Shown here: one piece after another, positions 1 to 64,000 of the stretch
How positions within the stretch are numbered: the stretch's first letter is position 1
Layout: every line of letters begins with the position of its first letter
Source: Blastocatellia bacterium
Lineage (GTDB): Bacteria; Acidobacteriota; Blastocatellia; UBA7656; JADIYM01
Direction: 5' to 3'
Length of the DNA: 64,000 nt
NCBI GenBank assembly: GCA_016705245.1
Contig: JADIYM010000025.1
Coordinates: 2,577 to 66,576 of the forward strand
Translations under genes and position numbers: made by a program
The notes under the pieces: generated by a model
What the model was told of the DNA's origin: nothing
Databases searched by the model: none
Seen by the model: only the letters and a program-made list of their open reading frames with translations

Positions 1-2
1 GC

Positions 3-2993
3 CTGTGCTTCGGTGTCGCTACGAACGTCAACGCGCAGTCCGCATCGCCTGAACCGCCGGCCGACGCTGTCGCGAATGCGCGCGAGGTTTACGAGCGAGC
101 CATCGACTTCGCGGCCCAGGGCAAGATGCGGGAGGCGCTCGGTCCCGCCGAGGAAGCGCTCGTGCTCTTCGAGAAGGCGTTTGGTCCCGAGCATCGGGAG
201 CTCATCGACCCGAACGGTCTCGTTTCGAACATGCGGCGCGACACGGGTGACCTTCGCGGCGCCGAAGCGCCGCTTCTGCGCGCCCTCTCCATCTGCGAGC
301 GTGAATTTGGCGAAGAGAACGCCAGAACGGCGATCTACATGAACAACTGCGGCGTGCTCTACCGCCTGCTCGGCATGTACGGGAAGGCCCGGCCTTACTA
401 CGAGCGCGCCCTCGCCGTCCGTGAGCGTGTGCTCGGTCCCGAGAACGAGGACACCGGACAGTCCCACACTAACCTCGGCATCCTGCTCAAGGAGGTTGGC
501 GAGTATTCGAATGCCTATGCGGAAATGCTGCGTGGGGCCGGCATAACCGAGAACAAGTACGGCATCGCTGACCCCCGGACGGGCGTCAGCGCCGGCGTCC
601 TCGCTTCACTAGCCACGTCGCAGGGTAACTACGCCGAGGCCGAACGCCTGTATCAGAAGGCGCTCGAGATCCACGACAAGGCACTCGGTCCCGAACACCG
701 CACGACGCTCATATCGCTGAACAACCTCGCACGCACTACCTGACCACAGGCGCCTACGATCAGGCGCGAAGCCTTCTGGAACGTCTGCTCGAGACGCGAA
801 CGAGGCTCTTCGGGCCAGAGCATCCCGAGACGCTCGCGGCGATCGCCAACCTGGCCTCGGTTCGCGGTACGACGGGCGAAACCAGGGCGCGCGCGCCCGC
901 TGTTCGAAAGCGCACTCGAAATCAGCAGGAAGCTCTACGAATCCGACAGCGAGCAGATGGCTAAGGCCTACGGCTACATCGCGAACCTCGAGATGGCGGA
1001 AGGACATCTCGCCGCGGCGGAAGAGAACTTCGGGCGGGCGCTGGCCGTCCGAGAGAAGCAACTCGGTCAGGACCACCCGAAGACGGCGACCAGCCTGGCG
1101 GCGGTCGGATCGGTCCACCTTGCGAGAGGGGAATTCGAGGAGGCGCGAGAGTACCTTCAACGCGCGGTCGCCATCAACGAGCGGACGCTCGGCGTCGAGC
1201 ATCCTTCGTCCGTGTCCGCACTTCGGGCGTGGGGCGATCTGCTCTGGGCGACGGGCCGAATTGCCGACGCCGTCGAGGTGCAGCGCCGGGCGAACAACGC
1301 CCGCGAGCGCGAGCTGCTCCGGAACCTCACCGCAGGCTCTGAGCAGCGGAAGATGTCGTACCTCGATCTGACAGCCGGCGAGCTCGATCGCACCATCTCG
1401 CTGCACCAGGTCGCAGCTCGATCGAATCCGACGGCGGCCAGCGTGGCGCTCGAGATCATTCTGCGTCGCAAGGGGCGAGCGCTCGACGCGATGACTGGCC
1501 AGATCGAGTCGTTGCGACGGCGTTCGTCGCTGGCGGATCAGGAGTTGCTTGCGACCCAGCCTATGCCAGGGCGGAATTCGCCCGAAGCGCTCTCTCGGTT
1601 CCGAACGCGACGAACGACGCCGAATACCGGGCCGGGCTGGAGAAGCTGCAACGGAAGGTAGAAGAGCTCGAGTCACTCGCAGCAGCGCGCAGCGCCGAGT
1701 TTCGTGCGAGCGCGCTGCCCGTGACGCTCGTCGCGGTCCGCGAGGGTGTGCCCGCCGATGCGGCGCTCGTCGAGTTTGCAGCCTACGCTCCCTGGGACCC
1801 GAAAGCACGCACGTCGTCTCCGAAGCGATACACCGCGTACGTGCTCGAGCATTCCGGCGCCATCACGTGGACGGATCTCGGGCCGGCCGCGGAGATCGAC
1901 GCGCTCGTGGCGTCGTTCCGGAGGGAGCTGCGAGCGCCATCGCACAGGCGAGCAGTTCGGGCTGCGGGTCGAGCGCTCGACGAGCGCATCATGCGGCCGG
2001 TGCGAAGGCGCGTTGGGCCCGGCGTCAAGCGGCTCCTCGTGTCGCCCGACGGTGCGTTGAACCTCGTTCCGTTCGCCGCGCTCGTCGACGAACGCGGCCA
2101 GTACCTCGTCAAGGGACGCGAGATCGTCTATGTGACGAGCGGCCGCGAGCTGCTGCGACTGCGGCCGGGAGCGGACGGCGTGCGGGGCGGAACGCCGGAA
2201 ATCGTCGCGAATCCTGACTTCGGCGTCTCGACGGGTGGCCCTCGGTCCCGACTCCAGTTCAGTCCGCTGCCTGGGACCGCGGCGGAAGCGCGTGAGCTCG
2301 GTCACCTCTTTCCGAAGGCGGCGGTGCTCACCGGAGCGCAGGCCACTGAGACGGCGCTGAAACGGATGAGCGCGCCTTCGATCCTGCACATCGCAACCCA
2401 CGGGTTCTATCTTGTTGACGACGTCGAGTCGGCCTCGACACCGCGGCGTCGAGGCGGCAGTGGAAGCGACACGCGACGTCGTTCAGATTGCGGCGCCCTC
2501 GACGGCCGCTCCGGGCCAGATCCTGGCGGCTGCGCGAGGGCCGCTCCTGCGATCGGGGCTCGGGCTGGCCGGCGCTAACCGCAAGGCCGTTGAGGGACAG
2601 GACGATGGACTGCTGACGGCGCTCGAAGTTGCGGGCCTCGACCTGTGGGGCACGGAGCTCGTCGTGCTCTCGGCCTGCGATACGGGCGTGGGTCAGGTGA
2701 GCACGGGAAACGGCGTTTATGGACTGCGCCGCGCGTTGACGCTTGCTGGCGCCGAGTCGCACCTGTCGAGCCTGTGGGCGGTATCGGACCGCAGCACGCG
2801 CGAGCTTATGGTTGCGTACTACGGGGAATTGCTTGCGGGGCGCGGGCGTTCAGAGGCTCTGCGGACGACGCAGCTGCGAATGCTGAAGGATCCGCGACGC
2901 AGCCATCCGTTTTACTGGGCCGGGTTCATCCCGTCCGGCGCGTGGTGGCCGCTGCGTGCGCTAGCCTCGGCACCGCGCCCCGTAACTCCGTGA
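3..2993 (+). pseudogene. TPR-repeat + CHAT (caspase-like) domain protein, N-terminus outside the window, broken into at least four frame segments
   Basis: Kinesin-light-chain-like TPR repeats (EALAVRERVLGPENEDT..., LAVREKQLGQDHPKTATSL...) at 3-743 and 957-1661. CHAT signatures (HIATHGFY; SACDTGVGQ...GLRRALTLAGA...FYWAGF) at 1721-2993. Reading continues across frames at about 743/957, 1661/1721 and 2400/2412, so this is either frameshifted or mis-sequenced. Confidence 0.6.
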
Positions 2994-2995
2994 CT

Positions 2996-3090
2996 CCGCG
3001 GCTCTGTGACTCTGTGTGCGAAGCTCTTCAGCGTTCTCAAAGAGCTTCGCACACAGCGTCACAGAGCCAGGGAGGCACAGAGTTACGGAC
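2996..3090. repeat. Palindromic repeat family P1 (core GTGTGCGAAGC...GCTTCGCACAC with CACAGAG/CTCTGTG flanks), copy 1. Probable hairpin terminator after the CHAT gene.
   Basis: Inverted repeat ctctgtgtgcgaagctcttcag...agagcttcgcacacag. The same core recurs at about 35.7, 43.9, 45.6, 51.7 and 63.8 kb. Confidence 0.8.
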
Positions 3091-3224
3091 ACATCTCTCG
3101 CCCGACAGTGAGGCGATTCGGACGATTTTCTCGCGCTACAGATGAGGATTTCGGTCGCCGCTTGTGCCGATCGACGGCCGGCTGAATACTGTCGACCCGA
3201 ACCTGCCAGGCCCAGGAGAGTCCA

Positions 3225-4130
3225 ATGCAGTCCATCCGGCTCCGTCGAAGAGTCTTGCTGAGCGCCATCGCAACCCTTCTCGTCGCGCCGGCGACTCCAT
3301 TTGCGGTCTTGGCTCAGTCCAGCGCCTCGGACGAACTTCGCGGCGCGAACTATGTCTACGCCAGGCCTGCCGCCCGGTCTCGAACGTCATCGAATCGGGC
3401 CCGGTACCGCAAACGTGCGGGCCGCCTGCCGTCGGCCGACGTCGCCGACGCGCGTATCGGCGTGACGTTATGGAGAGCCGACCCGTCCCGAGCGACGGGC
3501 CGCTCGTCGACGCGCGACATCGTGCAGGTAGGCTCCGAGACCAAGTCATGGTCTCTTGTGCGTGTCGGATCCGACACGGAGCTCGCTACTGGTGACCTTT
3601 TCCGCGTCGGCATCGAGACGCTCAGGTCCGGGTACCTCTATGTCATCAACAGGCCGATCCGCGCGGACGGAACGACCGGCGATCCTTACCTCGTTTTTCC
3701 CACGCGACGCATTCGTGGCGGTGACAACTCTGTCGTTGCCGGCCGGATGGTGATGATCCCCACTCCTCCCGACGAGCCGCCGTTTCAGACGACCGATCCT
3801 TACGGCGACGTCGTGGGTGAAGAGCTCATCATCCTGGTCACTCCCAGTCCTATCGACATCGAGACGCGCGAGGATCGTTACCGCGTGCCGGCCGAGCTGC
3901 CGGAGTCGTGGATCACCGAGTGGGGCGCCCCGACCGAGACGTTCGAGCTGGTCGGCGGCGCCGGAGCAGCCTACACGCGCGTCGAGCGGGCCGCGGCGAC
4001 GAATCCGGCCAGACTGCTCACTCCATCCGAACCGCTCCCCCAGATCGTGCACATGCTGGCAGCAAAACCCGGCAGCCCGATGTTGGCGCGGGCGCTGCTA
4101 CGCGTTCGCCGGACCTTGGCATCACCTTAG
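3225..4130 (+). CDS. Hypothetical secreted protein with a signal peptide
   Basis: N-terminal signal peptide (LLSAIATLLVAPATPFAVLAQS). 301-aa ORF with coding-like composition. I recognise no family. Confidence 0.55.
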   Translation: MQSIRLRRRVLLSAIATLLVAPATPFAVLAQSSASDELRGANYVYARPAARSRTSSNRARYRKRAGRLPSADVADARIGVTLWRADPSRATGRSSTRDIVQVGSETKSWSLVRVGSDTELATGDLFRVGIETLRSGYLYVINRPIRADGTTGDPYLVFPTRRIRGGDNSVVAGRMVMIPTPPDEPPFQTTDPYGDVVGEELIILVTPSPIDIETREDRYRVPAELPESWITEWGAPTETFELVGGAGAAYTRVERAAATNPARLLTPSEPLPQIVHMLAAKPGSPMLARALLRVRRTLASP

Positions 4131-4142
4131 TTCTACTGCTCA

Positions 4143-4259
4143 ATGCGCGAAGCGCTTTGGAGTGCGGCGTGAATCGCCGCTTTGGATTCTTGACAGTTTG
4201 CGATCAAGATTTTTATCAAAAGCGGCGATCCACGCCGCACTCCAAAGCGCTTCGCGCAA
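4143..4259. repeat. Palindromic repeat family P2 (GCGCGAAGCGCTTTGGAGTGCGGCGTGAATCGCCGCTTTGGATTC ... inverted), copy 1
   Basis: A hairpin of about 115 bp with roughly 45-bp arms. It lies between convergent gene ends (3225..4130 + and 4269..5660 -). A second copy is at 19352-19468. Confidence 0.85.
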
Positions 4260-4268
4260 TGCCGGGCG

Positions 4269-5660
4269 TCACGCTCCCCTTGCTCGCAGGCGTGCGCGAA
4301 CGCGCGGGGCGGCGAGCGGATCGAACGCGGGCGAGAGCGAGAGTGCCTGCTCGAAGTACGTCCGCGACACATCTGCATCGCCGGCCGCAAGCGCGATCTC
4401 GCCTGCGTGATAGAGCATCCGCGCATCGTCCGTCCCGAAGCGTAGCGCGTCCCGAATGGCCGCCTGCGCCTCGGCAATGCGGCCCGACTTGAGCGCCGTC
4501 CACGCAAGCGCGTCTGCACCGTACACATCGCGGCGGACTGAGTACTCCTTCGACGCATCTTCGTAGGCCTGCTCAACGCTGCGATCGTGATCGGCCCGGA
4601 AGATCGCAAGTTGCCGGTTGTAGAGCACACCGTTGAGCGCGCTCAGGCGTCCGATCTGCTCTACCAATGCGTATTGCGCGGCGGCGTCGGAATCGCGGCC
4701 GGCTGCGGCGTAGCAGTCCCCAAGCGCCGCAATGAACGCCGGATCGGGCACTATCCGAGACACGTGTTCGTATCCCGCAATTGCTCCGGCCAGGTCGCCG
4801 CGCGCCGCGAGCGCCCTTGCACGCGACGCCAGGGCCCTGAAATACCCCGGATAGACGACCAGCGAGTCGTCCGCGTGCCGCTCGGCGGCTTCGTAGTCTC
4901 CTCGTGCGAACGCCGTCTCTCCGAGCTGCCAGTGGCACCACGCAATGGTTTCGCGCGGCGCTGGATCGAGCTGCACTGCAGCCGCGAGCGCCGATTCGTA
5001 TGCGCGCCTGGCGCGATCGTGCTCGCCGCGAAGCATCGCGAGCCGAGCCTGACGCGTCGCTACGTCGAAGGCTGCTCCGTCGCTCGATATCGCCCGCTGT
5101 TCGATTGTCCGGATCGTGACGGCGGCGGCCTCGTAGGATCCGAGCTCGAGCTGCACGTCGAAAAGCATGACGAGCGGCGCAATGCTTTCCGGTTCGAACG
5201 AGCGCCACTGCTCGGCATGTTGCCGCGCCGACTCGAATTCGTGCGATGCGAATTCCACGTGCGTGAGAGCCGCAAGACCGCCGACGTTCAGCTCTGCCGG
5301 CACCGACGCGAGCGACTCACGTGCTGCTCGACCCGCGAGCTCGAGGTAGGCAACGCTTCCCGTCTCGCGGACCTTCTGGAGGTAATAGCCCACTAGCTTG
5401 TTGCGCGCGATGAAGTCGTGTGGATCTTCGCGTGCCTTGTCTTCGAGAAAACGGATTGCGCCGTCCGAAGCCGCGTCATCGGCCGCAATGGGCGAAGCGG
5501 GTGGCAACGGCTGCGCAGTGGAGTCGGCAGCCGGCGAAGTCGAAGCGCAGCCGCCGGCAGAAAGGACCACGACAACGAGCGCAAGAGCGAATCCGAGTTC
5601 TGGCTTGCGCCTTTGCGCCTTTGCGCGATTGTCTTTGAAGGCTCGAAGAGGTGCTCGCAA
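4269..5660 (-). CDS. TPR-repeat lipoprotein
   Basis: Signal peptide with lipobox (LSAGGC). Multiple TPR-like helical repeats (YYLQKV..., AWCHWQLGETAFARGDYEAAE...). Start codon is uncertain: the 5' end has a TTG start inside a GCGCCTTTGCGC palindrome. Confidence 0.65.
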   Translation of the reverse strand: MRAPLRAFKDNRAKAQRRKPELGFALALVVVVLSAGGCASTSPAADSTAQPLPPASPIAADDAASDGAIRFLEDKAREDPHDFIARNKLVGYYLQKVRETGSVAYLELAGRAARESLASVPAELNVGGLAALTHVEFASHEFESARQHAEQWRSFEPESIAPLVMLFDVQLELGSYEAAAVTIRTIEQRAISSDGAAFDVATRQARLAMLRGEHDRARRAYESALAAAVQLDPAPRETIAWCHWQLGETAFARGDYEAAERHADDSLVVYPGYFRALASRARALAARGDLAGAIAGYEHVSRIVPDPAFIAALGDCYAAAGRDSDAAAQYALVEQIGRLSALNGVLYNRQLAIFRADHDRSVEQAYEDASKEYSVRRDVYGADALAWTALKSGRIAEAQAAIRDALRFGTDDARMLYHAGEIALAAGDADVSRTYFEQALSLSPAFDPLAAPRVRARLRARGA

Positions 5661-5778
5661 AGGCGCAAAGGCGCAAAGGCGCGACGACTCGTGTGGCTGC
5701 TCATTCCAATCACAACGTCTAATCGAAAAAGCCGGGGCCGAGCCGTCCGCGGACAGCTCGACCCCAGCAGAGAAGCGC

Positions 5779-6990
5779 CTAGTTGCGCGTGTTGTCGTCG
5801 GTCACGTCCGGATTGCGCGGCTGCTGCGACAGCCCGAGGTACGGGAACGCGTCCGTCAGTGCGACGTCGTTGCCGTTCACGCTGTCGCCAATCGCCGTCT
5901 GGTTCGCGACGAAGAAGAGCACCGTGTCGACGACGTCGTCACCGAATCGGCGCCCGTTGGGGAACCCGGCTTCGGCGTTGTTGCCGCCGCCCGGGCCATT
6001 GTTCGGAATCGTGGTGTTGAGGCGCAGGAAGTCGCCATTGAGCACGGCGACGCTGGCCAGGATGTTCACGTTGTCAGTGTTCGTGCCGAGCGCCGTAAGC
6101 GTGCCGATGATGTCAGTGGCAAACGTGCCGGCAGCATCCTTCGACGTCGAGGCGAGGTTGTATTCGTCCTTGCGCGCAAACGGGATCAACACCGTGTTGA
6201 TGGCCGGCACGCCCATCCGGTCAACGTTGACGAACTTGCCGGAGTAGACGACTTCGCCCGTCTTCGGCTTGAATGTCCGCTTGAGCTGCCTCTGCGTGAG
6301 CAGATCGACGCCGATTACGCCGTTCGACGTCTGAAGCAATGACAATGGCACGCTCAGCGCTACGCACATCGTGTTGTAGCCAGCGAAGCTGTCTCGGCCG
6401 CGAGCGAGCTGCGAGCCGTCCGGTGTCCCGGCCTGGATCGACGCGACGAACCGGTTGAAGCCAGGGATGTCGAAGAAGAACGGGTCGTCGGCGACTCCTG
6501 CGAAGAACGTCACGCCGGTCGCCGAATCCGTGCTGACCGTGCGGGTCGGCGCCGTCCCCGCGAGCGACGGTGGCGTCGTCATCGCGGTGACGCGGGTGCC
6601 GTTCGGAAGCACGACCGTCGCGGTCTGCGGCGTCGTGCGCGACGTGCGTTCCGAGAACGTGACGTCGATGAACCGGTCCGCGACCGCGTCGCCCGTTTCC
6701 TCGAGCTCGAGGCGATAACGCACGGTCGAATCGAAGGCGCCCTGGTTCGCGTTCTCGGATGGGACGATGAAGCCGACGACGGTGAACGCAAAGACGACCT
6801 TAGTGTTGTCCGACGGATCGAGGAAAGCGTAGACGTCGCCAATGTCCGCCGGCCGGTCGTGATCGGCCAACGGCGCTTCCGAGTGATCCGCGGCGCGGGT
6901 CACTCCCTGAGGCATCGAGAAAAAGGCAAGGCTGAGCACGACCGCCGTCACCGACAGCACGAACCCGGCTCTGCGAATTGAAGTCGACAT
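5779..6990 (-). CDS. Secreted DUF4331-like protein
   Basis: AGGAGG RBS ahead of an internal ATG (MSTSIRRAGFVLSV..., signal peptide). The mature N-terminus ADHSEAPLAD...DVYAF matches the conserved S-H-R/S-E-A-P start I recall for DUF4331. The ORF track's longer 5' extension is probably not translated. Confidence 0.6.
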   Translation of the reverse strand: MSTSIRRAGFVLSVTAVVLSLAFFSMPQGVTRAADHSEAPLADHDRPADIGDVYAFLDPSDNTKVVFAFTVVGFIVPSENANQGAFDSTVRYRLELEETGDAVADRFIDVTFSERTSRTTPQTATVVLPNGTRVTAMTTPPSLAGTAPTRTVSTDSATGVTFFAGVADDPFFFDIPGFNRFVASIQAGTPDGSQLARGRDSFAGYNTMCVALSVPLSLLQTSNGVIGVDLLTQRQLKRTFKPKTGEVVYSGKFVNVDRMGVPAINTVLIPFARKDEYNLASTSKDAAGTFATDIIGTLTALGTNTDNVNILASVAVLNGDFLRLNTTIPNNGPGGGNNAEAGFPNGRRFGDDVVDTVLFFVANQTAIGDSVNGNDVALTDAFPYLGLSQQPRNPDVTDDNTRN

Positions 6991-7099
6991 GGGAAATCCT
7001 CCTGCAAATTCGAAGACAAGTGTCTTCTTGCTGCTTCGCCGGTCCGCGGGGCTTCCCCTCAGGGCGCTCTCCGTCAGTCGCTCTCCGGCGGGTGCGCTA

Positions 7100-9436
7100 T
7101 CAGTAATGGCGTCCCGAAAAGACGAGCGCCGCCACAACTGAAGCGCTTGACTGAACCGCATACCAGCATCCGAAAAGGATGCTCAGCACGCCTGCAGCGA
7201 TCTGCAGCGCGTGGTGTTTCCGATTCATCGCACCCGACGAGAGTGCGAACGGCAATCCGATCAACCCCGACATCGCCAGCATTCCGGCGATCGAGCCCAG
7301 TCCGAAGATCGAGAGGTAGAGCAGACCGAGCCAGGCCGAGTCGATCTGCGAGAGGACTAGAAGTGTGAGGGCAGCCGATCCCGCTAGTCCGTGCACGGCA
7401 CCGACGACGAGCGGCTTGAAACCGAGCCTCGCGACAGCGTGTTGAACTTCGCCGTGCCCGTGCGCCGAGCCGTCCTCGTGAAAGTGGATGTGCACGTGCG
7501 CCGCACCATCGTGGTCGTGCCTGTGGACGTGAACGGACGGCCGCCCGCGTACGCCTCGCAACACCGCGCCGGCCCCGAGGCCGATGATCATCAAGGCGAC
7601 TCCAAACTCGAGCCACCCGGCAACCGCGTCGGAAATCGCGACCTTGAGCGTGAGCACAATCAGGCCGACGGCGACGAGCGAAATCGTGTGACCGACGCCC
7701 CACAGCGCTCCGACCATCGCAGCACGGTGGAGTTGCCGGTGTTCACTGACGATCGTCGAAACGGCAACCACGTGGTCGGCCTCCGTTGCGTGCTTGAGGC
7801 CGAAGACGAGACCGAGGCCGAGAATGCCGACGGCGCCGATCCCAACGAACGACGGTTCGTCGCCGTGCGAGAAGACCGCGGCGAATGCCGCACCGATGTC
7901 ATTTCCGGCGTCGACCATGGCGGTCCAGCAGATGGCCGCGCCGAGCGCCGCGATGACGGCGGCGCTCGCAACCGGCAGAATTCGGGAGAATCGAGCGAGG
8001 CGCGCCGATCCGCCGAGCAGTCGGCCGGCAAGAACAAACGCCAATCCTACTGCCGTCAGTGCGCCTGCGAGTCCGACGCTGAACGCGACGACAAGTAGAA
8101 GCCCATAACCAACTCGGTGCAGCGCGATCGCCGACAGCAGGACAACCAGCGCCGATGGGCAGGGCAGGAGACCGCCCGAGATACCGAGAGCGAGCAGGCT
8201 GCGCATCGTGACCGGAGATTCATCCGCTCCCGGCGGCAGATGCGAATGGGTCGAGCCGCCGTGGGAATGCACTTGTCCCCCGTGCGAATGCGGCTCGCCG
8301 TCGTGATCGCGGTGGTCGTGGTGAGCAGGTTGCGAGACACATAGCGCGGCCCTCAGTCGTTTCACGAGCAAGGTAAGCCCCATTGCCAGCACGATGGCGC
8401 CTGACAGGACGCCGAGAATCGGGTAGAGCTGCTCGGGACTCACGAATCGCGCCGCGAAGAGCGTCACGAGACCGAGCCCGAACACCCCGGCTGTATGTGT
8501 CACCGTCACGGTCAATCCGAGGAACAACGCGTGGCGAATCGTGCCTCGCGATCCGACGAGATATGCGCCGACGACCGTCTTGCCGTGACCAGGCGACAGG
8601 GCGTGGATTGCGCCGAGTCCCGCCGCAATGAACAGTCCGACGAGCATCACCCACGCCGTAACTTCCGGGACCGCGATCAGCTCTGCCAGACGGTCGCGAG
8701 TCGCAACGACTGGAGCGCCATCACGCGTCCTGAGCACAGAAGAGCCTGCCGGAGGCGGGCCTGCGGAAACGGAGAAGCTCGCGGACCGCTCGTCGAGCGG
8801 TGATGCCAGCAGATCCTCCGGATAGGCGCGAAGCTCGTCCGACAGACTGTTGCCGAAGGCGTCAGTGTCGAAGACCGTGATACCCGGCGCCGGCCGGACA
8901 ACGATTTCGCGCCATCCGAGTCGGTCCGCGAACGCCGAATTCGAGAACCGGATCGTTCTGAAGTTCGACGCGGCGTGTGCGTCCAGTCCAGTCCGGAATT
9001 CGGACTCGATCCTGATCGTCCTGAGGCCTCCCGCTCCTGAAAGCAGCAGCGCCCGCGATCCCGAAGGTTCCAGCGGAGACGCGATGGCTCCGACAGTCAG
9101 GGAAAGTTGCCTTGCGATGACGGCGGCCTGGCGGTCTGCGTAGACCTGGACGTCGAGGTCCGACAGGGTGCCGTCCCCGTCCAGATCGATTGCCGGCGAC
9201 TCCTGGAGGGTCGGGATCTCTGCCATATCCACGATATGGCGAATGGTTATTGCGTCCGGACCCGGAATCAGCTCGGAAAACTGATTGATCGTGAAGTTGC
9301 CGAGGGGATGTGCAAGTGCCTTCCCTGGAAAAAGAGGCCCGACTGCTAAACCCAGTATCGCCAGAAATAACAGGCGCCGTCGCAACTTGAATCGTCTGTC
9401 AAACCGCCGAAATGCCCGCAGGAACATGGAATACAC
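7100..9436 (-). CDS. Metal (Ni/Co-type) transporter-like membrane protein: N-terminal periplasmic domain plus two NicO/RcnA-like permease repeats with His-rich loops
   Basis: Motif HALSPGHGK (RcnA/NicO-like HxxEPGHGK). Two polytopic repeats, each followed by a His-rich loop (HHDHRDHDGEPHSHGGQVHSHGGSTHSH; VHVHRHDHDGAAHVHIHFHEDGSAHGHGE). N-terminal signal peptide plus AHPLGNF. Confidence 0.55.
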   Translation of the reverse strand: MYSMFLRAFRRFDRRFKLRRRLLFLAILGLAVGPLFPGKALAHPLGNFTINQFSELIPGPDAITIRHIVDMAEIPTLQESPAIDLDGDGTLSDLDVQVYADRQAAVIARQLSLTVGAIASPLEPSGSRALLLSGAGGLRTIRIESEFRTGLDAHAASNFRTIRFSNSAFADRLGWREIVVRPAPGITVFDTDAFGNSLSDELRAYPEDLLASPLDERSASFSVSAGPPPAGSSVLRTRDGAPVVATRDRLAELIAVPEVTAWVMLVGLFIAAGLGAIHALSPGHGKTVVGAYLVGSRGTIRHALFLGLTVTVTHTAGVFGLGLVTLFAARFVSPEQLYPILGVLSGAIVLAMGLTLLVKRLRAALCVSQPAHHDHRDHDGEPHSHGGQVHSHGGSTHSHLPPGADESPVTMRSLLALGISGGLLPCPSALVVLLSAIALHRVGYGLLLVVAFSVGLAGALTAVGLAFVLAGRLLGGSARLARFSRILPVASAAVIAALGAAICWTAMVDAGNDIGAAFAAVFSHGDEPSFVGIGAVGILGLGLVFGLKHATEADHVVAVSTIVSEHRQLHRAAMVGALWGVGHTISLVAVGLIVLTLKVAISDAVAGWLEFGVALMIIGLGAGAVLRGVRGRPSVHVHRHDHDGAAHVHIHFHEDGSAHGHGEVQHAVARLGFKPLVVGAVHGLAGSAALTLLVLSQIDSAWLGLLYLSIFGLGSIAGMLAMSGLIGLPFALSSGAMNRKHHALQIAAGVLSILFGCWYAVQSSASVVAALVFSGRHY

Positions 9437-9705
9437 CCATACCAGTCGCTCGCTAGAAAGTTTTGGTGGCCGAGTTTCGACTGACCCTACGCAGGCCCCG
9501 GGTGTTTCGGATGCCCGGAGTGAGAGTGCAACGAGGATACGGCGGATTTCGGCGGATCACTCGGCTCTGAAAGCGCGTATTCAGAGCCGCGATCCGCCGA
9601 AATCCAACAGATCCGCGCTGCTCTTATACTTCAAAACATCCAAATCGGCCTTTTGTTGAAATACAAACTACTTGACCTGTTTTTCCGGGCCGTGCTAGTT
9701 TCCGT

Positions 9706-10404
9706 TTGTCAGTACTTACTTACTTACCAGAGAGAAGGAGACGAGTGACGCTACCCATTCAACATCACGAGGAGATCGCCCCGCGGATGCGCGCCGATGC
9801 GCGCAGGGAGCAGCTAATCGGCGTCGCCGTCGACCTCTTCTCACGAAAGGGGTTCTCGGGAACCACGACGAAGGAAATCGCCGCTGCCGCCGGCGTTACC
9901 GAAGCACTCATCTTCCGCCATTTCCCGACAAAGGACGCCCTCTACGACGCAATCCTCCGATGGCGCGTCGAAAAGTGCGGGACCCAGAACTGGCTCGAGC
10001 TCCTGCAGCCACTCGCGGACAACCGTGATGACGACGGGATCATTCGTGCGGTCACATCCGGCCTGCTCGAATTCCATCGCGAGAACGTCGATTTCCTGAG
10101 ACTGATGTTCTTCGCCGTGCTCGAGAATCACGAGCTCGCCCAGAGCTTCCGCGAGAGTCAGATCCGTCCGATCTACGAGTTCCTCACCAACTACATTTCC
10201 TTGCGACAGCGGGAGGGCGCGTTCAGGTCGCTCGACCCCGGGACGACGGTACGCGCGATCTTCGGTGCGCCGTTTTACCACTCGATAGTCAACAACCTCT
10301 TTCACTGCAACATGCTGCAGGTCAGCGACGAAGTAGCCGTCGACACGTTCGTGCGGCTCGCACTCGATGGTCTCCGGACTCCGGAAGACCACACGGAAGG
10401 ATAG
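9706..10404 (+). CDS. TetR/AcrR family transcriptional regulator
   Basis: HTH segment LFSRKGFSGTTTKEIAAAAGVTEALIFRHFPTKDALY. It sits directly upstream of an efflux operon. Confidence 0.85.
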   Translation: MSVLTYLPERRRRVTLPIQHHEEIAPRMRADARREQLIGVAVDLFSRKGFSGTTTKEIAAAAGVTEALIFRHFPTKDALYDAILRWRVEKCGTQNWLELLQPLADNRDDDGIIRAVTSGLLEFHRENVDFLRLMFFAVLENHELAQSFRESQIRPIYEFLTNYISLRQREGAFRSLDPGTTVRAIFGAPFYHSIVNNLFHCNMLQVSDEVAVDTFVRLALDGLRTPEDHTEG

Positions 10405-10409
10405 GAATC

Positions 10410-11762
10410 GTGCCAAACGCCGTCATGGACAAACCTCCACGCCTCGACAGCAATATCGGATACGACCCGGCCGCCGTTGCCCCGTCGCATCCATCCAACC
10501 GCACGCGAAACGTCCTGATCGCCGCTGCGCTTGGCCTCGCAATCCTGGCCACCATTTACTACTTCGGGATCCGCGGGCGAGCGGCAAGCTCTGCCGCCGC
10601 CGGGCGCGAGACCAGTGTCGTAGCACCCGTGACCGTTTCGACCACCCCCGCGGTGACGAGAGAGATCCCGTCATACGTCGAGGCCAGCGGTTCGCTGATC
10701 GCCTTCGAATCGGCCGACGTCGCGCCTCTCGTTCCCGGGAAGATCTCGGAGACACCCGTTAACGAAGGTCGATTCGTGCGGCGGGGCGATGTGCTTGCCC
10801 GGATGGACGACCGCGACGCCAAGCTGCGCGTTCAGCAGGCCGACGCAGCGGTGAAGCAGGCCGAAGCCGCCGTCAAGCAGGCGAAGGAGACCCTCGGAAT
10901 GTCGGCGGGGGCGTCGGACCCGACGCTCGTCGCCGAAGTCGAATCCGCACGCGCCACCTGGAAACTCGCCGAGGTCAACGAGCGACGGTACGCGAATCTA
11001 CTGAGTTCCGGCGATGTCTCGCAGGCTCAATATGACGAATTCAAGGCCCGCGCCGATACGGCGCGTTCGGCCTACGACGCCGCGCTCGCCAAGGCAAAGT
11101 CGGGCTGGGCCTCGATCGACGTCCAGCTGAGCGCCCTGGCATCGGCCACCGCGGCGCGAGACATCGCGCGCAAGGCGCTCGCCGACACCGTGATCGTCGC
11201 CCCGCTCGACGGATACGTCGCCGAACGCCCGACGGCCGTCGGTGAGTGGGTGACGACGTCTTCGCGGATTGTGACAATCGTGCAGAGCGACCGGCTCAAG
11301 CTGCTGCTCCAGGTCTCGGAGTCCGATGCGTCGCGCGTCACCAACGGAATGTCCGCGACGGTACGTGTCGATGCCTATCCGGACCGCGATTTCGCCGGCT
11401 CGGTCGCGACGATCATCCCGGCGCTCGACCCGGCGGCCCGTGCGCTAATCGCCGTAATCGTGGTTCCCAATAAAGAAGGCCTGCTCAAGCCCGGAATGTT
11501 CGGAACCGCCAAGGTGCTCGAATCCGCCGCCGTCGTGCGCGGCGTCGTCGTGCCGCGCGACGCGATCGTCCGAACGCCCGCCGGCGCAAGCCTCGTTTAC
11601 GTCGTCACGGGCGACCGGGCGGTCGCGCACACAGTCCAGGTCGGGCACGACATCGACGGAATGGTCCACATCGTCTCGGGCATCGACGAAGGCGTCGACG
11701 TCGTGACATCGGGCGCCGGCGCGCTGTCAGACGGCGCGGCGATCATTCCCGCGGCTCGATAG
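10410..11762 (+). CDS. Efflux RND transporter periplasmic adaptor (membrane fusion protein, HlyD/AcrA family)
   Basis: N-terminal TM segment, a coiled-coil region (QQADAAVKQAEAAVKQAKE) and a beta-barrel/lipoyl arrangement. The GTG start overlaps the TetR stop region. Confidence 0.8.
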   Translation: MPNAVMDKPPRLDSNIGYDPAAVAPSHPSNRTRNVLIAAALGLAILATIYYFGIRGRAASSAAAGRETSVVAPVTVSTTPAVTREIPSYVEASGSLIAFESADVAPLVPGKISETPVNEGRFVRRGDVLARMDDRDAKLRVQQADAAVKQAEAAVKQAKETLGMSAGASDPTLVAEVESARATWKLAEVNERRYANLLSSGDVSQAQYDEFKARADTARSAYDAALAKAKSGWASIDVQLSALASATAARDIARKALADTVIVAPLDGYVAERPTAVGEWVTTSSRIVTIVQSDRLKLLLQVSESDASRVTNGMSATVRVDAYPDRDFAGSVATIIPALDPAARALIAVIVVPNKEGLLKPGMFGTAKVLESAAVVRGVVVPRDAIVRTPAGASLVYVVTGDRAVAHTVQVGHDIDGMVHIVSGIDEGVDVVTSGAGALSDGAAIIPAAR

Positions 11763-11774
11763 GACGAACGGACT

Positions 11775-14700
11775 ATGCAAAAGCTCGCTGAACTCTGCGT
11801 CCGCAGGCCGGTCTTTGCCACGATGCTCATCGCGGCGCTCGTCGTCGTCGGCGTCTTCTCGTATGGAGCGCTGGGCGTCGACCTCTTTCCGAAAATCGAC
11901 CTTCCAACGATCACGGTCACGACCGTTAACCCCGGCGCTTCACCCCAGGAGATCGAAACCGAGGTCACGGACCGCATCGAGTCGGCCGTCAACACCATCT
12001 CGGGCATCGACGAGCTGCGCTCCACGTCCGTCGAGGGCGTCTCGCAGGTGTACATCACGTTCCTGCTCGAGAAGGACGCCGACATTGCCGCTCAGGAAGT
12101 CCGAGACAAGGTCAATCTCGTCATTCCTGATCTTCCGGAGACATCCGAGACGCCAACGGTCCAGAAATTCGACGCAGACGCTCAGCCGATAATCGCCATC
12201 GTCGTCTCGGCCGAGATGCCGATGCGCGAGCTGACGACGATCGCGGACAAGAAGCTCAAGGAGCGTCTCGAGACGGTCAACGGCGTCGGCGAGGTCCAGA
12301 TCATCGGCGGCCAGGATCGCGAGATACAGGTTCTTGCAAACCCCGACCGCCTCCGCGCCTACAAGCTATCGGTCTCGGATGTCGCGAGTGCGCTCAGGAC
12401 CCAGAACGTCGAAGTTCCGGGCGGCCGCGTCGACCTCGGTCCGAGCGAGATGACGGTGCGGACCGCCGGCCGCGTCACCGACCCGGACGACTTCAGGAAC
12501 ATAATCGTCGCCACGCGTGGTGCCTACAGCGTGAAGGTCGGCGACGTCGCCGAGGTCGTCGATGGCGCCGAGGAACAGCGGACCGTTTCAGTGCTGAACG
12601 GCGTGCCGGCGGTCACGCTCCTCGTCATCAAGCAGTCCGGCAGCAACACCGTGGCCGTTGCCGACGGCATCAAGGAGCGGCTCGCGGAAGTCTCGCCGCT
12701 GCTGCCGGCCGGCGTCACTGCCGAAGTCGTCCGCGACCAGTCGGTGTTCATCCGGGCGGCGCTCGACCGCATCAACGAACACCTGATTCTCGGCGCATTG
12801 TTTGCCGCGGCGGTCGTGTTCGTATTCTTGTGGAATTTCCGCTCGACGATCATCTCGGCGCTTGCGATCCCGACGTCGATCGTCGCCACGTTCGCGCTCA
12901 TGAACGTGATGGGCTACACGCTCAACTCAATGACGATGCTCTCGCTGACTCTGATGGTCGGTATCGTTATCGACGACGCGATCGTTGTCCTCGAGAACAT
13001 CTTCCGCTTCATCGAAGAGAAGGGGATGGAGCCGTATCAGGCAGCCATCGAGGGTACCCGCGAGATCGGCCCGGCCGTCATGGCAACGACTCTCTCGCTG
13101 CTCGCGGTTTTCATTCCCGTGGGATTCATGGCCGGCATCGTCGGCCGCTTCATGTCGAGCTTCGGCCTGACGGCTGCGTTTGCCATTGGCGTCTCGCTGC
13201 TCGTCAGTTTCACGCTGACTCCGATGCTCGCTGCGCGGTGGATCAAGCCGAACCAGGTCAAACACGGCGATCACGACTCGAAGCACTCGCGTTTCTACCA
13301 TCCGATCGAAGCGACCTACATGGTCATGCTTCGATGGTCGATGCGCCGTCGATGGGTCGTCGTGCTTGCGTGCGTGCTCGTCATCGTCAGCATCTACCCG
13401 CTGTTCACGTATGTCGGAAAGAACTTCCTGCCGTCCGACGACCAGGCACAGTTCGAAGTGACCGTTCGCGCGCCCGAGGGCTCGACCGTGACCGCCACGG
13501 CGCTCACGATGGAGCGCATCGCCCGCGAAGTGCGTGAGCTCCCTGGAGTCGAGCTGACGTTGACGACGCTTGGCGGCGGCCAGCAGCAACTCGTCAACAG
13601 CGGGACCATCTTCGTGAAACTCGTACCGATCGAGGACCGCGACCTCGACCAGTTCGCCATCATGACGAAGGCTCGCGCCCTTCTCGTCAATCATCCGCAG
13701 GACCTGCGGACGTCCGTCCAACCGGTCGCGGCGATCTCGGGCGGCGGATTCCGAAACGCAGACATCCAGTTCGTCATCGGCGGACCGGACCTGGCGAAGT
13801 TGACTGATTACTCGGACAAGCTCGTCGCGAAGCTCAAGACAATCAAGGACGTCGTCGATGCCGATACGTCGCTTGTCACCGGCAAGCCCGAGCTGCGGAT
13901 CGAGATCAATCGGCAGAAGGCCGCCGACCTCGGCGTTCGCGTCGCCGACATCGCTACGGCGCTCAACACGCTGGTCGGAGGCACCGTCGTAACGACGTTC
14001 AACGAGGGCACCGACCAGTATGAGGTCCGGTTGCGCGCCGCAAGCGAGTTCCGGGCGAACCCCGAAGAGGTCCGCCGGCTTTCGGTTCCGTCGACGCGAG
14101 GTCCCGTCGGTCTCGAGAACGTAGTGACTTACGAACGCTCGACCGGTCCGTCGGCCATCGATCGCCTGAACCGTCAGCGTCAGGTCACTCTGACGTCGAA
14201 CGTGAAGCCGGGCGGATCGCAGAGCGCTGTCATCGCCGAGCTCGAGCAATACGTCAGGGAGCTCAACATCGACTCGGGCTATTCGACCGGCCTCGCCGGA
14301 CGGGCGAAAGAGCTCGGTCGCGCCGGCTACTACTTCCTGCTCGCCATCTCGCTCTCGTTCATCTTCATGTACATGGTGCTCGCGGCGCAGTTCGAGAGCT
14401 TCATCCATCCGGTCACAATTCTGCTCACGCTGCCGCTGGCGGTGCCGTTCGGCATCGTGTCGCTGCTCGTCGCAGGCCAGACCGTGAACATCTTCTCGGG
14501 ACTCGGATTGTTGCTGCTGTTCGGCATCGTGAAGAAAAACTCGATCCTGCAGATCGACCACACCAACACGTTGCGGGATCGGGGAATGCCTCGCCTCGAG
14601 GCCATCCTGCAGGCGAACAAGGACAGGCTCCGTCCGATCCTCATGACGACGCTGGCGCTGGTCTTTGGCATGATCCCGCTCGTCGCCGGCACCGGCCCGG

Positions 14701-14900
14701 GTTCAGCGACGAACCGCAGTATCGGAGTGCTAGTGGTCGGAGGCCAGTCGTTATGCCTGCTTCTCACGCTGCTTGCAGTTCCGGTTTTCTACTCGTTGTT
14801 CGAGGACTTGCGAACGGTGCGAATCCCGGGGCGCGTCCGCGAACCAAAGTCGAGCCGGTCGTCCCTCGGTGAACCCACCGTCGATGGAGTGAGTCAATGA
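11775..14900 (+). CDS. Efflux RND transporter permease (AcrB/CzcA superfamily)
   Basis: 1041 aa with the typical 12-TM RND architecture and two large periplasmic loops. N-terminus MQKLAELCVRRPVFATMLIAALVVVG. Confidence 0.9.
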   Translation: MQKLAELCVRRPVFATMLIAALVVVGVFSYGALGVDLFPKIDLPTITVTTVNPGASPQEIETEVTDRIESAVNTISGIDELRSTSVEGVSQVYITFLLEKDADIAAQEVRDKVNLVIPDLPETSETPTVQKFDADAQPIIAIVVSAEMPMRELTTIADKKLKERLETVNGVGEVQIIGGQDREIQVLANPDRLRAYKLSVSDVASALRTQNVEVPGGRVDLGPSEMTVRTAGRVTDPDDFRNIIVATRGAYSVKVGDVAEVVDGAEEQRTVSVLNGVPAVTLLVIKQSGSNTVAVADGIKERLAEVSPLLPAGVTAEVVRDQSVFIRAALDRINEHLILGALFAAAVVFVFLWNFRSTIISALAIPTSIVATFALMNVMGYTLNSMTMLSLTLMVGIVIDDAIVVLENIFRFIEEKGMEPYQAAIEGTREIGPAVMATTLSLLAVFIPVGFMAGIVGRFMSSFGLTAAFAIGVSLLVSFTLTPMLAARWIKPNQVKHGDHDSKHSRFYHPIEATYMVMLRWSMRRRWVVVLACVLVIVSIYPLFTYVGKNFLPSDDQAQFEVTVRAPEGSTVTATALTMERIAREVRELPGVELTLTTLGGGQQQLVNSGTIFVKLVPIEDRDLDQFAIMTKARALLVNHPQDLRTSVQPVAAISGGGFRNADIQFVIGGPDLAKLTDYSDKLVAKLKTIKDVVDADTSLVTGKPELRIEINRQKAADLGVRVADIATALNTLVGGTVVTTFNEGTDQYEVRLRAASEFRANPEEVRRLSVPSTRGPVGLENVVTYERSTGPSAIDRLNRQRQVTLTSNVKPGGSQSAVIAELEQYVRELNIDSGYSTGLAGRAKELGRAGYYFLLAISLSFIFMYMVLAAQFESFIHPVTILLTLPLAVPFGIVSLLVAGQTVNIFSGLGLLLLFGIVKKNSILQIDHTNTLRDRGMPRLEAILQANKDRLRPILMTTLALVFGMIPLVAGTGPGSATNRSIGVLVVGGQSLCLLLTLLAVPVFYSLFEDLRTVRIPGRVREPKSSRSSLGEPTVDGVSQ

Positions 14901-16735
14901 AGCGCACCTTCGCTGTCACCACAACGTTGTTCGCCGTCATCGTCGCGGCCACGGCTCCGGCGGCACTCGCCCAGTCTGGAGGCCAGGCACGCCTTCCCGG
15001 CGTCACCGAATCCGCCGCAGCGGAACCGGGTGCGATTGCGACCGGGTCGTCGTCCGATCCGACGGATCCGGGCGGCTCGCAGGATCAGTCCCAGGCGCCA
15101 ATCGCGCGCGAACCCCGCATTCTGATTCCGGAGGCGCGCATCGGCGTCGACGAGAGCAACCCGCTGCCGATCGCCCTGGCGACTGCCATCGAGATGGCGC
15201 TCGTGCGCAACCGCGACCTCGAGGTCGAGCGCATCACGACCGAGCAGACACAACTGCAGGTCGACGTCGCGCGAGGAGCCTTCGACCCGCTGTTCCGTTC
15301 GACCATGCTCTACGAGAACCGGCTCGCCCCCGTGGCGAGCTCGATCGGGGGCAATCCGTCCGGCGTCACCAGGTCGCACGCCGTGAGCGCGTCGGTCGGA
15401 TTGTCGAAGCTCTTCGAATACGGCACCGTGATCGATGGCAGCTTCCAACAGGTGCGCAGCGACACCGACAACATCTTTCTGGTCATCAACCCGCAGTACC
15501 AGTCGGATCTCGTGCTGAACTTCCGTCAGCCGCTGCTCCGCAATCGCTCCACGAACGAGAGCACGCGCCGGCTGCGCGTAGCGAAGGCCCAGGTGGACCT
15601 CAGCGACTCGCTCTTCAGGCAGAAGGTCATCGATACCGTCGGAGCCGTCGAGCGCGCGTACTGGGACCTCGAGTTCGCGCTCAAGAGCGTTCAGGTCGCC
15701 CGCGACTCGGTCGGGCTCGCCGAGACGCAGATCGCCCGGCTCAAGCGACTCGTTCAGGAGGGCATCAGCGCTCCGGTCGAGATCGTCCAGGTCGAGGCCG
15801 AGCTCGAACGGCGCCGTCAGAACCTGCTCACGACGATCGAGATCGTGACGTTGACCGAGAACTCGCTCAAGTCGCTGATCCTCTCGGACCGGGCGAACAA
15901 CGAGTGGGACCGCCCGCTCGTTCCGACCGACAGCGCTCGCGTCGTCCCGGTCACGTGGACCATCGACGATGCCGTCAAGACGGCCCTCGAGAACCGGCCC
16001 GAGATCGCACAGCTTCGTACGCGCGAAGAGATCAACGAAATAGACCAGACATTCTTCCGGGGCCAGACCAGGCCGCAGGTCGACTTCATAGCGAGCTACG
16101 GATCGACGGGACTCGCGGGCACTCCTACGACAACAGTCAATCCGTTCAACTCGCAGAACCTCGCGCTCTACGGCCGCGTGAACGAGCTCTCGCTGCTTGC
16201 GGGACTCGACCCGATCGCGGCGCCGACCAGTCAGGGAGTCGCGCCGGTCCTCGTCGGCGGCTACGGCAAAAGTCTCGAGAATCTCTTTTCACAGGATTTT
16301 CGTACTGTTCGCGTGGGCATCGAGATTGGATGGAACGTGACCAACCGGATCGCCGAGGCGAACCAGGGTATTGCCGAGGCCGAGGGTCGAAAGATCGTCG
16401 CGCAGCGGCAGGCGCTCGAGCAGCGCGTCGAACGCGAAGTCCGCAACGCGTTGCAGGTCGTCCAGTCAGCGCGGCAGAAGGTCGAGGCCGCGAAGGCCGC
16501 GCGGGAGGCGTCCGAGGTGCAGTTGCAGAGCGAGCAGCGACGATTCGAAGCCGGATTGTCGACGACTTATTTCGTCCTCGAGCGCCAGAATGCGCTGTCG
16601 GAAGCCCGGGCGCGCGAGATTGCGACACTCACGGAATTCAACAAGGCGGTTTCAGAACTGCAGCGTTTCGTTGGCGTGACGCTTTCGGCCAACGCAATCG
16701 ACGTCTCTGACGTCAAGGGAGCCGCCCGCCCGTGA
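14897..16735 (+). CDS. Outer membrane efflux protein (TolC/OprM family)
   Basis: Signal peptide, tandem OEP repeats, and the start overlaps the RND stop by 4 nt. Confidence 0.8.
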   Translation: MKRTFAVTTTLFAVIVAATAPAALAQSGGQARLPGVTESAAAEPGAIATGSSSDPTDPGGSQDQSQAPIAREPRILIPEARIGVDESNPLPIALATAIEMALVRNRDLEVERITTEQTQLQVDVARGAFDPLFRSTMLYENRLAPVASSIGGNPSGVTRSHAVSASVGLSKLFEYGTVIDGSFQQVRSDTDNIFLVINPQYQSDLVLNFRQPLLRNRSTNESTRRLRVAKAQVDLSDSLFRQKVIDTVGAVERAYWDLEFALKSVQVARDSVGLAETQIARLKRLVQEGISAPVEIVQVEAELERRRQNLLTTIEIVTLTENSLKSLILSDRANNEWDRPLVPTDSARVVPVTWTIDDAVKTALENRPEIAQLRTREEINEIDQTFFRGQTRPQVDFIASYGSTGLAGTPTTTVNPFNSQNLALYGRVNELSLLAGLDPIAAPTSQGVAPVLVGGYGKSLENLFSQDFRTVRVGIEIGWNVTNRIAEANQGIAEAEGRKIVAQRQALEQRVEREVRNALQVVQSARQKVEAAKAAREASEVQLQSEQRRFEAGLSTTYFVLERQNALSEARAREIATLTEFNKAVSELQRFVGVTLSANAIDVSDVKGAARP

Positions 16736-18306
16736 GCTCTGACACGGCCACGGCGCCACGCGGTCGAACGACCGCGTCGCTGCGCATGGAATCGAACGTG
16801 CCGATGCTCCAGCTGTCGCGAAGGCAGCGGGTGCTGGTCACGCTCGGCGTCATGGTCGGCATGTTCCTCGCGGCCATGGAGTCGACCGTCGTCAGCACCG
16901 CGATGCCTACCGTAGTCGCCACGCTCGGCGGCATCGAGCGATTCAGCTGGGTCTTCTCGGGTTACCTCCTCACGGCCACGATCACGATGCCGCTGTGGGG
17001 AAAGCTGTCGGACCTATACGGCCGCCGCACGATGTACCAGATCGGGGTCGCCGTATTTCTCGTCGGCTCGTTCCTCTGCGGCGCGGCGACGACGATGAAC
17101 CAGCTGATCGCGTTTCGCGTCGTGCAGGGCATCGGCGCGGGCGCGCTCGTACCGATTGCGCTGACGATCATCGGAGAGATCTACACCGTCCGCGAGCGGA
17201 CGCGAATGCAGGGGATCTTTTCGAGCGTCTGGGGGATCGCCAGCATCATCGGACCGCTCGCCGGCGGGTACATCACCGAGGTCATCTCGTGGCGGTGGGT
17301 CTTTTTCATCAACCTGCCGTTCGGGGTCGTCGCCGCCGTCATCGTCGGAATGGCACTCTCGGAGCCCGCACGCACCAGCCGCCCCTCGATCGACATTGCC
17401 GGCGCCGTCTCGCTCACTGCTGCGATCACGCTCGTGCTCATCGGGCTGACCGAAGGCGCGCAGTTCTTCGGGTGGCTGCATCCGGCGACGATCGGCGCGT
17501 TCGTTGCGGCGACGGTACTGCTCGCCGCGTTCGTCGCAATCGAACGGAGGGCGGCGGATCCGATAGTTCCGATGGACCTGTTGCAGGACCGCGTCATTGC
17601 GATCTCGACCATCTCCGGAATCCTCGTCGGCATGGCCTTGTTCGGGACAATGGCGTTCATACCGCTGTTCGCCCAGGGCGTGCTCGGCGTATCGGCCACG
17701 ATGGCCGGTTCGGCGCTGACGCCGTTGCTGCTCTGCTGGGTGCTGGCGTCGGTCGTAGGCGGGCGGATCATGCATGCAACTGGATTGCGGACCACGGTTG
17801 CGCTGGGGCTCGGACTCGTCATGGCCGGGTTCTTCATTCTCACGACGTTCGGCAAAGGCTCCTCGATGACCTGGTTGATGGCCGACCTCGGCCTGATGGG
17901 AGCCGGAATGGGCCTCTCGGTCTTCACGCTCCTCGTCGCCACACAGGCATCGGTCGAACGCGAACGGCTCGGGATCGCGACGTCGTTGACGATGTTCGCG
18001 CGAACGATCGGAGGCTCGGTCGGAGTGTCCGTGCTCGGGTCGCTGCTTGCGTCGGGGCTCGCTTCGAGGATGGTCGCGGCCGGTGTCGCGCCGGGAACCC
18101 TCGACCCGAATCGGCTGCTCGAGCCGTCAGCTCGGGCGGCGCTCTCTCCCGAATCCGTCGAGCTCATGTCGACGGCGCTCGACGGCTCGCTCCACATCGT
18201 GTTCTGGATCGGTGCGATCGTTGCCGCTTTCGCGTTCCTGACGGCGTTTCTGCTTCCAAAGCGGCTCACGGGCGAAGTGACCCTGCGACCTGCTCCGGCC
18301 GATTGA
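16732..18306 (+). CDS. MFS drug exporter (DHA2/EmrB-QacA-like, 14 TM)
   Basis: MFS motifs (GKLSDLYGRR; RVVQGIGAGALVP) and a 4-nt overlap with the upstream gene. Confidence 0.85.
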   Translation: MSSDTATAPRGRTTASLRMESNVPMLQLSRRQRVLVTLGVMVGMFLAAMESTVVSTAMPTVVATLGGIERFSWVFSGYLLTATITMPLWGKLSDLYGRRTMYQIGVAVFLVGSFLCGAATTMNQLIAFRVVQGIGAGALVPIALTIIGEIYTVRERTRMQGIFSSVWGIASIIGPLAGGYITEVISWRWVFFINLPFGVVAAVIVGMALSEPARTSRPSIDIAGAVSLTAAITLVLIGLTEGAQFFGWLHPATIGAFVAATVLLAAFVAIERRAADPIVPMDLLQDRVIAISTISGILVGMALFGTMAFIPLFAQGVLGVSATMAGSALTPLLLCWVLASVVGGRIMHATGLRTTVALGLGLVMAGFFILTTFGKGSSMTWLMADLGLMGAGMGLSVFTLLVATQASVERERLGIATSLTMFARTIGGSVGVSVLGSLLASGLASRMVAAGVAPGTLDPNRLLEPSARAALSPESVELMSTALDGSLHIVFWIGAIVAAFAFLTAFLLPKRLTGEVTLRPAPAD

Positions 18307-18382
18307 CGGTGCCGGCGCGAGGTCTGGTAGGCTACGCGGCCGAGCCACCAGATCCCTACATGACCCGGAGTCGAACGCCTCG

Positions 18383-19318
18383 ATGAGTACGCCGTACGCC
18401 GAAACGCACGAAACCCGCCGCCTGACGACGCCCGAAGCCGACGCGATGATCGGCGTCAAGATCCCGTGTCTTGATCTCGGGTTCGTCTACCTCGTGGACT
18501 ACATGGGCGGCGACGCGTCGATTGTTCAGGCGGCGCGCGTCAGCTACGGCATCGGGACGAAGACGGTCAACGAAGACCGCGGGCTGATCCGCTACCTGAT
18601 GCGCCATCAGCACACGACGCCGTTCGAGATGGTGGAGATGAAATTCCACCTCAAGCTGCCGATCTTCGTGGCGCGACAGATGATCCGGCACCGCACCGCG
18701 AACGTGAACGAATACTCGGGCCGCTACTCGGTGATGCCCGACGAGTTCTACGTGCCGCCGGTCGAGCACGTGACGAAGCAGTCGGCGACGAATCGGCAGG
18801 GCGGCGGAGATCCCGTGACTTCCGACGAAGCCGCCGAGGTGCTCGGCATCATCGAGGGCGAGCAGAGGGCGGTGCGCGAGGGCTACGAGCGGATGCTCGA
18901 GCTCGACATCCGTCGCGAACTGGCGCGGGTGAACCTCGGCGTCGCGCAGTACACGGAATGGTACTGGAAGAACGACCTACATAACCTGTTCCGTTTCCTG
19001 ATGTTGCGGATGGACGACCACGCGCAGTACGAGATCCGCGTGTACGCCGAGGCGATGGCGAAGATCGTGAAGGCGGTCGCGCCCGTGGCGTGGGAGGCCT
19101 TCGAGGATTATGTGCTCAAGGCGCGCAAGTTCTCGGGACTCGAGATGGAGGCGCTGGAACGGCTGCTGTCGGGCGAGCGGAAAGGATGGCCGGACGAGAC
19201 CGAGATCGCGGCAGCGATGCCGGAAGTCTGGCAACAGCGAAGGTCGGACGGCGAGTTGAAGCGAAACCGCGAGCGGGATGAGTTCCTCGCGAAGCTGAGT
19301 GAGATTCGGAAGGACTGA
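18383..19318 (+). CDS. thyX: FAD-dependent thymidylate synthase ThyX
   Basis: ThyX signature RHR-x7-S (RHRTANVNEYSGRYS), with overall ThyX-like length and helical content. Confidence 0.85.
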   Translation: MSTPYAETHETRRLTTPEADAMIGVKIPCLDLGFVYLVDYMGGDASIVQAARVSYGIGTKTVNEDRGLIRYLMRHQHTTPFEMVEMKFHLKLPIFVARQMIRHRTANVNEYSGRYSVMPDEFYVPPVEHVTKQSATNRQGGGDPVTSDEAAEVLGIIEGEQRAVREGYERMLELDIRRELARVNLGVAQYTEWYWKNDLHNLFRFLMLRMDDHAQYEIRVYAEAMAKIVKAVAPVAWEAFEDYVLKARKFSGLEMEALERLLSGERKGWPDETEIAAAMPEVWQQRRSDGELKRNRERDEFLAKLSEIRKD

Positions 19319-19351
19319 GCGCGCGGGTTCGAGCCGATTGCCGTTTGTACA

Positions 19352-19468
19352 TTGCGCGAAGCGCTTTGGAGTGCGGCGTGAATCGCCGCTTTGGATTCCC
19401 CTCGACGAGTTCTTGTCCAGGGAATCCAAAGCGGCGATTCACGCCGCACTCCAAAGCGCTTCGCGCAA
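19352..19468. repeat. Palindromic repeat family P2, copy 2
   Basis: Arms nearly identical to copy 1 (gcgcgaagcgctttggagtgcggcgtgaatcgccgctttggattc ... inverted). It lies between convergent thyX (+) and 19486..21252 (-). Confidence 0.85.
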
Positions 19469-19485
19469 GGGTCGGAATTGAGCCC

Positions 19486-21252
19486 TCAACCCAGCTGGCT
19501 GTCGGCAACCTCGACCGAGTCTGCACCGGAGCGCCGCCGCAGGAATGCCTCGCCGGCAAAGAGCAACGGCAGCACGAACGCCCACCAGATTCCGCGCGCT
19601 GGCCGGATAGTCTCGATCGCCTCGGCAGTCGCGGGCGTCCCAAGTGTCTCGAGGAGCGCTTCCGCGCTGCCATCGCGCACGAGTCCGCCTCCACGGGCCG
19701 CCAGCGCCGTCGCGGCGGCCGCCTCCGTCGACGGATCGGGCGCTCCGGCACTTCCATCATCCGTGACCACCTCGACCCGAGCCGTCGCTGTTTCTCGTCC
19801 GTCGATCTCCGCCGTCACGAGCCACGTCCCCGGCAAAGGCAACACGGCGCTCGCCACAAACCTGCCGGGATCAACGACGTCTGGCACGAATCGAACATCG
19901 ACCGTGGATCCCGGTCCGGGATCGGTCCCCGTCTCCAGCGGCGATTCGAGCACCGCACGGCCTTCGATTCGCGCCGCGGCCAATGCCGACCAGTCTGCCG
20001 CACGAGCTTCGAGGATCAACCGCGCCGGCGCTCCGGTCGAAACGGCCGTCCGCTCGGCCCACAAGCGAGATCGCTCACGCGCTCCAGCGGCAGTCCAGCC
20101 GACAAGTCCCGTCCAGAACTTCGCCGAGACGTCCTCGAGCTCGGCAGTCGCGCCGACGCTCAGCCGCCAGGTGTCCGGCGCCGCAACAAACGTCACGCGC
20201 CCAGCCCCAAAACGCTGCGCTACGACGAGCGGCGCGCGATTCGCCGACGCGCCGTCGACGGCAATTGCTTCGGCGCCCGCAGCGAGCGCACCAACTTTCA
20301 CATAGGCGTTCCCGAGTTTCTGAAGCAGCCGGAGCGCCGTTGCAGGCTCGTCGCCCAGCATGGCGAACGCGGGATGGGCGCTGAACCCGTCGGCCGGGAC
20401 GAGCTCGACCGAGCCCCCGGCCTCGTCACCTTGCCCATCGGCACGGCCGAGACGGCTCGCTGGTATCTCGACCGGCAGCAATTTCGCAAGCGGCCCGCTA
20501 GCCGTGATCGCCGAGCCCGCGAAAGCATTCCCACCGAGCACGACGAGCCCGCCGCCCCTCGAATCCACGAACCGGACCACACGCGCCGCGTCGGCCTCCG
20601 GCAGCGCTGCCGCGTCGAGAGGGCCAAGGACGATTGCATCGTAGCCGAAGAGCCGCCGCTCGTCGCCGAGCACCGCCCGCAGCGAGGCAGGTCCGGCGCC
20701 GGTCGACGAGGGCTTTGCTTTTCCAGCCGAGACCGTCTCGCCATCCGCCGCGCGAACGTCGACGACCGCTTCCCTGCTGACGCTCGTCGCGTAGTCCACG
20801 CGGATCGTCTGGTCCTTTTCGAGCGCGCGCCGAACGAACTTAACCTCCCACGACGGGGCGCTCTCGACGAAAAGTATGCGCCGCTGGCCGGGTTCCAGCT
20901 CGATCCAGCGCTCGAGACGATTGTCGGCAAGCGATACTTCTCCGGTCACGCCGGCCGCTCCGACGGTCACTTTCTGCCAGCCGGCGCTCTGCAAGATCGC
21001 ACCGAGTGCGAGTGTGAACGTCTCGTCGGGTCCGGCAATGTCGCGTGAGACCGACCGGGCAACGCGAGCGCCGTCCGACAGTGTCACGACCACTTTCCGA
21101 CCTGCCGCGCCTCGGGCGCGAATTGTCGCAATCGCCTCGACCGGCGAGCCGCTGGCCGCGCGAGCCGGTAACTGGACCGAGAGTACCGACAGGTCAGGCA
21201 CTGCCGGATCGCGCGGCGGGGTCACGGCAACGACGCGTCCCGAAGGAAGCAT
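19486..21252 (-). CDS. Hypothetical large exported or membrane-anchored protein (C-terminal TM) in the BatA/DUF58-type neighbourhood
   Basis: 588-aa ORF with a C-terminal hydrophobic segment (IWWAFVLPLLFAGEAFLRRR). No family recognised with confidence. It may be fused to the upstream 158-aa ORF through a frameshift. Confidence 0.5.
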   Translation of the reverse strand: MLPSGRVVAVTPPRDPAVPDLSVLSVQLPARAASGSPVEAIATIRARGAAGRKVVVTLSDGARVARSVSRDIAGPDETFTLALGAILQSAGWQKVTVGAAGVTGEVSLADNRLERWIELEPGQRRILFVESAPSWEVKFVRRALEKDQTIRVDYATSVSREAVVDVRAADGETVSAGKAKPSSTGAGPASLRAVLGDERRLFGYDAIVLGPLDAAALPEADAARVVRFVDSRGGGLVVLGGNAFAGSAITASGPLAKLLPVEIPASRLGRADGQGDEAGGSVELVPADGFSAHPAFAMLGDEPATALRLLQKLGNAYVKVGALAAGAEAIAVDGASANRAPLVVAQRFGAGRVTFVAAPDTWRLSVGATAELEDVSAKFWTGLVGWTAAGARERSRLWAERTAVSTGAPARLILEARAADWSALAAARIEGRAVLESPLETGTDPGPGSTVDVRFVPDVVDPGRFVASAVLPLPGTWLVTAEIDGRETATARVEVVTDDGSAGAPDPSTEAAAATALAARGGGLVRDGSAEALLETLGTPATAEAIETIRPARGIWWAFVLPLLFAGEAFLRRRSGADSVEVADSQLG

Positions 21253-21698
21253 GGCTTCCGAACCAGGTGCCTGAGCGCAGCGAGAATCGTCGCGAACGAA
21301 TCGCCGCCGGCCTCGGTCGGCGTCCCGTGCTCACCATCGACGATCTCGAAGCGCCGGTCGAGTCCGAGCGATCGGGCCCGCTCGAGTGTCGCTGCGAGGG
21401 CAGCGCGGCGCGTTGCCCCGCCTGGAGCGTCGGGAACGTCGAGCGAGTCTCCGGCAGTCCATCGAACCACGAGCTGCGGCAGCCGATTGACCGTTCGCGT
21501 GATCTCGGGATCGGCCAGCAGCATAACTGCAAGGAAGACGAAAACTCCGCGCAGTGCCGCAATGCCCGCACGAACCCGCGTATCGCGAACTGCGGTCCGC
21601 CGCCACGCCCACCAGGCCGCGCCGACCGCCGCGACCGGAGCTGCCGCCAACAGCACCCACCCGGCCTCGCCGTGAGCCGACAGCGAAAATGCCGTCAT
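21222..21698 (-). CDS. Hypothetical membrane protein (2 predicted TM)
   Basis: 158-aa ORF with two N-terminal hydrophobic helices. Its 3' end overlaps the start of 19486..21252 in a different frame, so the two may form one frameshifted gene. Confidence 0.4.
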   Translation of the reverse strand: MTAFSLSAHGEAGWVLLAAAPVAAVGAAWWAWRRTAVRDTRVRAGIAALRGVFVFLAVMLLADPEITRTVNRLPQLVVRWTAGDSLDVPDAPGGATRRAALAATLERARSLGLDRRFEIVDGEHGTPTEAGGDSFATILAALRHLVRKPCFLRDASLP

Positions 21699-24154
21699 CG
21701 CGGCCGTTCCGCCAGCCGCCGGAAATACGCCTCGGCGCGACCACCGTCAGATGTGCGTCCGGCCGACGGGCCGCGGACAGCGGCTCGCGAATCGAGCAGC
21801 GCCGCAAGCTGCGAGGCCGCGCCGGCGAGTTCTTCGGTCACGGCCGTGAGCGCCGATCTCGCACGGCCCGTCTCGCCGGTGACCAGCGCATCGTGGAGGC
21901 GTCGCGCTTCGCCCGACGATCCCGTGAGGCGGCCCGCCACCTCGACGAGCGCCGGGTCGAAGCCGGTCTCGAGCCCGAGCAGCGCCCGCGCGATCTCGGC
22001 CGACCGCACTGCCACAGCTTCCGCGCGCTCCGCGTGCACCTGCGACGGTGATTCGGTGTCGATCGTCGATGCAATTTCGATCTGCCGGACGAGTGCGGCG
22101 AGTTGTTCCCGCATCGCGCGCTCGGCGGGAGAAAGTCCCGCGACCGCCATTCGCTCGACGCGGCCGCGGATCTCGGCCAGCTCGCCGGCGTAGCGCCGCT
22201 TCAGGTCGATTGGCTTCGTCGTCACGCGGACTCGCGAGAAATATCGCGTCGCCTTCTGCGCTTTCTTCAGAAACTCGAGCGCGCGGCGCTCGTGCGGGAT
22301 CGCCTCGGCCGTATCGGCGACGCCGAGAGCGCGTTCCGCGTCCCACATCGCGCGAATCGACACGAGCAGGTCGCGAAAGGGAGTGTTCGCCGATTCCGTC
22401 TCGTCGCCGGGTCCGTGCGTGTGCGACTCGGAACGGGCGGCGGCTGCGGCGTCGTGGGCTTCCTCGGCCTCCGCTGTCGGTTCCTCTGCGCCGTGCTCCT
22501 CGTCGTCTTCGTGGCCGGCGGCGTGGGCGGCCTCCTTCTGTGCCTCGGTGACGGCCTTCTCGTTCGTGAACGTCACGGGCGGACCGTGATCGTGCTGCCC
22601 GTGAATCTCGATGAACTGATCGAAGCTCTCCTTGAACTCGCGCTGCTCGCGGGCAAGGTTCGTCGCCTCGATCTGGTACTGCCGCGCCTGAGTCTTCTCG
22701 CGGCGTGCGTGCAGCTTGAGCGTCTTCTCGAGGATCATCCGCTGCGACACGAGGTAGCGCTGGAAGTCTTCGGGCTGCAGATCAGCAAGTGTGATCGGCG
22801 CGGGAGGATCCGGAACCGAGACCTCGAAGACGAGGCTCTCGGACATTCCGGTCGACGGGCCGGTCACGGTGTTCCTGTCCTGCGCCTCGACGTGGAAGAC
22901 GAGCGACGACCCCGGCACGATGCCGAGCCGCTCGAGGTCCAATCGGCACCGACCGCGGACTGCGCCCGAGTCGGTCCGGCCCACGGTTTGGACGGGAAGC
23001 TCACCGCGGGTGAACTCTGCCGCGTCTCCTTCACCGATGCTCCGGATCCACGAGAGTTTCATCGGTCCGAGACCGAGGTCGTCGGCGGCCTCGAACTCGA
23101 CGTCGAGCGTCCCCGGCCGGGCCTTCGCTTCGACGAGAATGTCGGCGGCAGGTTTCGTGATGCGGACGTCCGGCGCGCGGTCCTCGATGATGCGCATGGG
23201 CAGCAGGAACACGCGCCTTTCGCCGCGTGAGTCGGTCGGCCGCACGGCGATGCTGCCGGGCTCTCGCGCGACGAATGACGACGCGAGCGCGCCCCGGTCG
23301 TCGGGCTGCAGCACGGCGTCGGGCATCGCCCCGACCGTGAGCGTGGCCGCCACGGCCGGATGACCCGGAACCAGGACGACGTCGACTTGCGAGCCCGCGA
23401 GCGCGGCGATCTCGGACGGGCCGTCGAAATGCTCGGCGGCTCGACCGGCATAGGACGGTGGCGTGACCACAACTGAAAAACTGTCGGGAGCATCGACAAA
23501 ATGCGCGCCTTCGGGCACCGGTTCAGTGTTCGGGCCGCCGGGAGCGACCTCGAACCGTGGTGGCACGAGCCTGCCAGTCAGATCGTAGCCGGCAAGTGGC
23601 GACGTCAGCGCGGCGAGCCCGAGGATGCAGACGGCCGCCGACAAACGAAGCGCTCCGGCAAGTGGCGCTTCGGCGCGTGGGTCGACCGACTCGGCCTCGG
23701 CCGCCGCCGCAGTCTCGAGGCGATTGGCGACGTACGCGGGCGCCGCGCCCTGGGCGCGAAGCTCGAAGTAGCTCGCGAGAGCGTTCACCGACCGTCCGGC
23801 GTGGGCGGCTCGCCAACGCGCGACACCCGTCATCGTCCAGTCTCCGCGCGAGAGGGACCGTACACAGGCGACGACGGCAGCAGCACCGAGGCAACCGGCC
23901 GCCGCCAGTCCGGCCACGCGCCAGCCCGCCGGAATTCCGATGATCGCGTCGACGAGGATGAGCAGAATGACCGAGGCCGCGGCCGCGAACGCCCACGGGC
24001 CGGCGGATTCGACGACCGTCCGGGTCGCGAGCCGCGTCCGCAACTGTGTGAGCCGTCTGAGGTTCATCGCAGGTTCCCGTACTGATACGAATCCCGTCGC
24101 GATAGTTTCACCGGCACTTCGTACAACTTTCGGCGACCGGTAGGGCACAAACAA
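21695..24154 (-). CDS. Large hypothetical membrane-anchored protein (N-terminal TM, acidic/His-rich central linker, C-terminal coiled region)
   Basis: 819-aa ORF with N-terminal TM helices and a Glu/His/Ala-rich segment (HGQHDHGPP...EDDEEHGAEEPTAEAEEAHD). Possibly a DUF4175-like Bat-cluster protein, but I am unsure. Confidence 0.5.
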   Translation of the reverse strand: MFVPYRSPKVVRSAGETIATGFVSVREPAMNLRRLTQLRTRLATRTVVESAGPWAFAAAASVILLILVDAIIGIPAGWRVAGLAAAGCLGAAAVVACVRSLSRGDWTMTGVARWRAAHAGRSVNALASYFELRAQGAAPAYVANRLETAAAAEAESVDPRAEAPLAGALRLSAAVCILGLAALTSPLAGYDLTGRLVPPRFEVAPGGPNTEPVPEGAHFVDAPDSFSVVVTPPSYAGRAAEHFDGPSEIAALAGSQVDVVLVPGHPAVAATLTVGAMPDAVLQPDDRGALASSFVAREPGSIAVRPTDSRGERRVFLLPMRIIEDRAPDVRITKPAADILVEAKARPGTLDVEFEAADDLGLGPMKLSWIRSIGEGDAAEFTRGELPVQTVGRTDSGAVRGRCRLDLERLGIVPGSSLVFHVEAQDRNTVTGPSTGMSESLVFEVSVPDPPAPITLADLQPEDFQRYLVSQRMILEKTLKLHARREKTQARQYQIEATNLAREQREFKESFDQFIEIHGQHDHGPPVTFTNEKAVTEAQKEAAHAAGHEDDEEHGAEEPTAEAEEAHDAAAAARSESHTHGPGDETESANTPFRDLLVSIRAMWDAERALGVADTAEAIPHERRALEFLKKAQKATRYFSRVRVTTKPIDLKRRYAGELAEIRGRVERMAVAGLSPAERAMREQLAALVRQIEIASTIDTESPSQVHAERAEAVAVRSAEIARALLGLETGFDPALVEVAGRLTGSSGEARRLHDALVTGETGRARSALTAVTEELAGAASQLAALLDSRAAVRGPSAGRTSDGGRAEAYFRRLAERPR

Positions 24155-24180
24155 CGTGCAAGAAGGAGTCTAGGCACGAC

Positions 24181-24603
24181 ATGCGACGACTAACGACAAA
24201 TCTGGCGGCGCTGGTGATCCTTGTTGCGCTGCAACCGACGCCCATCGGCGCATTCACCGGAGTCACCCTGCAGGACGATGACGAGAAGCGGACGTTCGCG
24301 GTCTCATGCGTGCCGAAGGGCGGACTGACCGACGACGACCGCGAGGCCGCCGCCGCATATCTCGAAGAGAACTTCGACGATCTCGCGCCGGCGCCGAAGT
24401 CTGTCGGGAACATCGCGAGGGCGTCGCGCATCTGGACTCCGGCGTGTGCCGAGGCGGCGCAGCCGGTGCCGAAGAAGCTCGCGAAACTGTTGTCGAAGCC
24501 GGCGGATGGAACGGCGCGTTTCCTCTTCGACCGGGCGCTCGTCGTCGTCGATACGAGCTCGAACCGAATCCTCACCCGCGTCGAAGCGGGCCAGGTGAAG
24601 TGA
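24181..24603 (+). CDS. Small secreted hypothetical protein
   Basis: AAGGAG RBS, a signal peptide (LAALVILVALQPTPIGA) and 140 aa. Confidence 0.5.
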   Translation: MRRLTTNLAALVILVALQPTPIGAFTGVTLQDDDEKRTFAVSCVPKGGLTDDDREAAAAYLEENFDDLAPAPKSVGNIARASRIWTPACAEAAQPVPKKLAKLLSKPADGTARFLFDRALVVVDTSSNRILTRVEAGQVK

Positions 24604-24652
24604 CGAAGGGAGCTCACTACCAGGTAAACCCGGTCCCCGGTCTCCGTTTTTT

Positions 24653-24777
24653 GAGCCGCGAGCGGTAGCGAGCGTCCCACGGACGGTCCCTGAAATCTCA
24701 TACTCGTCGTTGCGGTAGGACAGAAGTGATCGGAACCGTTCGACCGTCCGTGGGACGCTCGCTACCGCTCGCGGCTC
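24653..24777. repeat. Palindromic repeat family P3 (GAGCCGCGAGCGGTAGCGAGCGTCCCACGGAC ... inverted), copy 1
   Basis: Arms of about 32 bp. It overlaps the 3' end of the NUDIX gene and lies between convergent genes. A second copy is at 49593-49688. Confidence 0.85.
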
Positions 24778-25381
24778 GAAAACGGGGGAAAGAACACCAG
24801 CACGTGATTCCGAGGCCGCAGCTGACGAACCAACGGATCACAGATTGAGACAGATCCCACCAGTAGAGCGCGGCGACGACGAGGGCGTGCTCGATCCGAC
24901 CTTCAGCGACTAGCGAGCGAATGCGAGAGACGGGTTCGAGCACGAGCCGCAGTTCTTCGTTGCCATCGGGTGACGGTTCGGCAACCTGCTCGACGTCAAG
25001 CGCGAGAAACGTGAAGCACCGATTCGACTGAATCGCAGGATTCGGATCCACGGTGCCGATGTGTTGCCACCGTTCGGTCGCGTAGCCCGTCTCCTCGAGC
25101 AGTTCGCGACGGCCGGCGTGCTCGGGTGTCGCGTCCTCGGCGTCGATCATTCCGCCTGGAATCTCGAGCGTCGTCCGGCGCACGCCGTGGCGGTACTGCT
25201 CCACGAGCACCATGCGGTCGTCGCGAGTGATGGCGACGACGTTGACCCAGTCGCTCGCGTCGAGAACGTAGAACTCACCCTCCCGTCCGGTTTCCTGCGA
25301 GGTCCGTCTGTGCGCGTGTAGCTTGAAGATCGGGGTGTCCGCGAGCGTGCGCGTCGCGAGGTGCTTCCAGTGCTTGATCAT
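24698..25381 (-). CDS. NUDIX hydrolase
   Basis: Nudix box GGMIDAEDATPEHAGRRELLEETG. The C-terminal roughly 25 codons are encoded by the P3 palindrome. Confidence 0.8.
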   Translation of the reverse strand: MIKHWKHLATRTLADTPIFKLHAHRRTSQETGREGEFYVLDASDWVNVVAITRDDRMVLVEQYRHGVRRTTLEIPGGMIDAEDATPEHAGRRELLEETGYATERWQHIGTVDPNPAIQSNRCFTFLALDVEQVAEPSPDGNEELRLVLEPVSRIRSLVAEGRIEHALVVAALYWWDLSQSVIRWFVSCGLGITCWCSFPRFRAASGSERPTDGRTVPITSVLPQRRV

Positions 25382-27245
25382 GACGGCAATGCTACGCCAT
25401 CAGGCTCTTCTATGCCCTCCGGCTGCCGCCGCCTGGTGCCAGCGATTGCCAACTCCGCCAGTGCCGCGATCAGTGCGATTGCGAGCAGGATCCGCCAGAA
25501 TGGCCACCGCTGTTCCGAAGCCGCGAGCGTGGCCTCAGAGCCGATTCCCGCCGGTCCCGCGGCGCGCGCGATTGCGACCGTTTCTTCCGGCGAGAGCTGT
25601 CCGGGCTCGGATTCAACCGCTGCAACGTTGACCGCCTCGAACCGGTCGTGGTCGCCGCTTCGCACCCGAAGGAACCCGGGCGCATCGAGGCGCATGGATC
25701 CGCCCGCACCGGGCGCCAGTCGGCGGCCGCCAAGCTCGACGATCGCCTCCGCTGGCAATCCCTCGATGGTGTCGCCGACATCGCGTGCGGTCACTTTCGA
25801 ACCTCCTGCCAGAAGCCGGACGAGATCCGGAAAGGCGCCGTCATAGACCAGCCGGCCGGACTGCGGTGACGCGTCGAAACCCGCGGTCGTGACCACGCCC
25901 GCGTCCAACCGCCGGCGGACGACCACCGAACGCCCGGCGCCGTCCAGCACGACCGTTTCGTCACCGATTTCGGAGACCACCGGTCGAACGAGCACCGGTG
26001 CGGCGCGCAGCGCCACGGCCGCAGGAGCCTCTGGCGATGCGGCGAGGAATAGACTCACCGATTCAGGTTCGTCGGTTGCGACGACCGGGAAGCCCTGAGG
26101 GGAGTTGCCGGCCGACGCGGTGAACACGAGCGCGGTTCCGCCGGCGCGAACCCAGGCGTCGAGCGCTGGGGACGCGCCCGATACGTCGAGCGCACGCGAG
26201 CTCACGATGGCGACCGATGCCCCTGCGAGCGCGGCGGCGTCGACACGCGGCACGACCCGGACGAGCTTCGCGCCAAAATTGACTTCGGAAGCAGCCGCGA
26301 GAAACGGACCGCCGGCGCCAGGGTCGCACACGACGACCGGACCGCGCGCACCGCAACGACGCCGTATCGCACGTCGTCGAGGTCGAACCCGTCGGGGGCG
26401 GTAACGCGAGCCGTCCAGGTCTCGCCGCTGCGACCAACGAGGATGCCGTCGCCCGCCGCACCGTCCACGAGCGGGACGGCGATCCGCGCCACTTCCCGGC
26501 CAGCGTCGCCCGATCGCACGAGCGCGCACGCGAGGCGCTCGCCATTTTCGTCGACGTCCACCTGGGTATCGGCGACGAACGCGTTCCCGAAGGCGTTTTC
26601 GACTCGAATCGTCTCGAGCGAGGCAGTTGATTCGGCCTCGACGCCGGGAGTCCACGGACCATTCGATCGCTGGAAGTCCGAGATGAGAACGATGCGTCTC
26701 TCAGAGCGCGGGGTACTCGCGAGGTGGCGATCGGCCAACGCGACGGCCGCGGCTGGCTGTCCGGCGGCTCCACCTGGCGCGTAGGACGCGAGCGCCGCCA
26801 GCGCGTCCTCGCGGGCGAGATCCCGACCGAGCCACACGACGTCCCGGTCGAATTGGGCAACGCAGGCGAGGTCGCGATCGCCGAGACGTCCGATGACTTC
26901 ACGCGCAGCAACGAGCGCGGCATCCCGGGTCTCGGTACGCCGCATGCTGGCCGAGGCATCAAGCAGCAGGACCGTCGCCGAGCCGGGCGGCACTGCGCCT
27001 CCGGTCCACACCGGATGCGCCGCAGCCAGCGCAATCAGGGCGATGACTGCGATTCGCAGAGCAAGCAGCCAGCGCCGGTTCGGAGGCGTGAGGCGGCGAA
27101 CGAGCGAGGGCGTCTCGCGAAGGAATCTCAGGCTGGGGAAGTCGAGGCGTCGCGACCTCGCGCGCCGCAGCATATGGATGACAACAGGCGCCGCGATCAG
27201 GCCGAGCGCCGCGAGCGCAAGCGGTGCTAGAAACGCGAAGGGCAT
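25378..27245 (-). CDS. BatA-like VWA-domain membrane protein, apparent frameshift near 26.34 kb
   Basis: N-terminal BatA motif (LALAALGLIAAPVVIHMLRRARSRRLDFPSLRFL), a TM helix and a VWA MIDAS motif (LLLDASASM). The two overlapping ORFs 26202..27245 and 25378..26655 are each sensible on opposite sides of about 26340. Confidence 0.6.
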
Positions 27246-28132
27246 CAGAGCCGGCCTCCGAGCAGCCGGCGGGCGCGCAGGGCCGCCGCTAGCGGCCGGT
27301 CGAGCGGTTCTGAAGTCGTGACGGGAATGAAGAGGGCGCCACAGCGGGCGCAGCCCGTCGAAAGCTCGGCGATGTGCGCATCGAGCCGCTCGCGATATGC
27401 GCGTCCAACCCGGCGCGGATCGGCGGTCAGGCGGCCGTCGCCTTCTAGCCCGACGAACTCCGTGTCTCCGCCGATCTCGAGTGAGCGCTCTACCGGATCG
27501 AGAATGTGCAGCAGCGTCACGTCGAATCCTGCGCGCGCCAGCCTGCCGATCGCGTCGACGAGGGCCTTCGCCGGCTCGTAGGCGTCCGAGAAAACGAACA
27601 CCGGCCCGCGGCGTCGCAGCCGCTCGATCAGGCCGTCGAGCGCGGCGACGAGCGAGGCGTCGCCATCGGCCACGAGGCGCTCGAGACCGAGCAGGATGGC
27701 TCGCAAGTGCCGGTCGCCGCTTCCGGCAGAGATGCGCTCCGTGCGGCCACTTCCGGCGACCGGAACGAGCGAGACGCGGTCAGACTGTCCGACGAGCAGG
27801 TAGGCAAGCGCCGCGGCCAGCATCCTTGCGACGTGGAACTTCGAGATCTCGATCGAGGTGAAGCGCATGGACGCGCTCGCGTCGACGATGAGCGTGGCCT
27901 CCAGATTCGTCTCGGCCGAGAAGAGGCGCACGTAGTATCGGTCCGTGCGTCCGTAGACCCGCCAGTCGAGAGCGCGAAGGTCGTCGCCGGCGATGTACTG
28001 ACGGTACTGCGAGAACTCGGTGCCGATGCCGCGGCTGCGGCTCGCGTGCATGCCGACCATCGTGCCGTCGACGATTGTCCGCGCGATGACGTCGAGTGAA
28101 CCGAGCCGTGCCAGCAGATGCGGATCGAGCAT
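27245..28132 (-). CDS. DUF58 family protein (MoxR-associated, VWA-like)
   Basis: Conserved DUF58 N-terminus GIGTEFSQYRQYIAGDDLRALDWRVYGRTDRYYVRLF and a VWA-like DxSxS (VDASASM). Confidence 0.75.
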   Translation of the reverse strand: MLDPHLLARLGSLDVIARTIVDGTMVGMHASRSRGIGTEFSQYRQYIAGDDLRALDWRVYGRTDRYYVRLFSAETNLEATLIVDASASMRFTSIEISKFHVARMLAAALAYLLVGQSDRVSLVPVAGSGRTERISAGSGDRHLRAILLGLERLVADGDASLVAALDGLIERLRRRGPVFVFSDAYEPAKALVDAIGRLARAGFDVTLLHILDPVERSLEIGGDTEFVGLEGDGRLTADPRRVGRAYRERLDAHIAELSTGCARCGALFIPVTTSEPLDRPLAAALRARRLLGGRL

Positions 28133-28171
28133 GTCGAGTCAGTCTACGAGTCCGGTGCATTACGGTTTCGA

Positions 28172-28270
28172 GGGAAGAGTTGACAGGATTGCAGGATTTT
28201 CAGGATTGATAGGAAAGTGAGTAATTGTGTTAATCCTGATAATCCTGCAATCCTGTCTACTCTCCTCTCC
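28172..28270. repeat. Palindromic repeat family P4 (CAGGATT-rich), copy 1
   Basis: ttgacaggattgcaggattttcaggattga...aatcctgataatcctgcaatcctgtc. It contains the TAG stop (gtctac on the minus strand) of the methyltransferase gene. An inverted copy is at 34026-34121. Confidence 0.8.
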
Positions 28271-28931
28271 GGGTCATCCAAAAGACCAGGCCGGGGAGTG
28301 TGGCGAAGCGGTCGAGGTGTGTCTCGCGGATGCGGTCGATCGTAAAGGAGCCTGCGAAGACATCCTCGACCTCGCGCGTGCGGCGGTCGCGCTCGTCCGG
28401 ATCGCCAATCGGCACACCGTCGCGGAACGCCTTCACGAACAGCAGGAAACGCGCGCCCGGAGCGGCGGCGATGGCCACGTTCCTGGCGAAAGACTCACGG
28501 TCTCGCGTGTCGAGCTGATGAAAACAGCCGCGGTCGATGAAGACGCCGAAACGACGGTCCGGAAGCGGTTCGGCGCACACGTCGGCCGCCACAAATTCGA
28601 GCTGGCCGGGAACTTCGCCGTGCGTCTTTCGGGCCAACGCAATGGCGGACGGCGCGATATCGACTCCAACAGTCGGGAATCCGCGGCTGGCCAACCACGC
28701 GGCGACATCGCCACGGCCGCAACCGACGTCGATGGCTGGCGATCCTGCGGCGAACCAACCGCCATCGACGGCCTGGACGATATCGGCCGAGACATCACGG
28801 TCAAGCCAGGGGCCGCCCGGGTCGTCCTGCTTCCAGCGAAGCTCCCAGTACGCGCGCACAAATCGGCGCCGCATGCCAGTGGGAAGCAGTGGCACCAATA
28901 GTCGCCTCAGAGCGTGAGCGGCCTTGAGCAT
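28257..28931 (-). CDS. Class I SAM-dependent methyltransferase
   Basis: Motif I VGCGRGDVAAWLA and a methyltransferase fold of the right length. Confidence 0.7.
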   Translation of the reverse strand: MLKAAHALRRLLVPLLPTGMRRRFVRAYWELRWKQDDPGGPWLDRDVSADIVQAVDGGWFAAGSPAIDVGCGRGDVAAWLASRGFPTVGVDIAPSAIALARKTHGEVPGQLEFVAADVCAEPLPDRRFGVFIDRGCFHQLDTRDRESFARNVAIAAAPGARFLLFVKAFRDGVPIGDPDERDRRTREVEDVFAGSFTIDRIRETHLDRFATLPGLVFWMTRRGE

Positions 28932-29020
28932 GCCGAGCGAGTTCTACCAGTCTGCGCCCTGTCAGGCCACGGCCCGGCAGAAGTCGTGAGTTCGCTGCCG
29001 TATACTCCCGGACAATCCCT

Positions 29021-31545
29021 ATGTCAGCGGTAACCGCAATTGGATCGATCTCGCAGTGCTTCGCGGCTCGAGTCTCGGAGGGACCGTCGCGGCCAGCCGT
29101 TCGTGCCGGCGACTGCGAATTCTCTTATGCCGATCTGGACGCGCGCTCAAACGGACTCGCGCGCGAGCTTCAGGCGCGGCGCCTGGTCGCTGGTGACCGC
29201 GTCGCCGTGCGCCTGGCACGGACGGACCTGCTCGTTCCGACGATTCTCGGGATATTGAAGGCAGGCTGCGTCTACGTCCCGCTGGACCCCACGTATCCGG
29301 AAGCGCGCACCCGCTCGATACTCGACGACTGCAGCGCTGCGCTCGTGATCTCGGACGATGGAGACGGGCTCGATCCCAACGCGGTTTCGCCGTCGAACGA
29401 GTCGCCGACTGCAATCGTCGAACCGGACGCACTCGCCTGCATCGTGTACACCTCGGGATCGACCGGAACGCCAAAAGGCGTCATGCAGACGCACGCGTAG
29501 CTGGTCGCGTTCGTTCGGAACTGCATCGCGCCCTTCGGCGTCTCGAGCGGCGACAGGCTCTCGATGCTTTACTCATACAGCTTCGCCGCCGCCAACATGG
29601 ACGTCTTCGGTGCGTTGCTCAGCGGCGCAACGGTCTGCTTCTATCCGCTTCGCGAGCGAGGCGTCGCCGGACTCGCCGCGTGGATCGCCGGGGAACGCGT
29701 CTCGATTCTTCATACCATACCGACCGTGTTTCGCCAGCTCATCGCGAGCCTCGAGCAGGGGGATTCACTTGCGACCGTTCGTGCCGTCGATCTCGGTGGC
29801 GAGCCCGTGCTCTCGGTCGACGTCGACCGATTTCGCGAGCATTTTCCGGAAACGGCACTGCTCGTCAACCACTACGCCGCGACCGAACTGAGTGTCATCG
29901 CCCAGATGCCGATTAGCGCCTCGACACACGTCGGACCGGGCGCGGTCCCAGCCGGCTACGCTGCACACGGCGTCGAGATCCGCATCGTCGACGCCGACGG
30001 CGCGGATGTTCCCTCGGGCACGGAAGGCGAGATCGTGGCGCGAAGCGTGCACATGAGCGCGGGGTACTGGAACCAGCCGGAATTGACGGCGCGCAACTTT
30101 GCGACTGACCCGGCGAGCGGCGGACTTCGAATCTACCGAACCGGCGATCTTGGGCGACTGGCGCCCGACGGATGCCTCCAGCATCTGGGCCGCGTGGACG
30201 ATCGCATCAAGATCCGGGGCCAGAGTGTCGAAGTTGCCGAGGTCGAAAACGCGCTCGTCGCCTTCGACGAAATTGCCGAGGCCGTCGTCACGGCGCGTCC
30301 GTCGCCGGCCGGTTCGACGAGGCTTGTCGCCTTCGTGGTCTCGCGCGCCGGGGCATTCCCGACGGCCGAGTCGATCAGGCAACGACTCGCCGTGACACTT
30401 CCCGAATCCATGATCCCGTCGGCGGTTGTCCTGCTCGACCGGCTCCCTTTGACGCCGAGCGGAAAGGTCGACCGCGCCGCCCTCCCCGAGCCTGACCAGG
30501 CGCGCCCCACGCTCGAGGCTGTATTCGTCGAGCCGCGGGATGACCTCGAATCCACGCTCTGTCGCATGTGGGAGGAAATCACGGGAGTGAAGCCCGTCGG
30601 TGTCGACGACGACTTCTTTGCTCTCGGGGGCGACTCGCTAGGCGCGGTCCACCTCTTTGTTCGAATCGAGCGGTTGACAGGGCGACGGCTCCCGCTCTCC
30701 AGCATCATGCGGGCACCGACCGTTGCCAGAATGGCAGAGCTCGTGCGAACGGACGCGGGCTACTCCTCCGCATGGCACCTCGCCACGCTCGGGGCCCGAG
30801 GGACCGAACCGCCGATTTTCTTCGTTCACGGCCTGCGCGGCGGCGTCGTGTTCCTGCGTGGGCTCGTTGAAGCGCTCGGGCCGGACCAGCCGAGTTTTGC
30901 GTTCGAGGCCGACGGCCGATTCGAGGGTCCGCTCGACGCGTCGAGCATCGAAGACCTTGCCGCGGCCTATGTGGACCTGCTGCGCGGCGTTCGTCCGCAA
31001 GGCCCTACCACCTCTGCGGTTATTCGGCCGGCGGCCTCATCGCGTTCGAGATTGCCCGACAGCTCTCCGCCGAAGGCGAGGAGGTCGCGTTTCTCGGACT
31101 CATAGACACCTACGCACCGGTCGCTGGTCGTCGCGTGTCGCCGCTTCAGAAGAAACTGAACCACGCCAGGGTGCTCCGAGCGCTTCCGCGGAGCGAGCGC
31201 GTCGCCTTCGCGCGTCGAACGGCGGACCGCGTCCTTCGCCGTGAGCAGAAGCGTGCGGGAGGCCCCGACGTCGACGGGCCCCTACGTCGCGCACTGCTCG
31301 AGCTGCTCGAGGCGTACGGGCCCGACGGCGGTTATCGCGGACACATCGACCTGTTCCGGCCATCGATTCCATTTCTCGGCGCGCGGATGGACCGTGCGCT
31401 CGGTTGGGACCGGTGCGCGGTCGCAAGCTACACCGTTCACGACGTGCCGGGCGATCATCGAACGGTGTTCGAGGCCGGCAACGCGCAGGCGCTTGCGAAG
31501 TCGATTTCGCGGAAGCTGAATCGGACCGAAGCCGGTGCGGACTAG
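29021..31545 (+). pseudogene. Standalone NRPS-like module (adenylation - PCP - thioesterase), disrupted by an in-frame TAG at 29498 and a frameshift near 31000
   Basis: A-domain cores (YTSGSTGTPKGV; YRTGDLGR; GRVDDRIKIRGQSVE), PCP core (FFALGGDSL) and TE GxSxG (GYSAGG, readable only after a frame change near 31000). The ORFs 29021..29500 and 29564..31105 share one frame and are separated only by a TAG. Confidence 0.7.
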
Positions 31546-31554
31546 GCGCCGAGC

Positions 31555-32829
31555 ATGACCGAGATTCGATTGAAATACGGCGACGGGGAGCTGACAGGCA
31601 GGGCGCCGGACGGCGTTTTTGCAGGCTCGATCGGTCCGGAAACGTCCGAGCCTGATGTATCTGCGGACGAAATCGTCCGTCGCGCGCTCGACTCGCCGAT
31701 CGGGTCGCCGCCTCTCGTCGACCTCGCCAGCGGCGCGCGGACGGCATCCATCCTCATACCCGGCAAGACACGCGTGGCGGCGACGCGAACCTACGTTCAG
31801 GCGCTCGTCGACGAGCTCGAACGGGCCGGTGTGCCACGCGACGGCATCGAGGTCTTCCTTGCCACGGGCACTCACGAGCACCACTTGGAGTGCGACGTCT
31901 CAAGCCTGCTTGGCGACGAAACCGCGGCGCGTGTTCGGACGGTCTTTCACGATTGCTTCGACGAGAGCGGCCTCGAGCAACTCGGCACGACGAGTTTCGG
32001 GACACCGGTGCTCGTCAGTCGCCGCGTGCTCGATTCCGACGTGCGCATCCTGACGGGCCGGATCGTTCCGCATTACTTCGCCGGATTCAGCGGTGGACGC
32101 AAGGCGCTTTTGCCCGGCGTCGCCGGATTTCGCACGATCAAGGCCAACCACCGGCTGACGCTCGACCCCGTGCGGGGGCTGCACCCGAACGCGCGTCCGT
32201 GCATCCTGGACGGCAACCCTATCCACCTCGACATGGTGGAGGGGATGCGGATGGCGGGACCGATGTTCTGTCTCAACACGCTGCTCGACACCTCGCACCG
32301 CCTTGTCGACGCCGTCGCGGGCGACGCCGAGGCCGCACACCTCGAAGGCAGCCGCCGCGCCGATCGGCTGCACCGCACGCGACTCGACGCGCCAGTCGAC
32401 GCCGTCATCACGAGCGCCGGCGGCAGTCCATACGACTGCAACTTCATGCAGTCGCTCAAGGCCGTCATGAACGTTCGCGACGCCGTGCGTCCGGATGGCG
32501 CGATCCTCTGGGTCGCCGAGTGCCCGTTCGGCATCGATCCCGATTTCCTGCGGTGGGCGGCAATCGAGTCGGACGCCGAGCTCGAGTCCGCCGTGCGCGA
32601 GCGTTACAACCTGAAGGGGCACAACACGCTGATGCTCCGGCACCTCACGCGGAAGGCCGATGTCGCGCTCTGCAGCAGCCTTCCCGAGGCGGACGTCCGG
32701 GCGATGGGTTTCCAACCGGTCTCGTCGCTCGGGGAGGGGCTCAACTGGCTTCGGGACCGGCTCGGGCGGGCTTCGTACCTCGTCGCCCCGCACGCAAACG
32801 TCACTTGCGCTACGGTGGGCACTGATTGA
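31555..32829 (+). CDS. LarA-like (lactate racemase family, DUF2088 N-domain) protein
   Basis: Conserved LarA-family segments, including PHYFAGFSGGRKALLPG (which in LarA carries the Lys that binds the NPN cofactor) and His-rich GTHEHH. About 424 aa, typical for the family. Confidence 0.65.
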   Translation: MTEIRLKYGDGELTGRAPDGVFAGSIGPETSEPDVSADEIVRRALDSPIGSPPLVDLASGARTASILIPGKTRVAATRTYVQALVDELERAGVPRDGIEVFLATGTHEHHLECDVSSLLGDETAARVRTVFHDCFDESGLEQLGTTSFGTPVLVSRRVLDSDVRILTGRIVPHYFAGFSGGRKALLPGVAGFRTIKANHRLTLDPVRGLHPNARPCILDGNPIHLDMVEGMRMAGPMFCLNTLLDTSHRLVDAVAGDAEAAHLEGSRRADRLHRTRLDAPVDAVITSAGGSPYDCNFMQSLKAVMNVRDAVRPDGAILWVAECPFGIDPDFLRWAAIESDAELESAVRERYNLKGHNTLMLRHLTRKADVALCSSLPEADVRAMGFQPVSSLGEGLNWLRDRLGRASYLVAPHANVTCATVGTD

Positions 32830-34037
32830 CGAATATGCGCAAGCGGGTCTTCCACGTCTGCTCGGGCTGCGGCGCGACGTTTCCCCACGCATTCACGACG
32901 TTCTGCGACCGTTGCGGAGCGATGATCGATGTCGAATACGACCTCGACCGCGTGGTGCTGCACGATTCGGAGGACGCACTGGTGCGGTACTTCGACCTGC
33001 TGCCGCTCGAATCGGACGGACACCTCGTCTCGTATGGCGGCGGGCCGACACCGTGCCGTCACGCCGAGCGCCTCGGTGGCGAGCTCGGGCTGCCGTGGCT
33101 CTTCATCAAGGACGAAACGGTGCTGCCGACCGGGAGCACGAAGGATCGCATGGCCGCCGTCGTGCTTTCGTTCCTGCGTGAATGCGGGATTGCCGAGTTC
33201 TGCACGTCGTCGACGGGAAACAGCTCGACGGCGCTCGCCAACCTCATCGGCCAGTGTTCCGGCACGCGGATGTACCTCTTCTCGGGCGACGAATTCCAGC
33301 ACCGCGTCAACTTCGGCGAGTCGGAGCAGGTGGTGCACTTCGTCATGCGGGGTGCCACATTTGTCGAAGCCTTCGAATACGCGGCCGAGTTCGCCCGCCA
33401 GCGAGGGATTGTCTCGGAACGCGGATTCTTCAACCCGGCGCGGCGCGAGGGTCTGAAGCTCGCGTTTCTCGAAGCCGTCGAGCAGGTGCCGCGCCCGATC
33501 GACTGGTATGTGCAGGCGGTCTCGAGCGCGATGGGCGTTTACGGAACGTACAAGGGCGCGCGCGAGCTCGTCGCTCTTCGGCGCATCGCGCGCCCGCCGC
33601 GGCTGTTGTGCGTTCAGCAGGAGACCTGCAGCCCGATGGCGCGGGCTTTCGAGGATGGCAGCGAGGCGATCCTGCCGCACCACATCGTTCCGCGGCCGCA
33701 CGGCATCGCCTCGGCGATCCTGCGCGGAAATCCTTCGCGCGTCTACCCGATCGTTCGGCGGATCGTCATCGAGAGCGAGGGCGGTTTCGCGACTGTCTCG
33801 GAGACCGAAATCCGCGAGGCACGCCGGATGGCCGAGGAGCTCGAGGGGCTGTCGCTGTGCTTCAGCTCCGCGGCGGCGCTTGCCGGAATGGCGAAGCTCG
33901 CGCGGCGGGGCGGGATCGCTGCGAATCAGACGGTCCTCGTCAACCTGACGGGCCGCGACCGCGACGCGGCAGTGCAGTGTCATTCTGCCAGCTGGCTGAG
34001 ACGCTCGGGTGACACATGGATTCAGGAGGGAGACTAG
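32826..34037 (+). CDS. Threonine-synthase-like PLP-dependent enzyme with an N-terminal Cys4 zinc ribbon
   Basis: PLP lysine motif PTGSTKDRMA (threonine synthase fold type II) and an N-terminal CSGC...CDRC. The start overlaps the LarA-like stop by 4 nt. The TAG stop lies inside the P4 repeat. Confidence 0.65.
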   Translation: MTNMRKRVFHVCSGCGATFPHAFTTFCDRCGAMIDVEYDLDRVVLHDSEDALVRYFDLLPLESDGHLVSYGGGPTPCRHAERLGGELGLPWLFIKDETVLPTGSTKDRMAAVVLSFLRECGIAEFCTSSTGNSSTALANLIGQCSGTRMYLFSGDEFQHRVNFGESEQVVHFVMRGATFVEAFEYAAEFARQRGIVSERGFFNPARREGLKLAFLEAVEQVPRPIDWYVQAVSSAMGVYGTYKGARELVALRRIARPPRLLCVQQETCSPMARAFEDGSEAILPHHIVPRPHGIASAILRGNPSRVYPIVRRIVIESEGGFATVSETEIREARRMAEELEGLSLCFSSAAALAGMAKLARRGGIAANQTVLVNLTGRDRDAAVQCHSASWLRRSGDTWIQEGD

Positions 34038-34121
34038 ACAGGATTACCGGATTTTCAGGATTGACAGGAGAGGTTCCTGTACATCCTGGGAATCCTGTAA
34101 TCCTGTCAACTCTCCTCCCCC
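34026..34121. repeat. Palindromic repeat family P4, copy 2 (inverted relative to copy 1)
   Basis: agacaggattaccggattttcaggattgacagg...gggaatcctgtaatcctgtcaactctcc. Confidence 0.8.
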
Positions 34122-34127
34122 ATTGCG

Positions 34128-35717
34128 GTGGGACGAGTGTTGCCGATAGCCTGCGGAACTTCACGGATGGACACGCCAGCACAGCCTTCTCCAGCGACCT
34201 TCGGACACGTCGCGCGTCAGGCCTCGATACGCTTCTCGGGGCTCGCCTTCGACAAGGTTCTCGGGTACGTCTTCGCGCTGTTCGTCGCGAAGACGTACGG
34301 TTCGACTGCGTTCGGACTCTACATCTTTGGTGTCGGGCTCTTCGAAATCTCGTACGCCCTCACCGAAGCCGGCTTCGAGCGAGCGACGATTCGAGCCATC
34401 GCGAGTGCCCAGGCGCGAGGCGTGACCGCCGAGATTCCCCGGATCGTCCGTACGAGCCTCGCCTTCACGTTCCCGCTTGGCCTCGCGGTCATGTTGATCG
34501 TCATACTCGGCGCACCGTGGTTCTCGGAGTTGCTTGGTCGGCCGGATCTTGCTTTGTTTCTTCAACTTGCAGCCATCGCGATTCCCCTGTCGCTGATGGC
34601 CGACAACCACCTCTGGGCGATGGAGGCCATCGGCCGCCAACGGTACTCCGTGATCGTGCGAATGGTGGTCGAGCCGATCGTGAAGATCACGATAGCGGCG
34701 ACTCTGTTTCTCACGATCGAGATGGTGTCGCGATCGGCGCCGCTCGCTATTGCATATGCCGGGGGAGTTGCGTCGAGTGCCGTGCTCGCGTGGATGTTCT
34801 ATCGGCGCGAGGTGCTGCGGGATGTGACGGGCACGGCCCACGAGCGCCACCTTTCGGGCCTCCTGCGCGTTGCCGTGCCGGCGTGTGGCCTCTCGCTTCT
34901 GCAGCGACTTCTCTCCTGGGCGTCGATTTTCATCGTGTTCACGTTCGTGACATCGGAAGCGACGACGCACTTCGCCGTCGCGGTCCGAACCGCGTTGCTG
35001 ACGATGATGGTGGCTTCGGCATTCGACGCGGCATTTCGACCGTCGATCGCGGCAGCGCTCGCACTCAACCGTCAGGAAGACATTGCCGAGCCGTTCCAGC
35101 GCGTCGCCCGCACGGTGTTGACTATCGTCCTGCCAGCGGTCGCAATGCTCGTGGCTTTTCCGCACCGCGTGATGCCGGTCGTCGGCGATCAGTTCGCGGT
35201 GGCGGCTCCTGTTGTCGCGGTCATCGCGATTGGAACGCTTGCGAGTTTCCTCGCGGGTCCGTCCGCCTCGGCGCTGACGATGGCGGGACACGCTCGCGTG
35301 CCTTTCTGGAACGGACTCGCGGGAGGAGCCATCGGCGTCATCATCGGACTCGGCCTGGTTCGGCGATTCGGCATGCTCGGCGTCGGGATCGGGCAACTAG
35401 TGTCGCTGATCGTCGCGAATACGTTGCACGCTATCGCGGCGAAGAGACTGCTCGGCGTCGTCTCTATCGGACGTGGACACGCCCGTCCGATAGCAGCCGC
35501 GATAGTCGGAGTCGCCGCCGGATATCTCGTCGATGGATTGGCGGACGCCAACAAATACATCGTGCTCGTCGAGGTCGGGGCGGCCGTCGTGCTGGCATAC
35601 GGCGCCACACTCCTCATTGTCGGTCTGCCGCCGGAGGATGTGAAGATGGTTCGCGCGGTGATCGCGCGGATAGCCGGGAAAGGGAACGGGAGAGGCAACG
35701 CGGATCTGGCGGATTAG
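34128..35717 (+). CDS. Polytopic membrane exporter of the MOP/Wzx flippase type (polysaccharide biosynthesis protein family)
   Basis: About 14 predicted TM helices, 529 aa, and an N-terminal cytoplasmic stretch followed by repeated hydrophobic segments typical of Wzx/MurJ-like proteins. Confidence 0.55.
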   Translation: MGRVLPIACGTSRMDTPAQPSPATFGHVARQASIRFSGLAFDKVLGYVFALFVAKTYGSTAFGLYIFGVGLFEISYALTEAGFERATIRAIASAQARGVTAEIPRIVRTSLAFTFPLGLAVMLIVILGAPWFSELLGRPDLALFLQLAAIAIPLSLMADNHLWAMEAIGRQRYSVIVRMVVEPIVKITIAATLFLTIEMVSRSAPLAIAYAGGVASSAVLAWMFYRREVLRDVTGTAHERHLSGLLRVAVPACGLSLLQRLLSWASIFIVFTFVTSEATTHFAVAVRTALLTMMVASAFDAAFRPSIAAALALNRQEDIAEPFQRVARTVLTIVLPAVAMLVAFPHRVMPVVGDQFAVAAPVVAVIAIGTLASFLAGPSASALTMAGHARVPFWNGLAGGAIGVIIGLGLVRRFGMLGVGIGQLVSLIVANTLHAIAAKRLLGVVSIGRGHARPIAAAIVGVAAGYLVDGLADANKYIVLVEVGAAVVLAYGATLLIVGLPPEDVKMVRAVIARIAGKGNGRGNADLAD

Positions 35718-35739
35718 GCGGATCTCGCGAGTATGAGCT

Positions 35740-35815
35740 CCGTGTCTCTGCGTCTCGTGTGACCTGCGAAGCGTCTCAGAGCGCTTCGCACAGAGCCACA
35801 GAGACTCAGGGCAGG
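35740..35815. repeat. Palindromic repeat family P1, copy 2
   Basis: ctgcgaagcgtctcagagcgcttcgcacagagccacagagactcag, between the convergent flippase (+) and moxR (-). Confidence 0.75.
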
Positions 35816-35822
35816 AGGGTCC

Positions 35823-36833
35823 CTACTCGAGCGGCACGTCCGCCAGCACTTGGTCGACGATCGTGTCGGCGGTGACACCCTCGGCCTCCGCGTGGAAGTT
35901 AGGTACGACGCGGTGTCGCAGCACCGGGTGCGCGATCCTGTGAATGTCGTCGAATGTCACGGCGTAACGGCCTTCGATGAGCGCGTTCGCCTTGGCGCCG
36001 AGCAGCAGGGCCTGCCCGGCTCGGGGACCAGCCCCCCAGGCGACCCATTCACGTGCGGCAGCCACGGCATCATCGGTCCCCGGCCTGGTGGCTCGGGCGA
36101 TCCGCGCCGCATACCGAACGACGTTCGACGCCGCGACTACGTCGCGCACGGCGCGCTGCGTTGCGAGGATCCTTGCCGCGTCCGCAACCGGCCGGATCTC
36201 GTCGTCGCGCGATGCCGTTGTCGCCGAAAGGATTCGCTCTTCCTCGTCGAGCGACGGGTACTCGACCGTCACGTTGAAGAGGAACCGGTCGAGTTCCGCT
36301 TCCGGCAGTTTGTACGTACCTTCCTGCTCGATCGGGTTCTGCGTCGCCATTACGAAGAACGGCTCGTCGAGCGTGTAGCGATGTCCGGCAACCGTCACCT
36401 GCCGTTCCTGCATGGCCTCGAGCAGCGCTGCCTGGGTCTTCGGGGGGGTGCGGTTTATCTCGTCGGCCAGCAGCACCTGGCAGAACACGGGTCCCGGAAT
36501 AAATCGCGTGACGCGGCGACCGGTCGACGTGTCCTCCTCGAGCACTTCCGTGCCGAGAATGTCTCCGGGCATCAGGTCGGGTGTGAACTGAACCCGGTTG
36601 AACGCAAGGTCAAGCGACTGCGCCAGTGACTTGATCAGCAATGTCTTAGCGAGGCCCGGAACGCCACGCACGAGGACGTGTCCGCCTACGAGCAGGGCCA
36701 CGAGGACCTGCCGGACAACGTCGAGCTGACCGATGACGGCGCGGCCGATCGAGGCCTCGAGGGTTGCGACGAGTTCCGGCGCGCGCTCGGCGGCTTCGGC
36801 GCGGCGGTTCTCGGAGATTTCCGCTGGTCTCAT
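35823..36833 (-). CDS. MoxR-like AAA+ ATPase
   Basis: Walker A GVPGLAKT plus the MoxR hallmark (VIGQLDVVRQVLVALLVGGHVLVRGVPGLAKTLL) and the sensor region. Confidence 0.85.
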   Translation of the reverse strand: MRPAEISENRRAEAAERAPELVATLEASIGRAVIGQLDVVRQVLVALLVGGHVLVRGVPGLAKTLLIKSLAQSLDLAFNRVQFTPDLMPGDILGTEVLEEDTSTGRRVTRFIPGPVFCQVLLADEINRTPPKTQAALLEAMQERQVTVAGHRYTLDEPFFVMATQNPIEQEGTYKLPEAELDRFLFNVTVEYPSLDEEERILSATTASRDDEIRPVADAARILATQRAVRDVVAASNVVRYAARIARATRPGTDDAVAAAREWVAWGAGPRAGQALLLGAKANALIEGRYAVTFDDIHRIAHPVLRHRVVPNFHAEAEGVTADTIVDQVLADVPLE

Positions 36834-36851
36834 CGGATGTACGGACGACGG

Positions 36852-38143
36852 TTATCGCTCGATCTGGTCGAGCAACGAGCCGGTCTTGCTGTTCGGATTC
36901 CCGGCTTCTTCCTTGCCCGGCCGCGTCACTGGCCGAACATCTGGAGGAGGTCCGGAGCGCATCCCGGGACGCGCTGGCGCCGCCGGTCGAGGCGGCGGAG
37001 TCTGCGGAGGCACCTGCGCTGAAGGATCGCGCAGATCCGACATCGACAGTCTCAGGTTGTGCTTGTTCGTGGCGTATGCGAGGCCGTCCTCGAACGTCAC
37101 GAGGCCTTCGCGGACCATCTTTTCGAGAACCGTGTCGAAGTCCTGCATCCCGTCGATGTCTCCGGCGCGCATCGCCTCGATGAGCGAGCGCTTTTCGGCC
37201 TCGCCCTTCTCGATGTACTCGCGCGTGCGCATCGTCGAGCGCAGGATCTCGACGGCGGGGATGCGGCCCTTGCCGTCGGCCCGCGGCAGAAGCCGCTGCG
37301 ACACGATGTACCGGAAGCTCGTGGACAGTCGTTGGCGGATGCTCTGCTCGTGGGTTTTCGGGAAAATGCCGATGATGCGGTCGACAGTCTTGGCGGCGTC
37401 GGTCGTGTGCAGTGTCGAGAAGACGAGGTGGCCCGTCTCGGCCGCATCGAGGGCAACCTCGACGGTCTCGAGGTCGCGCATCTCGCCCACGAGAATGACC
37501 TTGGGCGCCTGCCGCAGCGCCGGAAGTTGTCCGTATCCGTGTGCAACTCCCGTTGATGAACGGTCGACAGCTTGTGCGGATGCAGGAATTCGATCGGATC
37601 CTCGATCGTGACGATGTGGTATGCGTAGCGCTGGTTGATCTCGTCGACGATCGCAGCAAGCGTCGAAGACTTGCCCGACCCGGTCGGCCCGGTCACGAGC
37701 ACGATGCCGTTCTTCAAGTCGACGACGTCCTTGAGGTGTTCGGGAAGATTGAGGTCGCGGAAGCTCGGCACGCGGTTGGGAATCACTCGCATGACGATCG
37801 CTATCGTGCCGCGCTGCTTGAACACGTTGACGCGAAACCGCGACATGCCGGGCAACGAGTAGCTGACATCCGCCGATCCGGTGCGCTCGAGGCTCTCGGC
37901 CGCGGCTTCGTTGCCTGCAACGAGCACCTTTGCGATGGCAGCGGTGTGTTGCGGAAGCAATCGGTCGAGTCCGGGGAGCGGAATCGGATGCAGCTTCCCG
38001 ATGTGCTCGACCTGCGGCGGTCGCCCCGGCGAGAAGATCAGGTCGCTGACGTTGTCCGCATGCGAGAGCATGGCCTTCAGAATTTCGTGGAAATTCTGGA
38101 CCGTGCCACTTGCCGGGTTACCTGTGGGGGGGTTCTGGGACAT
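36852..38143 (-). CDS. pilT: Type IV pilus retraction ATPase PilT (twitching motility), apparent 1-nt frameshift near 37.5 kb
   Basis: Walker A GPTGSGKSST and the PilT motif GHLVFSTLHT. The N-terminal part is ORF 37097..38143 and the C-terminal part is ORF 36852..37490. They join at HTDTD-SF...ALRQAPKVILVGEMRD if one base is inserted or deleted. Confidence 0.75.
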
Positions 38144-38177
38144 CTCTTGGCAGCCGCCCAGCGTGGACGACCTTTAA

Positions 38178-38894
38178 CTATGCTGTCAGCGCGTGAACGA
38201 CGATATTGACGCCGAATTTCGTGTTGTCAACCGTCGAGAAGCGCTTGTTCGTGTGGTCGTAGTTCCACTCGCAGCCGTAGTCCTTGTTGCTGTAGAGGAC
38301 GCCGATCCGGCCGCGGATCGAAACAGCCTGCAGATACTCGTGGACCATGTCGTCGCCCCAGCCGTTGAGCTCGTGCGACGTGGCCGGCGGCCCGTCCTCG
38401 AACTTGAAGAACGATCGATAGAGCGCGTGGTCGTTGTTGAGCTTGCGGAGCGCTTCGGCACCCTTGAACAGCCGGTTCATCTCGGCCTCGAAGGTACGGG
38501 CAAACACGCCGTCGACATCGTGGTTGCAATCGTCGACGAACACGAAGCCACCGCTGTGCACGTATCGGCCGATGTTCTCACGCTCGCGATCCGTGAACCG
38601 GACGAGCTCGTTCCCCGACAGATACACGAACGGGAATCCGAAGAGCTCGTTGCTGTCGAGGGCGACGACGCGGTCGACAGGGTCGACTCGAACCGAGGTG
38701 TATTCGACGAGTGAGTTCAGGATGTTCGACGGCATCTTGGCGTCCGTATCCCAGTTTCCCGAGCCATACCTGGCGCGCGCGAACGTGAAGGCCGGAGCCT
38801 GAGCCAGCACGGGACTGACGGCACCGGCGATCTCTGCAAACGGCACTGCGGCAGCGGCCGTCGCCGCGGTCAAGACGAAATCACGACGTCGCAT
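38178..38894 (-). CDS. Tat-exported hypothetical protein (possibly DUF4159-like)
   Basis: Twin-arginine motif MRRRDFVLTAATAAAAVPFA and about 238 aa. Conserved Cys/His/Asp positions (DDCNHDVDG) suggest a metal-dependent fold. The family name is my recollection only. Confidence 0.55.
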   Translation of the reverse strand: MRRRDFVLTAATAAAAVPFAEIAGAVSPVLAQAPAFTFARARYGSGNWDTDAKMPSNILNSLVEYTSVRVDPVDRVVALDSNELFGFPFVYLSGNELVRFTDRERENIGRYVHSGGFVFVDDCNHDVDGVFARTFEAEMNRLFKGAEALRKLNNDHALYRSFFKFEDGPPATSHELNGWGDDMVHEYLQAVSIRGRIGVLYSNKDYGCEWNYDHTNKRFSTVDNTKFGVNIVVHALTA

Positions 38895-39049
38895 GAACTT
38901 CCTCCTGGAACCCCGCCATCGGGGCCTGCGCAAGCAGTTCGGGAATCGGACCTTTGCCGCCAGATACGAGCCGGCACACGAGTTGTTTCACGCGAGATCG
39001 TTTAGGAGCCGCCACGGGCGCGCCCGGGCGCGCCCGTACCGCGTTCAAT

Positions 39050-40684
39050 TCAGCGAACGGCGGTCGAGACGACCACTCCGTTCGGCTTGTTCCGTCGATA
39101 GGCCTGGGCCATCCGCTCGGCCTGTGGCACTTCGCGAATCGCCCGCTGAAGCTGCGGATCGACCAGGTTCGTGACCTGCGCCGCGGTTTCTGTTCCGTGG
39201 TGCGCCGTTACGAGCTCACGCCGAAGCTCGGTGCGAAGGTACTCGCGTTCGGCATCGACCTCGGCCGCCGTGATCTTCAGTGCCGGATTCTCGGTGACGA
39301 ACTTGCGGAACGCATCGATGTACTTGTCCGTCACGAGGAATTCGCCAGCCTGAAGCAGATGGCCGCCCTTGAGCATCTCGAGTCGGAACGACTCGAATCC
39401 CTTCACCTGTCCGTTGACGGCCTGCGCCGTGAACGCGAACGTCGCCCCGATCCACTTCGCGAGTTTCCTGCCCGTGTCGGGAGGGAAAGCCACTTCGATG
39501 TCAGGCGAGATTCCGCCTCCGCCGTAGATCGGCCGGCCGGAATCGGTGCGGAAGACTTCCTTCTTCGTCGTGTCGTCCGCCACGAGCGGGCTGCGATGCA
39601 TGATGTAGTCGTAGAACGAAGTCTTCGAGTAGTCGCGCTGGATCAACCGGCCGCTCGGCGTGTAGTACTTGCCGGTCGTCAGAATCAGACCGCCGCTGTC
39701 CTTCTCGAGCTCGAACGGCGACTGTACGAGGCCCTTCCCGAACGAAGTCTGACCAACTATGAGCGCACGGTCGTGGTCCTGCAGCGCTCCGGCGACGATC
39801 TCCGACGCGGAGGCCGACGCACCGTTGACGAGAACGACCAGCGGCGCCTCATTCGGCTGCGGGTTCATCGCCGGGATCTCGCCACTGCGCATTCCGTCGG
39901 ACCTCCCGCGAATCGAGAGAATGCCCTGACCCTTGTAAAGGAAGTCGGACGAGATCGCGATGGCTTCCTTCACGAAACCGCCGGGATTGTCCCGCAGGTC
40001 GAGGATCAGCGACTTGACGCCTTGCGGCTCGAGCCTGGCGAGCGCCGTCTTGACCTCGTCTGACGACGTCGAGTTGAACCCGCGCTGAAGGTGGATGTAT
40101 CCCACGCCCGGAGCCACCATGTACGCATTCGTCACGGACGGCTGGGGGACCATATCCCGAATGATCTCAACTGTTTGAAGTTCGGGGAATCCAGGACGGA
40201 GGTACTTGATCGTGACCTTCGTGCCACGGGGTCCCTTGATGTTCGACGACACCTCGAACGAGCTCCATCCCTTGGTGGACTTTCCGTCGACTTCGACGAT
40301 CTCGTCTCCGTACCGGAGTCCCGCCCGAAGCGCCGGAGTCTCGGGGAAGGGGGCCAGAATGAAGACCTTGCCGTTGCGGGCGCCAATCGAAGCGCCGATG
40401 CCGAAGTACTGGCTCTGCTGTTCAGTGCGGAACGTCTCGAACTCTTCGCGGTCATAGAAGCTCGAGTGCGGGTCGAGGGTGCGGAGCATTCCATAAATCG
40501 CGGTCTTCGAAACCTTGGGGTAATCGACGTCCCCTGCGTAGTGGGCTTCGACCACGGTGAGCGCTTCGATGAAGTCCTTCGTGACCTGATCGCGGTCTGG
40601 CCCGGCGGCGGGCACGGCCGTCGGCGCTCCAAGAACGACCGACACGAGAATCGCCAGAGACAAGGCCAAGAAACGCTTCTTCAT
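39050..40684 (-). CDS. ctpA: Carboxyl-terminal processing protease (S41 family, PDZ-containing)
   Basis: S41 motifs LILDLRDNPGG and GASASASEI, a PDZ region, a signal peptide MKKRFLALSLAILV and an AGGAG RBS at the internal ATG. Confidence 0.85.
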   Translation of the reverse strand: MKKRFLALSLAILVSVVLGAPTAVPAAGPDRDQVTKDFIEALTVVEAHYAGDVDYPKVSKTAIYGMLRTLDPHSSFYDREEFETFRTEQQSQYFGIGASIGARNGKVFILAPFPETPALRAGLRYGDEIVEVDGKSTKGWSSFEVSSNIKGPRGTKVTIKYLRPGFPELQTVEIIRDMVPQPSVTNAYMVAPGVGYIHLQRGFNSTSSDEVKTALARLEPQGVKSLILDLRDNPGGFVKEAIAISSDFLYKGQGILSIRGRSDGMRSGEIPAMNPQPNEAPLVVLVNGASASASEIVAGALQDHDRALIVGQTSFGKGLVQSPFELEKDSGGLILTTGKYYTPSGRLIQRDYSKTSFYDYIMHRSPLVADDTTKKEVFRTDSGRPIYGGGGISPDIEVAFPPDTGRKLAKWIGATFAFTAQAVNGQVKGFESFRLEMLKGGHLLQAGEFLVTDKYIDAFRKFVTENPALKITAAEVDAEREYLRTELRRELVTAHHGTETAAQVTNLVDPQLQRAIREVPQAERMAQAYRRNKPNGVVVSTAVR

Positions 40685-40801
40685 AATGCTCCTGTCACCA
40701 ATGCTTTGCGGCAGCTGAGAACGCCAGCCGAAACTATACCGGCACTGTCGAGAGCCGGACAAGCGTCGTTTCGGAGGCCGCCGAAGTGCCCTCGAATGAG
40801 G

Positions 40802-41290
40802 CTAATACGGAGTTGCGCGTCGAATGTTGCCGGTGCGCTCGAGGACATTGAACGTTGAGCTGCGTCGGATGCGGCCGTGGAAGATGAAATCGTCGCCGAC
40901 CCGATCACCTGCCTTTTTCCCGCGAATCGCCGCCGTTCCAGTCGGCAATATCTGTGTCAGCTCGACATCCATGAGTACATACAGGTCCGGAACCCTGTCG
41001 TCGTCGCGCGAGCGAGCAATCCGGATTGCAGCCTCTCGCGTAGCGGCCAGCCGATCGCGCGACCGGCGAAAATCCGCAGGCGGCACCTCGCCAACCTCGA
41101 AGAGGTGGGTCAACTCTGCCACTTCGGCATCGAGAAAAGTCATGAACTCGCTCATCTCTGGCCCAAGAGCTTCGCGATCGCTCTCTATCTCCGGCTGTGC
41201 ACGTCGTTGCGCGTCCGTCACGGACACCTGACAAGCCAATGCGAGGCCGAGAATGACGGTTCGGGTGAGCAACTGGCCGGTTCGAGACAT
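40802..41290 (-). CDS. Hypothetical secreted protein
   Basis: Signal peptide (VILGLALACQVSVTDAQ) and 162 aa. It is the last gene before the repeat/iteron region. Confidence 0.45.
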   Translation of the reverse strand: MSRTGQLLTRTVILGLALACQVSVTDAQRRAQPEIESDREALGPEMSEFMTFLDAEVAELTHLFEVGEVPPADFRRSRDRLAATREAAIRIARSRDDDRVPDLYVLMDVELTQILPTGTAAIRGKKAGDRVGDDFIFHGRIRRSSTFNVLERTGNIRRATPY

Positions 41291-41407
41291 TTGCGTGAAT
41301 TCTCTGCCGCGGGTCGGCTCAGTCTAGCCGCCGCCGGCGAAGCTCGGCAAGATCGGTACTCGGGTCGAACGGTGCGCGATTGAACAGGTCGTGTGGTCAC
41401 ACGCCTC

Positions 41408-41730
41408 GAGACCCAGAACCCAGAGCGCAGCGAGGGGCCGACCTCAGCATCGGTAGCCGTTGAAGAGCCGGATGCCGTCAAACCAGACCATCGCCGACCC
41501 AGAACCCAGAGCGCAGCGAGGGGCCGACCTCAGCATCGGTAGCCGTTGAAGAGCCGGATGCCGTCAAACCAGACCATCGCCGACCCAGAACCCAGAGCGC
41601 AGCGAGGGGCCGACCTCAGCATCGGTAGCCGTTGAAGAGCCGGATGCCGTCAAACCAGACCATCGCCGACCCAGAACCCCGAGCGCAGCGAGGGGCCGAC
41701 CCTGGCATCGGTATCAGCCGGAGAACCGGA
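41408..41730. repeat. Tandem direct repeat, 86-bp unit x about 3.7
   Basis: Unit cccagaacccagagcgcagcgaggggccgacctcagcatcggtagccgttgaagagccggatgccgtcaaaccagaccatcgccga, repeated head-to-tail with near-perfect identity. The last copy degenerates. Confidence 0.9.
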
Positions 41731-41835
41731 TCAACTGCCAGGATCTCGTCCAAATGACCCACGGACTCGCCGTGGTATGATGCCGCGGCTTTTGCGGCCC
41801 CTTCCATATCGGATACTGAAATAAGTCGCCCTGGA

Positions 41836-42250
41836 GTATTGGTCTTCGAACTAAGCCGAGGGCACGTCGAATGCTGCCAGTCGCAGTGGATCTATTGGTC
41901 TTTGAGAGAAGCCACTCCCGTCTGCGAAGCTCGTAGATATTGGTCTTCGAGAGAAATCGGGTTTCGGATGGGGCCAATTCATGCCTTTGAACTCGGCAAG
42001 ATACCTATTGGACTTCGAGAGAAGCCTTATAGGGACTCGAGAGAAGTACCTATTGGAACCTGAGAGAAATACTCGCAGATCTCCCAAGGGACCGAGTCAC
42101 GGGTTTGGAGAGAAGAACTATCGGGTTCGTGAAGAGGAATGTATCGGATTCATGAATAAGAGGTATCGGTCACGGAAAGAACGGGAATCGGGTTCTGGAA
42201 GAAACTGAATTGGGTGCCGGGAGAACAGATATCGGTCCCGGAAAGAAATC
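41836..42250. promoter_or_regulatory. Iteron array (about 13 copies, 22-23 bp spacing, consensus TATYGGNYNNSRGAGAA) plus an AT-rich stretch: putative oriV-type replication origin
   Basis: Repeats TATTGGTCTTCGAGAGAA, TATTGGACTTCGAGAGAAG, TATCGGTCACGGAAAGAA and others. Local GC is far below the window average. AT-rich 42255-42330. Immediately upstream of a Rep initiator gene. Confidence 0.7.
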
Positions 42251-42348
42251 GCGTCTCGTAAGTGTATATTGATCAGTAGTTTACGGCCACTGTAACATGA
42301 AGCAAATAACTGCATGTAACATGGAAGGATGACAGCAGTGGTGGTGCT

Positions 42349-43872
42349 GTGATCCCGGCAGAAGGATCAGGAATGACCAAGAAGAGCCGGCCCCAGTCGC
42401 TGGGGACACGGAAACAGCGAGGGCGCAGCGGCAAGGACGAAATGAACCTCGCCGTCTTTCCGATTGCGGCGCTTTCGGTTCGTGTGCCGAAGGACGTCAA
42501 GGCCCTCAAGTTTCAGGACTCGATCCAGGGCGACGGCGGGAAAATCGTCAAGCGAACGTGGACGGTGCAGGGCGGATCGGACTGCGGGTTGCCGACGGCG
42601 GGCGACGAAGACGTCTACGTTGCCCTGATGGAGTTGACCCGAAAGCTCGGATTCTCGGATCGAAAGGTCAACTTCTCGCGCTACGAACTTGCCAAACGAC
42701 TCGGCTGGTCGCCGTGCGGGAAGACCTACAGCCGAATCGAACAGGCGCTGCTCCGGCTCGCGAACGTGAACATCCACGCATCGAACGCCTTCTGGGACAA
42801 CGCGAAGCGCAGCTACGTGACTGTGAGCTTCTCGCTGATCCAGGAGTATCAGCTCTATGACGAAAAGCCTCGAAAAGGCGAAAAGCTCCGTTCTGACCCG
42901 CCGTCGAGCTTTTTCATGTGGACCGAGCGGCTCTTCGAAAGCTTCAAGAGCGGTTACATCAAGTTTCTCGACACGGAGCTGTACTTCAAACTGAACTCGG
43001 CTACGGCTCGGCGTCTCTTCCGGTACCTCGACAAGAAGTTCGGCCGTGACCACCATTTCGCGATCGACGTCTTCAAGCTGGCGCACGAACACCTCGGAAT
43101 CAGCCGGAATTTCAAATACGTCTCCCAGCTCGTTCAGCAGCTCAAGCCGGCGCTCGAGGACCTGAAGGTAAATGGGTACCTGAGGACGTGGGAGGTCCGT
43201 GACCGGGTCATCTCGTTCCAGCGCGTGCCCCACGACGAGTACGAGCAGGAGGTTCTGGAGGAGGCGCTTGACGGCCTGCCTTTTGAAGAGGCCTCCATGA
43301 CGATCGAGGTCGAAGGAGACGACGAAGCGAAGTTAGCCGGCGTCGAAGGAGACGTCCTCGCGGCGCTCCTCGATCGTGGCATCACGAGACGCCGGGCGGC
43401 ATCGATCGTACGGGCGCATTCCCCGAACCGGCTGGGTCAGATCACGGACACGATCTCGTACTTTGACTGGCTGCTCAAACACGGCAAGCGGCGTGTCGAA
43501 AACCCGGCGGGATTTCTCATCTCGCTTATTAGCGACGAGTTGCCGGTCAGTCACGTGGCCCCGCCGCAGGAGGTGGCGACGGCGAACGACGTGACGGACG
43601 AGATCGAGCGGCGAAGCCGTGAGGAGCTCGACTACACGGTCTTCGTCGACACCGAGGTCAATCGCGCAGTGAGCCGGATGGGCGATCTGGCGCTCGAGGC
43701 TCGCATCCAGGAGAAGATGGGGGAGTTCAAGGCCAGCGACAGGGCCGAGGTCTACCATCGTTGGTCCAATGACATGCTGCGCAGTCACGCGGTTCTGTTC
43801 GTGCGGAAGGCCATTGCGGTGGAATTGCAGCTCCCGGAATTCGAGCAGTGGCTCGAACAGCGGCGCAGCTAA
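42349..43872 (+). CDS. repA: Replication initiator protein, RepA (RPA family, PF10134-like)
   Basis: N-terminal block NLAVFPIAALS...GLPTAGDEDVYVALMELTRK...NFSRYELAKRLGWSPCGKTYSRIEQALLRLANVNI matches the conserved layout I recall for alpha-proteobacterial plasmid RepA/RPA proteins. Probable start is the ATG at 42373 (AGGA RBS). GTG at 42349 is the alternative. Confidence 0.7.
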   Translation: MIPAEGSGMTKKSRPQSLGTRKQRGRSGKDEMNLAVFPIAALSVRVPKDVKALKFQDSIQGDGGKIVKRTWTVQGGSDCGLPTAGDEDVYVALMELTRKLGFSDRKVNFSRYELAKRLGWSPCGKTYSRIEQALLRLANVNIHASNAFWDNAKRSYVTVSFSLIQEYQLYDEKPRKGEKLRSDPPSSFFMWTERLFESFKSGYIKFLDTELYFKLNSATARRLFRYLDKKFGRDHHFAIDVFKLAHEHLGISRNFKYVSQLVQQLKPALEDLKVNGYLRTWEVRDRVISFQRVPHDEYEQEVLEEALDGLPFEEASMTIEVEGDDEAKLAGVEGDVLAALLDRGITRRRAASIVRAHSPNRLGQITDTISYFDWLLKHGKRRVENPAGFLISLISDELPVSHVAPPQEVATANDVTDEIERRSREELDYTVFVDTEVNRAVSRMGDLALEARIQEKMGEFKASDRAEVYHRWSNDMLRSHAVLFVRKAIAVELQLPEFEQWLEQRRS

Positions 43873-43874
43873 GC

Positions 43875-43965
43875 CGCTCCGTGACTCTGAGCCTCGGCGT
43901 CTCTGTGTGCGAAGCATCTGAAGCGCTACGCACACAGAGACGCGGAGGCTCAGAGCCACGAAGAA
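43875..43965. repeat. Palindromic repeat family P1, copy 3
   Basis: ctctgtgtgcgaagcatctgaagcgctacgcacacagagacgcggag, between convergent repA (+) and 43991..44410 (-). Confidence 0.75.
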
Positions 43966-43990
43966 CTGATTCACGAGTTGTCGTGAGCGG

Positions 43991-44410
43991 CTAAGCCTCC
44001 GAATCGGGCTCCGGCGGCGTCACGAGGTCGCGGAGGTCCGAGCGCATCTTCTCGATCTCCACGAGCTTTTCGTCGATCGTCCCGAAGACATCGGACCGCG
44101 CCCGAATGCCCTCATGCAGGAGGTAGGTCGCCGACTCGGCGCGCGTCTTGAAAATGCCGGCATCCACGAGCGTGTCGATCCGTCGCTGGGTGTCGTCGTC
44201 GACGTGGACCGTGATCGAGTTCATCCGGTCCTTGAGATTTTCGAACGCCTTGCCGATCTGATCCGGGATCTTCTGTGCAAAGTCCTTCACCGAGGCCTTG
44301 AATTCCTCGAGCCGGACTCGAGCGTCAGCGCCTGCATCGCGATGGGCCGGATCGCCCTTGTGTTCTACCGTCACGTCGCCAGGGACCAGTGTCTTGTCGG
44401 GATCCGTCAT
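43991..44410 (-). CDS. Hypothetical protein with a C-terminal ribbon-helix-helix (CopG/ParD-like) segment
   Basis: C-terminal RRIDTLVDAGIFKTRAESATYLLHEGI resembles RHH DNA-binding domains. 139 aa, hydrophilic. Confidence 0.45.
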   Translation of the reverse strand: MTDPDKTLVPGDVTVEHKGDPAHRDAGADARVRLEEFKASVKDFAQKIPDQIGKAFENLKDRMNSITVHVDDDTQRRIDTLVDAGIFKTRAESATYLLHEGIRARSDVFGTIDEKLVEIEKMRSDLRDLVTPPEPDSEA

Positions 44411-44602
44411 GATGTGCCTCCGTGTTCGTCGAGCCGCTGCCTCGAACGCCCCGCGCGTCAGGCACGAGCTCTCGTGAAGAGTATAGCGACCCGTACGACG
44501 ATGTGGCGGCCCGCGTTTCTTGCCGCCCGAATTCCGCGGGTGATATAACCGGCTCCTTCGCGTACGAGTGCGAGACGCGGAGATAGGTCGAGGAGAGATG
44601 CC

Positions 44603-45403
44603 GTGCTCAAGAGCATTCTGATGATCCTGATGATGTCGCTTGCCGTCGTGATGGCGGGCTGTTCGGGCACCACGTCCGAAGCGCCGACGGACGCGAAAAT
44701 CACGCAGGACATCAAGTCCTCATTCGACGCCGCAAACATCGCTGGAGTGGAATTTGCCGTGGCGAACGGAATGGTCACGCTGAAGGGCACGGTCACCGAT
44801 CAGGCGACTCTCGACAAGGTGCTGGCTATCGTGAAGGCCATTCCCGGAGTCTCTACCGTCGAGAGTCAGATTGCCGTGAATGCGACTCCGGTGGCGGTCG
44901 TGGATCCTGGAAACAAGGACAGCCTGCTGATGGCGACGGTCCAGCAGCGCCTCCTCGCGGACCCGTTGCTCGCAGGATCGAACATTACGCCTACGGTCTC
45001 CGCTGGGGTCGTCACGCTCGGCGGCACCGTGCCATCCGAAGCGGCCAAAGCGGCTGCGGAGAAGTCGGCGAAGGCCACGCCCGGCGTAGCGTCCGTGACG
45101 AACTCGCTGCAGGTGGTCGCTCCAGCAGCCGTCGAAGCGCCAGTGCCGGACCCGCAGCTCGAGGAGGCCGTCAGCGCCGAGCTCGACAAGCGCTATCCGG
45201 ATCTCACGCTCTTCGTCCAGGTCAAGGACGGCGTTGTGTCGCTCAGTGGCGCTGTGCCGGATCAGTCGAAGATCGTCGAAGTCACGAAGGCCATCCACCA
45301 GGTCAAGGGCGTGAAGGCCGTCGACACCGGCCGGCTGACCATCAAGGGTGGCGAACCGGACGACAAGCGCATCGGTGCGCCGGCAACGGGCAAACCGCAG
45401 TAG
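44603..45403 (+). CDS. BON-domain lipoprotein (OsmY-like, three BON repeats)
   Basis: Lipobox VMAGCSG and three repeats of the type VxVxNGxVTLxGTVxxxAxxxKAxxIAxxIPGVxxVxxQIxV. Confidence 0.75.
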   Translation: MLKSILMILMMSLAVVMAGCSGTTSEAPTDAKITQDIKSSFDAANIAGVEFAVANGMVTLKGTVTDQATLDKVLAIVKAIPGVSTVESQIAVNATPVAVVDPGNKDSLLMATVQQRLLADPLLAGSNITPTVSAGVVTLGGTVPSEAAKAAAEKSAKATPGVASVTNSLQVVAPAAVEAPVPDPQLEEAVSAELDKRYPDLTLFVQVKDGVVSLSGAVPDQSKIVEVTKAIHQVKGVKAVDTGRLTIKGGEPDDKRIGAPATGKPQ

Positions 45404-45544
45404 AGTATCGGTCCTCGGAATAAGCGGTCCGACTGGTGTCTCCAAGTCTCATGGGCATGAGACTTAGCGAGCCGGGCACAAATTTCAGCGATGGATTGGC
45501 GTGAGATTCACGCTTCCCTCAGGACCCATGTCGCGTGAGGCGCC

Positions 45545-45648
45545 GCCGCTTGGCTCCGTGTCTCGGTGCCTCTGAGTCTCTGTGTGCGAAGCTCCGCCGC
45601 CGCTTCGCACACAGAGACTCAGAGGCACCGAGACACGGAGGTGCTTCT
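45545..45648. repeat. Palindromic repeat family P1, copy 4 (longest, near-perfect arms of about 45 bp)
   Basis: ctccgtgtctcggtgcctctgagtctctgtgtgcgaagc tccgccgccg cttcgcacacagagactcagaggcaccgagacacggag, between the convergent BON gene (+) and fabG (-). Confidence 0.9.
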
Positions 45649-45652
45649 CGGC

Positions 45653-46402
45653 CTAAATCCCCGTCCCGCCATCGACGAGCACGACCTGGCCGTTCACGTA
45701 CTCCATTTCTTCCGACGCGAAGTTCACGATGATCCGTGCGATCTCGGCCGTCGACGCCGGCCGCCGCAGCGCGACGCGTTCGACCATCTTCGCGAGATAT
45801 TCCACGGGGAGCCCGCTAGTCATGTCCGTCTCGACGACTCCGAGTGCCAGCGTCACGCACGTCACGTTGCGACGGCCGAGCTCGTTCGAGAGAGCCTTCG
45901 TGAATCCACCGAGTGCGGCCTTCGACGCCGAGTAGTTCGTCTGGCCGACAAAACCCGCCACGCCACTGATGGATCCGATGTTCACGATCCGGCCCTTGCG
46001 CTGCTTCACCATCACCCCGGCCACGTGTTTCGTGATGTTGAACACACCCTTCAGGTTCGTCTGCATGACCTCATCCCAGTCCGATTCCGTCATCTGAAGG
46101 ATGAGCTTGTCGCGGACGATTCCCGCGTTGTTCACGAGCACGTCTATGCCGCCGAAGGCTTCCTTGACGCTCGCGACCAGAGCCTTCGCCGCCTCGAAGT
46201 CCGAAACGTCCGACTGGATCGCCATCGCCGTGACGCCGTACGTCTCGGCCTCGACACGAACGGCCTCGGCGCTCTCGGCGCTGCTGGCGTACGTGAAGGC
46301 GACGTTGGCGCCACGCTTGGCAAACTCGAGGACGGTAGCCCGTCCGATGCCACGCGATCCTCCCGTCAACAGGACGCGCTTTCCGCTGAAGTCTCCGCTC
46401 AT
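45653..46402 (-). CDS. fabG: 3-oxoacyl-[ACP] reductase FabG (SDR family)
   Basis: TGGSRGIGRA cofactor motif, NNAG, and the catalytic S...YxxxK (NYSASKAAL). Confidence 0.85.
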   Translation of the reverse strand: MSGDFSGKRVLLTGGSRGIGRATVLEFAKRGANVAFTYASSAESAEAVRVEAETYGVTAMAIQSDVSDFEAAKALVASVKEAFGGIDVLVNNAGIVRDKLILQMTESDWDEVMQTNLKGVFNITKHVAGVMVKQRKGRIVNIGSISGVAGFVGQTNYSASKAALGGFTKALSNELGRRNVTCVTLALGVVETDMTSGLPVEYLAKMVERVALRRPASTAEIARIIVNFASEEMEYVNGQVVLVDGGTGI

Positions 46403-46431
46403 CGTTCTCTCCCTCTACCGTGGAATGTGCA

Positions 46432-47226
46432 TCAATCGTACAACCTCCGAAGCTCGTCAAGCGCATGCTGAACGGCCTTGCGCGCCCCCTCGAGCCCCTC
46501 GTCGTCGGCGTTTAGCCCGACGTCGATGGGTGGCGCGGCGATGGCCATTGCCCGCGAGAAGGGCTTCGGAATCTGGAACCGGTCCCACGAACCTACCTCC
46601 CAGTATTTCTCCAGAATGAGCGAGACCGGGAGTATCGGGTTGCCGGTCTTTCGCGCGACGGAGGCAGGCCCGGGCTTCACGACATAAAGCGGTCCCTTCG
46701 GTCCGTCGACGGTGAATGCAACCTCGAAGCCGGCGCGCATTGCGCGATTGAGCCCGATCAGCGCGCCGACGGCGCCTCGCGTCGACGATCCGCGCGCCGC
46801 GCCGTATCCGTATCGCTGGATACAGCGCCCAATCCACTCGCCGTCGAAACTCTTGCTCGTCATCACGACGATGTCGCGGCGCCGCCAGAACCAGGTCGTG
46901 GCGAGGATTCGATTGTGGAAGAAGCAGTAGATCGGCAGCCGACCCGACCGGTAGATCGCATCCAGATGTTCTGCCCCGCGGAACTCCCACCGCAGTGTCG
47001 GACCGATCATCGCGATGAGCGCCTGGCAGGCGATCGCCGCGACCCGAATCGTGAGCCGCTGGGTAAGAGTGTACTCGTCGAGCGGCCCCGGCCGGTAGAA
47101 CTCTCGGACACCTTCGTGTGCGTCGCCCGGGGGCAAGGGAGAGGCCGGTACCCGAATCCCTTTTGCGGGCTCCGTGTACCGGCCGTTCGGTGCAGCCGTT
47201 GGTCGTGTGTCTGGCCGGGCGTGCAT
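46432..47226 (-). CDS. Lysophospholipid acyltransferase-like (DUF374/LPLAT) protein
   Basis: Conserved DUF374-type core (FHNRILATTWFWRRRDIVVMTSKSFDGEWIGR...AFTVDGPKGPLYVVKPG). The start is uncertain: the ORF track's extension overlaps pruA and looks non-coding. Confidence 0.55.
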   Translation of the reverse strand: MHARPDTRPTAAPNGRYTEPAKGIRVPASPLPPGDAHEGVREFYRPGPLDEYTLTQRLTIRVAAIACQALIAMIGPTLRWEFRGAEHLDAIYRSGRLPIYCFFHNRILATTWFWRRRDIVVMTSKSFDGEWIGRCIQRYGYGAARGSSTRGAVGALIGLNRAMRAGFEVAFTVDGPKGPLYVVKPGPASVARKTGNPILPVSLILEKYWEVGSWDRFQIPKPFSRAMAIAAPPIDVGLNADDEGLEGARKAVQHALDELRRLYD

Positions 47227-47252
47227 TCGCCGAGGCGCCTTGGGGGCGCCGC

Positions 47253-48812
<1,560 letters not shown>

Positions 48813-48987
48813 GGCGCTTTGGCGCTCCTTTCTCTGGAGGCGGCGCGGTTTCCCGGCGCCGGCGTGCAGTGTGCGGCCGATTCGGCCGTCGTGCGAACCC
48901 GGATTTGTACCACACGGTCCGGTGACTCGGAAACGGGCAGTCGGGGCCGGATTGACGCCTTGGTGAGCGCCGGCCTATCCTGACGGC

Positions 48988-49608
48988 ATGGTGACGAAAC
49001 GAGGCGACGGTCGACTGCCAAAGCTCGCAGCCCTGGTGCTGATCGGGCTCGCGGCCGCAGTCGGCACGGCGTTGGCGCCGGATGCCGGGATGGCGTCATC
49101 GAAGGGGCCGTTCGGCGGCTTCACGGGAGCGCCTGGCGAGGACACGTGCAGGCACTGCCACGATTCGTTTCCGCTGAACGTGCCGGGCGGACTGCTGACG
49201 GTCTCGGGGTTTCCCGAGGTCTATGTGCCTGGCGAGACGTATGCGGTGACCGTGATACTCGCCAGCGACAGCGGTGAGGTATGGGGCTTCGAGGCGACGG
49301 TGCTGTCGGACAAGAGGAAACGTGCGGGCAGGCTGATTGCCGTCGACCGCGATACAACCAAGGTTGTTCCAGGCGTCTTTCTGACGACGCGTGAGTACGT
49401 CGTGCAGAAGAAAGCCGGATCGTATGACGGGCAGCGCGGCTCGGCGACCTGGACCTTCAACTGGAAGGCTCCGAAGAAGGACAAGGGTCCCCTGACGATT
49501 TACGTGGCCGGCAACGTCGGCAACGACAACGAGCAGAAGACGGGCGATTTCATCTACGCCGTGCAGGTCACGTCGCAGCCGGCGGGCGATATGAGCCGCG
49601 AGCGGTAG
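48988..49608 (+). CDS. Secreted hypothetical protein with a single CxxCH motif
   Basis: Signal peptide and CRHCH (a c-type heme-binding-type motif). Its TAG stop lies inside P3 repeat copy 2. Confidence 0.5.
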   Translation: MVTKRGDGRLPKLAALVLIGLAAAVGTALAPDAGMASSKGPFGGFTGAPGEDTCRHCHDSFPLNVPGGLLTVSGFPEVYVPGETYAVTVILASDSGEVWGFEATVLSDKRKRAGRLIAVDRDTTKVVPGVFLTTREYVVQKKAGSYDGQRGSATWTFNWKAPKKDKGPLTIYVAGNVGNDNEQKTGDFIYAVQVTSQPAGDMSRER

Positions 49609-49688
49609 CGAGCGTCCCACGGACAGTGTTGCGGAGAAGATCGCCCCGGTAGCACTGTCCGTTGGACGCTCGCTACCGCTCGCGGCTC
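49593..49688. repeat. Palindromic repeat family P3, copy 2
   Basis: gagccgcgagcggtagcgagcgtcccacggacag...ctgtccgttggacgctcgctaccgctcgcggctc. It overlaps the 3' ends of two convergent genes. Confidence 0.85.
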
Positions 49689-50952
49689 ATTGCCTGCCGA
49701 CGATCGTTACCGTGATGATTGAACGCTCTGCCCGGGCTGCGAGGCTGCGACGCTCGCGCTCGAGCGACTCCTTGGACGACTTTTTCGACTTGCGGGTATC
49801 GGCAGGCGCGTCTTCGTTCTTCCGTTCCTCGGCCATTTCGTCGTTGATCTCGGCGAGTCTGCCCGAAAGGTCGATGGCCGATCGCCGCACTGACTGTACG
49901 TTTCCGACTCCGCGCAGTCGCGAGATCGTCCGCTCGAAATTCTCGGCCGGCACGCTGATTTCCACGGTCACCGTATCCCCGTCACTGTCCTTGGACCGCG
50001 TCCATCGCTTGGTGACCGAACCGTTCTCTGCACGGGCCGCCGCCGCCACGCGGTCTGCAATGCTCGCTGCTTCAGTTCCTGTGATCGCGACGTCGGCGCG
50101 GTGAACTACGGCGGATTCCGACTCGCGACGTCCGGCGCTTCTCGCGGCCGGTTTCGGTGCAGCCGGCGCGGCCCGACCAGCCGCGATTTTCGAATCTGCC
50201 TTTCCGCCAGCGTAATCGTCGCGGCCGGGCGCGACCGCGGCCTCGGCGGGCTCGGATGCCGGCGGTTGCGCAAGCGCTCCAGGTCCCGTGGCCGGCGGCG
50301 GCGCTGGAGCCGGTTGCTCTGCCGCGGCCGCGGCCTCCCCGCCCTGGCCAGCGCTGTCCCCCGTCGTAACGTCGGTCACATTGGCATCGGCCTCGGTTTG
50401 ACCGACGACGCCCGATTTCTCCGGCGCGGTCTGTTCGTCCACAGGCTTGTCCGTCTCGGAGTCTTGCGAGTCACCGGCCGGCGCGTCGCCCGCCGACTTC
50501 GAGGCCGGATCACTTGACAGCGGAGTTGTGCCTTCCGCCGCGCGCGGCGCACCCGGCGCGGTAGCCGACTCTCCGACGACCGGAGCATTGAGGCCGCCCT
50601 TCTCGGACGGCACGTACCGGGGGAGTATTACGAGACCCGCGACGGCAGCAAACAGCGCAATCCCGGCGACCGCGCCGTACCGGCGCACGAGGTCTCTCCA
50701 GCCGCCCGAGCCCGGTGCGGATGAAGAGGGCGGAAGGCCGACCCGGTCCAGCAGTTCGCGCGCCGTCGGAAGTGCTTCCGGCTCCGGCGCCCCCCATTTC
50801 TCGAGCGCCCCGGTGACGTCCTTCAGGTCTCCGATCGTGCGATGGCAGTCCACACAGCCGACGATGTGCTCCGCGACGCGGGCGCGCCCGGCCTGGTCGA
50901 GGTCGCCATCGACCCACGCCAGCAGCATGTCGTCTTTCATTCCGCAGTTCAT
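49687..50952 (-). CDS. Anti-sigma factor (zf-HC2-type zinc finger, single TM, Pro/Ala-rich extracytoplasmic region)
   Basis: HIVGCVDCH zinc-finger motif near the N-terminus, a TM helix (AVAGIALFAAVAGLVIL), and the start about 25 nt after the ECF sigma stop. Confidence 0.7.
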   Translation of the reverse strand: MNCGMKDDMLLAWVDGDLDQAGRARVAEHIVGCVDCHRTIGDLKDVTGALEKWGAPEPEALPTARELLDRVGLPPSSSAPGSGGWRDLVRRYGAVAGIALFAAVAGLVILPRYVPSEKGGLNAPVVGESATAPGAPRAAEGTTPLSSDPASKSAGDAPAGDSQDSETDKPVDEQTAPEKSGVVGQTEADANVTDVTTGDSAGQGGEAAAAAEQPAPAPPPATGPGALAQPPASEPAEAAVAPGRDDYAGGKADSKIAAGRAAPAAPKPAARSAGRRESESAVVHRADVAITGTEAASIADRVAAAARAENGSVTKRWTRSKDSDGDTVTVEISVPAENFERTISRLRGVGNVQSVRRSAIDLSGRLAEINDEMAEERKNEDAPADTRKSKKSSKESLERERRSLAARAERSIITVTIVGRQ

Positions 50953-50977
50953 CGTCGTCTCCGCTTCTGCCCTTCCG

Positions 50978-51586
50978 CTACCGACCCGGCGACCGCATCG
51001 GAATGACGCGCCCGCCGTGATCGTCTCCACTTTCCATGCCAAGCAGCGGCTCGAGATGCCGCCGCAGGTCCAGCTTTCCCCGGAAGATCCGCGACTTTAC
51101 TGTTCCGACCGCCACTCCCGTGATCTCCGCAATCTCTTCGTAGCTCAGTCCCTGGTACTCTCGAAGCACGATAGCTTCGCGCTGTTCCGGATCGATCTTG
51201 TCGAGTGCCTCGACGACGAACGCCGCCTCCTGATGCAAGCTGGCCTGTCCGTCCGGTCCAAGTGCACCGTCTTCGACGTCGACCGTCGATCCATCCTCGC
51301 GCTCCAGCGAATCGACCACGCGAAAGTCGGCCCGGCGCGCTTCGCTTGCGCACTGGTTGAAGGCGATCCGATAGAGGTAGGTCTTGAACGACGCCTCCTG
51401 CCTCCACGACCCGCGTGACCGTATCAGTCCCATGAACACCTCTTGCGTGAGCTCTTCCGCTCGCGACGCATTCACCAGCCGCCTGAAGACGTACTGGTAG
51501 ATTGACCGACGATACCGGCCATAGAGCTGCTCGAACGCCGCGTCATCGCCGCCCTGAAACGCGGACATCAACTCCTCGTCGGTCAT
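50978..51586 (-). CDS. ECF-type RNA polymerase sigma-70 factor
   Basis: Region 2 (YQYVFRRL...LTQEVFMGL) and region 4 (LSYEEIAEITGVAVGTVKSRIFRG). The likely start is MTDEELMSAF. The longer ORF-track extension runs into the P1 repeat. Confidence 0.8.
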   Translation of the reverse strand: MTDEELMSAFQGGDDAAFEQLYGRYRRSIYQYVFRRLVNASRAEELTQEVFMGLIRSRGSWRQEASFKTYLYRIAFNQCASEARRADFRVVDSLEREDGSTVDVEDGALGPDGQASLHQEAAFVVEALDKIDPEQREAIVLREYQGLSYEEIAEITGVAVGTVKSRIFRGKLDLRRHLEPLLGMESGDDHGGRVIPMRSPGR

Positions 51587-51689
51587 TGCGGGGCCCCCCA
51601 CGCATTCACGCGTACTATCGTACACTGCGAAGGAAAGTTCCCGGCTGGCGAAAAAGAGTAAGGGCGCGTGCTGACGCCGGTGCTGCACC

Positions 51690-51778
51690 CTCCGCGCCTC
51701 GGTGCCTCCGCGTCTCGGTGTGCGAAGCTCTTCAGACGCTTCGCACACAGAGGCACGGAGGCTCGGAGTCACGGTGTG
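51690..51778. repeat. Palindromic repeat family P1, copy 5
   Basis: tctcggtgtgcgaagctcttcagacgcttcgcacacagaggcacggag, downstream of the dehydrogenase gene. Confidence 0.75.
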
Positions 51779-51788
51779 AAGTCGCCGC

Positions 51789-53000
51789 TCAACCGATGCG
51801 TGCCTCTACGATTTCCGCGGCGGCCGCGCGAGGCGTGATGCCCTTCGACCTCGAGAGCACGTGAATCGCGGGGATGTTCTTGGTGACCGCCGTGATGATC
51901 CGGGCGACCGCAGCCGGAATTCGAAGCGCGTCGAGTGGGTTCTGAAGTTCAGCCCAGCCCTCGGCGCCGCCGATGACTCCGCCACAGTTCACGATGTAGT
52001 CCGTGCCGACGATGACGCCGTGGTCGTGCAGGTGCTGCTCGGCCTCGTCCGTAAGTGGAGCGTTCGCGGCTTCGAGGACGAGCTTCGCGCGCATGGATTT
52101 CGCCGTCTCGAGGTCGATCGAGTTCGTTCGAGCCGCCGGCACCACGATGTCGGCCTCGAAAGCGAAGACGCGCTTGAGCTCGGCCTTGCCGGCGAAAACC
52201 TGCACCCCGGGCTGGTCCGTCTCGATGATCGACTTCCCGGCGTCTCGAAGAGCGAGCAGCCTGGCGAGGTCGAGGCCATCCGGATGGTGGACGACGCCGC
52301 CATAGTTGCGCGTGGCGTCCGGCAGATCGCTCGCGGCGATGAGCTTCACGCCGTCCTGGGCTGCGAAGCGCGCGAGCGCGGCGCCGACGTTGCCAAAGCC
52401 CTCGACCGACATCGTCGAGCCGGCGACCGACGTGAGTCCGTCGACGAAACCGCCCTCGACGAGCAACTTGAGCGTGTGCATCACCCCGAGCGCCGTCAAT
52501 CCGAGCTGGTCGAGTGGAATTCCGTCGGTTCGACCGATCGAACGCGCATTTTTCCTGAAGATTATGTCCATATCGCGCTCATCGGTTCCCATGTCTGGAC
52601 CGGGAATGTACTCGGCGTACGGCGCGACGCAGTCGGCATACCATTCGATGAGCTCACGACGTTGCGGCGAGCCCTGCGGGAAATCGACGGGGTTGGCGAC
52701 GATCGCCGACTTCGCACCGCCGTGCGGAATTAGGGCCGCCGCGTTTTTCCAGGTCATCGCTCGGGCGAGCTCATAGACTTCGCGCGGGGTGACATCGGGC
52801 GCGAATCGGCATCCGCCGATGGCCGGACCGCGGGCGATGTTGTGCGTCACGAGGATCGCCTTCGCGCCGAATTTCGCGTTCTCGAAAGCGAGAATATGCA
52901 GCGGGCCAAACGTGTCGACATCGCCTCGGACGACCGATTCTCGGTCAAGTTCGACGCCGACGCCGACGCAGACATCCCTCTGGGGATTCGCAAGAGCCAT
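51789..53000 (-). CDS. Glu/Leu/Phe/Val amino-acid dehydrogenase family protein
   Basis: Catalytic-lysine region HGGAKSAIV and a Rossmann motif GFGNVG. The start is probably at MALANPQRD (GGAGGTG RBS). The exact start coordinate is uncertain by 1-2 nt. Confidence 0.75.
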   Translation of the reverse strand: MALANPQRDVCVGVGVELDRESVVRGDVDTFGPLHILAFENAKFGAKAILVTHNIARGPAIGGCRFAPDVTPREVYELARAMTWKNAAALIPHGGAKSAIVANPVDFPQGSPQRRELIEWYADCVAPYAEYIPGPDMGTDERDMDIIFRKNARSIGRTDGIPLDQLGLTALGVMHTLKLLVEGGFVDGLTSVAGSTMSVEGFGNVGAALARFAAQDGVKLIAASDLPDATRNYGGVVHHPDGLDLARLLALRDAGKSIIETDQPGVQVFAGKAELKRVFAFEADIVVPAARTNSIDLETAKSMRAKLVLEAANAPLTDEAEQHLHDHGVIVGTDYIVNCGGVIGGAEGWAELQNPLDALRIPAAVARIITAVTKNIPAIHVLSRSKGITPRAAAAEIVEARIG

Positions 53001-53304
53001 GGTCACCTCCGGAACGGTATTGCTTTCCGGGACGAGGGGCACGCGGGGTCGCTCCGGTCGCGTTCCCGTGTCACCGCCGGACCAATGAACCTACCGGGCG
53101 CCGAAACGACGCGTCAAGGCGGGCGGAATTCGCGTTGCGAGGACACTTTCTGTTCGATTGACCCGTCCGCGACGCACAACGATTGACCCAGAACCCGGAG
53201 CGCAGCGACGATCCGTCGTTCGACCGCTGGAAGGCAACGGCCAAAGCGGCGATCCGCGACGCAAACCCACGTCCAACGGTTCGGACCGGGTCCTTGGGCG
53301 CTTG

Positions 53305-53967
53305 CTACTCCTTCCCGTAGATCCGGTCCAGCCGGCCAAGCTCGCGCTGCCGTACCTCTCCGCTCAGGTACGCGATGTCCTTGATGTTCTTCAGCGTCGA
53401 GTACGCGTGCTCGAGAACGCCAACCGTTCGGTCCTTCGAGAAAAGCCCTGTCGCGACTTTTGCGGACTTGAGCACAATACCGATCAGGGCCTGGTGACTC
53501 ACGTGATGCGTGAAATGCAGGCTCTCGATGATCATCTCGATCTGCCGGACGCGTTCGTCGTAGTTGTCGATATCGCGATAGATCTTCTCGTACTGCACCT
53601 CGGTGAAGGCCAGCGGAATGCCATCGTCGAGAATCCGCTGCGCGACGATCTCGTCCAGCTCGTCTGTAAGCTTGTGGAGATCGAGAAGGCCAATCAGTCC
53701 GTGATAGATCTCGTCTCCGAGCAGGTGCCGGAACTGACCCGTCAGCCTTCGAAAGCTCTCGTTGCGCTCCGTGAAATCGCGCGCCGAGTAGATCTCAGTC
53801 GCGAAGAACTCGCTGAACGGGCCGTACTCTTCCGACATCCGCAGATCGCGGAAGTCACGCTTCAGCCGGCGAACCTGGAAGTCCTGAACCGCCGTCTTGG
53901 CCTCGTCGAGGGACGCATCAGTTTTCACGGGAGCCGTCGTTTTCTTCACGGTGTTCAATCTAGACAT
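53305..53967 (-). CDS. Hypothetical cytoplasmic protein, divergent from the polyamine-type operon
   Basis: 220-aa hydrophilic ORF with a natural amino-acid composition (Lys/Glu/Ile/Tyr-rich) unlike GC-driven spurious ORFs. No motif recognised. Confidence 0.5.
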   Translation of the reverse strand: MSRLNTVKKTTAPVKTDASLDEAKTAVQDFQVRRLKRDFRDLRMSEEYGPFSEFFATEIYSARDFTERNESFRRLTGQFRHLLGDEIYHGLIGLLDLHKLTDELDEIVAQRILDDGIPLAFTEVQYEKIYRDIDNYDERVRQIEMIIESLHFTHHVSHQALIGIVLKSAKVATGLFSKDRTVGVLEHAYSTLKNIKDIAYLSGEVRQRELGRLDRIYGKE

Positions 53968-54105
53968 GGCGCTGTCGGTCAGGCAACCAGGTTAACCCAT
54001 GCCTCGCTGGAAGCCGGGCTTGTCAAACGGCCTCGGTTGCCGCATCCTCTTCGCGTTTGTGTTGGATCCGACCTGTGTATGGTGAGCCTTCGCCCTGAGA
54101 GTACC

Positions 54106-54492
54106 ATGGAGAGCAACGTCGGGATCGAGTGGGTTGTCGATGCGGTCGGATGTGTGCCTTCGGCGCTCAGGGATGTGCGTGCCCTCCAGGACGTGGTCGC
54201 AAGGGCAATCGACGAACTGGGACTGATGGTGCTCGGTGAGCCCTCGTGGCACGTCTTCGAAGGACAGGGCGGGGTGACCGGTCTCGTCATGCTGACCGAA
54301 TCGCACCTTGCCGTGCACACGTATCCCGAGGTCGGCGTCGCGACGTTCAATCTCTACTGCTGCTCCAGACGGCCCGACTGGCCGTGGGCCGATCGGCTCG
54401 CCGAGCATATCGGGGCCGAGGCCGTCGAGGTGCGCACAATCGTCCGTGGCGCGATGTGCGAAGCATTCGGAGCGGAGCCCGTCGCTCGATGA
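54106..54492 (+). CDS. speH: S-adenosylmethionine decarboxylase proenzyme, class 1b (SpeH/SpeD-like)
   Basis: Self-processing site region LTESHLAVHTYPE and ATFNLYCC. 128 aa. The stop overlaps the next start (ATGA). Confidence 0.85.
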   Translation: MESNVGIEWVVDAVGCVPSALRDVRALQDVVARAIDELGLMVLGEPSWHVFEGQGGVTGLVMLTESHLAVHTYPEVGVATFNLYCCSRRPDWPWADRLAEHIGAEAVEVRTIVRGAMCEAFGAEPVAR

Positions 54493-56399
54493 TCGTGACT
54501 CGCGCAAACTGTCCCTCGTGTGGAGCCCCGGTCGAGTTCAAGCTCGGCGCGTCCATCGTCGTCATCTGCGAATTCTGCAACTCGGCAATTGCGAGAACCG
54601 ACCGTGACGTACGCAACCTCGGAAAGGTCGCCGATCTCGTCGACACGCGATCCCCCCTGGCCGTCGGCATCGAGGGCAAGTTCGACGGCAAGCCCTTCGT
54701 CCTGACCGGGCGCGCGCAGATCCAGCATCAGGCCGGCGGCGTGTGGGACGAGTGGTACGCGACATTCGGCGACGGGCGAACCGGATGGCTCGCCGAGGCG
54801 CAGGGCCGTTTCTACATGACCTTTCCGGTCCGGGTGTCGGACGCAAACCTGCTGCCGCCACTCGCGAGCGCGCGACCGGGTCTCGCAGGGCCGCTGCCTG
54901 GAGCCGTTGGCAACTTCGTCGTGAGCGAAATCGGCGCCGCGCGGCCAATCGCCGCCGAGGGCGAGATCCCGTACGAGCTCGTGCCGGGCGAAGAGTACTA
55001 CTTCGTCGATCTGTCGGGAGACGCCGGGCAGTTCGCGACGATCGACTACAGCGAGACGCCGCCCCTGCTCTTCGTGGGTCGCGAAGTGACGCTTGGCGGG
55101 ATCGGGATTCGGCGCGAAGCCGACTCGTTCGATGCGAAGGAGAGACGCGTCGGTTCCGTCCGTCTCACTTGTCCGCAGTGCGGCGGACCGATGGAGCTCC
55201 GCGCTCCGGAAGCCGAGCGCACGACGTGTCCAAACTGCAACGCACTGCTCGACGTCAACCAGGGAAACCTGTCCTACCTGCGCACGCTCGAGTCGCGGTC
55301 GCTGCCGCTGATCCCGCTCGGTTCGACTGCGAAGTGGGACGAAGGCGAGCTCACGACGATCGGGTACATGACTCGCGCCTGCGTAGTCGAAGGCGTCACG
55401 TACGGCTGGGAAGAGTACCTGCTCTACGCGCCTCAGGTGGGATTTCGCTGGCTCGTGCACGATTCCGGCCATTGGTCGTACGTGCGTCCGATCTCAGCCG
55501 GGGAGGTCTTTGACGGCGAGGTCGTCGCTTCCTACAACGGCAAGTCCTTCAAGCGATTCCAGGCGGTGACCGCCTACGTGCAGACGGTGTACGGAGAGTT
55601 CTACTGGCGCGTAGAGGTGGGCGAGCGCACAGGTGCGACCGACTTCGTGAACGCGCCCGAGATCCTGTCGAAGGAAGTCTCAGTCAGCGAGATCACGTGG
55701 TCGCACGGCGTCTACGTCACGCGCGACACGATTGCATCGCTCTACCAGGTCCAGCGTGAGCTTCCGGAACCGACGACGATCGGCATGGCGCAACCGAACC
55801 CTCACAAGGGCAAGGTGCTGCCGTGGGTGATGCTGCTGCTCATCGCGTTCGTGGTCGGTCTTGGGTTTCAGGCGTGCGGCGCCCGCCGCGCGATCTTCAA
55901 CAAGACGATCGAGTTCAAGCCTGTCGAAAACGCGACGGCGACGGCGGTCTACTTCAGCGACGAGTTCAGCGTGGAGGGCTACGAGAACCTGAAGGTCGAG
56001 GTAACGGCGCCGGTCGACAACTCGTGGTTCTATGCCGAGGGCGACCTGGTGAACGTCGAGACCGGGCTCGTGCAGGGCTTCTCGATACCCGTCGAGTACT
56101 ACCGCGGCGTGGAAGGCGGCGAGTCGTGGAGCGAAGGCGGCACGACGAGCGAAACGCACCTGTCATCGCTCCCCGCGGGCCGGTACACGCTGCGTCTAGA
56201 AGCGCAGTGGCAGGAGTTCGCAAAGCCGATCTCGCCGTCGATCCGCATTACTCAGGGCGTGCCGCGGCTGGTGCACTGGATGGTGCTCATGGTGATCGTA
56301 CTGCTGGGAATGGTCATCATGGCCATCGTGAAGAACAGCTTCGAAGGACGTCGATGGAGCGAGAGCATGTTCAATCCCGCATCGAGCGACGACGAATAG
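54489..56399 (+). CDS. DUF4178-like protein with repeated Cys4 zinc-ribbon motifs and a C-terminal TM helix
   Basis: CPSCGAP...CEFCNS and CPQCGGP...CPNCNA zinc-ribbon pairs, a GWEEYLLY...WLVHDSGHW block and a late TM (VLPWVMLLLIAFVVGL). Start is coupled to the speH stop. The DUF4178 label is my recollection of speH/speE-linked genes. Confidence 0.6.
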   Translation: MIVTRANCPSCGAPVEFKLGASIVVICEFCNSAIARTDRDVRNLGKVADLVDTRSPLAVGIEGKFDGKPFVLTGRAQIQHQAGGVWDEWYATFGDGRTGWLAEAQGRFYMTFPVRVSDANLLPPLASARPGLAGPLPGAVGNFVVSEIGAARPIAAEGEIPYELVPGEEYYFVDLSGDAGQFATIDYSETPPLLFVGREVTLGGIGIRREADSFDAKERRVGSVRLTCPQCGGPMELRAPEAERTTCPNCNALLDVNQGNLSYLRTLESRSLPLIPLGSTAKWDEGELTTIGYMTRACVVEGVTYGWEEYLLYAPQVGFRWLVHDSGHWSYVRPISAGEVFDGEVVASYNGKSFKRFQAVTAYVQTVYGEFYWRVEVGERTGATDFVNAPEILSKEVSVSEITWSHGVYVTRDTIASLYQVQRELPEPTTIGMAQPNPHKGKVLPWVMLLLIAFVVGLGFQACGARRAIFNKTIEFKPVENATATAVYFSDEFSVEGYENLKVEVTAPVDNSWFYAEGDLVNVETGLVQGFSIPVEYYRGVEGGESWSEGGTTSETHLSSLPAGRYTLRLEAQWQEFAKPISPSIRITQGVPRLVHWMVLMVIVLLGMVIMAIVKNSFEGRRWSESMFNPASSDDE

Positions 56400-56415
56400 G
56401 ACTGGAGGAGACGAC

Positions 56416-56598
56416 GTGATCAACAAGTTCTTTCTCGGACTGGCGGCACTGGCCATCCTCGGCTACGGCGGCGTGGCGTGGACCGGCACGGAGTTCGGCG
56501 ACTCGGAGCGCGATTTCGTCCCGGCGGATGTTCGGCAGTCGCCGGGCGGCTACCGTTCTTTCCATTTTTGGCATTCCGGCTACCAGGGAGGGAAGTGA
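56416..56598 (+). CDS. Small membrane protein (60 aa, one TM)
   Basis: GGAGGAG RBS followed by GTG. A hydrophobic N-terminus (FFLGLAALAILGYGGVAW). The stop overlaps the next ATG. Confidence 0.45.
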   Translation: MINKFFLGLAALAILGYGGVAWTGTEFGDSERDFVPADVRQSPGGYRSFHFWHSGYQGGK

Positions 56599-56825
56599 TG
56601 ACGCCTGAAGCTCTGCAACTCTTCGTGCAGCACCTCATCGCGGCGCTCGGCTTTACCATCGTCGGGCTCATCTTTTTTGCGATCGCCTTCGTGATCATGG
56701 CCAAGGCGACACCGTTCTCGATCCGACACGAGATCGAGGAAGACCAGAACACGGCTCTCGCGATCGTCATGGCATCGATCATCATCGGCATCGCGATCAT
56801 CATCGGAATGGCCATTCAGGGCTGA
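56598..56825 (+). CDS. DUF350-like small membrane protein (2 TM)
   Basis: 75 aa with two helices separated by a charged loop (ATPFSIRHEIEEDQNTALA), the typical DUF350/YjfL layout, and an RBS AGGGAGGGAAG. Confidence 0.55.
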   Translation: MTPEALQLFVQHLIAALGFTIVGLIFFAIAFVIMAKATPFSIRHEIEEDQNTALAIVMASIIIGIAIIIGMAIQG

Positions 56826-57049
56826 CGCGAGGCGCGCCTCGCGGCCGCGTCCACGTCGTGCGCGCCCGCGCGCGAAAAGACCGGCATGTCCGTCGAAACT
56901 GAACCGTCCATCTCCCCGACCTCGGCCCCGCCCGACGCCGCGTTCATTCGCCCGGCGATCGTTTTGCCAATGTCTTCCTGATCGCGACGTGCGGCCTGAT
57001 CTACGAGCTGCTGGCCGCCACCCTGGCAAGCTACGTTCTCGGCGACTCG

Positions 57050-58444
57050 GTGACGCAGTTCTCGCTCGTAATCGGCATCTACCTGTCGGCGCTCGGTGTA
57101 GGCGCGTGGCTCTCGAAGTTCGTGACCTCGAACATCGCGCGCATCTTCATCGAGGTAGAGCTCGTCGTTGCGCTGCTCGGCGGGACCGCGGCGCCCGTGT
57201 TGTTCCTCGCGTTCGCGCGCGTCGGGGCGTTCTCGCTGCTCCTGTATTCGCTCGTCTTCGCGATCGGCGTATTCGTTGGTCTCGAGATCCCGCTCCTGAT
57301 GCGGCTGCTCGAGAACAGGCTGTCGTTCAAGGACATCGTCGCCCGCGTTCTCGCCTTCGACTACATCGGCTCACTGGCGGCGTCGATACTCTTCCCGATC
57401 ATCCTGGTTCCGCGGCTCGGCCTGATCCGAACGTCGCTGTTGTTCGGACTGCTCAACGCCGTCGTCGGTCTCTGGAGCACCTGGCTGCTCAACCCGCTCA
57501 TCAAGCGGGGTCTCACGGGCCTGCGCATCCGGGCGATCGTGCTCATCGTCCTGCTGTGCGTCGGATTCTGGAAGGCGAACGCGCTTACTTCGCTCTCCGA
57601 AGAGGGGCTTTATGCGGACGACGTCGTTTATGCGACGTCGACGCCTTATCAACGAATCGTGGTCACGAAGGGCAAGTCGGGTTTCCAGCTCTTCCTGAAC
57701 GGGAATCTCCAGTTCGCGTCGGCCGACGAATACCGCTACCACGAGGCGCTAGTGCATCCGGCGATGCTCGTGCACGCGAACCCCCGCCGTGTGCTCGTGC
57801 TCGGCGGAGGCGACGGGCTCGCGATGCGCGAAATACTGCGGAGGCCAGACGTCGAGGCGGTCACGCTCGTCGATCTCGACCCGGGAATGACCGAGCTGTC
57901 GACGCGTTTTCCGCCGCTCGCCGACCTGAATGCGCACAGCTTCGCGGACCCGCGCGTCACCGTCGTCAATCGCGACGCAATGACCTGGATTCAGGAGGTC
58001 ACCGACCGGTTCGACGTCGTCATCGTCGACTTTCCCGACCCGAACTCTTTCGCGCTGGGGAAGCTCTACACGACACGCTTCTACGGTCTGCTTCGCGCGC
58101 GACTTGCGCCCGGCGCGATGGTCGCGGTTCAGTGCACTTCGCCGCTCTTCGCGCGGACTTCCTACTGGTGCATCATCCGGACGCTCGAGGCAGCCGGGTT
58201 TGTCGTCCGGCCCTACCAGACCGCGGTCCCGTCTTTCGGCGTCTGGGGATTCGCACTCGCGAGTCTCGGGCCGTTCGAAGTTCCGCCTGCCGTTCCGCCC
58301 GGGCTCAGGTTCCTCAACGATGATGCGCTGCACGCGATGTTCCGGTTCAGCGAGGACATGGGCCCGGTCGAGGTCGAGATCAACCGACTCGACAACCAGG
58401 CACTCGTCCGCTACTACGAACAGGAATGGAAGCGATGGGACTGA
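57050..58444 (+). CDS. speE: Membrane-anchored spermidine synthase-like aminopropyltransferase (N-terminal polytopic domain plus PABS domain)
   Basis: PABS signature [16 protein letters not shown]...LVDLDPGM and about 7 N-terminal TM helices. The N-terminus probably extends to the ATG at 56886 through a 1-nt frame change in a TTTT run near 56962 (frame [12 protein letters not shown]..., frame C ...[20 protein letters not shown]...). Confidence 0.75.
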
Positions 58445-60084
58445 GTCCGTGGACGCGCCGAGATCTGCTGGCGACGTTCCTGGCGGCGCCCGTTGCAGCC
58501 GCGTCCTGCCGATCCGGCGCTGAGCCGCCGCCACTGCCGCCGGGTGAGCTCATTGGCCCGTCCGTCGAGGTTGGCCACCGGTTGCGCGACGGCTTTCGCC
58601 CCGAGCCGCCGGCCGATGGATGGGTCGACATGCCCGTGGTAATCGTCGGCGGCGGAGTTGCTGGACTGTCTGCGGCGTGGCGGCTCGAGCGGGGCGGTCT
58701 GGACCGGTTCGCGCTGCTCGAGCTCGAGCCAGATCTCGGGGGCACCTCGCGCGCCGGCCATTCCGATGTCGTTGCATACCCGTGGGGCGCGCACTACATA
58801 CCGGCACCGCTCAAGGAGGACCGCGCACTCGTCGCGCTGCTCGACGAGATGGGTGTGCTCGAAGGCCGCGACGCCCACGGTGGGCCGGTCGTGGCAGAGC
58901 AGTTCCTCTGTCGCGATCCCGAGGAGCGCGTCTTCCACCGGGGGCGATGGTACGAAGGTCTGTATCTGACTGCAGGCGCATCCGGAGACGACCTGGCCCA
59001 GTTCGAGACGTTCCGGGCGGCGACGCGCGAATGGGTGGCCTGGCGTGACGGCCGGGGACGCCGCGCCTTCGGACTTCCGATCGCATCGGGCTCCGACGAC
59101 GCCGAGGTTACGGCGCTCGATCGGCTCTCGATGGCCGACTGGCTCGGCGCGCGAGGACTGACGTCTGAGCGATTGCGCTGGTATGTCGAATATGCGTGCC
59201 GTGACGACTATGGCGGACGGCTCGAGCAGAGGAGCGCGTGGGCCGGGCTCTTTTATTTCTGCTCGCGGGTCGGTGGATTCGACGACGAAGCGCAGCCACT
59301 CGTCACCTGGCCCGAAGGCAACGGACGTCTCGTCGCGCATCTGGCGGGGGTCGCCGGAGAGCGCGTTCGGTCGGGACTGGCTGTCACGGACGTTCGAGTA
59401 GTCGGGACGACCATCGAGGTCGTCGCTTACGACGTCGCCGCCGACGCGGCCGTCGGGTTCCGATGCGACCGCGCGATTCTCGCGACGCCGAGTTTTCTGA
59501 CCGAGCGCCTCGTCGCGCCGCTTCGCGACGGTGTTGGTCCGCGGCGCGACGGCGTGCCGTATGGTGCGTGGATGGTGGCCAACCTCCACCTGCGCGATCG
59601 GCCACGGCTGCGGCCGGGCAACTTCCCGATGTGCTGGGACAACGTGCTCGTCGAAAGTCCTTCGCTCGGGTACGTCGTGGCAACGCACCAGACCGAACAG
59701 GATCGCGGGCCGACGGTCTTGACCTACTACTATCCGCTGACGGACGAGAATGCGCGTGACGGTCAGCAGCGGTTGCTCTCGGCCGGTCGCGACGAATGGG
59801 CCGAGGTCGCCCTTGCCGATCTTTCGGTCGCCCATCCAGACCTTCGCGAGCTTACGACGCGCGTCGATATCATGCGATGGGGTCACGCCATGGCTCGACC
59901 CGAGCCCGGCACCGTCTGGCCTCCGGACCGGCAACGTGCGGCCGAGCCCGTTGGACGCGTCCACTTCGCTCATACCGACCTCAGCCGGGTGGCCCTTTTC
60001 GAAGAGGCGCTTTACCACGGTGTTCGTGCGGCCGAGGAGGTACTCGCCGCGTCCGGCCGCCGCGTCGAGTCCCTCGCCTTATGA
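58426..60084 (+). CDS. Tat-exported FAD-dependent amine-oxidase-like oxidoreductase
   Basis: Twin-arginine signal ([18 protein letters not shown]) and an FAD/NAD dinucleotide motif [17 protein letters not shown]. The start overlaps the speE stop. Confidence 0.7.
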
Positions 60085-61178
60085 GCGCCGTCGCCGAAAC
60101 ACCGTCGCGCGCCGGAGAGACTACGTCGCCTCTTTGGCTCTTCTCCATGCCCGTGGACCTGTCGGTCTTTCTCGGCAGCGCGCTCGTCTCGCTCGCGTTG
60201 CTGTGGATAGGCGCAAGGGCCGGACTGCTCGGCGGTGCGACGCCTGAGTGGGCCTGGGTACCGTGCGTGCTGCTCATCGACGTGGCGCACGTCTACTCGA
60301 CCTCGTTCAAGGTCTACCTCGATACGGCGGAGGTCCGCCGCCGCCCGCTGCTTTACGCGGCGGTGCCGATCGTCGGGTTCGTAGTCGCCGTCGCGCTCTA
60401 CACGATGGGCTCGCTCGTGTTCTGGCGGGCGCTGGCGTACCTCGCGGTTTTCCACTTCGTGCGGCAGCAGTATGGATGGGTCGCGCTATACCGCAGTCGT
60501 CGTGGAGAGCACGACCGGCTCGGTCACTGGCTCGACGCCGCGACCGTATACGCGGCGACGCTCTATCCGCTGGCGTATTGGCACGCGAACCTCCCGCGTC
60601 GATTCTGGTGGTTCCTGGAAGGAGACTTTCAGCTTGCGTTGCCGTCGATGGCCGTCACGGTTTTCGGTTGGATCTACGTCGGACTGCTCGCAGCCTACGT
60701 CGTGCGTTCGGGCCACTCGTGGCTCGTGTCGCGTCGCCCGAATCCGGGAAAGGACATCGTTGTCGTCACCACCGCCGTGTGCTGGTACGCCGGCATCGTC
60801 GCCTACAACTCGGACTATGCGTTCACGGTCACGAACGTGATCGTCCACGGTGTTCCATACCTCGCGCTTGTGTGGTTTTCGTCGGCCCGGCGGTCGACGG
60901 CCATCCCCGGCACGGTGTTCACCAGGTTCTTCGGTCGCGGTGTTCTCGTTTTCCTCGCAACGCTCTGGGCCCTCGCCTACGTCGAGGAGCTCGTTTGGGA
61001 CCGCGCCGTGTGGCAGGACCGCGCGTGGCTCTTCGGCGAGGGATGGGACGCCGCCGGATGGCACTTCCTCATCGTGCCGCTGCTCGCCGTCCCTCAGATC
61101 GTCCACTACATGCTCGACGGATTCATCTGGAAGCGGCGCGAAAGGGGCAGCTCCACGCATCAGTACCGTGCGCGATAG
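60081..61178 (+). CDS. Polytopic membrane protein of unknown function (about 9 TM, Trp/Tyr-rich)
   Basis: The ATG overlaps the oxidase stop (ATGA). Repeated hydrophobic helices (LLWIGARAGLLGG; VPIVGFVVAVALYTMG; GWIYVGLLAAYVV; GVLVFLATLWALAYV). Confidence 0.55.
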   Translation: MSAVAETPSRAGETTSPLWLFSMPVDLSVFLGSALVSLALLWIGARAGLLGGATPEWAWVPCVLLIDVAHVYSTSFKVYLDTAEVRRRPLLYAAVPIVGFVVAVALYTMGSLVFWRALAYLAVFHFVRQQYGWVALYRSRRGEHDRLGHWLDAATVYAATLYPLAYWHANLPRRFWWFLEGDFQLALPSMAVTVFGWIYVGLLAAYVVRSGHSWLVSRRPNPGKDIVVVTTAVCWYAGIVAYNSDYAFTVTNVIVHGVPYLALVWFSSARRSTAIPGTVFTRFFGRGVLVFLATLWALAYVEELVWDRAVWQDRAWLFGEGWDAAGWHFLIVPLLAVPQIVHYMLDGFIWKRRERGSSTHQYRAR

Positions 61179-61228
61179 CGCACGGGTCAGCCGTCGGTAC
61201 ACCGCCGTGGTTTACAATTGGCATCGGT

Positions 61229-61546
61229 ATGGGAACAAGGAAGCAACAAGACCGGTCGGGCGCCGTCGTCGCCGAGCCAAGGGCGATCACGCGGCAGCCG
61301 CCGATGTTCAACGTCCTGCTGCACAACGACAACTTCACGACGATGGAATTCGTCATCGAGGTGCTCATTACGGTCTTTCATCACGACGAGCCGACGGCGT
61401 TCCGGATAATGCTGCAGGTGCACAACGAGGGACTTGGCGTCGCTGGCGTCTATCCGTTCGAGATTGCCGAGTCGAAAGCCGCGAAGGTCATGCGGCTCGC
61501 GCGAGAGCAGGAGTTCCCGCTTCTCTGCTCGGTCGAGGAGGCGTGA
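61229..61546 (+). CDS. clpS: ATP-dependent Clp protease adaptor ClpS
   Basis: MFNVLLHNDNFTTMEFVIEVL...HNEGLGVAGVYPFEIAESK is the ClpS core, about 105 aa. Confidence 0.85.
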   Translation: MGTRKQQDRSGAVVAEPRAITRQPPMFNVLLHNDNFTTMEFVIEVLITVFHHDEPTAFRIMLQVHNEGLGVAGVYPFEIAESKAAKVMRLAREQEFPLLCSVEEA

Positions 61547-61550
61547 GGCC

Positions 61551-63794
61551 GTGCTGACCAACGAGCTCCAGTCGACGCTCAATCGCGCCCTCGAAGCGGC
61601 CTTCATTCGCCGTCACGAGTACCTCACGCTCGAGCACGTGCTCTACGCGATGCTCGACGAACGCACGGCGAGCCGCGTCATTCGGGAGTGCGGCGGAAGT
61701 GTCGACCGCCTCCGCACCGAGCTCGAAAACTACTTTGACGCACAGCTCGAGGCGATGCCCGAGGGTGCCATCGAATCGCCGGAGCAGACGCCCGGCTTCC
61801 AGCGAGTGCTGCAGAACGCGGTGACGCAGGCCCGAAATTCCGGCCAGTCGCTCATCGACGGAGGTCACGTCCTCGCGGCGATCTTCACCGAGCCTCACTC
61901 GACGGCCAGACATCTGCTCGAATCGCAGGGCATGACGAGGCTCGATGTGCTGCGATACCTGTCGGACGGCATCTCGAAGGGCCGGAACCTCCCGGCGCCT
62001 CGACCGGCCACGCCGGGGACCGAGCCGGACGAGGAGGTCGACGAGCGACCGGTCGATCCGCTCGAGGCGTGGACCGAGGATCTCGTTGCGCGCGCCGCCG
62101 CGGGTGGCGTCGATCCGCTCATCGGACGGGAAGCCGAGGTGATGAGGACTATTCAGGTGCTCTGCAGGCGCCGCAAGAACAACCCCATCTTCGTCGGAGA
62201 CCCGGGCGTTGGAAAGACAGCGATCGCCGAAGGGCTGGCGCTGAAGATTCACCGCGGCGAGGTGCCGGACGTGCTTTGCGGCGTCGGCGTCCGGGCGCTC
62301 GATCTCGGCGCGTTGCTTGCCGGCGCAAAGTATCGCGGCGAATTCGAGGAGCGTCTCAAGTCTGTCATCGCGCGGTTGAAGGACGAGCCCGGCACGATCC
62401 TGTTCATCGACGAGATCCACACGCTCGTCGGCGCGGGAGCGGTGAGCGGCGGGGCGATGGATGCTTCGAATATCCTCAAGCCCGCCCTCGCGGCCGGGCA
62501 GCTTCGCTGCATCGGGTCGACGACGTACCAGGAGTACAAGTCGGCGTTCGAGCGCGACCGGGCGCTGGCCAGGCGGTTTCAACGCATCGAGATCTCGGAG
62601 CCGTCGGTGGAGGACACGATCCGCATCCTCGAGGGGCTGAAGCGCCACTACGAGGCACACCACGAGGTGAAATACGCCTCGGCGGCACTCGTCGCCGCAG
62701 CGGAGCTGTCCGCCAAGCACCTCACGGATCGATTTCTGCCGGACAAGGCGATCGACGTCGTCGATGAAGCGGGCGCGGCGACGAAGCTCGTGCCGCTGAA
62801 GAAGCGTCCGAAGACGATCACCGTGAAGGACATCGAGCTCGTCGTCGCACGGATGGCCAAGATCCCGCCGCGGTCGGTCAGCGCGTCGGACCGAGATCGA
62901 CTGGCTTCGCTCGAGACGGAGCTGAAGTCGGTCATCTTCGGACAGGACCATGCCGTCGATCAGCTTGTGCGCGTGATCAAGCTCTCTCGATCCGGACTTG
63001 GACAGCCCGGGAAGCCGATCGGCTCATTTCTGTTCTCGGGACCGACGGGCGTCGGAAAGACCGAGCTGGCGAAGCAGCTCGCGGCTTCGCTCGGCGTCGA
63101 GTTCCTTCGATTCGACATGAGCGAGTATATGGAGAAGCACACGGTCTCTCGTCTGATCGGGGCGCCGCCGGGGTATGTGGGCTTCGACCAGGGCGGGCTG
63201 CTGACCGACGCGATCGTCCGAACTCCGTATGCGGTTCTCGTGCTCGACGAGATCGAAAAGGCGCATCCTGATGTCTTCAACATCCTGCTGCAGGTGATGG
63301 ATCACGCGACGCTGACGGACAACAACGGCAAAAAGGCCGACTTCCGGAACGTCGTGCTGATCATGACGACGAACGCCGGTGCGAGGGACTTGAGCGCCGG
63401 CGGACCGGGCTTCCGGTCCGGAAGCGGCGGCAGCCGCGGGAGGGGGGCGATCGAGCGTGCGTTCAGTCCCGAGTTCAGGAATCGGCTCGATGCCTGGATC
63501 GCGTTTGAACAGCTTTCGTTCCCGACGATCGAGCGCGTCGTCGACAAGTTCGTCGACGAATTGCGGGTGCAGCTCGCGGAGCAGAAGGTGACGATCGAAC
63601 TGACGCCGGCGGCTAGGGTGTGGATGGCGACGAAGGGCTACGACCCGGCGTTCGGCGCGAGGCCGATGTCGCGTCTCGTTCGCGAGAAGCTGCGGGAGCC
63701 GCTTGCCGAGATGCTGCTGTTCGGACCACTGGCGCACGGCGGCTCGGTGCGCGTGGACGTGGAGGATGATGGGCTGACAATTTCGATCCAGTGA
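61551..63794 (+). CDS. clpA: ATP-dependent Clp protease ATP-binding subunit ClpA
   Basis: N-domain repeats ([13 protein letters not shown]), two AAA modules ([15 protein letters not shown]; [17 protein letters not shown]) and a GTG start with a GAGGAGG RBS just after the clpS stop. Confidence 0.9.
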
Positions 63795-63795
63795 T

Positions 63796-63915
63796 CTCCG
63801 TGTCTCAGTGCCTCCGTGTCTCTGCGTGCGAAGCTCTTCTCATTCACTGAAGAGCTGCGCACACAGAGACACTGAGACACCGAGACGCTGAGGCTCGGAG
63901 GCACAGAGACACCCA
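63796..63915. repeat. Palindromic repeat family P1, copy 6 (long arms)
   Basis: ctccgtgtctcagtgcctccgtgtctctgcgtgcgaagctcttc...gaagagctgcgcacacagagacactgagacaccgagacgctgaggctcggag, immediately after the clpA stop. Confidence 0.85.
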
Positions 63916-64000
63916 TCCGCCCCTCTTTTCCTCCAACATGTGGTATTTGTCATGACTGACTTTTCGTGAACGGACGGACCTGAACTGATGCCCGACGACC

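Follow-up and report, generated by a model that had tools for sequence, protein, structure and literature searches.

The P1 copies of the window and their neighbouring genes

The window, by which we mean the whole 64-kb stretch of DNA analysed here, carries six copies of a palindromic repeat, P1; the family described in an earlier note is real and lies where it had been placed, as five canonical copies and one degenerate copy. The first, E1 (2986-3082), has 4+4 octamer units about a long-loop centre, GCGAAGC-TCTTCAGCGTTCTCAAAGA-GCTTCGC, and folds at -82.1 kcal/mol (z -13.4; 77 bits in the covariance model described below), its stem being lengthened to 2980-3088 by the flanks CCGTAA and TTACGG; the next gene (3225-4130, + strand) is co-directional with the CHAT-domain gene before it. 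E2 (35738-35811) is degenerate, with indels in units and core (-36.9 kcal/mol, z -2.8; 34.6 bits), and lies between two convergent genes, a polysaccharide-synthesis gene with its stop at 35717 and MoxR with its stop at 35823. Its orthologue in L206, a metagenome contig 95-98% identical, is a good, intact copy of 4+3 units, and the E2 of the window has therefore either decayed or been mis-assembled. A GGCGGAT-type half array (35700-35729) directly precedes E2, and several frameshift-split genes are present in the window.

E3 (43877-43963) is 87 nt long with 4+4 units (-67.1 kcal/mol; 96 bits), starting 4 nt past the stop of a RepA/TrfA-like gene and ending 27 nt short of the stop codon of a 139-aa gene convergent with it. 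E4 (45554-45640) is a perfect 39-bp palindrome (-86.7 kcal/mol, z -13.6; 105 bits) made up of a Y arm (45554-45585), GCGAAGC (45586-45592), a loop (45593-45601), GCTTCGC (45602-45608) and an R arm (45609-45640); the stop of an SDR gene (- strand), convergent with a BON gene, is 12 nt away. E5 (51690-51776), again of 87 nt and with the consensus loop TCTTCAGAC (-59.3 kcal/mol; 86 bits), lies 12 nt past the stop of a glutamate dehydrogenase gene (- strand) and about 100 nt upstream of a co-directional ECF sigma gene (50978-51586, - strand). E6 (63796-63912) joins four Y units, a long-loop centre and six R units (-69.8 kcal/mol; 79 bits, the covariance-model match spanning 63796-63892) and starts 1 nt past the stop of a ClpA/B-like gene (61434-63794, + strand), its downstream neighbour being beyond the window end.

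At one mismatch or fewer, GTGTGCGAAGC occurs 14 times in the window as compared to 2.08 +/- 1.33 times in shuffles (largest 6), and 11 of the 14 occurrences fall inside the six elements. A covariance model built from 26 canonical P1 copies recovers E1 and E3-E6 at 74-105 bits (E-values 1e-16 to 1e-24); E2 scores no better than unrelated hairpin families, and for this reason we call it degenerate. Folding gives strong RNA hairpins (-59 to -87 kcal/mol, z -6 to -13.6) for all copies but E2, whose fold is weak. No Rfam family matched at gathering thresholds, and an E-value search of Rfam returned only generic, sub-threshold microRNA-precursor models, all well under their gathering scores.

Each copy had been said to begin within a few nucleotides of a stop codon. 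In all six copies a Pfam-supported gene has its stop 0-21 nt away from one end or both, with the qualification that in E1 the TGA of the CHAT-domain gene (2991-2993) falls inside the first octamer. The companion claim, that copies lie mostly between convergent genes, holds for three of five (E2, E3 and E4) and not for the co-directional E1 and E5. In the wider collection the distance from P1 to the stop codon has a median of about 14 nt and is 0-35 nt in most copies, a gene 3' end lies within 60 nt in 32 of 46 copies, and five of the 46 (about 11%) lie between robust divergent gene pairs. A repeat-family palindrome of 75-150 nt lies between the genes of each of the seven convergent pairs in the window. 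The window also has a CAGGATT/AATCCTG repeat family.

Half-modules and the conservation of their units

Canonical P1 is 87 nt long and consists of (CTCNGNGN)x4, GCGAAGC, a 9-nt loop, GCTTCGC and (NCNCNGAG)x4, so that four tandem 8-base units and a 7-nt core make up an arm of 39 nt (E1, E3-E5; E6 has 4+6 units). What the earlier note took for nested CACAGAG, CTGAG and CGGAG layers is really this tandem array with a period of 8, its unit reading CTCNGNGN in the 5' arm and NCNCNGAG in the 3' arm. P1 is built from a half-module, H, about 44 nt long, in which four tandem CTCNGNGN octamers lead into GCGAAGC, usually followed by TCTYC; two such modules are placed tail-to-tail with a linker of either 9 nt or 18-21 nt. 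H also occurs head-to-head ("inside-out"), solo and in alternating clusters. In about 650 kb of related DNA we counted 329 half-modules, which make up 133 tail-to-tail pairs (P1), 13 head-to-head pairs, about 11 intact four-unit solos and one BIME-like alternating cluster (contig L183), among others. About 89% of the modules sit in inverted pairs, and the linker lengths are tightly fixed and maximise the hairpin; H alone is not self-complementary and is not a palindrome, and the hairpin needs the pair. Of 122 copies, 76 (62%) have 4+4 units and 92% are within one unit per arm of that, and because of this fixed mode the stepwise growth of the hairpin that had been suggested is unsupported. P1 behaves as a pair of fixed-size half-modules.

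Within the unit five of the eight positions are nearly invariant, as is the core, and three N positions are free (entropy 0.08 bits at fixed positions vs 1.16 bits at N positions). In 26 copies, not one of the 20 fixed-position pairs had changed on both sides, and there are no compensatory switches. The N positions drift at a roughly neutral rate, including in an orthologous copy common to species about 84% identical. In the orthologues of E5, for instance, core and loop are identical at 23 of 23 positions (the loop at 9 of 9), and differences fall at 9 of 24 N positions and at 3 of 40 fixed positions; judged from such comparisons, purifying selection acts in situ on the fixed positions. Mismatches affect about half of the N-position pairs. 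The arms do pair beyond shuffles (89.6% vs 87.0%, exceeded by 0 of 500), a covariation too weak, and too free of any bias for G-U over A-C, for us to retain RNA-level selection for pairing at the N positions. A five-of-eight code repeated four times, with free N positions and no compensatory changes, points to sequence-specific periodic recognition and would not be explained by mere hairpin stability.

Distribution of the family and the search for a mobile relative

A genome-wide pattern search, proposed as a check in the earlier note, did find P1: octamer-armed copies turned up at 37 loci, all in two sister MAGs, and in none of the others among 185,579 species genomes. Metagenomes gave at least 120 P1 matches, many from an assembly holding the same species. 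Eight unrelated genomes (Hydrogenedentota, Ilumatobacteraceae, Planctomycetaceae, Flavobacteriales, Ktedonobacteraceae, Marinicaulis, Clostridiales) matched only at the core hairpin and not in octamer arms; we discarded these as chance matches, and a literature search for the exact P1 motifs returned unrelated primer matches or nothing. The description of P1 as a REP/MITE-like family stands, in the sense of a dispersed, lineage-restricted palindromic family placed just 3' of genes.

P1 copies persist at orthologous sites. E5, for instance, is kept in L016, L049/L050 and L213 and absent in L051 and L054. The orthologous sites of E3, E4 and E5 are empty in more distant relatives (for E3, a spacer of 35 nt in L054), and no P1 copy was found in 12.6, 8.8 and 21 kb of such relatives. 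P1 expanded after this genus had diverged from relatives with a glutamate dehydrogenase about 81% identical to its own. The metagenome contig L046 is without 85 nt at E4 through a deletion between GYGCCTC direct repeats, a loss of E4 by microhomology deletion.

Signs of mobility were sought in several ways. Across 128 copies, 2-nt flanks match in 9 as compared to about 8 expected and 3-nt flanks in 1 as compared to about 2, which is no target-site duplication; GTAG occurs near the ends of 11 of the 128 and CGTC of 20, neither at a fixed position. About 55 proteins of the window showed no transposase domain, and tblastn with RAYT/IS200 queries, a weak test, gave no match below E = 0.5 over about 360 kb. 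The sampled loci held no long H-bounded element with a transposase, and three candidates for such an element (L188, L190 and L071) turned out to carry ordinary genes or phage genes but no transposase. The closest pair of P1 copies has 3 differences in 24 N positions, the mean distance of 11.0 of 24 equals the column-shuffled expectation, and no near-identical copies or master sequence were present among the copies compared; signs of recent transposition are therefore missing, in contrast to active REPIN populations.

Origin, function and relatives of P1

The explanation that we favour, holding it at about even confidence, is that P1 is a REP/BIME-like non-autonomous repeat of uncultured Blastocatellia (Acidobacteriota) whose copies probably serve, secondarily, as transcript-end hairpins. 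Like the REP, BIME and REPIN sequences of Proteobacteria, P1 is a high-copy extragenic palindromic repeat found mostly downstream of genes (6 copies in 64 kb); it occurs as singles, in both inverted-dimer orientations with discrete linkers and in alternating clusters, and it is lineage-specific and vertically retained at orthologous sites without target-site duplication. It differs in its host phylum, in a unit of four tandem octamers and a 7-nt core in place of a 20-40-bp palindrome, in the lack of a GTAG/CGTC tag as defined for REP (PMC3733652) and, with regard to REPIN-RAYT systems, in having no master sequence or near-identical copies and no RAYT in the window or, by the weak tblastn search, in about 360 kb.

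We infer that H was spread by an enzyme acting in trans, for which a single-strand-DNA transposase of the Y1/HUH type (RAYT- or TIRYT-like) is favoured because target-site duplications are missing, H forms dimers of both orientations, the core is of the GCGNAGC form, a motif known to make stable DNA mini-hairpins (PMC13037366), and such transposases are reported from Acidobacteria; REP, REPIN and BIME organisation, head-to-head and tail-to-tail dimers and the TIR-associated tyrosine transposases of Acidobacteria are described in PMC3733652. Copies would then have survived almost only where they are harmless, a few bases past stop codons, and the 39-bp RNA stem would probably act there as a barrier, setting and shielding the 3' ends of transcripts and reducing read-through from one gene into its neighbour, rather than as a classical intrinsic terminator. 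Against mobility stand the failure to find a transposase near any copy, whether among the window proteins or by the weak tblastn search, the absence of any sign of recent transposition, the non-palindromic H and the missing tag.

The position of P1 fits a role at transcript ends, given the short median distance to the stop codon, the palindromes in seven of seven convergent pairs, and the canonical terminator at the E5 site of the distant relative L054, a hairpin followed by TTTTTCATTTTTT (L051 has a plain GC hairpin at that site). Such observations also support an alternative that we consider unlikely, namely that the hairpins are terminators or insulators built by the host, primarily functional and bidirectional stop signals for transcription that need no U-tract, in a lineage without classical intrinsic terminators, and that they are repetitive only secondarily. 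In 42-62 kb, U-tract terminator-like sites are indeed at chance level (13 found vs 13.7 expected), and the purifying selection on fixed positions in situ also speaks for this alternative. Repeated, very stable hairpins without a U-tract, concentrated between convergent genes, are also known among the noncanonical 'terminators' of high-GC bacteria (for example the mycobacterial repeated hairpins) and the uptake-sequence pairs used as terminators; P1, in which termination is putative, differs from both in its periodic octamer code, its copies in divergent regions and its solos.

The earlier proposal of bidirectional intrinsic terminators is doubtful, and much of what weakens it bears on host-built stop signals as well. 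No U-tract adjoins any copy, T- or A-runs being present within 70 nt in about 10 of 50, and in mycobacteria such U-tract-free hairpins failed to terminate transcription in vitro (PMC3993855). The loop runs with transcription in 9 copies and against it in 13 (46 forward and 42 reverse overall), by which we rejected an orientation tied to transcription, and on the transcribed strand G-U pairs are not favoured (30, vs 44 A-C mismatches). Just downstream of E5 and of its L016 orthologue a small native hairpin with a T-tract is retained, which makes P1 an addition to the native signal and not a replacement. Further, it is the sequence that is fixed and not just the pairing, given the mismatched N-position pairs, an intact solo H cannot form a hairpin, and five of 46 copies lie between divergent genes. 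The missing U-tract, G-U bias and orientation preference and the 11% of copies in divergent promoter regions likewise argue against the RNA role that our favoured explanation includes. Readings of the units as CsrA sites, anti-Shine-Dalgarno sequences, Rho-loading sites or Type IIS restriction sites were dropped as coincidences.

Alternatively, and with no better prospects, H might be a double-stranded DNA binding array in which a protein that binds cooperatively and sequence-specifically occupies four 8-bp sites, the core being the dyad centre and the hairpin incidental; candidates would be a nucleoid-associated protein, a ribbon-helix-helix-like regulator or a recombinase. Precedents for tandem sites exist, MetJ binding tandem 8-bp boxes and the omega repressor tandem 7-bp heptads. 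Five invariant positions without compensatory switches beside three free ones would suit such a protein, as would the intact solos and the conservation of the unpaired loop (TCTTCAGAC in 28 of 91 short loops, and 9 of 9 positions in orthologues). P1 octamers are found in different arrangements on many unrelated high-GC contigs, and similar sites in Geobacter metallireducens were annotated as putative global-regulator (IHF/HU) sites (PMC2700814). However, no candidate protein is known, the prevalence of inverted pairs with hairpin-maximising linkers and the pairing of the arms beyond shuffles speak against it, and placement beside stop codons is not predicted for a regulator site.

That P1 is a classical DDE-type MITE or an assembly artefact is very improbable: its size of about 87 nt, terminal inverted arms and intergenic location are MITE-like and short-read contigs often break at P1 (L049, L050), but target-site duplications are missing, the sampled loci contain no longer element that combines such ends with a transposase, and P1 is present in independent NCBI, ENA, JGI and Logan assemblies with site-specific N patterns and is therefore not an artefact. 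With MITEs and eukaryotic foldback elements P1 nonetheless shares its shortness, its non-autonomy and a body that is almost wholly two inverted arms, which in eukaryotic foldback elements are built of short tandem subrepeats; it differs in being bacterial and only 87 nt long, without target-site duplication or, in the sampled loci, an autonomous relative. We regard P1, each arm of which is four tandem 8-base units, as an unusual relative of the bacterial REP/MITE elements.

A close published likeness is in Geobacter metallireducens, where Aklujkar et al. 2009 (PMC2700814) catalogued paired tandem-octamer sites (TCTCCGTS[Y]) without explanation. The classes 1-3 described there are inverted pairs of 3-5 tandem intergenic units of 7-9 nt at variable pair distance. 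Compared by published description, the class 2 unit is essentially that of P1 read in another register (T-CTCCGTG) and the inverted-pair layout agrees as well, and the class 3 unit, MTYCTGA, resembles the CAGGATT/AATCCTG family of the window. Class 2 differs, as described, in its three units per site, its variable spacing (the P1 linker is fixed at 9 or 18-21 nt) and its phylum, and that description, as distinct from an alignment, mentions no GCGAAGC core. Tails-out elements of the form GGTTCA-(CGCGGAGN)n...(NCTCCGCG)n-TGAACC occur in many high-GC environmental contigs. We offer as a doubtful but broader proposal that the CTCNGNG array is the recognition code of a widely distributed transposase or recombinase, or of a nucleoid protein, that binds cooperatively with 8-bp periodicity, and that P1, Geobacter class 2 and the tails-out GGTTCA elements form one undefined, cross-phylum foldback class.

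With no excess of terminator-like sites and a hairpin in every convergent pair of the window, the function of P1 would be needed to read the transcription units of this lineage. We find the architecture of P1 more interesting than its location. If one machinery reads the octamer, there would be a widespread and as yet unnamed class of bacterial repeat elements, and if this is true Geobacter metallireducens would be a culturable model for the octamer-array class.

Octamer architecture of the P1 repeats

The core described for the palindromic repeat family P1 was found at all six places named in the earlier note (here delimited as E1, 2986-3082; E2, 35738-35811; E3, 43877-43963; E4, 45554-45640; E5, 51690-51776; E6, 63796-63912), and GTGTGCGAAGC with at most one mismatch occurs 14 times in the window as compared to 2.08 +/- 1.33 times in shuffles. 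That note saw the arms as nested palindromic layers. The arms in fact consist of octamers in tandem: TRF detects arrays of period 8 in them, and the regular expression (CTCNGNGN)n matches four successive units on the 5' side of the core in every copy but E2, with 3-6 complementary units on the 3' side in E3-E6. The 3' units of E1 are too degenerate for the strict octamer pattern, and E2 has two units per side. The canonical P1 of 87 nt reads (CTCNGNGN)x4, GCGAAGC, a 9-nt loop, GCTTCGC and (NCNCNGAG)x4.

With a covariance model based on 26 copies, five copies in the window reach 74-105 bits and no others were detected; E2 scored 34.6 bits, level with unrelated hairpins. Since the E2 orthologue, in a contig 95-98% identical, is an intact 4+3 copy, E2 in the window is decayed or mis-assembled. 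Folding of each copy, as the note had proposed, gave RNA structures between -59 and -87 kcal/mol for all but E2 (-36.9 kcal/mol); the lowest z-score was -13.6.

The building block of P1 is a half-module, (CTCNGNGN)x4 plus GCGAAGC, mostly then TCTYC, of which 329 were counted in ~650 kb. There, 133 pairs are tail-to-tail (P1 itself) and 13 are joined head-to-head, or “inside-out”, around a unique loop of ~10-38 nt, alongside ~11 solo half-modules with four intact units and one alternating cluster (L183). Inside-out versions (L034, 2426-2512 and 6928-7043; L183, 270-487; L180, L194, L217, L223 and others) run from GCTTCGC with purine-rich units through the unique loop to pyrimidine-rich units with GCGAAGC, and one such locus shows BIME-like alternation of both pair types. 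The P1 linker falls into two classes, one of 9 nt (75 copies, commonest TCTTCAGAC) and one of 18-21 nt (38 copies), in which the stem is lengthened by TCTTC-N-GAAGA. Arms are 4+4 units in 76 of 122 copies, and 92% are at most one unit per arm away; so fixed a size contradicts the idea that the hairpin grew stepwise.

Constraint, distribution and turnover

Entropy is 0.08 bits at the five fixed positions of the octamer, 1.16 at the three free (N) positions and 0.73 in the loop. Two-sided changes affect none of the 20 fixed-position pairs among the 39 stem pairs, and mismatched cells at N-position pairs amount to about half. Complementarity at N positions is only weakly maintained, as stem pairing is 89.6% vs 87.0 +/- 0.5% in shuffles. 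At these positions any two copies are on average as far apart as after shuffling, which means that there are no recent P1 copies. Between E5 and its L016 orthologue the flanks are ~84% identical; core and loop agree at 23/23 positions, and differences lie at 9/24 N positions and 3/40 fixed positions. This orthologous copy proves P1 to be constrained in place. Nearby, at 51587-51660 and also in L016 and L051, ~70 nt upstream of an ECF sigma factor gene are near-invariant while flanking intergenic DNA has diverged; this stretch is probably a promoter or leader.

The pattern search called for by the note, run on one genome per species, returned 45 loci, of which only 37 have octamer arms, all from two sister MAGs (CAZXLQ01 and CAZQBW01, ~64% GC). 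The other eight, bare core hairpins without octamer arms in unrelated taxa, were taken to be chance matches. The half-module pattern occurs in >120 metagenome contigs among the matches listed, many in an assembly that includes the same species. We note that the sister MAGs are titled “uncultured Clostridia bacterium”, while at ~64% GC they share ~84% identical syntenic DNA with the window, two of whose proteins are identical to ones under the name “[Blastocatellia bacterium]”; the Clostridia label is probably wrong.

The origin of P1 was traced through orthologues of the glutamate dehydrogenase gene preceding E5, whose nearest named relatives are Acidobacteriota, “Candidatus Polar…”. P1 lies just 3' of its stop codon in the window, L016, L049/L050 (90% amino-acid identity) and L213; L051 (81%) has a plain GC hairpin there, and L054 (67%) a canonical terminator, GGGCGCTGG-CACCA-CCAGCGCCC then TTTTTCATTTTTT. 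The E3, E4 and E5 sites are all empty in syntenic L054, and 12.6, 8.8 and 21 kb of distant relatives hold neither octamer arrays nor other large palindromes of the window families. A small hairpin with a T-tract is kept just downstream of E5 in the window and L016; P1 was therefore added 3' of the stop codon and ahead of the native signal. Loss also occurs: 85 nt of E4 are missing in one contig, by a deletion between GYGCCTC direct repeats.

L054 is also syntenic for a RepA/TrfA-type replication initiator gene and its neighbours (gene and upstream repeats at 41410-41713, 42111-42247 and 42349-43872). An 86-bp x3.5 tandem repeat, 98% identical, and iteron-like repeats of 21-23 bp precede the gene, and the region resembles a plasmid-type origin on a stable replicon, perhaps a chromid or second chromosome.

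P1-type repeats break or corrupt assemblies: short-read contigs L049, L050, L052 and L053 break off inside, or immediately ahead of, the hairpin that follows the glutamate dehydrogenase gene, and an N-gap replaces one arm of E4 in L048. In the window, frameshifts split several genes into ORFs that overlap or lie side by side (126-1661, 1721-2993, 29021-31105, 36852-38143) and halve TPR, CHAT, AMP-binding and T2SSE domains (Pfam), which suggests indel errors of long-read assembly, or else pseudogenes; small repeat irregularities should be judged with such errors in mind.

Palindromes at gene ends

In most P1 copies the distance to a stop codon is 0-35 nt, and 32/46 have a gene 3' end at most 60 nt away. 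Together with P1, at least five further palindromic families (4141-4261 and 19352-19468; 24641-24789 and 49591-49690; 28170-28269 and 34029-34115; 5605-5682; 9525-9624 and 35700-35729) fill all seven spacers between convergent genes in the window: P1 takes three of them, and each of two other families takes two. Two of the further families are long, non-periodic palindromes, one with GCGCGAAGCGC at its outer ends; in the other three, units of 8-9 nt in tandem make up the arms: CAGGATTN, TTGCGCCT and GGCGGATNT. The TTGCGCCT/CTTTGCGN family and a CTCTGTG-armed family with a different core are present in the sister MAGs too.

Several findings speak against reading the P1 hairpins purely as the “bidirectional intrinsic terminators” proposed earlier: P1 is without U-tracts, terminators of the consensus type are no commoner than expected by chance, the way the loop points bears no relation to the direction of transcription (9 same, 13 opposite), G-U is not preferred to A-C on the transcribed strand (30 vs 44), and 5/46 copies lie between robust divergent gene pairs.

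Relation to known repeats

P1 resembles REP/BIME/REPIN systems in its solos, its dimers of either orientation joined by linkers of discrete length, and its alternating clusters (PMC3733652, PMC3116915), and in being extragenic, lineage-specific and free of target-site duplication, none being seen around P1. Unlike REP, its unit is not palindromic and there is no master sequence and no tag (GTAG/CGTC). No Rfam family matches P1, and none of the ~55 window proteins has a transposase domain; TIR-associated tyrosine transposases, reported in Acidobacteria (PMC3733652), offer a lead to the missing enzyme. GCGNAGC, which the P1 core GCGAAGC matches, is a documented, extraordinarily stable DNA mini-hairpin found at primase recognition sites of single-stranded phage origins (PMC13037366), a hint that P1 might be recognized as a single strand.

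The closest published description is that of the Geobacter metallireducens genome (PMC2700814), which lists octamers or heptamers in tandem, arranged as inverted pairs (class 1, GTTGCTYN x4; class 2, TCTCCGTS[Y] x3; class 3, MTYCTGA x5), given as putative IHF/HU “global regulator” sites and left unexplained. By that description, the class 2 unit hardly differs from the unit of P1. When viral and prophage contigs were scanned for four-unit arrays, P1 octamers (CTCCGCGN, CTCCGTGN, CTCTGTGN) appeared in many high-GC contigs, most commonly as tails-out pairs, GGTTCA-(CGCGGAGN)3-4 ... (NCTCCGCG)3-4-TGAACC, of 86-270 bp, enclosing GC hairpins, often with GAA triloops. The IMG/VR elements, in the same size range, come from unrelated high-GC contigs (L058, L079, L085, L098, L105, L112, L115, L118, L121, L123, L125, L134); they end in GGTTCA…TGAACC or GTGAAT, several have a GAA-triloop GC hairpin or a hairpin with T-tract, and some arrays precede a ribosome-binding site and start codon by 25-45 nt.

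A role for P1 at transcript ends is plausible, if unproven; P1 is a real repeat of the REP/MITE kind, built from octamer-array half-modules and kept in place under sequence-specific constraint.

Follow-up and report, generated by a model that had tools for sequence, protein, structure and literature searches.

Published reactions of LarA-family enzymes are confined to racemising or epimerising free 2-hydroxy acids, for the most part in catabolic pathways (PMC13524815, PMC11770544). In L. plantarum LarA, His108 and His174 are catalytic, Lys184 is the thioamide tether, His200 is a nickel ligand and Arg75 binds the nickel-pincer (NPN) cofactor (PMC11770544). The window analysed here, a stretch of 64,000 nucleotides from a Blastocatellia bacterium, encodes at 31555–32829 on the forward strand a LarA-family 2-hydroxy-acid racemase/epimerase homologue of the nickel-pincer type. 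Like LarA, Mar2, the 2-hydroxyglutarate racemases and LarAH10, the protein combines the Pfam domains Lar_N (3e-54) and LarA_C (1e-6) with invariant active-site residues. Its best match among solved structures is the malate racemase Mar2 (6d6z, 8e-62), with LarA itself (5huq) at 1e-39, which places it within the LarA superfamily. R73, H107, H173, K183, H199, Q299 and K302, the equivalents of LarA Arg75, His108, His174, Lys184, His200, Gln295 and Lys298, are invariant in 28 members of the subfamily. The catalytic histidine pair is kept as H107 and H173, and the NPN-binding residues as K183 (within GGRK), H199 (within ANH) and R73. An earlier note on this DNA had made the LarA identity dependent on such His and Lys residues, and with all cofactor and catalytic positions retained the identity stands.

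The enzyme nonetheless belongs to an unnamed subfamily. It scores under every named NCBIfam LarAH cut-off (LarAH6 is best with 334 bits against 500, and LarAH10 reaches 321 against 540) and so falls in none of the LAR, MAR (LarAH5/6), HGR, LarAH10 HHR or GntE groups. Its specificity positions (LarA1 175/176/358/359) read Y-F-H-N, which matches no published pattern, whereas the characterised groups carry F-F-W-E/Q (LAR), Y-F-H/Q-T (HGR) or x-x-H/Q-K (MAR). A second difference from the superfamily is genomic. A ThrC-like gene stands next wherever the sequence continues, usually followed by an adenylating enzyme. The earlier statement that the window holds no larB, larC or larE is correct, as no such domain occurs in any predicted gene of the window. 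Taking larBCE as the commonest neighbours of ordinary LarA loci yielded no probes, since these genes are not commonly adjacent there.

The ThrC-like gene (32835–34037, forward strand, with an alternative TTG start at 32826) encodes a fold-type-II PLP enzyme with an N-terminal four-Cys zinc ribbon (Pfam PALP, 9e-47), identical to MBK6316740.1. Its best PDB matches are ThrC and cysteate synthase. With ThrC of the PRK08197 type and cysteate synthase it shares the PALP domain, the T-K-D-R PLP lysine, the S-T-G-N loop and the four-Cys ribbon. The lysine of PTGSTKDR aligns with the PLP lysine of ThrC and K103 is invariant; the four cysteines (CxxC...CxxC), the PLP lysine (TKDR) and STGNSS are unchanged across 28 ThrC-like members. 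The PALP domain and PLP lysine identify a fold-type-II enzyme, but its scores lie below the equivalog cut-offs (PRK08197, 147 bits against 303; TIGR00260, 58 against 167; cysteate_syn, 127 against 325). Unlike ThrC and cysteate synthase, it represents a separate subfamily, whose genes sit in LarA/adenylation cassettes and not among thr or coenzyme M genes. Neither tailoring enzyme has a characterised homologue above a family cut-off.

Upstream of this pair lies a gene with the A-T-TE order, without a C domain, that is familiar from stand-alone A-T-TE NRPS-like enzymes and non-amino-acid loading modules. It spans 29021–31545 on the forward strand from an ATG at 29021 and is split in the public record into three proteins (MBK6316736.1, MBK6316737.1 and MBK6316738.1). 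The first fragment (29021–29500) covers the N-terminal half of the A domain, is deposited as a separate 159-aa protein (MBK6316736.1) and ends at a TAG at 29498–29500 in the frame of the initiating ATG. The second (29501–31005) holds the remaining A domain with A4 FAAANMD (29582–29602) and A10 SGKVDR (30458–30475), the T domain with GGDSLG (30626–30643) and the start of the TE, and ends at a 1-bp deletion at 31003. The third (31006–31545) carries the thioesterase (Pfam Thioesterase profile 67–225) with GYSAGG (31018–31035) and GDH (31450–31464), and closes with an ordinary TAG stop. Its +1 frame bears out the frameshift near 31000 that the earlier note had described together with the in-frame TAG. 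The same note's reading of the three proteins as an A-T-TE enzyme, a LarA homologue and a zinc-ribbon ThrC-like PLP enzyme is upheld by the Pfam, NCBIfam and PDB comparisons.

The Pfam AMP-binding profile aligns from position 2 to 185 before the TAG and resumes from 188 to 384 behind it, the pattern of one domain cut in two. The TAG replaces Ser160, for which a relative of about 98% identity uses TCG, and therefore reflects a C-to-A change. A Gln codon, CAG, had been proposed as the ancestral state and is ruled out, as all close homologues encode Ser at this position. The frameshift is one missing C in a C-run at 31003 (window, CAAGGCCCTACC; relative of about 98% identity, CAAGGCCCCTACC), where CCC at 31001–31003 stands in place of an in-frame CCCC. 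Repairing both lesions restores a protein of 841 residues, the length of intact homologues. Whether an intact version exists among close relatives, as the earlier note asked, is answered by eight full-length versions of 91–98% identity, seven from the same cluster of at least 90% identity plus P0002. Ser160 and the extra C are present in all eight and also in one partial version.

Frame-breaking lesions also affect at least four further genes of the window: a 737-aa gene with a frameshift at about 21280, a BatA-family gene of a BatA/MoxR-type operon (about 26349), a T2SSE-like ATPase with a 16-bp deletion at 37523 and a CHAT-domain gene (about 2440) with its Pfam profile split into 2–155 and 156–288. 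The accession series of the source MAG is, we presume, that of a long-read activated-sludge MAG project. Compared with the A-T-TE gene of relative L001 (98.6% identical), the window gene shows 38 synonymous and about 14 non-synonymous differences, of which 17 and 6, respectively, lie downstream of the frameshift in the corrected frame, and only four residues are unique to the window protein. L001 itself has an intact A-T-TE gene and a frameshifted PALP gene, the reverse of the window. With at least four neighbours similarly broken, no further decay and a relative broken elsewhere in the cassette, the change of TCG to TAG at Ser160 and the missing C at 31003 are probably consensus errors of an error-prone metagenome assembly. 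The stop-creating C-to-A substitution and the 16-bp deletion are not classic homopolymer errors, which weighs against the error reading.

It is rather unlikely that the strain has lately lost its A-T-TE gene by nonsense mutation and frameshift, leaving a fresh pseudogene cluster. The deposited sequence does contain both lesions, the NCBI annotation divides the gene into three CDS, a second independent lesion in the gene would fit selection relaxed by the first, and a change unique to the window, Y168C, affects a conserved position eight codons past the stop. Such a loss sits poorly with unrelated neighbours broken within the same 64 kb, with intact LarA-like, PLP and flippase genes downstream, with substitutions that remain mainly synonymous and with the reciprocal break in the L001 assembly. 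If the lesions are real, they are very recent. Of the two origins left open in the earlier note, assembly error has thus become the likelier and fresh inactivation the less likely, given the other broken genes, the intact relatives and the break in L001. A third possibility, that amber read-through or reassignment together with programmed ribosomal frameshifting yields a full-length enzyme, is supported only by both frame segments still being coding. It has a negligible probability and is rejected on comparative evidence. Neither feature occurs in any homologue (all encode Ser, and the relative of about 98% identity has the in-frame CCCC), TAG is the normal stop of the very same gene, and the window contains no suppressor tRNA, tRNA gene or Rfam element. 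Consensus error remains the preferred explanation, and the A-T-TE gene, which all other members of the population carry unbroken, is most likely intact in the natural population. At about one frame-breaking lesion per 10 kb in the window, pseudogene calls from this assembly are untrustworthy without reads.

In its repaired form, the A-T-TE enzyme has the features of its stand-alone counterparts. The A domain contains A3 TSGSTGTPKG, A7 YRTGD and A10 PSGKVDR (Lys517) and scores 338 bits against the TIGR01733 cut-off of 317, and the carrier serine (GGDSLG) and the thioesterase serine and histidine (GYSAGG, GDH) are present. The deposited frame is broken, by the TAG at 29498 and by a −1 frameshift at 31003; the orthologues are uninterrupted. 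The specificity code, whose extraction the earlier note had proposed as a check, was obtained by alignment to GrsA (1AMU) and reads AAMHDGHVIK in the window, compared with SAMHDGHVxK or SAMQEGRVAK in cassettes of other phyla. At the position of Asp235, which binds the substrate alpha-amino group in alpha-amino-acid A domains, the window has Ala, and every cassette-linked NRPS-type A domain with the [S/A]AM..G.V.K code has Ser or Ala. This loss, which the earlier note does not mention, is shared with A domains for acids without an alpha-amino group, of which it is a mark. Known keto- or hydroxy-acid A domains have hydrophobic or aromatic pockets, whereas in the cassette pocket position 299 is acidic and position 322 basic, and the two residues are conserved together in cassette A domains. 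A further distinction from stand-alone A-T-TE enzymes and NRPS loading modules is the presence of LarA-like and ThrC-like building-block genes, an arrangement for which we found no precedent.

The three genes are closely packed on the same strand, with 9 bp between the A-T-TE and LarA-like genes and about 5 bp between the LarA-like and ThrC-like genes. Two further cassette members are missing from the earlier note. A TPMT-family SAM methyltransferase (28257–28931, reverse strand; Pfam TPMT, Methyltransf_25 and Methyltransf_11) is divergent from the A-T-TE gene, and a MOP-superfamily flippase/exporter (Wzx/SpoVB-like, Polysacc_synt; 34167–35717, forward strand) is the true next gene after the ThrC-like gene. 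A 619-aa ORF at 34016–35875 overlapping the flippase is in the wrong frame and is not a gene. Genes were called by codon log-odds segmentation trained on homology-confirmed genes, a GC3 filter having been dropped as too unspecific. Scans of the window for promoters and terminators gave background levels only, and Rfam and tRNA scans returned no element and no tRNA gene.

Conservation of the pair was assessed across 185,579 species-representative genomes. The LarA subfamily (48–86% identity) occurs in 19 of them under 11 different lineage labels, and in 18 of these 19 loci the ThrC-like gene (53–78% identity) lies immediately downstream; in the nineteenth the contig ends at this point. The ThrC-like gene is missing from all 61 loci of other LarA families. 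An adenylating enzyme is next in most subfamily loci, either as A-T-TE, as A-T feeding a multi-module NRPS or as a stand-alone ligase, and two LarA/PLP loci have no adenylating gene within reach. The PLP subfamily was found without a LarA-like gene in two of three extra contexts examined, in one of which a DAO-type FAD oxidoreductase takes the place of the LarA-like gene. The order of the genes differs from phylum to phylum, an argument for selection on their linkage, and the earlier idea that the cassette genes act together gains strong support from this cross-phylum grouping. The LarA-subfamily and ThrC-like core, usually with an adenylating enzyme, is a real conserved biosynthetic module across many bacterial phyla. 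All-against-all ORF clustering around the pair revealed no fourth widely shared gene beyond the LarA, PLP and adenylating enzymes. A B12-radical-SAM gene is common only to three loci of the Planctomycetota group, and DUF3326, the DAO gene and unknowns of 508 and 540 residues are lineage-specific neighbours. TPMT homologues (44–57% identity) lie beside the cassette, at differing positions, in other Blastocatellia, a Planctomycetaceae MAG, an unclassified bacterium and a Nitrospirae MAG. Literature searches returned no description of LarA with NRPS or ThrC, nor of the whole module.

These distributions also weigh on two other readings of the cassette. The LarA-like and ThrC-like genes could be ordinary primary or catabolic genes that just happen to lie beside an NRPS-like gene, for instance one for a malate or 2-hydroxyglutarate racemase and one for a paralogue of threonine synthase, as their best family matches (malate racemase and threonine synthase) and the two loci without a nearby adenylating gene would allow. 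We regard this as improbable, since both proteins are far under the cut-offs of all named families, the pair is adjacent in every subfamily locus with downstream sequence and at none of the 61 other LarA loci, the link to adenylating enzymes persists despite gene-order shuffling across phyla, and the A domains tied to the pair have in common an unusual code without Asp235. A slightly stronger but still unlikely candidate is DltA/DltC-like decoration of a cell-envelope polymer or lipid-linked glycan with an unusual acid, in place of a diffusible molecule. As in D-alanylation by DltA/DltC, an adenylating enzyme and a carrier would handle a small acid, and in Blastocatellia a MOP/Wzx/SpoVB-type flippase gene reads in the same direction as the cassette and is conserved alongside it. 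Two further lineages have the cassette directly beside genes for polysaccharide export (Wzz, Poly_export, Wzt ABC), and DltA models match the A domain at 2e-62. The flippase, however, belongs to the cassette only within this one class, the A-T at the polysaccharide-adjacent loci runs on into a multi-module NRPS, and similarity to DltA is generic among A domains. Moreover, A, T and TE are here fused, DltB and DltD are absent and the pocket differs from the Ala type.

The model that we favour starts from what the sequences show, namely the gene structure, the integrity of domains and active sites, the statistics of co-localisation and an atypical pocket in the A domain. The PLP enzyme may act on a phosphorylated amino acid drawn from primary metabolism, by beta- or gamma-replacement or by a reaction of the threonine-synthase type, and the LarA-like enzyme with a nickel-pincer cofactor would set the C2 configuration of a 2-hydroxy-acid partner or of the product. 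The acid so formed would lack an alpha-amino group where its carboxyl is activated, and farther down its chain it probably bears an amine together with an acidic group. The A domain would adenylate this acid and load it onto the carrier domain, from which the TE may release, oligomerise or transfer it, and in Blastocatellia the TPMT-like methyltransferase may modify the product and the MOP flippase export it. We infer substrate, step order and product from sequence comparisons, which suggest that the product is likely a zwitterionic 2-hydroxy (or 2-alkoxy) acid on a carrier protein. Taken jointly, one 841-aa A-T-TE gene, lesions arising as consensus errors and membership of a conserved biosynthetic module with this mechanism form the best explanation, which we hold with moderate confidence. 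The narrower proposal, that the LarA-like/ThrC-like pair is a two-enzyme route to a new zwitterionic 2-hydroxy (or 2-alkoxy) acid loaded by dedicated A domains, is put forward only tentatively.

The core of the module comprises only three genes and is therefore small enough for a heterologous-expression test. A LarA subfamily coupled to a ThrC-like enzyme, and usually to an NRPS loader with a non-amino-acid pocket, points to a new building block and to a new role for the nickel-pincer cofactor in uncultured bacteria of soil, sludge and sediment. If the two-enzyme route is true, a nickel-pincer enzyme would for the first time have been recruited into non-ribosomal or secondary metabolism, and a PLP enzyme of the threonine-synthase fold would have gained a new reaction type, one that is conserved from Acidobacteriota to Planctomycetota.

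A ThrC-like gene lies directly 3' of the LarA-like gene at every locus of the window's LarA subfamily with downstream sequence, and at none of 61 loci from other LarA families. An adenylating gene comes next at most subfamily loci. The subfamily is rare, occurring in only 19 of the 185,579 species-representative genomes scanned. All 19 are MAGs, labelled Blastocatellia, Terriglobia, Gemmatimonadales, delta-proteobacteria/Myxococcota/Polyangiaceae, Methylomirabilota, Planctomycetota/Brocadiaceae, Lentisphaerales and Nitrospirae, and outside the subfamily there is a sharp drop in identity, with other LarA families reaching 38% at most. Blastocatellia relatives with LarA-like identities of 98%, 86% and about 75% carry the same cassette of methyltransferase, A-T-TE, LarA-like, PLP and flippase genes. 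Remoter members (50–65% identity) have rearranged cassettes, with the order LarA, methyltransferase, PLP, A-T-TE in a Planctomycetaceae genome and methyltransferase, LarA, PLP, A-T-TE in an unclassified bacterium. At two further loci, L003 and L090, LarA, PLP and A-T run into a large NRPS with C-A(MT)-T and C-A-T modules; these genes (L003:263-6468 and L090:1-5339) directly adjoin genes for polysaccharide chain length and export (Wzz/GNVR, Poly_export and ABC2/Wzt). A distinct cassette variant is found in the Planctomycetota/Brocadiaceae MAG loci L016, L017 and L018, where a B12-binding radical-SAM gene (57–61% identity among the three) sits directly 5' of the LarA/ThrC-like pair and a stand-alone AMP ligase follows. 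Given linkage kept across these lineages, the functional coupling proposed in the earlier note stands. Pairing is not strict in the reverse direction, as three further contexts of the PLP subfamily comprise one with LarA, one with a DAO-type oxidoreductase instead and one with neither. On the metagenome contig L088 (5904-8263), the gene in front of a ThrC-like member (62% identity) encodes not a LarA-like protein but a DAO-family FAD oxidoreductase, which may be a non-nickel functional replacement.

The region at 29021-34037 belongs to a window with a G+C content of about 65%. Its A-T-TE gene starts at ATG 29021 on the forward strand and the frame reads TSGSTGTPKGVMQTHA, a TAG at 29498-29500, and then LVAFVRN. 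The Pfam AMP-binding profile matches on both sides of the TAG (profile positions 2-185 upstream and 188-384 downstream), which identifies one interrupted adenylation domain. AMP-binding_C and PP-binding follow in the frame of the post-stop A domain, which degenerates past RGVRPQGP, and the thioesterase part (YHLCGYSAGG) resumes in the +1 frame. The DNA at the frameshift is CAAGGCCCTACC, and addition of one C yields QGPYHLCGYSAGG; repair of both lesions gives a protein of 841 aa. Translation, Pfam matches and DNA agree with the coordinates and description in the earlier note. In the public record the gene is divided into three proteins, MBK6316736.1 (159 aa), MBK6316737.1 (513 aa) and MBK6316738.1 (136 aa, IPF53_21235), identical to the three ORFs of the window.

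Intact versions exist in close relatives. A protein search with the repaired query recovered full-length homologues of about 841 aa at 98%, 91%, 78% and down to about 50% identity, the first of which (P0001) belongs to the Blastocatellia MAG GCA_016704725.1. Every close homologue carries Ser where the window has the stop and keeps GPYHLCGYSAGG unbroken. In the cluster at 90% identity or more, seven sequences from other assemblies are intact at 841 aa, and one partial sequence likewise has Ser160. At the DNA level L001, the locus of the 98% relative, has TCG opposite the TAG and GGCCCCT opposite GGCCCT at the frameshift. This makes the nonsense change a C-to-A substitution in a Ser codon, and not the C-to-T change in a CAG (Gln) codon suggested previously.

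Whether the gene is freshly inactivated or misassembled had been left undecided, and comparison with L001 favours the latter. Over 22.5 kb the two align at 98.56% identity with 35 gap openings, and the A-T-TE gene is one of several window genes frame-broken relative to L001. The others, all on the reverse strand, are a 737-aa gene (19489-21713, break near 21280), a 621-aa gene of the BatA family within a BatA/DUF58/MoxR cluster (25381-27245, break near 26349) and a 435-aa T2SSE-like ATPase (36855-38143), whose Pfam T2SSE profile is split by the deletion of 16 bp at 37523. Beyond the region common to the window and L001, a TPR-CHAT gene (3-2993, forward strand) is also fragmented. Its CHAT profile is split near 2440 between two frames (2-155 and 156-288), its TPR repeats run through an in-frame stop at 741-743 and the frame changes again near 1508, lesions of the same kind as those of the A-T-TE gene. 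Reciprocally, the L001 PLP gene (L001:13810-15020) is frameshifted by one missing base at window-equivalent position 33596, where the window is intact, and is called at only 284 aa compared with 403–406 aa elsewhere. The A-T-TE gene differs from that of L001 by 38 synonymous and about 14 non-synonymous changes, synonymous changes predominate 3' of the frameshift too once the frame is corrected, and in a comparison of nine population sequences only four residues are peculiar to the window. Breakage of at least five of about 55 genes, reciprocal breaks in two near-identical assemblies and no other decay together form a consensus-error signature. The accession series of the source MAG is presumably that of a long-read activated-sludge MAG project. 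The TAG and frameshift are probably metagenome-assembly consensus errors; the disruption itself is ordinary and likely an artefact. The alternative is a real but extremely recent pair of mutations creating a true pseudogene, which we consider unlikely. Recoding was rejected because TAG is the gene's own terminator, neither feature occurs in any homologue, and scans of the window found no tRNA gene or Rfam element.

The specificity pocket of the repaired A domain is unusual. In amino-acid-activating A domains, Asp235 anchors the alpha-amino group. Cassette-linked A domains were aligned to GrsA-PheA, using a GrsA fragment identical to 1AMU residues 184-528, which gave the ten-residue code AAMHDGHVIK for the window and SAMHDGHVxK or SAMQEGRVAK in other phyla. 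In domains with these codes position 235 is always Ser or Ala and never Asp, and positions 299 (acidic, D/E) and 322 (basic, H/R) are conserved as a pair. This pattern suggests that the substrate is probably not an alpha-amino acid at its activated end and likely carries cationic and anionic groups further along the chain. Two loci have a different code and five have acyl-CoA-ligase-type enzymes, so downstream use of the LarA/PLP product varies.

The LarA-like gene (31555-32829) matches Lar_N at 3e-54 and, among solved structures, malate racemase Mar2 best (8e-62). The conserved His/Lys cofactor residues, which the earlier note had singled out as the point to check, are all retained: equivalents of L. 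plantarum LarA Arg75, His108, His174, Lys184, His200, Gln295 and Lys298 are invariant in a 28-member subfamily alignment (roles of the first five from PMC11770544). The protein scores well under the cut-off of each named LarAH family, and at the four published specificity positions it has Y-F-H-N, which differs from the LAR, HGR, MAR and GntE patterns. As noted earlier, the window lacks larB, larC and larE, with no such domain among its predicted genes. A gene for a 757-aa membrane protein that combines a high-affinity nickel-transporter domain (NicO) with a DsbD_2-like region lies beside a DUF4331 gene (7103-9373 and 5782-7029, reverse strand), about 20 kb upstream of the LarA homologue, and a functional link to this nickel-type homologue is possible.

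The ThrC/cysteate-synthase-like PLP enzyme (32835-34037) has an invariant four-Cys ribbon, PLP lysine and STGN loop, and likewise scores far under the ThrC and cysteate synthase family cut-offs. The true next gene encodes a MOP/Wzx/SpoVB-type (Polysacc_synt) flippase (34167-35717, forward strand); the longest ORF there (34016-35875, forward strand, 619 aa) is in the wrong frame and has no Pfam match. Upstream of the A-T-TE gene a TPMT-family methyltransferase (28257-28931) is divergently encoded. Elsewhere in the window, a complete efflux operon of TetR regulator, HlyD-type adaptor, AcrB-type RND pump and outer-membrane factor, then an MFS transporter and ThyX (9766-16735, forward strand), is ordinary-looking and apparently unrelated to the cassette. 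An 86-bp tandem repeat (41410-41713, 3.5 copies, 98% matches), short 21–23-bp repeats (42111-42247) and a gene with RPA/TrfA replication-initiator domains (42430-43869, forward strand) suggest a plasmid-like or integrated element with an iteron-type origin.

We propose that the PLP enzyme would perform a replacement or ThrC-type reaction on O-phosphoserine or O-phosphohomoserine from primary metabolism, and that the two-His LarA-like enzyme would racemise or epimerise a 2-hydroxy acid, either partner or product, at its C2 carbinol. One carboxyl of the resulting acid would have a 2-hydroxy or 2-alkoxy group next to it, with an amino-acid-like head in another part of the molecule. Among the candidates are acids of the 3-hydroxyaspartate or 4-hydroxyglutamate type and ethers that join a D-hydroxy acid to serine or homoserine. 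Such an acid would be loaded by the A domain, and the thioesterase would hydrolyse, oligomerise or transfer it. Methylation recurs in three forms, as a TPMT-like methyltransferase, a B12-radical-SAM enzyme and an NRPS-embedded MT domain. A role of the product in envelope decoration is possible, given the flippase and, in two lineages, the polysaccharide-export neighbours. A 2026 paper still limits LarA-family reactions to 2-hydroxy-acid racemisation and epimerisation, and a full-text literature search found no paper tying LarA-family enzymes to NRPS or ThrC-like enzymes. By sequence, the LarA, ThrC-fold PLP and NRPS-like A-T-TE parts fall in known superfamilies and in no characterised subfamily, and together form a predicted NRPS-like cluster with an unprecedented LarA-like and ThrC-like building-block pair. 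With strong comparative support and a chemistry predicted from sequence, the cassette is a good lead for genome mining.

Follow-up and report, generated by a model that had tools for sequence, protein, structure and literature searches.

An iteron-type replication module beside an RPA-family repA gene in uncultured Blastocatellia, a probable second-chromosome origin akin to that of Chloracidobacterium

Fourteen direct repeats, an AT-rich spacer and the gene for an RPA-family replication initiator occupy 41.8-43.9 kb of a 64,000-nucleotide stretch of DNA (the window) from an uncultured Blastocatellia (Acidobacteriota) species known from wastewater MAGs, with contigs up to 583 kb. I interpret this region, with a probability of roughly 0.65, as a working theta-type, iteron-controlled module of a large secondary chromosome or chromid, the equivalent of chromosome 2 in Chloracidobacterium. 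An earlier sequence-only reading had proposed an iteron-type origin beside an RPA-family RepA in housekeeping-type DNA, and the family and fold of the protein, the statistics of the repeats and conservation among relatives bear this out. It had left a choice between the origin of a chromid or second chromosome and an integrated plasmid origin; the former is favoured here, because a homologous module is found on Chloracidobacterium chromosome 2 and no trace of recent integration is seen.

Results

The origin module and its surroundings contain the following features.

Iteron units 1 to 7, + strand, starting at 41806, 41836, 41892, 41937, 42005, 42027 and 42050
Iteron units 8 to 14, + strand, starting at 42096, 42118, 42141, 42163, 42185, 42207 and 42229
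41806..41958, + strand, outer iterons 1-4, irregular pitch of 30, 56 and 45 bp, PWM scores 24.6-29.7
42005..42250, + strand, phased iteron block, 10 iterons across 11 slots at 22-23 bp pitch
42251..42372, + strand, AT-rich spacer, putative DNA-unwinding region and repA promoter/leader, with an AAGGA ribosome-binding site
42373..43872, + strand, repA, RPA/TrfA-type replication initiator of 499 aa
45405..45426, + strand, solitary iteron GTATCGGTCCTCGGAATAAGCG between the BON and SDR genes, starting 3.03 kb downstream from the start of repA

The array is single in orientation, helically phased and adjacent to a rep gene. All 14 iterons lie on the + strand between 41806 and 42250 and have the core TATYGG-N6-RRARAA (window consensus sTATYGGnnnnnnGrrAGAA), with start-to-start distances of 30, 56, 45, 68, 22, 23, 46, 22, 23, 22, 22, 22 and 22 bp. 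About 13 iterons at 22-23 bp had been claimed, and while the array is real and ten of its units are phased, the count is 14 and four units are irregularly spaced. The repeat consensus given at that time, TATYGGNYNNSRGAGAA, is one base short and has no match at 0-1 mismatch; corrected to ATYGG-N6-RRARAA, it matches exactly at 8 sites and with at most one mismatch at 12, all of them + strand sites within 41808-42247. Outside the array, both strands of the 64 kb hold just five one-mismatch matches, and one of these, at 45407, is the solitary distal iteron. A PWM was derived from the 14 array units, so that their own scores of 18.5-29.7 are a circular range; among unrelated sites of the window the highest score is 14.2, and the maxima in 20 shuffles of 30 kb run from 5.8 to 16.6.

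In an alignment with relatives, the iteron slots are retained as the intervening spacers change, and the same holds for outer iterons 1-4, whose positions are kept between divergent spacers (alignment A2). The empty slot of the phased block, at about 42073-42094, corresponds to an intact iteron in three related loci (L017, L018 and L001) and has decayed in the window. Relatives have 13-16 iterons per origin; six lineages preserve the number, phasing and strand of the iterons along with the adjoining AT-rich block, and across the clade the iteron sequence co-varies with RepA around a constant 5' TATYG core. In replicons of this kind, an inverted iteron or half-iteron operator at the rep promoter allows autorepression. 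A search for such an operator gave a weak inverted 14-nt match (86% complementary) at 42347-42360, and no reverse-strand PWM match of 14 or more is present in the window; clear inverted iterons occur in L001/L002, in L099 and in Chloracidobacterium.

The repeats had been placed in a low-GC island, and the lowest-GC 400 bp of the window are indeed 41927-42326 (46.5%). The iteron array has 49% GC and the stretch 42251-42345 has 43%, in a window with a mean of about 64%, and a 60-bp window at 42263 (35% GC) is the third lowest of all. Within the spacer, the block 42291-42323, consisting of TGTAACATG, ATAACTG and again TGTAACATG, is common to all four aligned lineages. From its composition and position, the spacer is a candidate unwinding site and repA promoter or leader, though its AT-rich tract is modest beside that of Chloracidobacterium. 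A sigma-70 promoter scan gave no site upstream of repA. The DnaA box TTATCCACA is not found in the origin at up to one mismatch, its sole match in the window being at 60202, in a search with the E. coli-type consensus; DnaA boxes are common in the origins of iteron theta replicons, but not universal.

The gene repA was said to lie 100 bp behind the repeats; it is close by, at a distance of 122 bp from the last iteron to the ATG at 42373. This is the start used in all database homologues, and a version starting at GTG 42349 has no record. The assignment of its product to the RPA family stands, as RepA matches Pfam RPA (PF10134) over residues 29-266 with an E-value of 2e-13 and 50.9 bits (cut-off 27), and TrfA (PF07042) with 2.9e-7 and 30.3 bits (cut-off 22). 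Its homologues carry precomputed matches to Rep_3 (PF01051), no NCBIfam model matches RepA, and a sequence search of the PDB returned no real match. In the AF2 model (pLDDT 73.7), the N-terminal part, residues ~30-285, is predicted to form the tandem winged-helix (WH1-WH2) fold, and the C-terminal part, ~317-499, to be all-helical. The top Foldseek match of the model in the PDB is Vibrio RctB domains 2-3 (E 4.6e-9, probability 1.0, target-normalised TM 0.52). The fourth is 9yzg_C (E 7e-3), which I take to be a RepE54-DNA co-crystal; the entry title names no protein. Between lineages, dN/dS of repA is 0.03, 0.04 and 0.14 at a saturated dS of about 1, values that point to strong purifying selection along all 499 residues, the initiator fold included.

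The order S41 peptidase, small ORF, a gap of 0.7-1.1 kb, RepA, 139-aa ORF, BON, SDR, DUF374, PruA, continuing to the ECF sigma factor and GDH genes, recurs at RepA identities of 99, 95, 91, 79 and 73%. Since the gene order is the same down to 73% identity, dN/dS is low and the iteron slots are conserved, the module is taken to be old and lastingly retained by vertical inheritance. A recent plasmid integration was considered and rejected on account of this deep synteny, the dN/dS values, an ameliorated codon usage and the lack of mobility genes. GC3 of repA (0.80) is like that of other window genes (0.73-0.87), and apart from the origin the window keeps a uniform GC of about 64%. No integrase, transposase, relaxase or mob gene is present in the window, and no att-like direct repeats flank the module.

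The solitary iteron at 45405 has a PWM score of 23.0, inside the range of the array members. All close relatives examined carry it: L016, L017, L018, L001, L002 and L099 have it at an equivalent distance (+2965 to +3035), and it is kept while the flanking sequence diverges. It sits in an intergenic region of promoter type. No solitary distal iteron was found within 10 kb on either side in Chloracidobacterium.

The exact RepA protein is recorded in 18 contigs, of which the longest, CAWKUU010000013.1 of assembly GCA_963852865.1, is unclosed and measures 582,935 bp; the replicon therefore has a size of at least 583 kb. Among the housekeeping genes that had been named, thyX (TIGR02170, 188.7 bits, cut-off 87.9) and pruA (807 bits, cut-off 648) match NCBIfam models at the equivalog/subfamily level and clpA and a PilT ORF, which is split, are also present, but the supposed fabG is an SDR gene scoring below the FabG cut-offs. 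The window further contains GDH and ECF sigma factor genes. tRNA and Rfam scans of the window gave nothing, nor does it hold any ribosomal protein or rRNA gene, or any of the replication-machinery genes that usually cluster near main origins. No par genes were found within the 64 kb. Transcription was thought to diverge from the origin; on the left this is so, with all five genes (35.8-41.3 kb) on the minus strand, but on the right of repA the strands are mixed, 8 of 11 genes at 44-54 kb being on the minus strand.

GC skew over 64 kb is uninformative on the origin. A weighted per-gene regression that separates transcription strand from origin side shows no skew switch at 42 kb (side coefficient 0.003+/-0.008 over all sites; at third positions 0.015+/-0.016, with t about 0.9), and none of the candidate switch points scanned across the window reached t = 2. 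The 4-kb flanks in the window lineage (L005, L001, L017, L018) have a slightly opposite skew sign, whereas Chloracidobacterium, L013 and most other family members have the expected one. A meta-test on the flanks of 55 loci, which is confounded with gene strand, gives a strong skew switch family-wide but not in the window lineage.

Comparison with known systems

The closest counterpart with a closed genome is found in the same class. Chloracidobacterium species encode full-length RepA homologues with 34% identity, annotated as 'plasmid replication initiator TrfA' (AEP13818.1 / WP_014101556.1 aligns over residues 11-497), on the following replicons.

C. thermophilum, CP072633.1, 1,051,657 bp
C. 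validum, CP072649.1, 1,000,103 bp
C. aggregatum, 1,108,212 bp
Chloracidobacterium strain D, 994,244 bp

Their sizes agree with the ~1.0 Mb published for chromosome 2, the smaller of the two chromosomes (PMC8245765); the secondary replicon of C. thermophilum has also been described as encoding a plasmid-like Rep (bioRxiv 10.1101/264945). In C. thermophilum the iterons lie near position 1,032,000 of CP072633.1. Upstream of each homologue, a non-coding stretch of about 900 bp carries 13-14 iterons CTATTGACCYTTGACRTAAA at 21-22 bp pitch, one inverted iteron and an AT-rich tract, so that the succession of non-coding DNA, direct iterons, AT-rich tract and repA is the same as in the window, and the iterons have the frame TATTG...GA..TAA in common. 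The iteron sequence itself differs from the window consensus, the copies in Chloracidobacterium hardly differ from one another and fall into two blocks, one copy being inverted, while those of the window are degenerate, and no flanking synteny is shared. I found no published account of Chloracidobacterium chromosome-2 iterons or of Blastocatellia chromids in the literature searched.

Initiators of the RPA family occur on plasmids and megaplasmids of Planctomycetota, Deinococcus, Rubrobacter and Acidobacteria. Among plasmids, the best matches of RepA are proteins named 'replication initiator protein A' from the Planctomycetota Singulisphaera, Aquisphaera, Paludisphaera and Isosphaera (31-39% identity over residues ~20-390), followed by weaker ones on Deinococcus and Rubrobacter megaplasmids, including the 412-kb replicon of D. 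radiodurans. These matches, all below 40% identity, span about 73-80% of RepA and come mostly from plasmids and megaplasmids of 25-670 kb; because of this limited coverage, the C-terminal ~110 residues appear specific to RepA of the Blastocatellia/Bdellovibrionota type. In other phyla, too, homologues of RepA are encoded on very large contigs, one of them a 1.87-Mb contig of Bdellovibrionota.

The oriV of RK2 has direct repeats with ~17-18 conserved bases at 22-23 bp pitch beside an AT-rich region, contains DnaA boxes, and is served by a trfA gene located away from it. The window resembles RK2/RP4 (IncP) in its Pfam TrfA match, repeat pitch, AT-rich neighbour and replicon-encoded initiator. 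However, its repA adjoins the origin, a DnaA box is lacking there at up to one mismatch, the similarity to TrfA is weak (30 bits), and a replicon of at least 583 kb is no broad-host-range plasmid. The RctB protein of Vibrio cholerae, best structural match of the RepA model through its domains 2-3, is a plasmid-derived, iteron-type initiator of a second chromosome, with extra binding sites outside the minimal origin that serve negative control. There is no detectable sequence similarity to RctB (about 14% identity in the structural alignment), and the window has no counterpart of the 11/12-mer methylated iterons, the 39-mers or the crtS timing site of ori2.

Discussion

By analogy with RK2 TrfA, RepE, Pi and RctB, RepA monomers would bind the 14 same-strand iterons through their two winged-helix domains. 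In the phased block, with two helical turns per unit at 22-23 bp, the monomers would come to lie on one face of the DNA and bend it, and the bending could promote melting of the adjoining AT-rich spacer, where the host helicase would be loaded. RepA probably limits its own expression and the frequency of initiation, by binding close to the repA promoter and by pairing when bound to iterons ('handcuffing'). The conserved solitary iteron, located 3 kb downstream, is a candidate partner for this handcuffing through looping in cis.

The criteria for a chromid are reported (Harrison et al. 2010) to be a plasmid-type replication system, a host-like composition and codon usage, the presence of core genes and a separate replicon. 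A plasmid-type replication system is present, and the window holds core-like genes (thyX, pruA, clpA, GDH and an ECF sigma factor), although their genome-wide copy number may exceed one. That the replicon is separate from a DnaA-driven main chromosome is suggested by analogy with a relative that has only 34% RepA identity and no shared local synteny; for Chloracidobacterium the separateness is known, and for the window it is assumed by comparison.

Alternatively, the module may be part of the main chromosome, replicated through DnaA, with which a chromid or plasmid would have fused in an ancestor while ori and repA were kept, either still firing or silent with another role. A precedent is known from Vibrio, where strains with a single, naturally fused chromosome retain ori2, and such a fusion would fit a large contig (583 kb) rich in chromosomal-type genes, the lack of a par system within 64 kb, of a local skew switch and of a clean gene-strand switch, as well as the Mb-sized contigs that carry RepA homologues elsewhere. 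I consider it unlikely, as the sole relatives with closed genomes have the module on a separate chromosome of ~1 Mb, integration scars are missing, and a silent origin is not expected to retain the 14 iterons with their phasing, the distal one and a repA gene with dN/dS as low as 0.03-0.14 across lineages at saturated dS. The age of the module, its location among core-like genes such as thyX, pruA and clpA, and the absence of visible DnaA boxes could even suggest the principal origin of an only or main chromosome, at which a plasmid-type RepA has replaced DnaA/oriC. This is hardly credible, given that the homologue in Chloracidobacterium belongs to the smaller of two chromosomes (PMC8245765) and that ribosomal, tRNA, rRNA and replication-machinery genes and a skew switch are all missing from the window.

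A domesticated or relic module, with RepA turned into a transcription factor or without function, and with repeats that are regulatory or the decaying remains of a plasmid, would be in line with the degeneracy of the iterons in the window lineage, where one slot has decayed and several units score only 18-22, unlike the near-identical copies of L013 and Chloracidobacterium, and with the promoter-type surroundings of the distal iteron. It is very improbable, however, in view of the strong purifying selection over all 499 residues of RepA, of an iteron arrangement and AT-rich block kept in six lineages, and of the same architecture on a bona fide second chromosome in Chloracidobacterium.

Multipartite genomes have been examined in depth in Proteobacteria (Vibrio RctB, RepABC, Burkholderia) but hardly in Acidobacteria, in which Chloracidobacterium is the only two-chromosome case with closed genomes met in this comparison. 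The present observations indicate that the initiator and iteron type of its chromosome 2 is common to distant, uncultured wastewater Blastocatellia and is stably inherited there. As a plasmid-style origin among ordinary cellular genes, the locus is a solid but unsurprising further example. It does supply testable cis elements, namely the 14 iterons, the conserved AT-rich block and the conserved distal iteron, a marker with which second chromosomes could be binned and closed in MAGs of Acidobacteria, and a candidate minimal replicon of ~2.1 kb for vectors in a phylum without genetic tools. More tentatively, and I regard this as rather doubtful, RepA/TATYG-iteron modules might mark an ancient, vertically inherited second chromosome across the Blastocatellia, beyond Chloracidobacterium alone, with related ones driving replicons of hundreds of kb to Mb in Bdellovibrionota and other phyla, and the solitary iteron might serve a chromid-specific copy control by cis looping, with a logic like that of the RctB sites.

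Other repeats near the module

Two further repeats flank the iterons and repA.

41410..41713, no strand, tandem repeat (TRF), period 86 bp, 3.5 copies, 98% matches, left of the iterons
43876..43963, no strand, long palindrome with perfect stem, immediately 3' of the repA stop

The 86-bp repeat was considered as a part of the origin or as a centromere, and rejected as either: it is a strain-variable VNTR of 1-3 copies, its core being present three times in the window, L004 and L005, twice in L006, L009 and L011, and once in L007, L010 and L012, and it is not found in the relatives at 95%, 91% and 79% RepA identity. The palindrome is one of five REP-like elements in the window, their core TCTCTGTGTGCGAAGC giving 10 matches in five inverted pairs, with 0.09 expected. 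With an RNA fold of -67.1 kcal/mol (z = -10.2), it probably terminates transcription in both directions between repA and the 139-aa ORF, which converge.

Results

About 1.08 kb of non-coding DNA separates a 162-aa minus-strand ORF from the 499-aa plus-strand ORF encoding the initiator RepA, with the following features in this part of the window:

40802-41290, minus strand: 162-aa ORF
41410-41713: 86-bp tandem repeat, 3.5 copies, 98% identity
41806-42250, plus strand: 14 copies of a 22-nt unit (iterons)
42251-42372: AT-richest part of the gap
42373-43872, plus strand: repA

The most likely reading of this arrangement is a functional iteron origin with its RPA/TrfA-type initiator, on a large Blastocatellia replicon of at least 583 kb. 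The sequence-only reading of an iteron origin with an RPA-family RepA amid cellular genes is confirmed by the corrected iteron core and position weight matrix (PWM), by Pfam and by the annotation of the neighbours. Its array of about 13 iterons was right in kind but not in number, as the corrected core and PWM find 14 units, and its consensus, typed one base short, matches nowhere in the window. The true core, TATYGG-N6-RRARAA, is present in the array in eight exact copies, or 12 at up to one mismatch; beyond the array, both strands of the 64 kb hold only five one-mismatch matches, one of which is a conserved distal iteron. The 14 units score 18.5-29.7 with a PWM derived from them, so this range is circular; the highest score of any unrelated site in the window is 14.2, and shuffled sequences reach maxima of 5.8-16.6. 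Four outer iterons are irregularly spaced (30, 56, 45 and 68 bp), and 42005-42250 forms an 11-slot block on a 22-23 bp pitch with 10 slots filled. The empty slot, at about 42073-42094, holds an intact iteron in relatives and has thus decayed in the window.

The AT-rich, low-GC island placed at the iterons by that reading is indeed the lowest-GC 400 bp in the window (41927-42326, 46.5% vs about 64% overall). GC content is 43% in 42251-42345 and 35% in one 60-bp stretch there. The AT-rich part carries a block at 42291-42323 (TGTAACATG, ATAACTG, TGTAACATG) conserved in four lineages, and an AAGGA ribosome-binding site common to four lineages. A scan for DnaA boxes, confined to the E. coli-type consensus, found none in the origin. 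The 86-bp repeat was ruled out as a conserved origin part, as it varies from one to three copies among strains (three in the window and in database contigs L004 and L005, two in L006, L009 and L011, one in L007, L010 and L012) and is missing in relatives at 79-95% RepA identity.

RepA matches the Pfam RPA family PF10134 over residues 29-266 (E 2e-13), and at 50.9 bits against a gathering threshold of 27 this profile check bears out its proposed family; it also exceeds the TrfA profile cut-off (30.3 vs 22 bits). Sequence searches of PDB and NCBIfam gave no match. The start is the ATG at 42373 in every database homologue; the exact 499-aa ATG-start protein is on record, and a GTG-start version is absent from it. 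The AlphaFold model (pLDDT 73.7) is mixed alpha/beta from about 30 to 285 and all-helical from about 317 to 499, and in a structural comparison with the PDB it resembles domains 2-3 of Vibrio RctB most closely (E 4.6e-9, prob 1.0), followed by 9yzg_C, which I take to be a RepE54-DNA co-crystal. These matches point to a predicted tandem winged-helix core of the kind found in iteron initiators.

The exact RepA is found on 18 contigs, among them two from Blastocatellia MAGs (300 kb and 583 kb) and several from wastewater metagenomes. At 98.5% identity to the two MAG contigs, the window represents the same species in another assembly. Contigs with RepA 99, 95, 91, 79 and 73% identical share one order of genes: S41 peptidase - small ORF - gap - RepA - 139-aa ORF - BON - SDR - DUF374 - PruA - ... 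- ECF sigma - GDH. Strong purifying selection on repA is indicated by dN/dS of 0.03, 0.04 and 0.14 at dS of about 1. Aligning the origin from four lineages shows conservation of the iteron slots but not of the spacers; relatives have 13-16 iterons, with one inverted iteron each in L001/L002 and L099. Taken together, dN/dS, slot conservation and iteron number provide comparative evidence that the origin/repA module is maintained by selection. The 139-aa ORF (43991-44410, minus strand), convergent with repA, has a counterpart of 138-140 aa at the same place in all syntenic relatives; Pfam assigns it to no family, and NCBIfam gives only a sub-threshold match to AbmR.

Unexpectedly, a solitary iteron (PWM score 23) is located at 45405-45426, between the BON and SDR genes and 3.03 kb downstream of the repA start. 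All six related lineages examined carry it at the corresponding position (+2965 to +3035), conserved between diverging flanks; near the Chloracidobacterium origin, a search of 10 kb to either side found no such distal iteron. The solitary iteron may serve in RepA control or looping.

Ordinary cellular genes surround the module: MoxR/BatA/DUF58-type genes, PilT, Ctp protease, GDH, an ECF sigma/anti-sigma pair, spermidine synthase, ClpA and an RND efflux pump. Among the core genes named beforehand, ThyX and PruA score above NCBIfam cut-offs and ClpA stands; the supposed fabG is an SDR scoring below the FabG equivalog cut-offs, and the pilT-like gene is present but split into two ORFs. That gene (36852-38143) is intact (435 aa) on sister contigs, and an AMP-binding/PP-binding gene (29021-31105) is likewise in two ORFs. 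Compared with L004 and L005, the window shows about 1.5% divergence and 27-43 gap openings per 21.5 kb, which suggests that the split ORFs reflect indel errors of long-read assembly rather than pseudogenes. Five REP-like palindromic elements (3009-3059, 43900-43940, 45577-45617, 51713-51753 and 63819-63869) each carry the core TCTCTGTGTGCGAAGC twice in opposite orientation, giving 10 matches vs 0.09 expected. All are outside called ORFs, four being intergenic and one just beyond the window's final gene. For the element that follows repA, the predicted fold has -67 kcal/mol (z = -10). The five elements probably act as bidirectional terminators or belong to a REP family spread across the genome.

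Discussion

Distant full-length RepA homologues (33-36% identity, residues ~11-497) include Chloracidobacterium proteins annotated as 'plasmid replication initiator TrfA', on the following sequences:

C. thermophilum: CP072633.1, 1,051,657 bp
C. validum: CP072649.1, 1,000,103 bp
C. aggregatum: contig of 1,108,212 bp
Chloracidobacterium strain D: contig of 994,244 bp

As Chloracidobacterium has two chromosomes, of about 2.7 and 1.0 Mb (PMC8245765), these are chromosome 2; the secondary replicon of C. thermophilum encodes a plasmid-like Rep (preprint 10.1101/264945). There, repA is preceded by about 900 bp of non-coding DNA in which CTATTGACCYTTGACRTAAA occurs 13-14 times, spaced 21-22 bp apart and divided between two blocks; one inverted copy and a strongly AT-rich tract come next, before repA. 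Intermediate relatives share the plan of both the window and Chloracidobacterium, and by this comparison the two modules are homologous. The L013 array (RepA 49% identity) consists of 19 nearly identical copies of ACTATTGGGGTTGGGGACAAGA, other Blastocatellia/Acidobacteriota loci use TATCGGGTTCTGAGGGGAAGT or the Chloracidobacterium-type unit, and Bdellovibrionota loci have TATCG-type repeats at 22-bp spacing. The iteron thus co-varies with RepA while its TATYG 5' core is kept, as would be expected of a cognate initiator/site pair.

The module is very probably a functional iteron replication module, and I give a probability of roughly 0.65 to the full reading, in which it serves as origin for a separate secondary chromosome or chromid. 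The main alternative, a replicon fused with or lying within the main chromosome and keeping the module, seems unlikely. Searches of the 64 kb revealed no gene for an integrase, a transposase or a relaxase, none for conjugation or partition, no tRNA and no Rfam match; no att-like direct repeats were found around the module, and third-position GC of RepA (0.80) equals that of its neighbours. As judged from these features, there is no sign of recent integration. L013 has parA-parB immediately upstream of repA, whereas the window lacks par genes. GC skew, suggested beforehand as a check for a minimum at about 41.8-42.3 kb, is uninformative here: a per-gene regression detects no side effect at 42 kb (t ~0.9), and no position in the window gives a significant switch. 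Across 55 family loci, flank skew right minus left is +0.109 (46 positive, p = 1.6e-11), a signal confounded with gene strand, as gene orientation diverges too; the sign is as expected in Chloracidobacterium and L013, and the family-wide switch is not seen in the window's lineage.

Two points are worth following up: the conservation of the distal iteron, and a spread of the RepA/iteron origin type that appears to be class-wide. Large Bdellovibrionota/Oligoflexia MAG contigs commonly carry RepA homologues (31-45% identity) with TATCG-type repeats upstream at about 22-bp spacing, and large RepA-bearing contigs include L055 (1.87 Mb, Bdellovibrionota), L027 (412 kb) and L095 (336 kb), besides about 50 other loci; large RepA-driven replicons may be widespread in Bdellovibrionota/Oligoflexia. 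In the clade with 46-49% RepA identity (L013, 7614-9325; L100), a conserved 195-aa ORF and a type II secretion/type IV pilus-like cluster come after repA.
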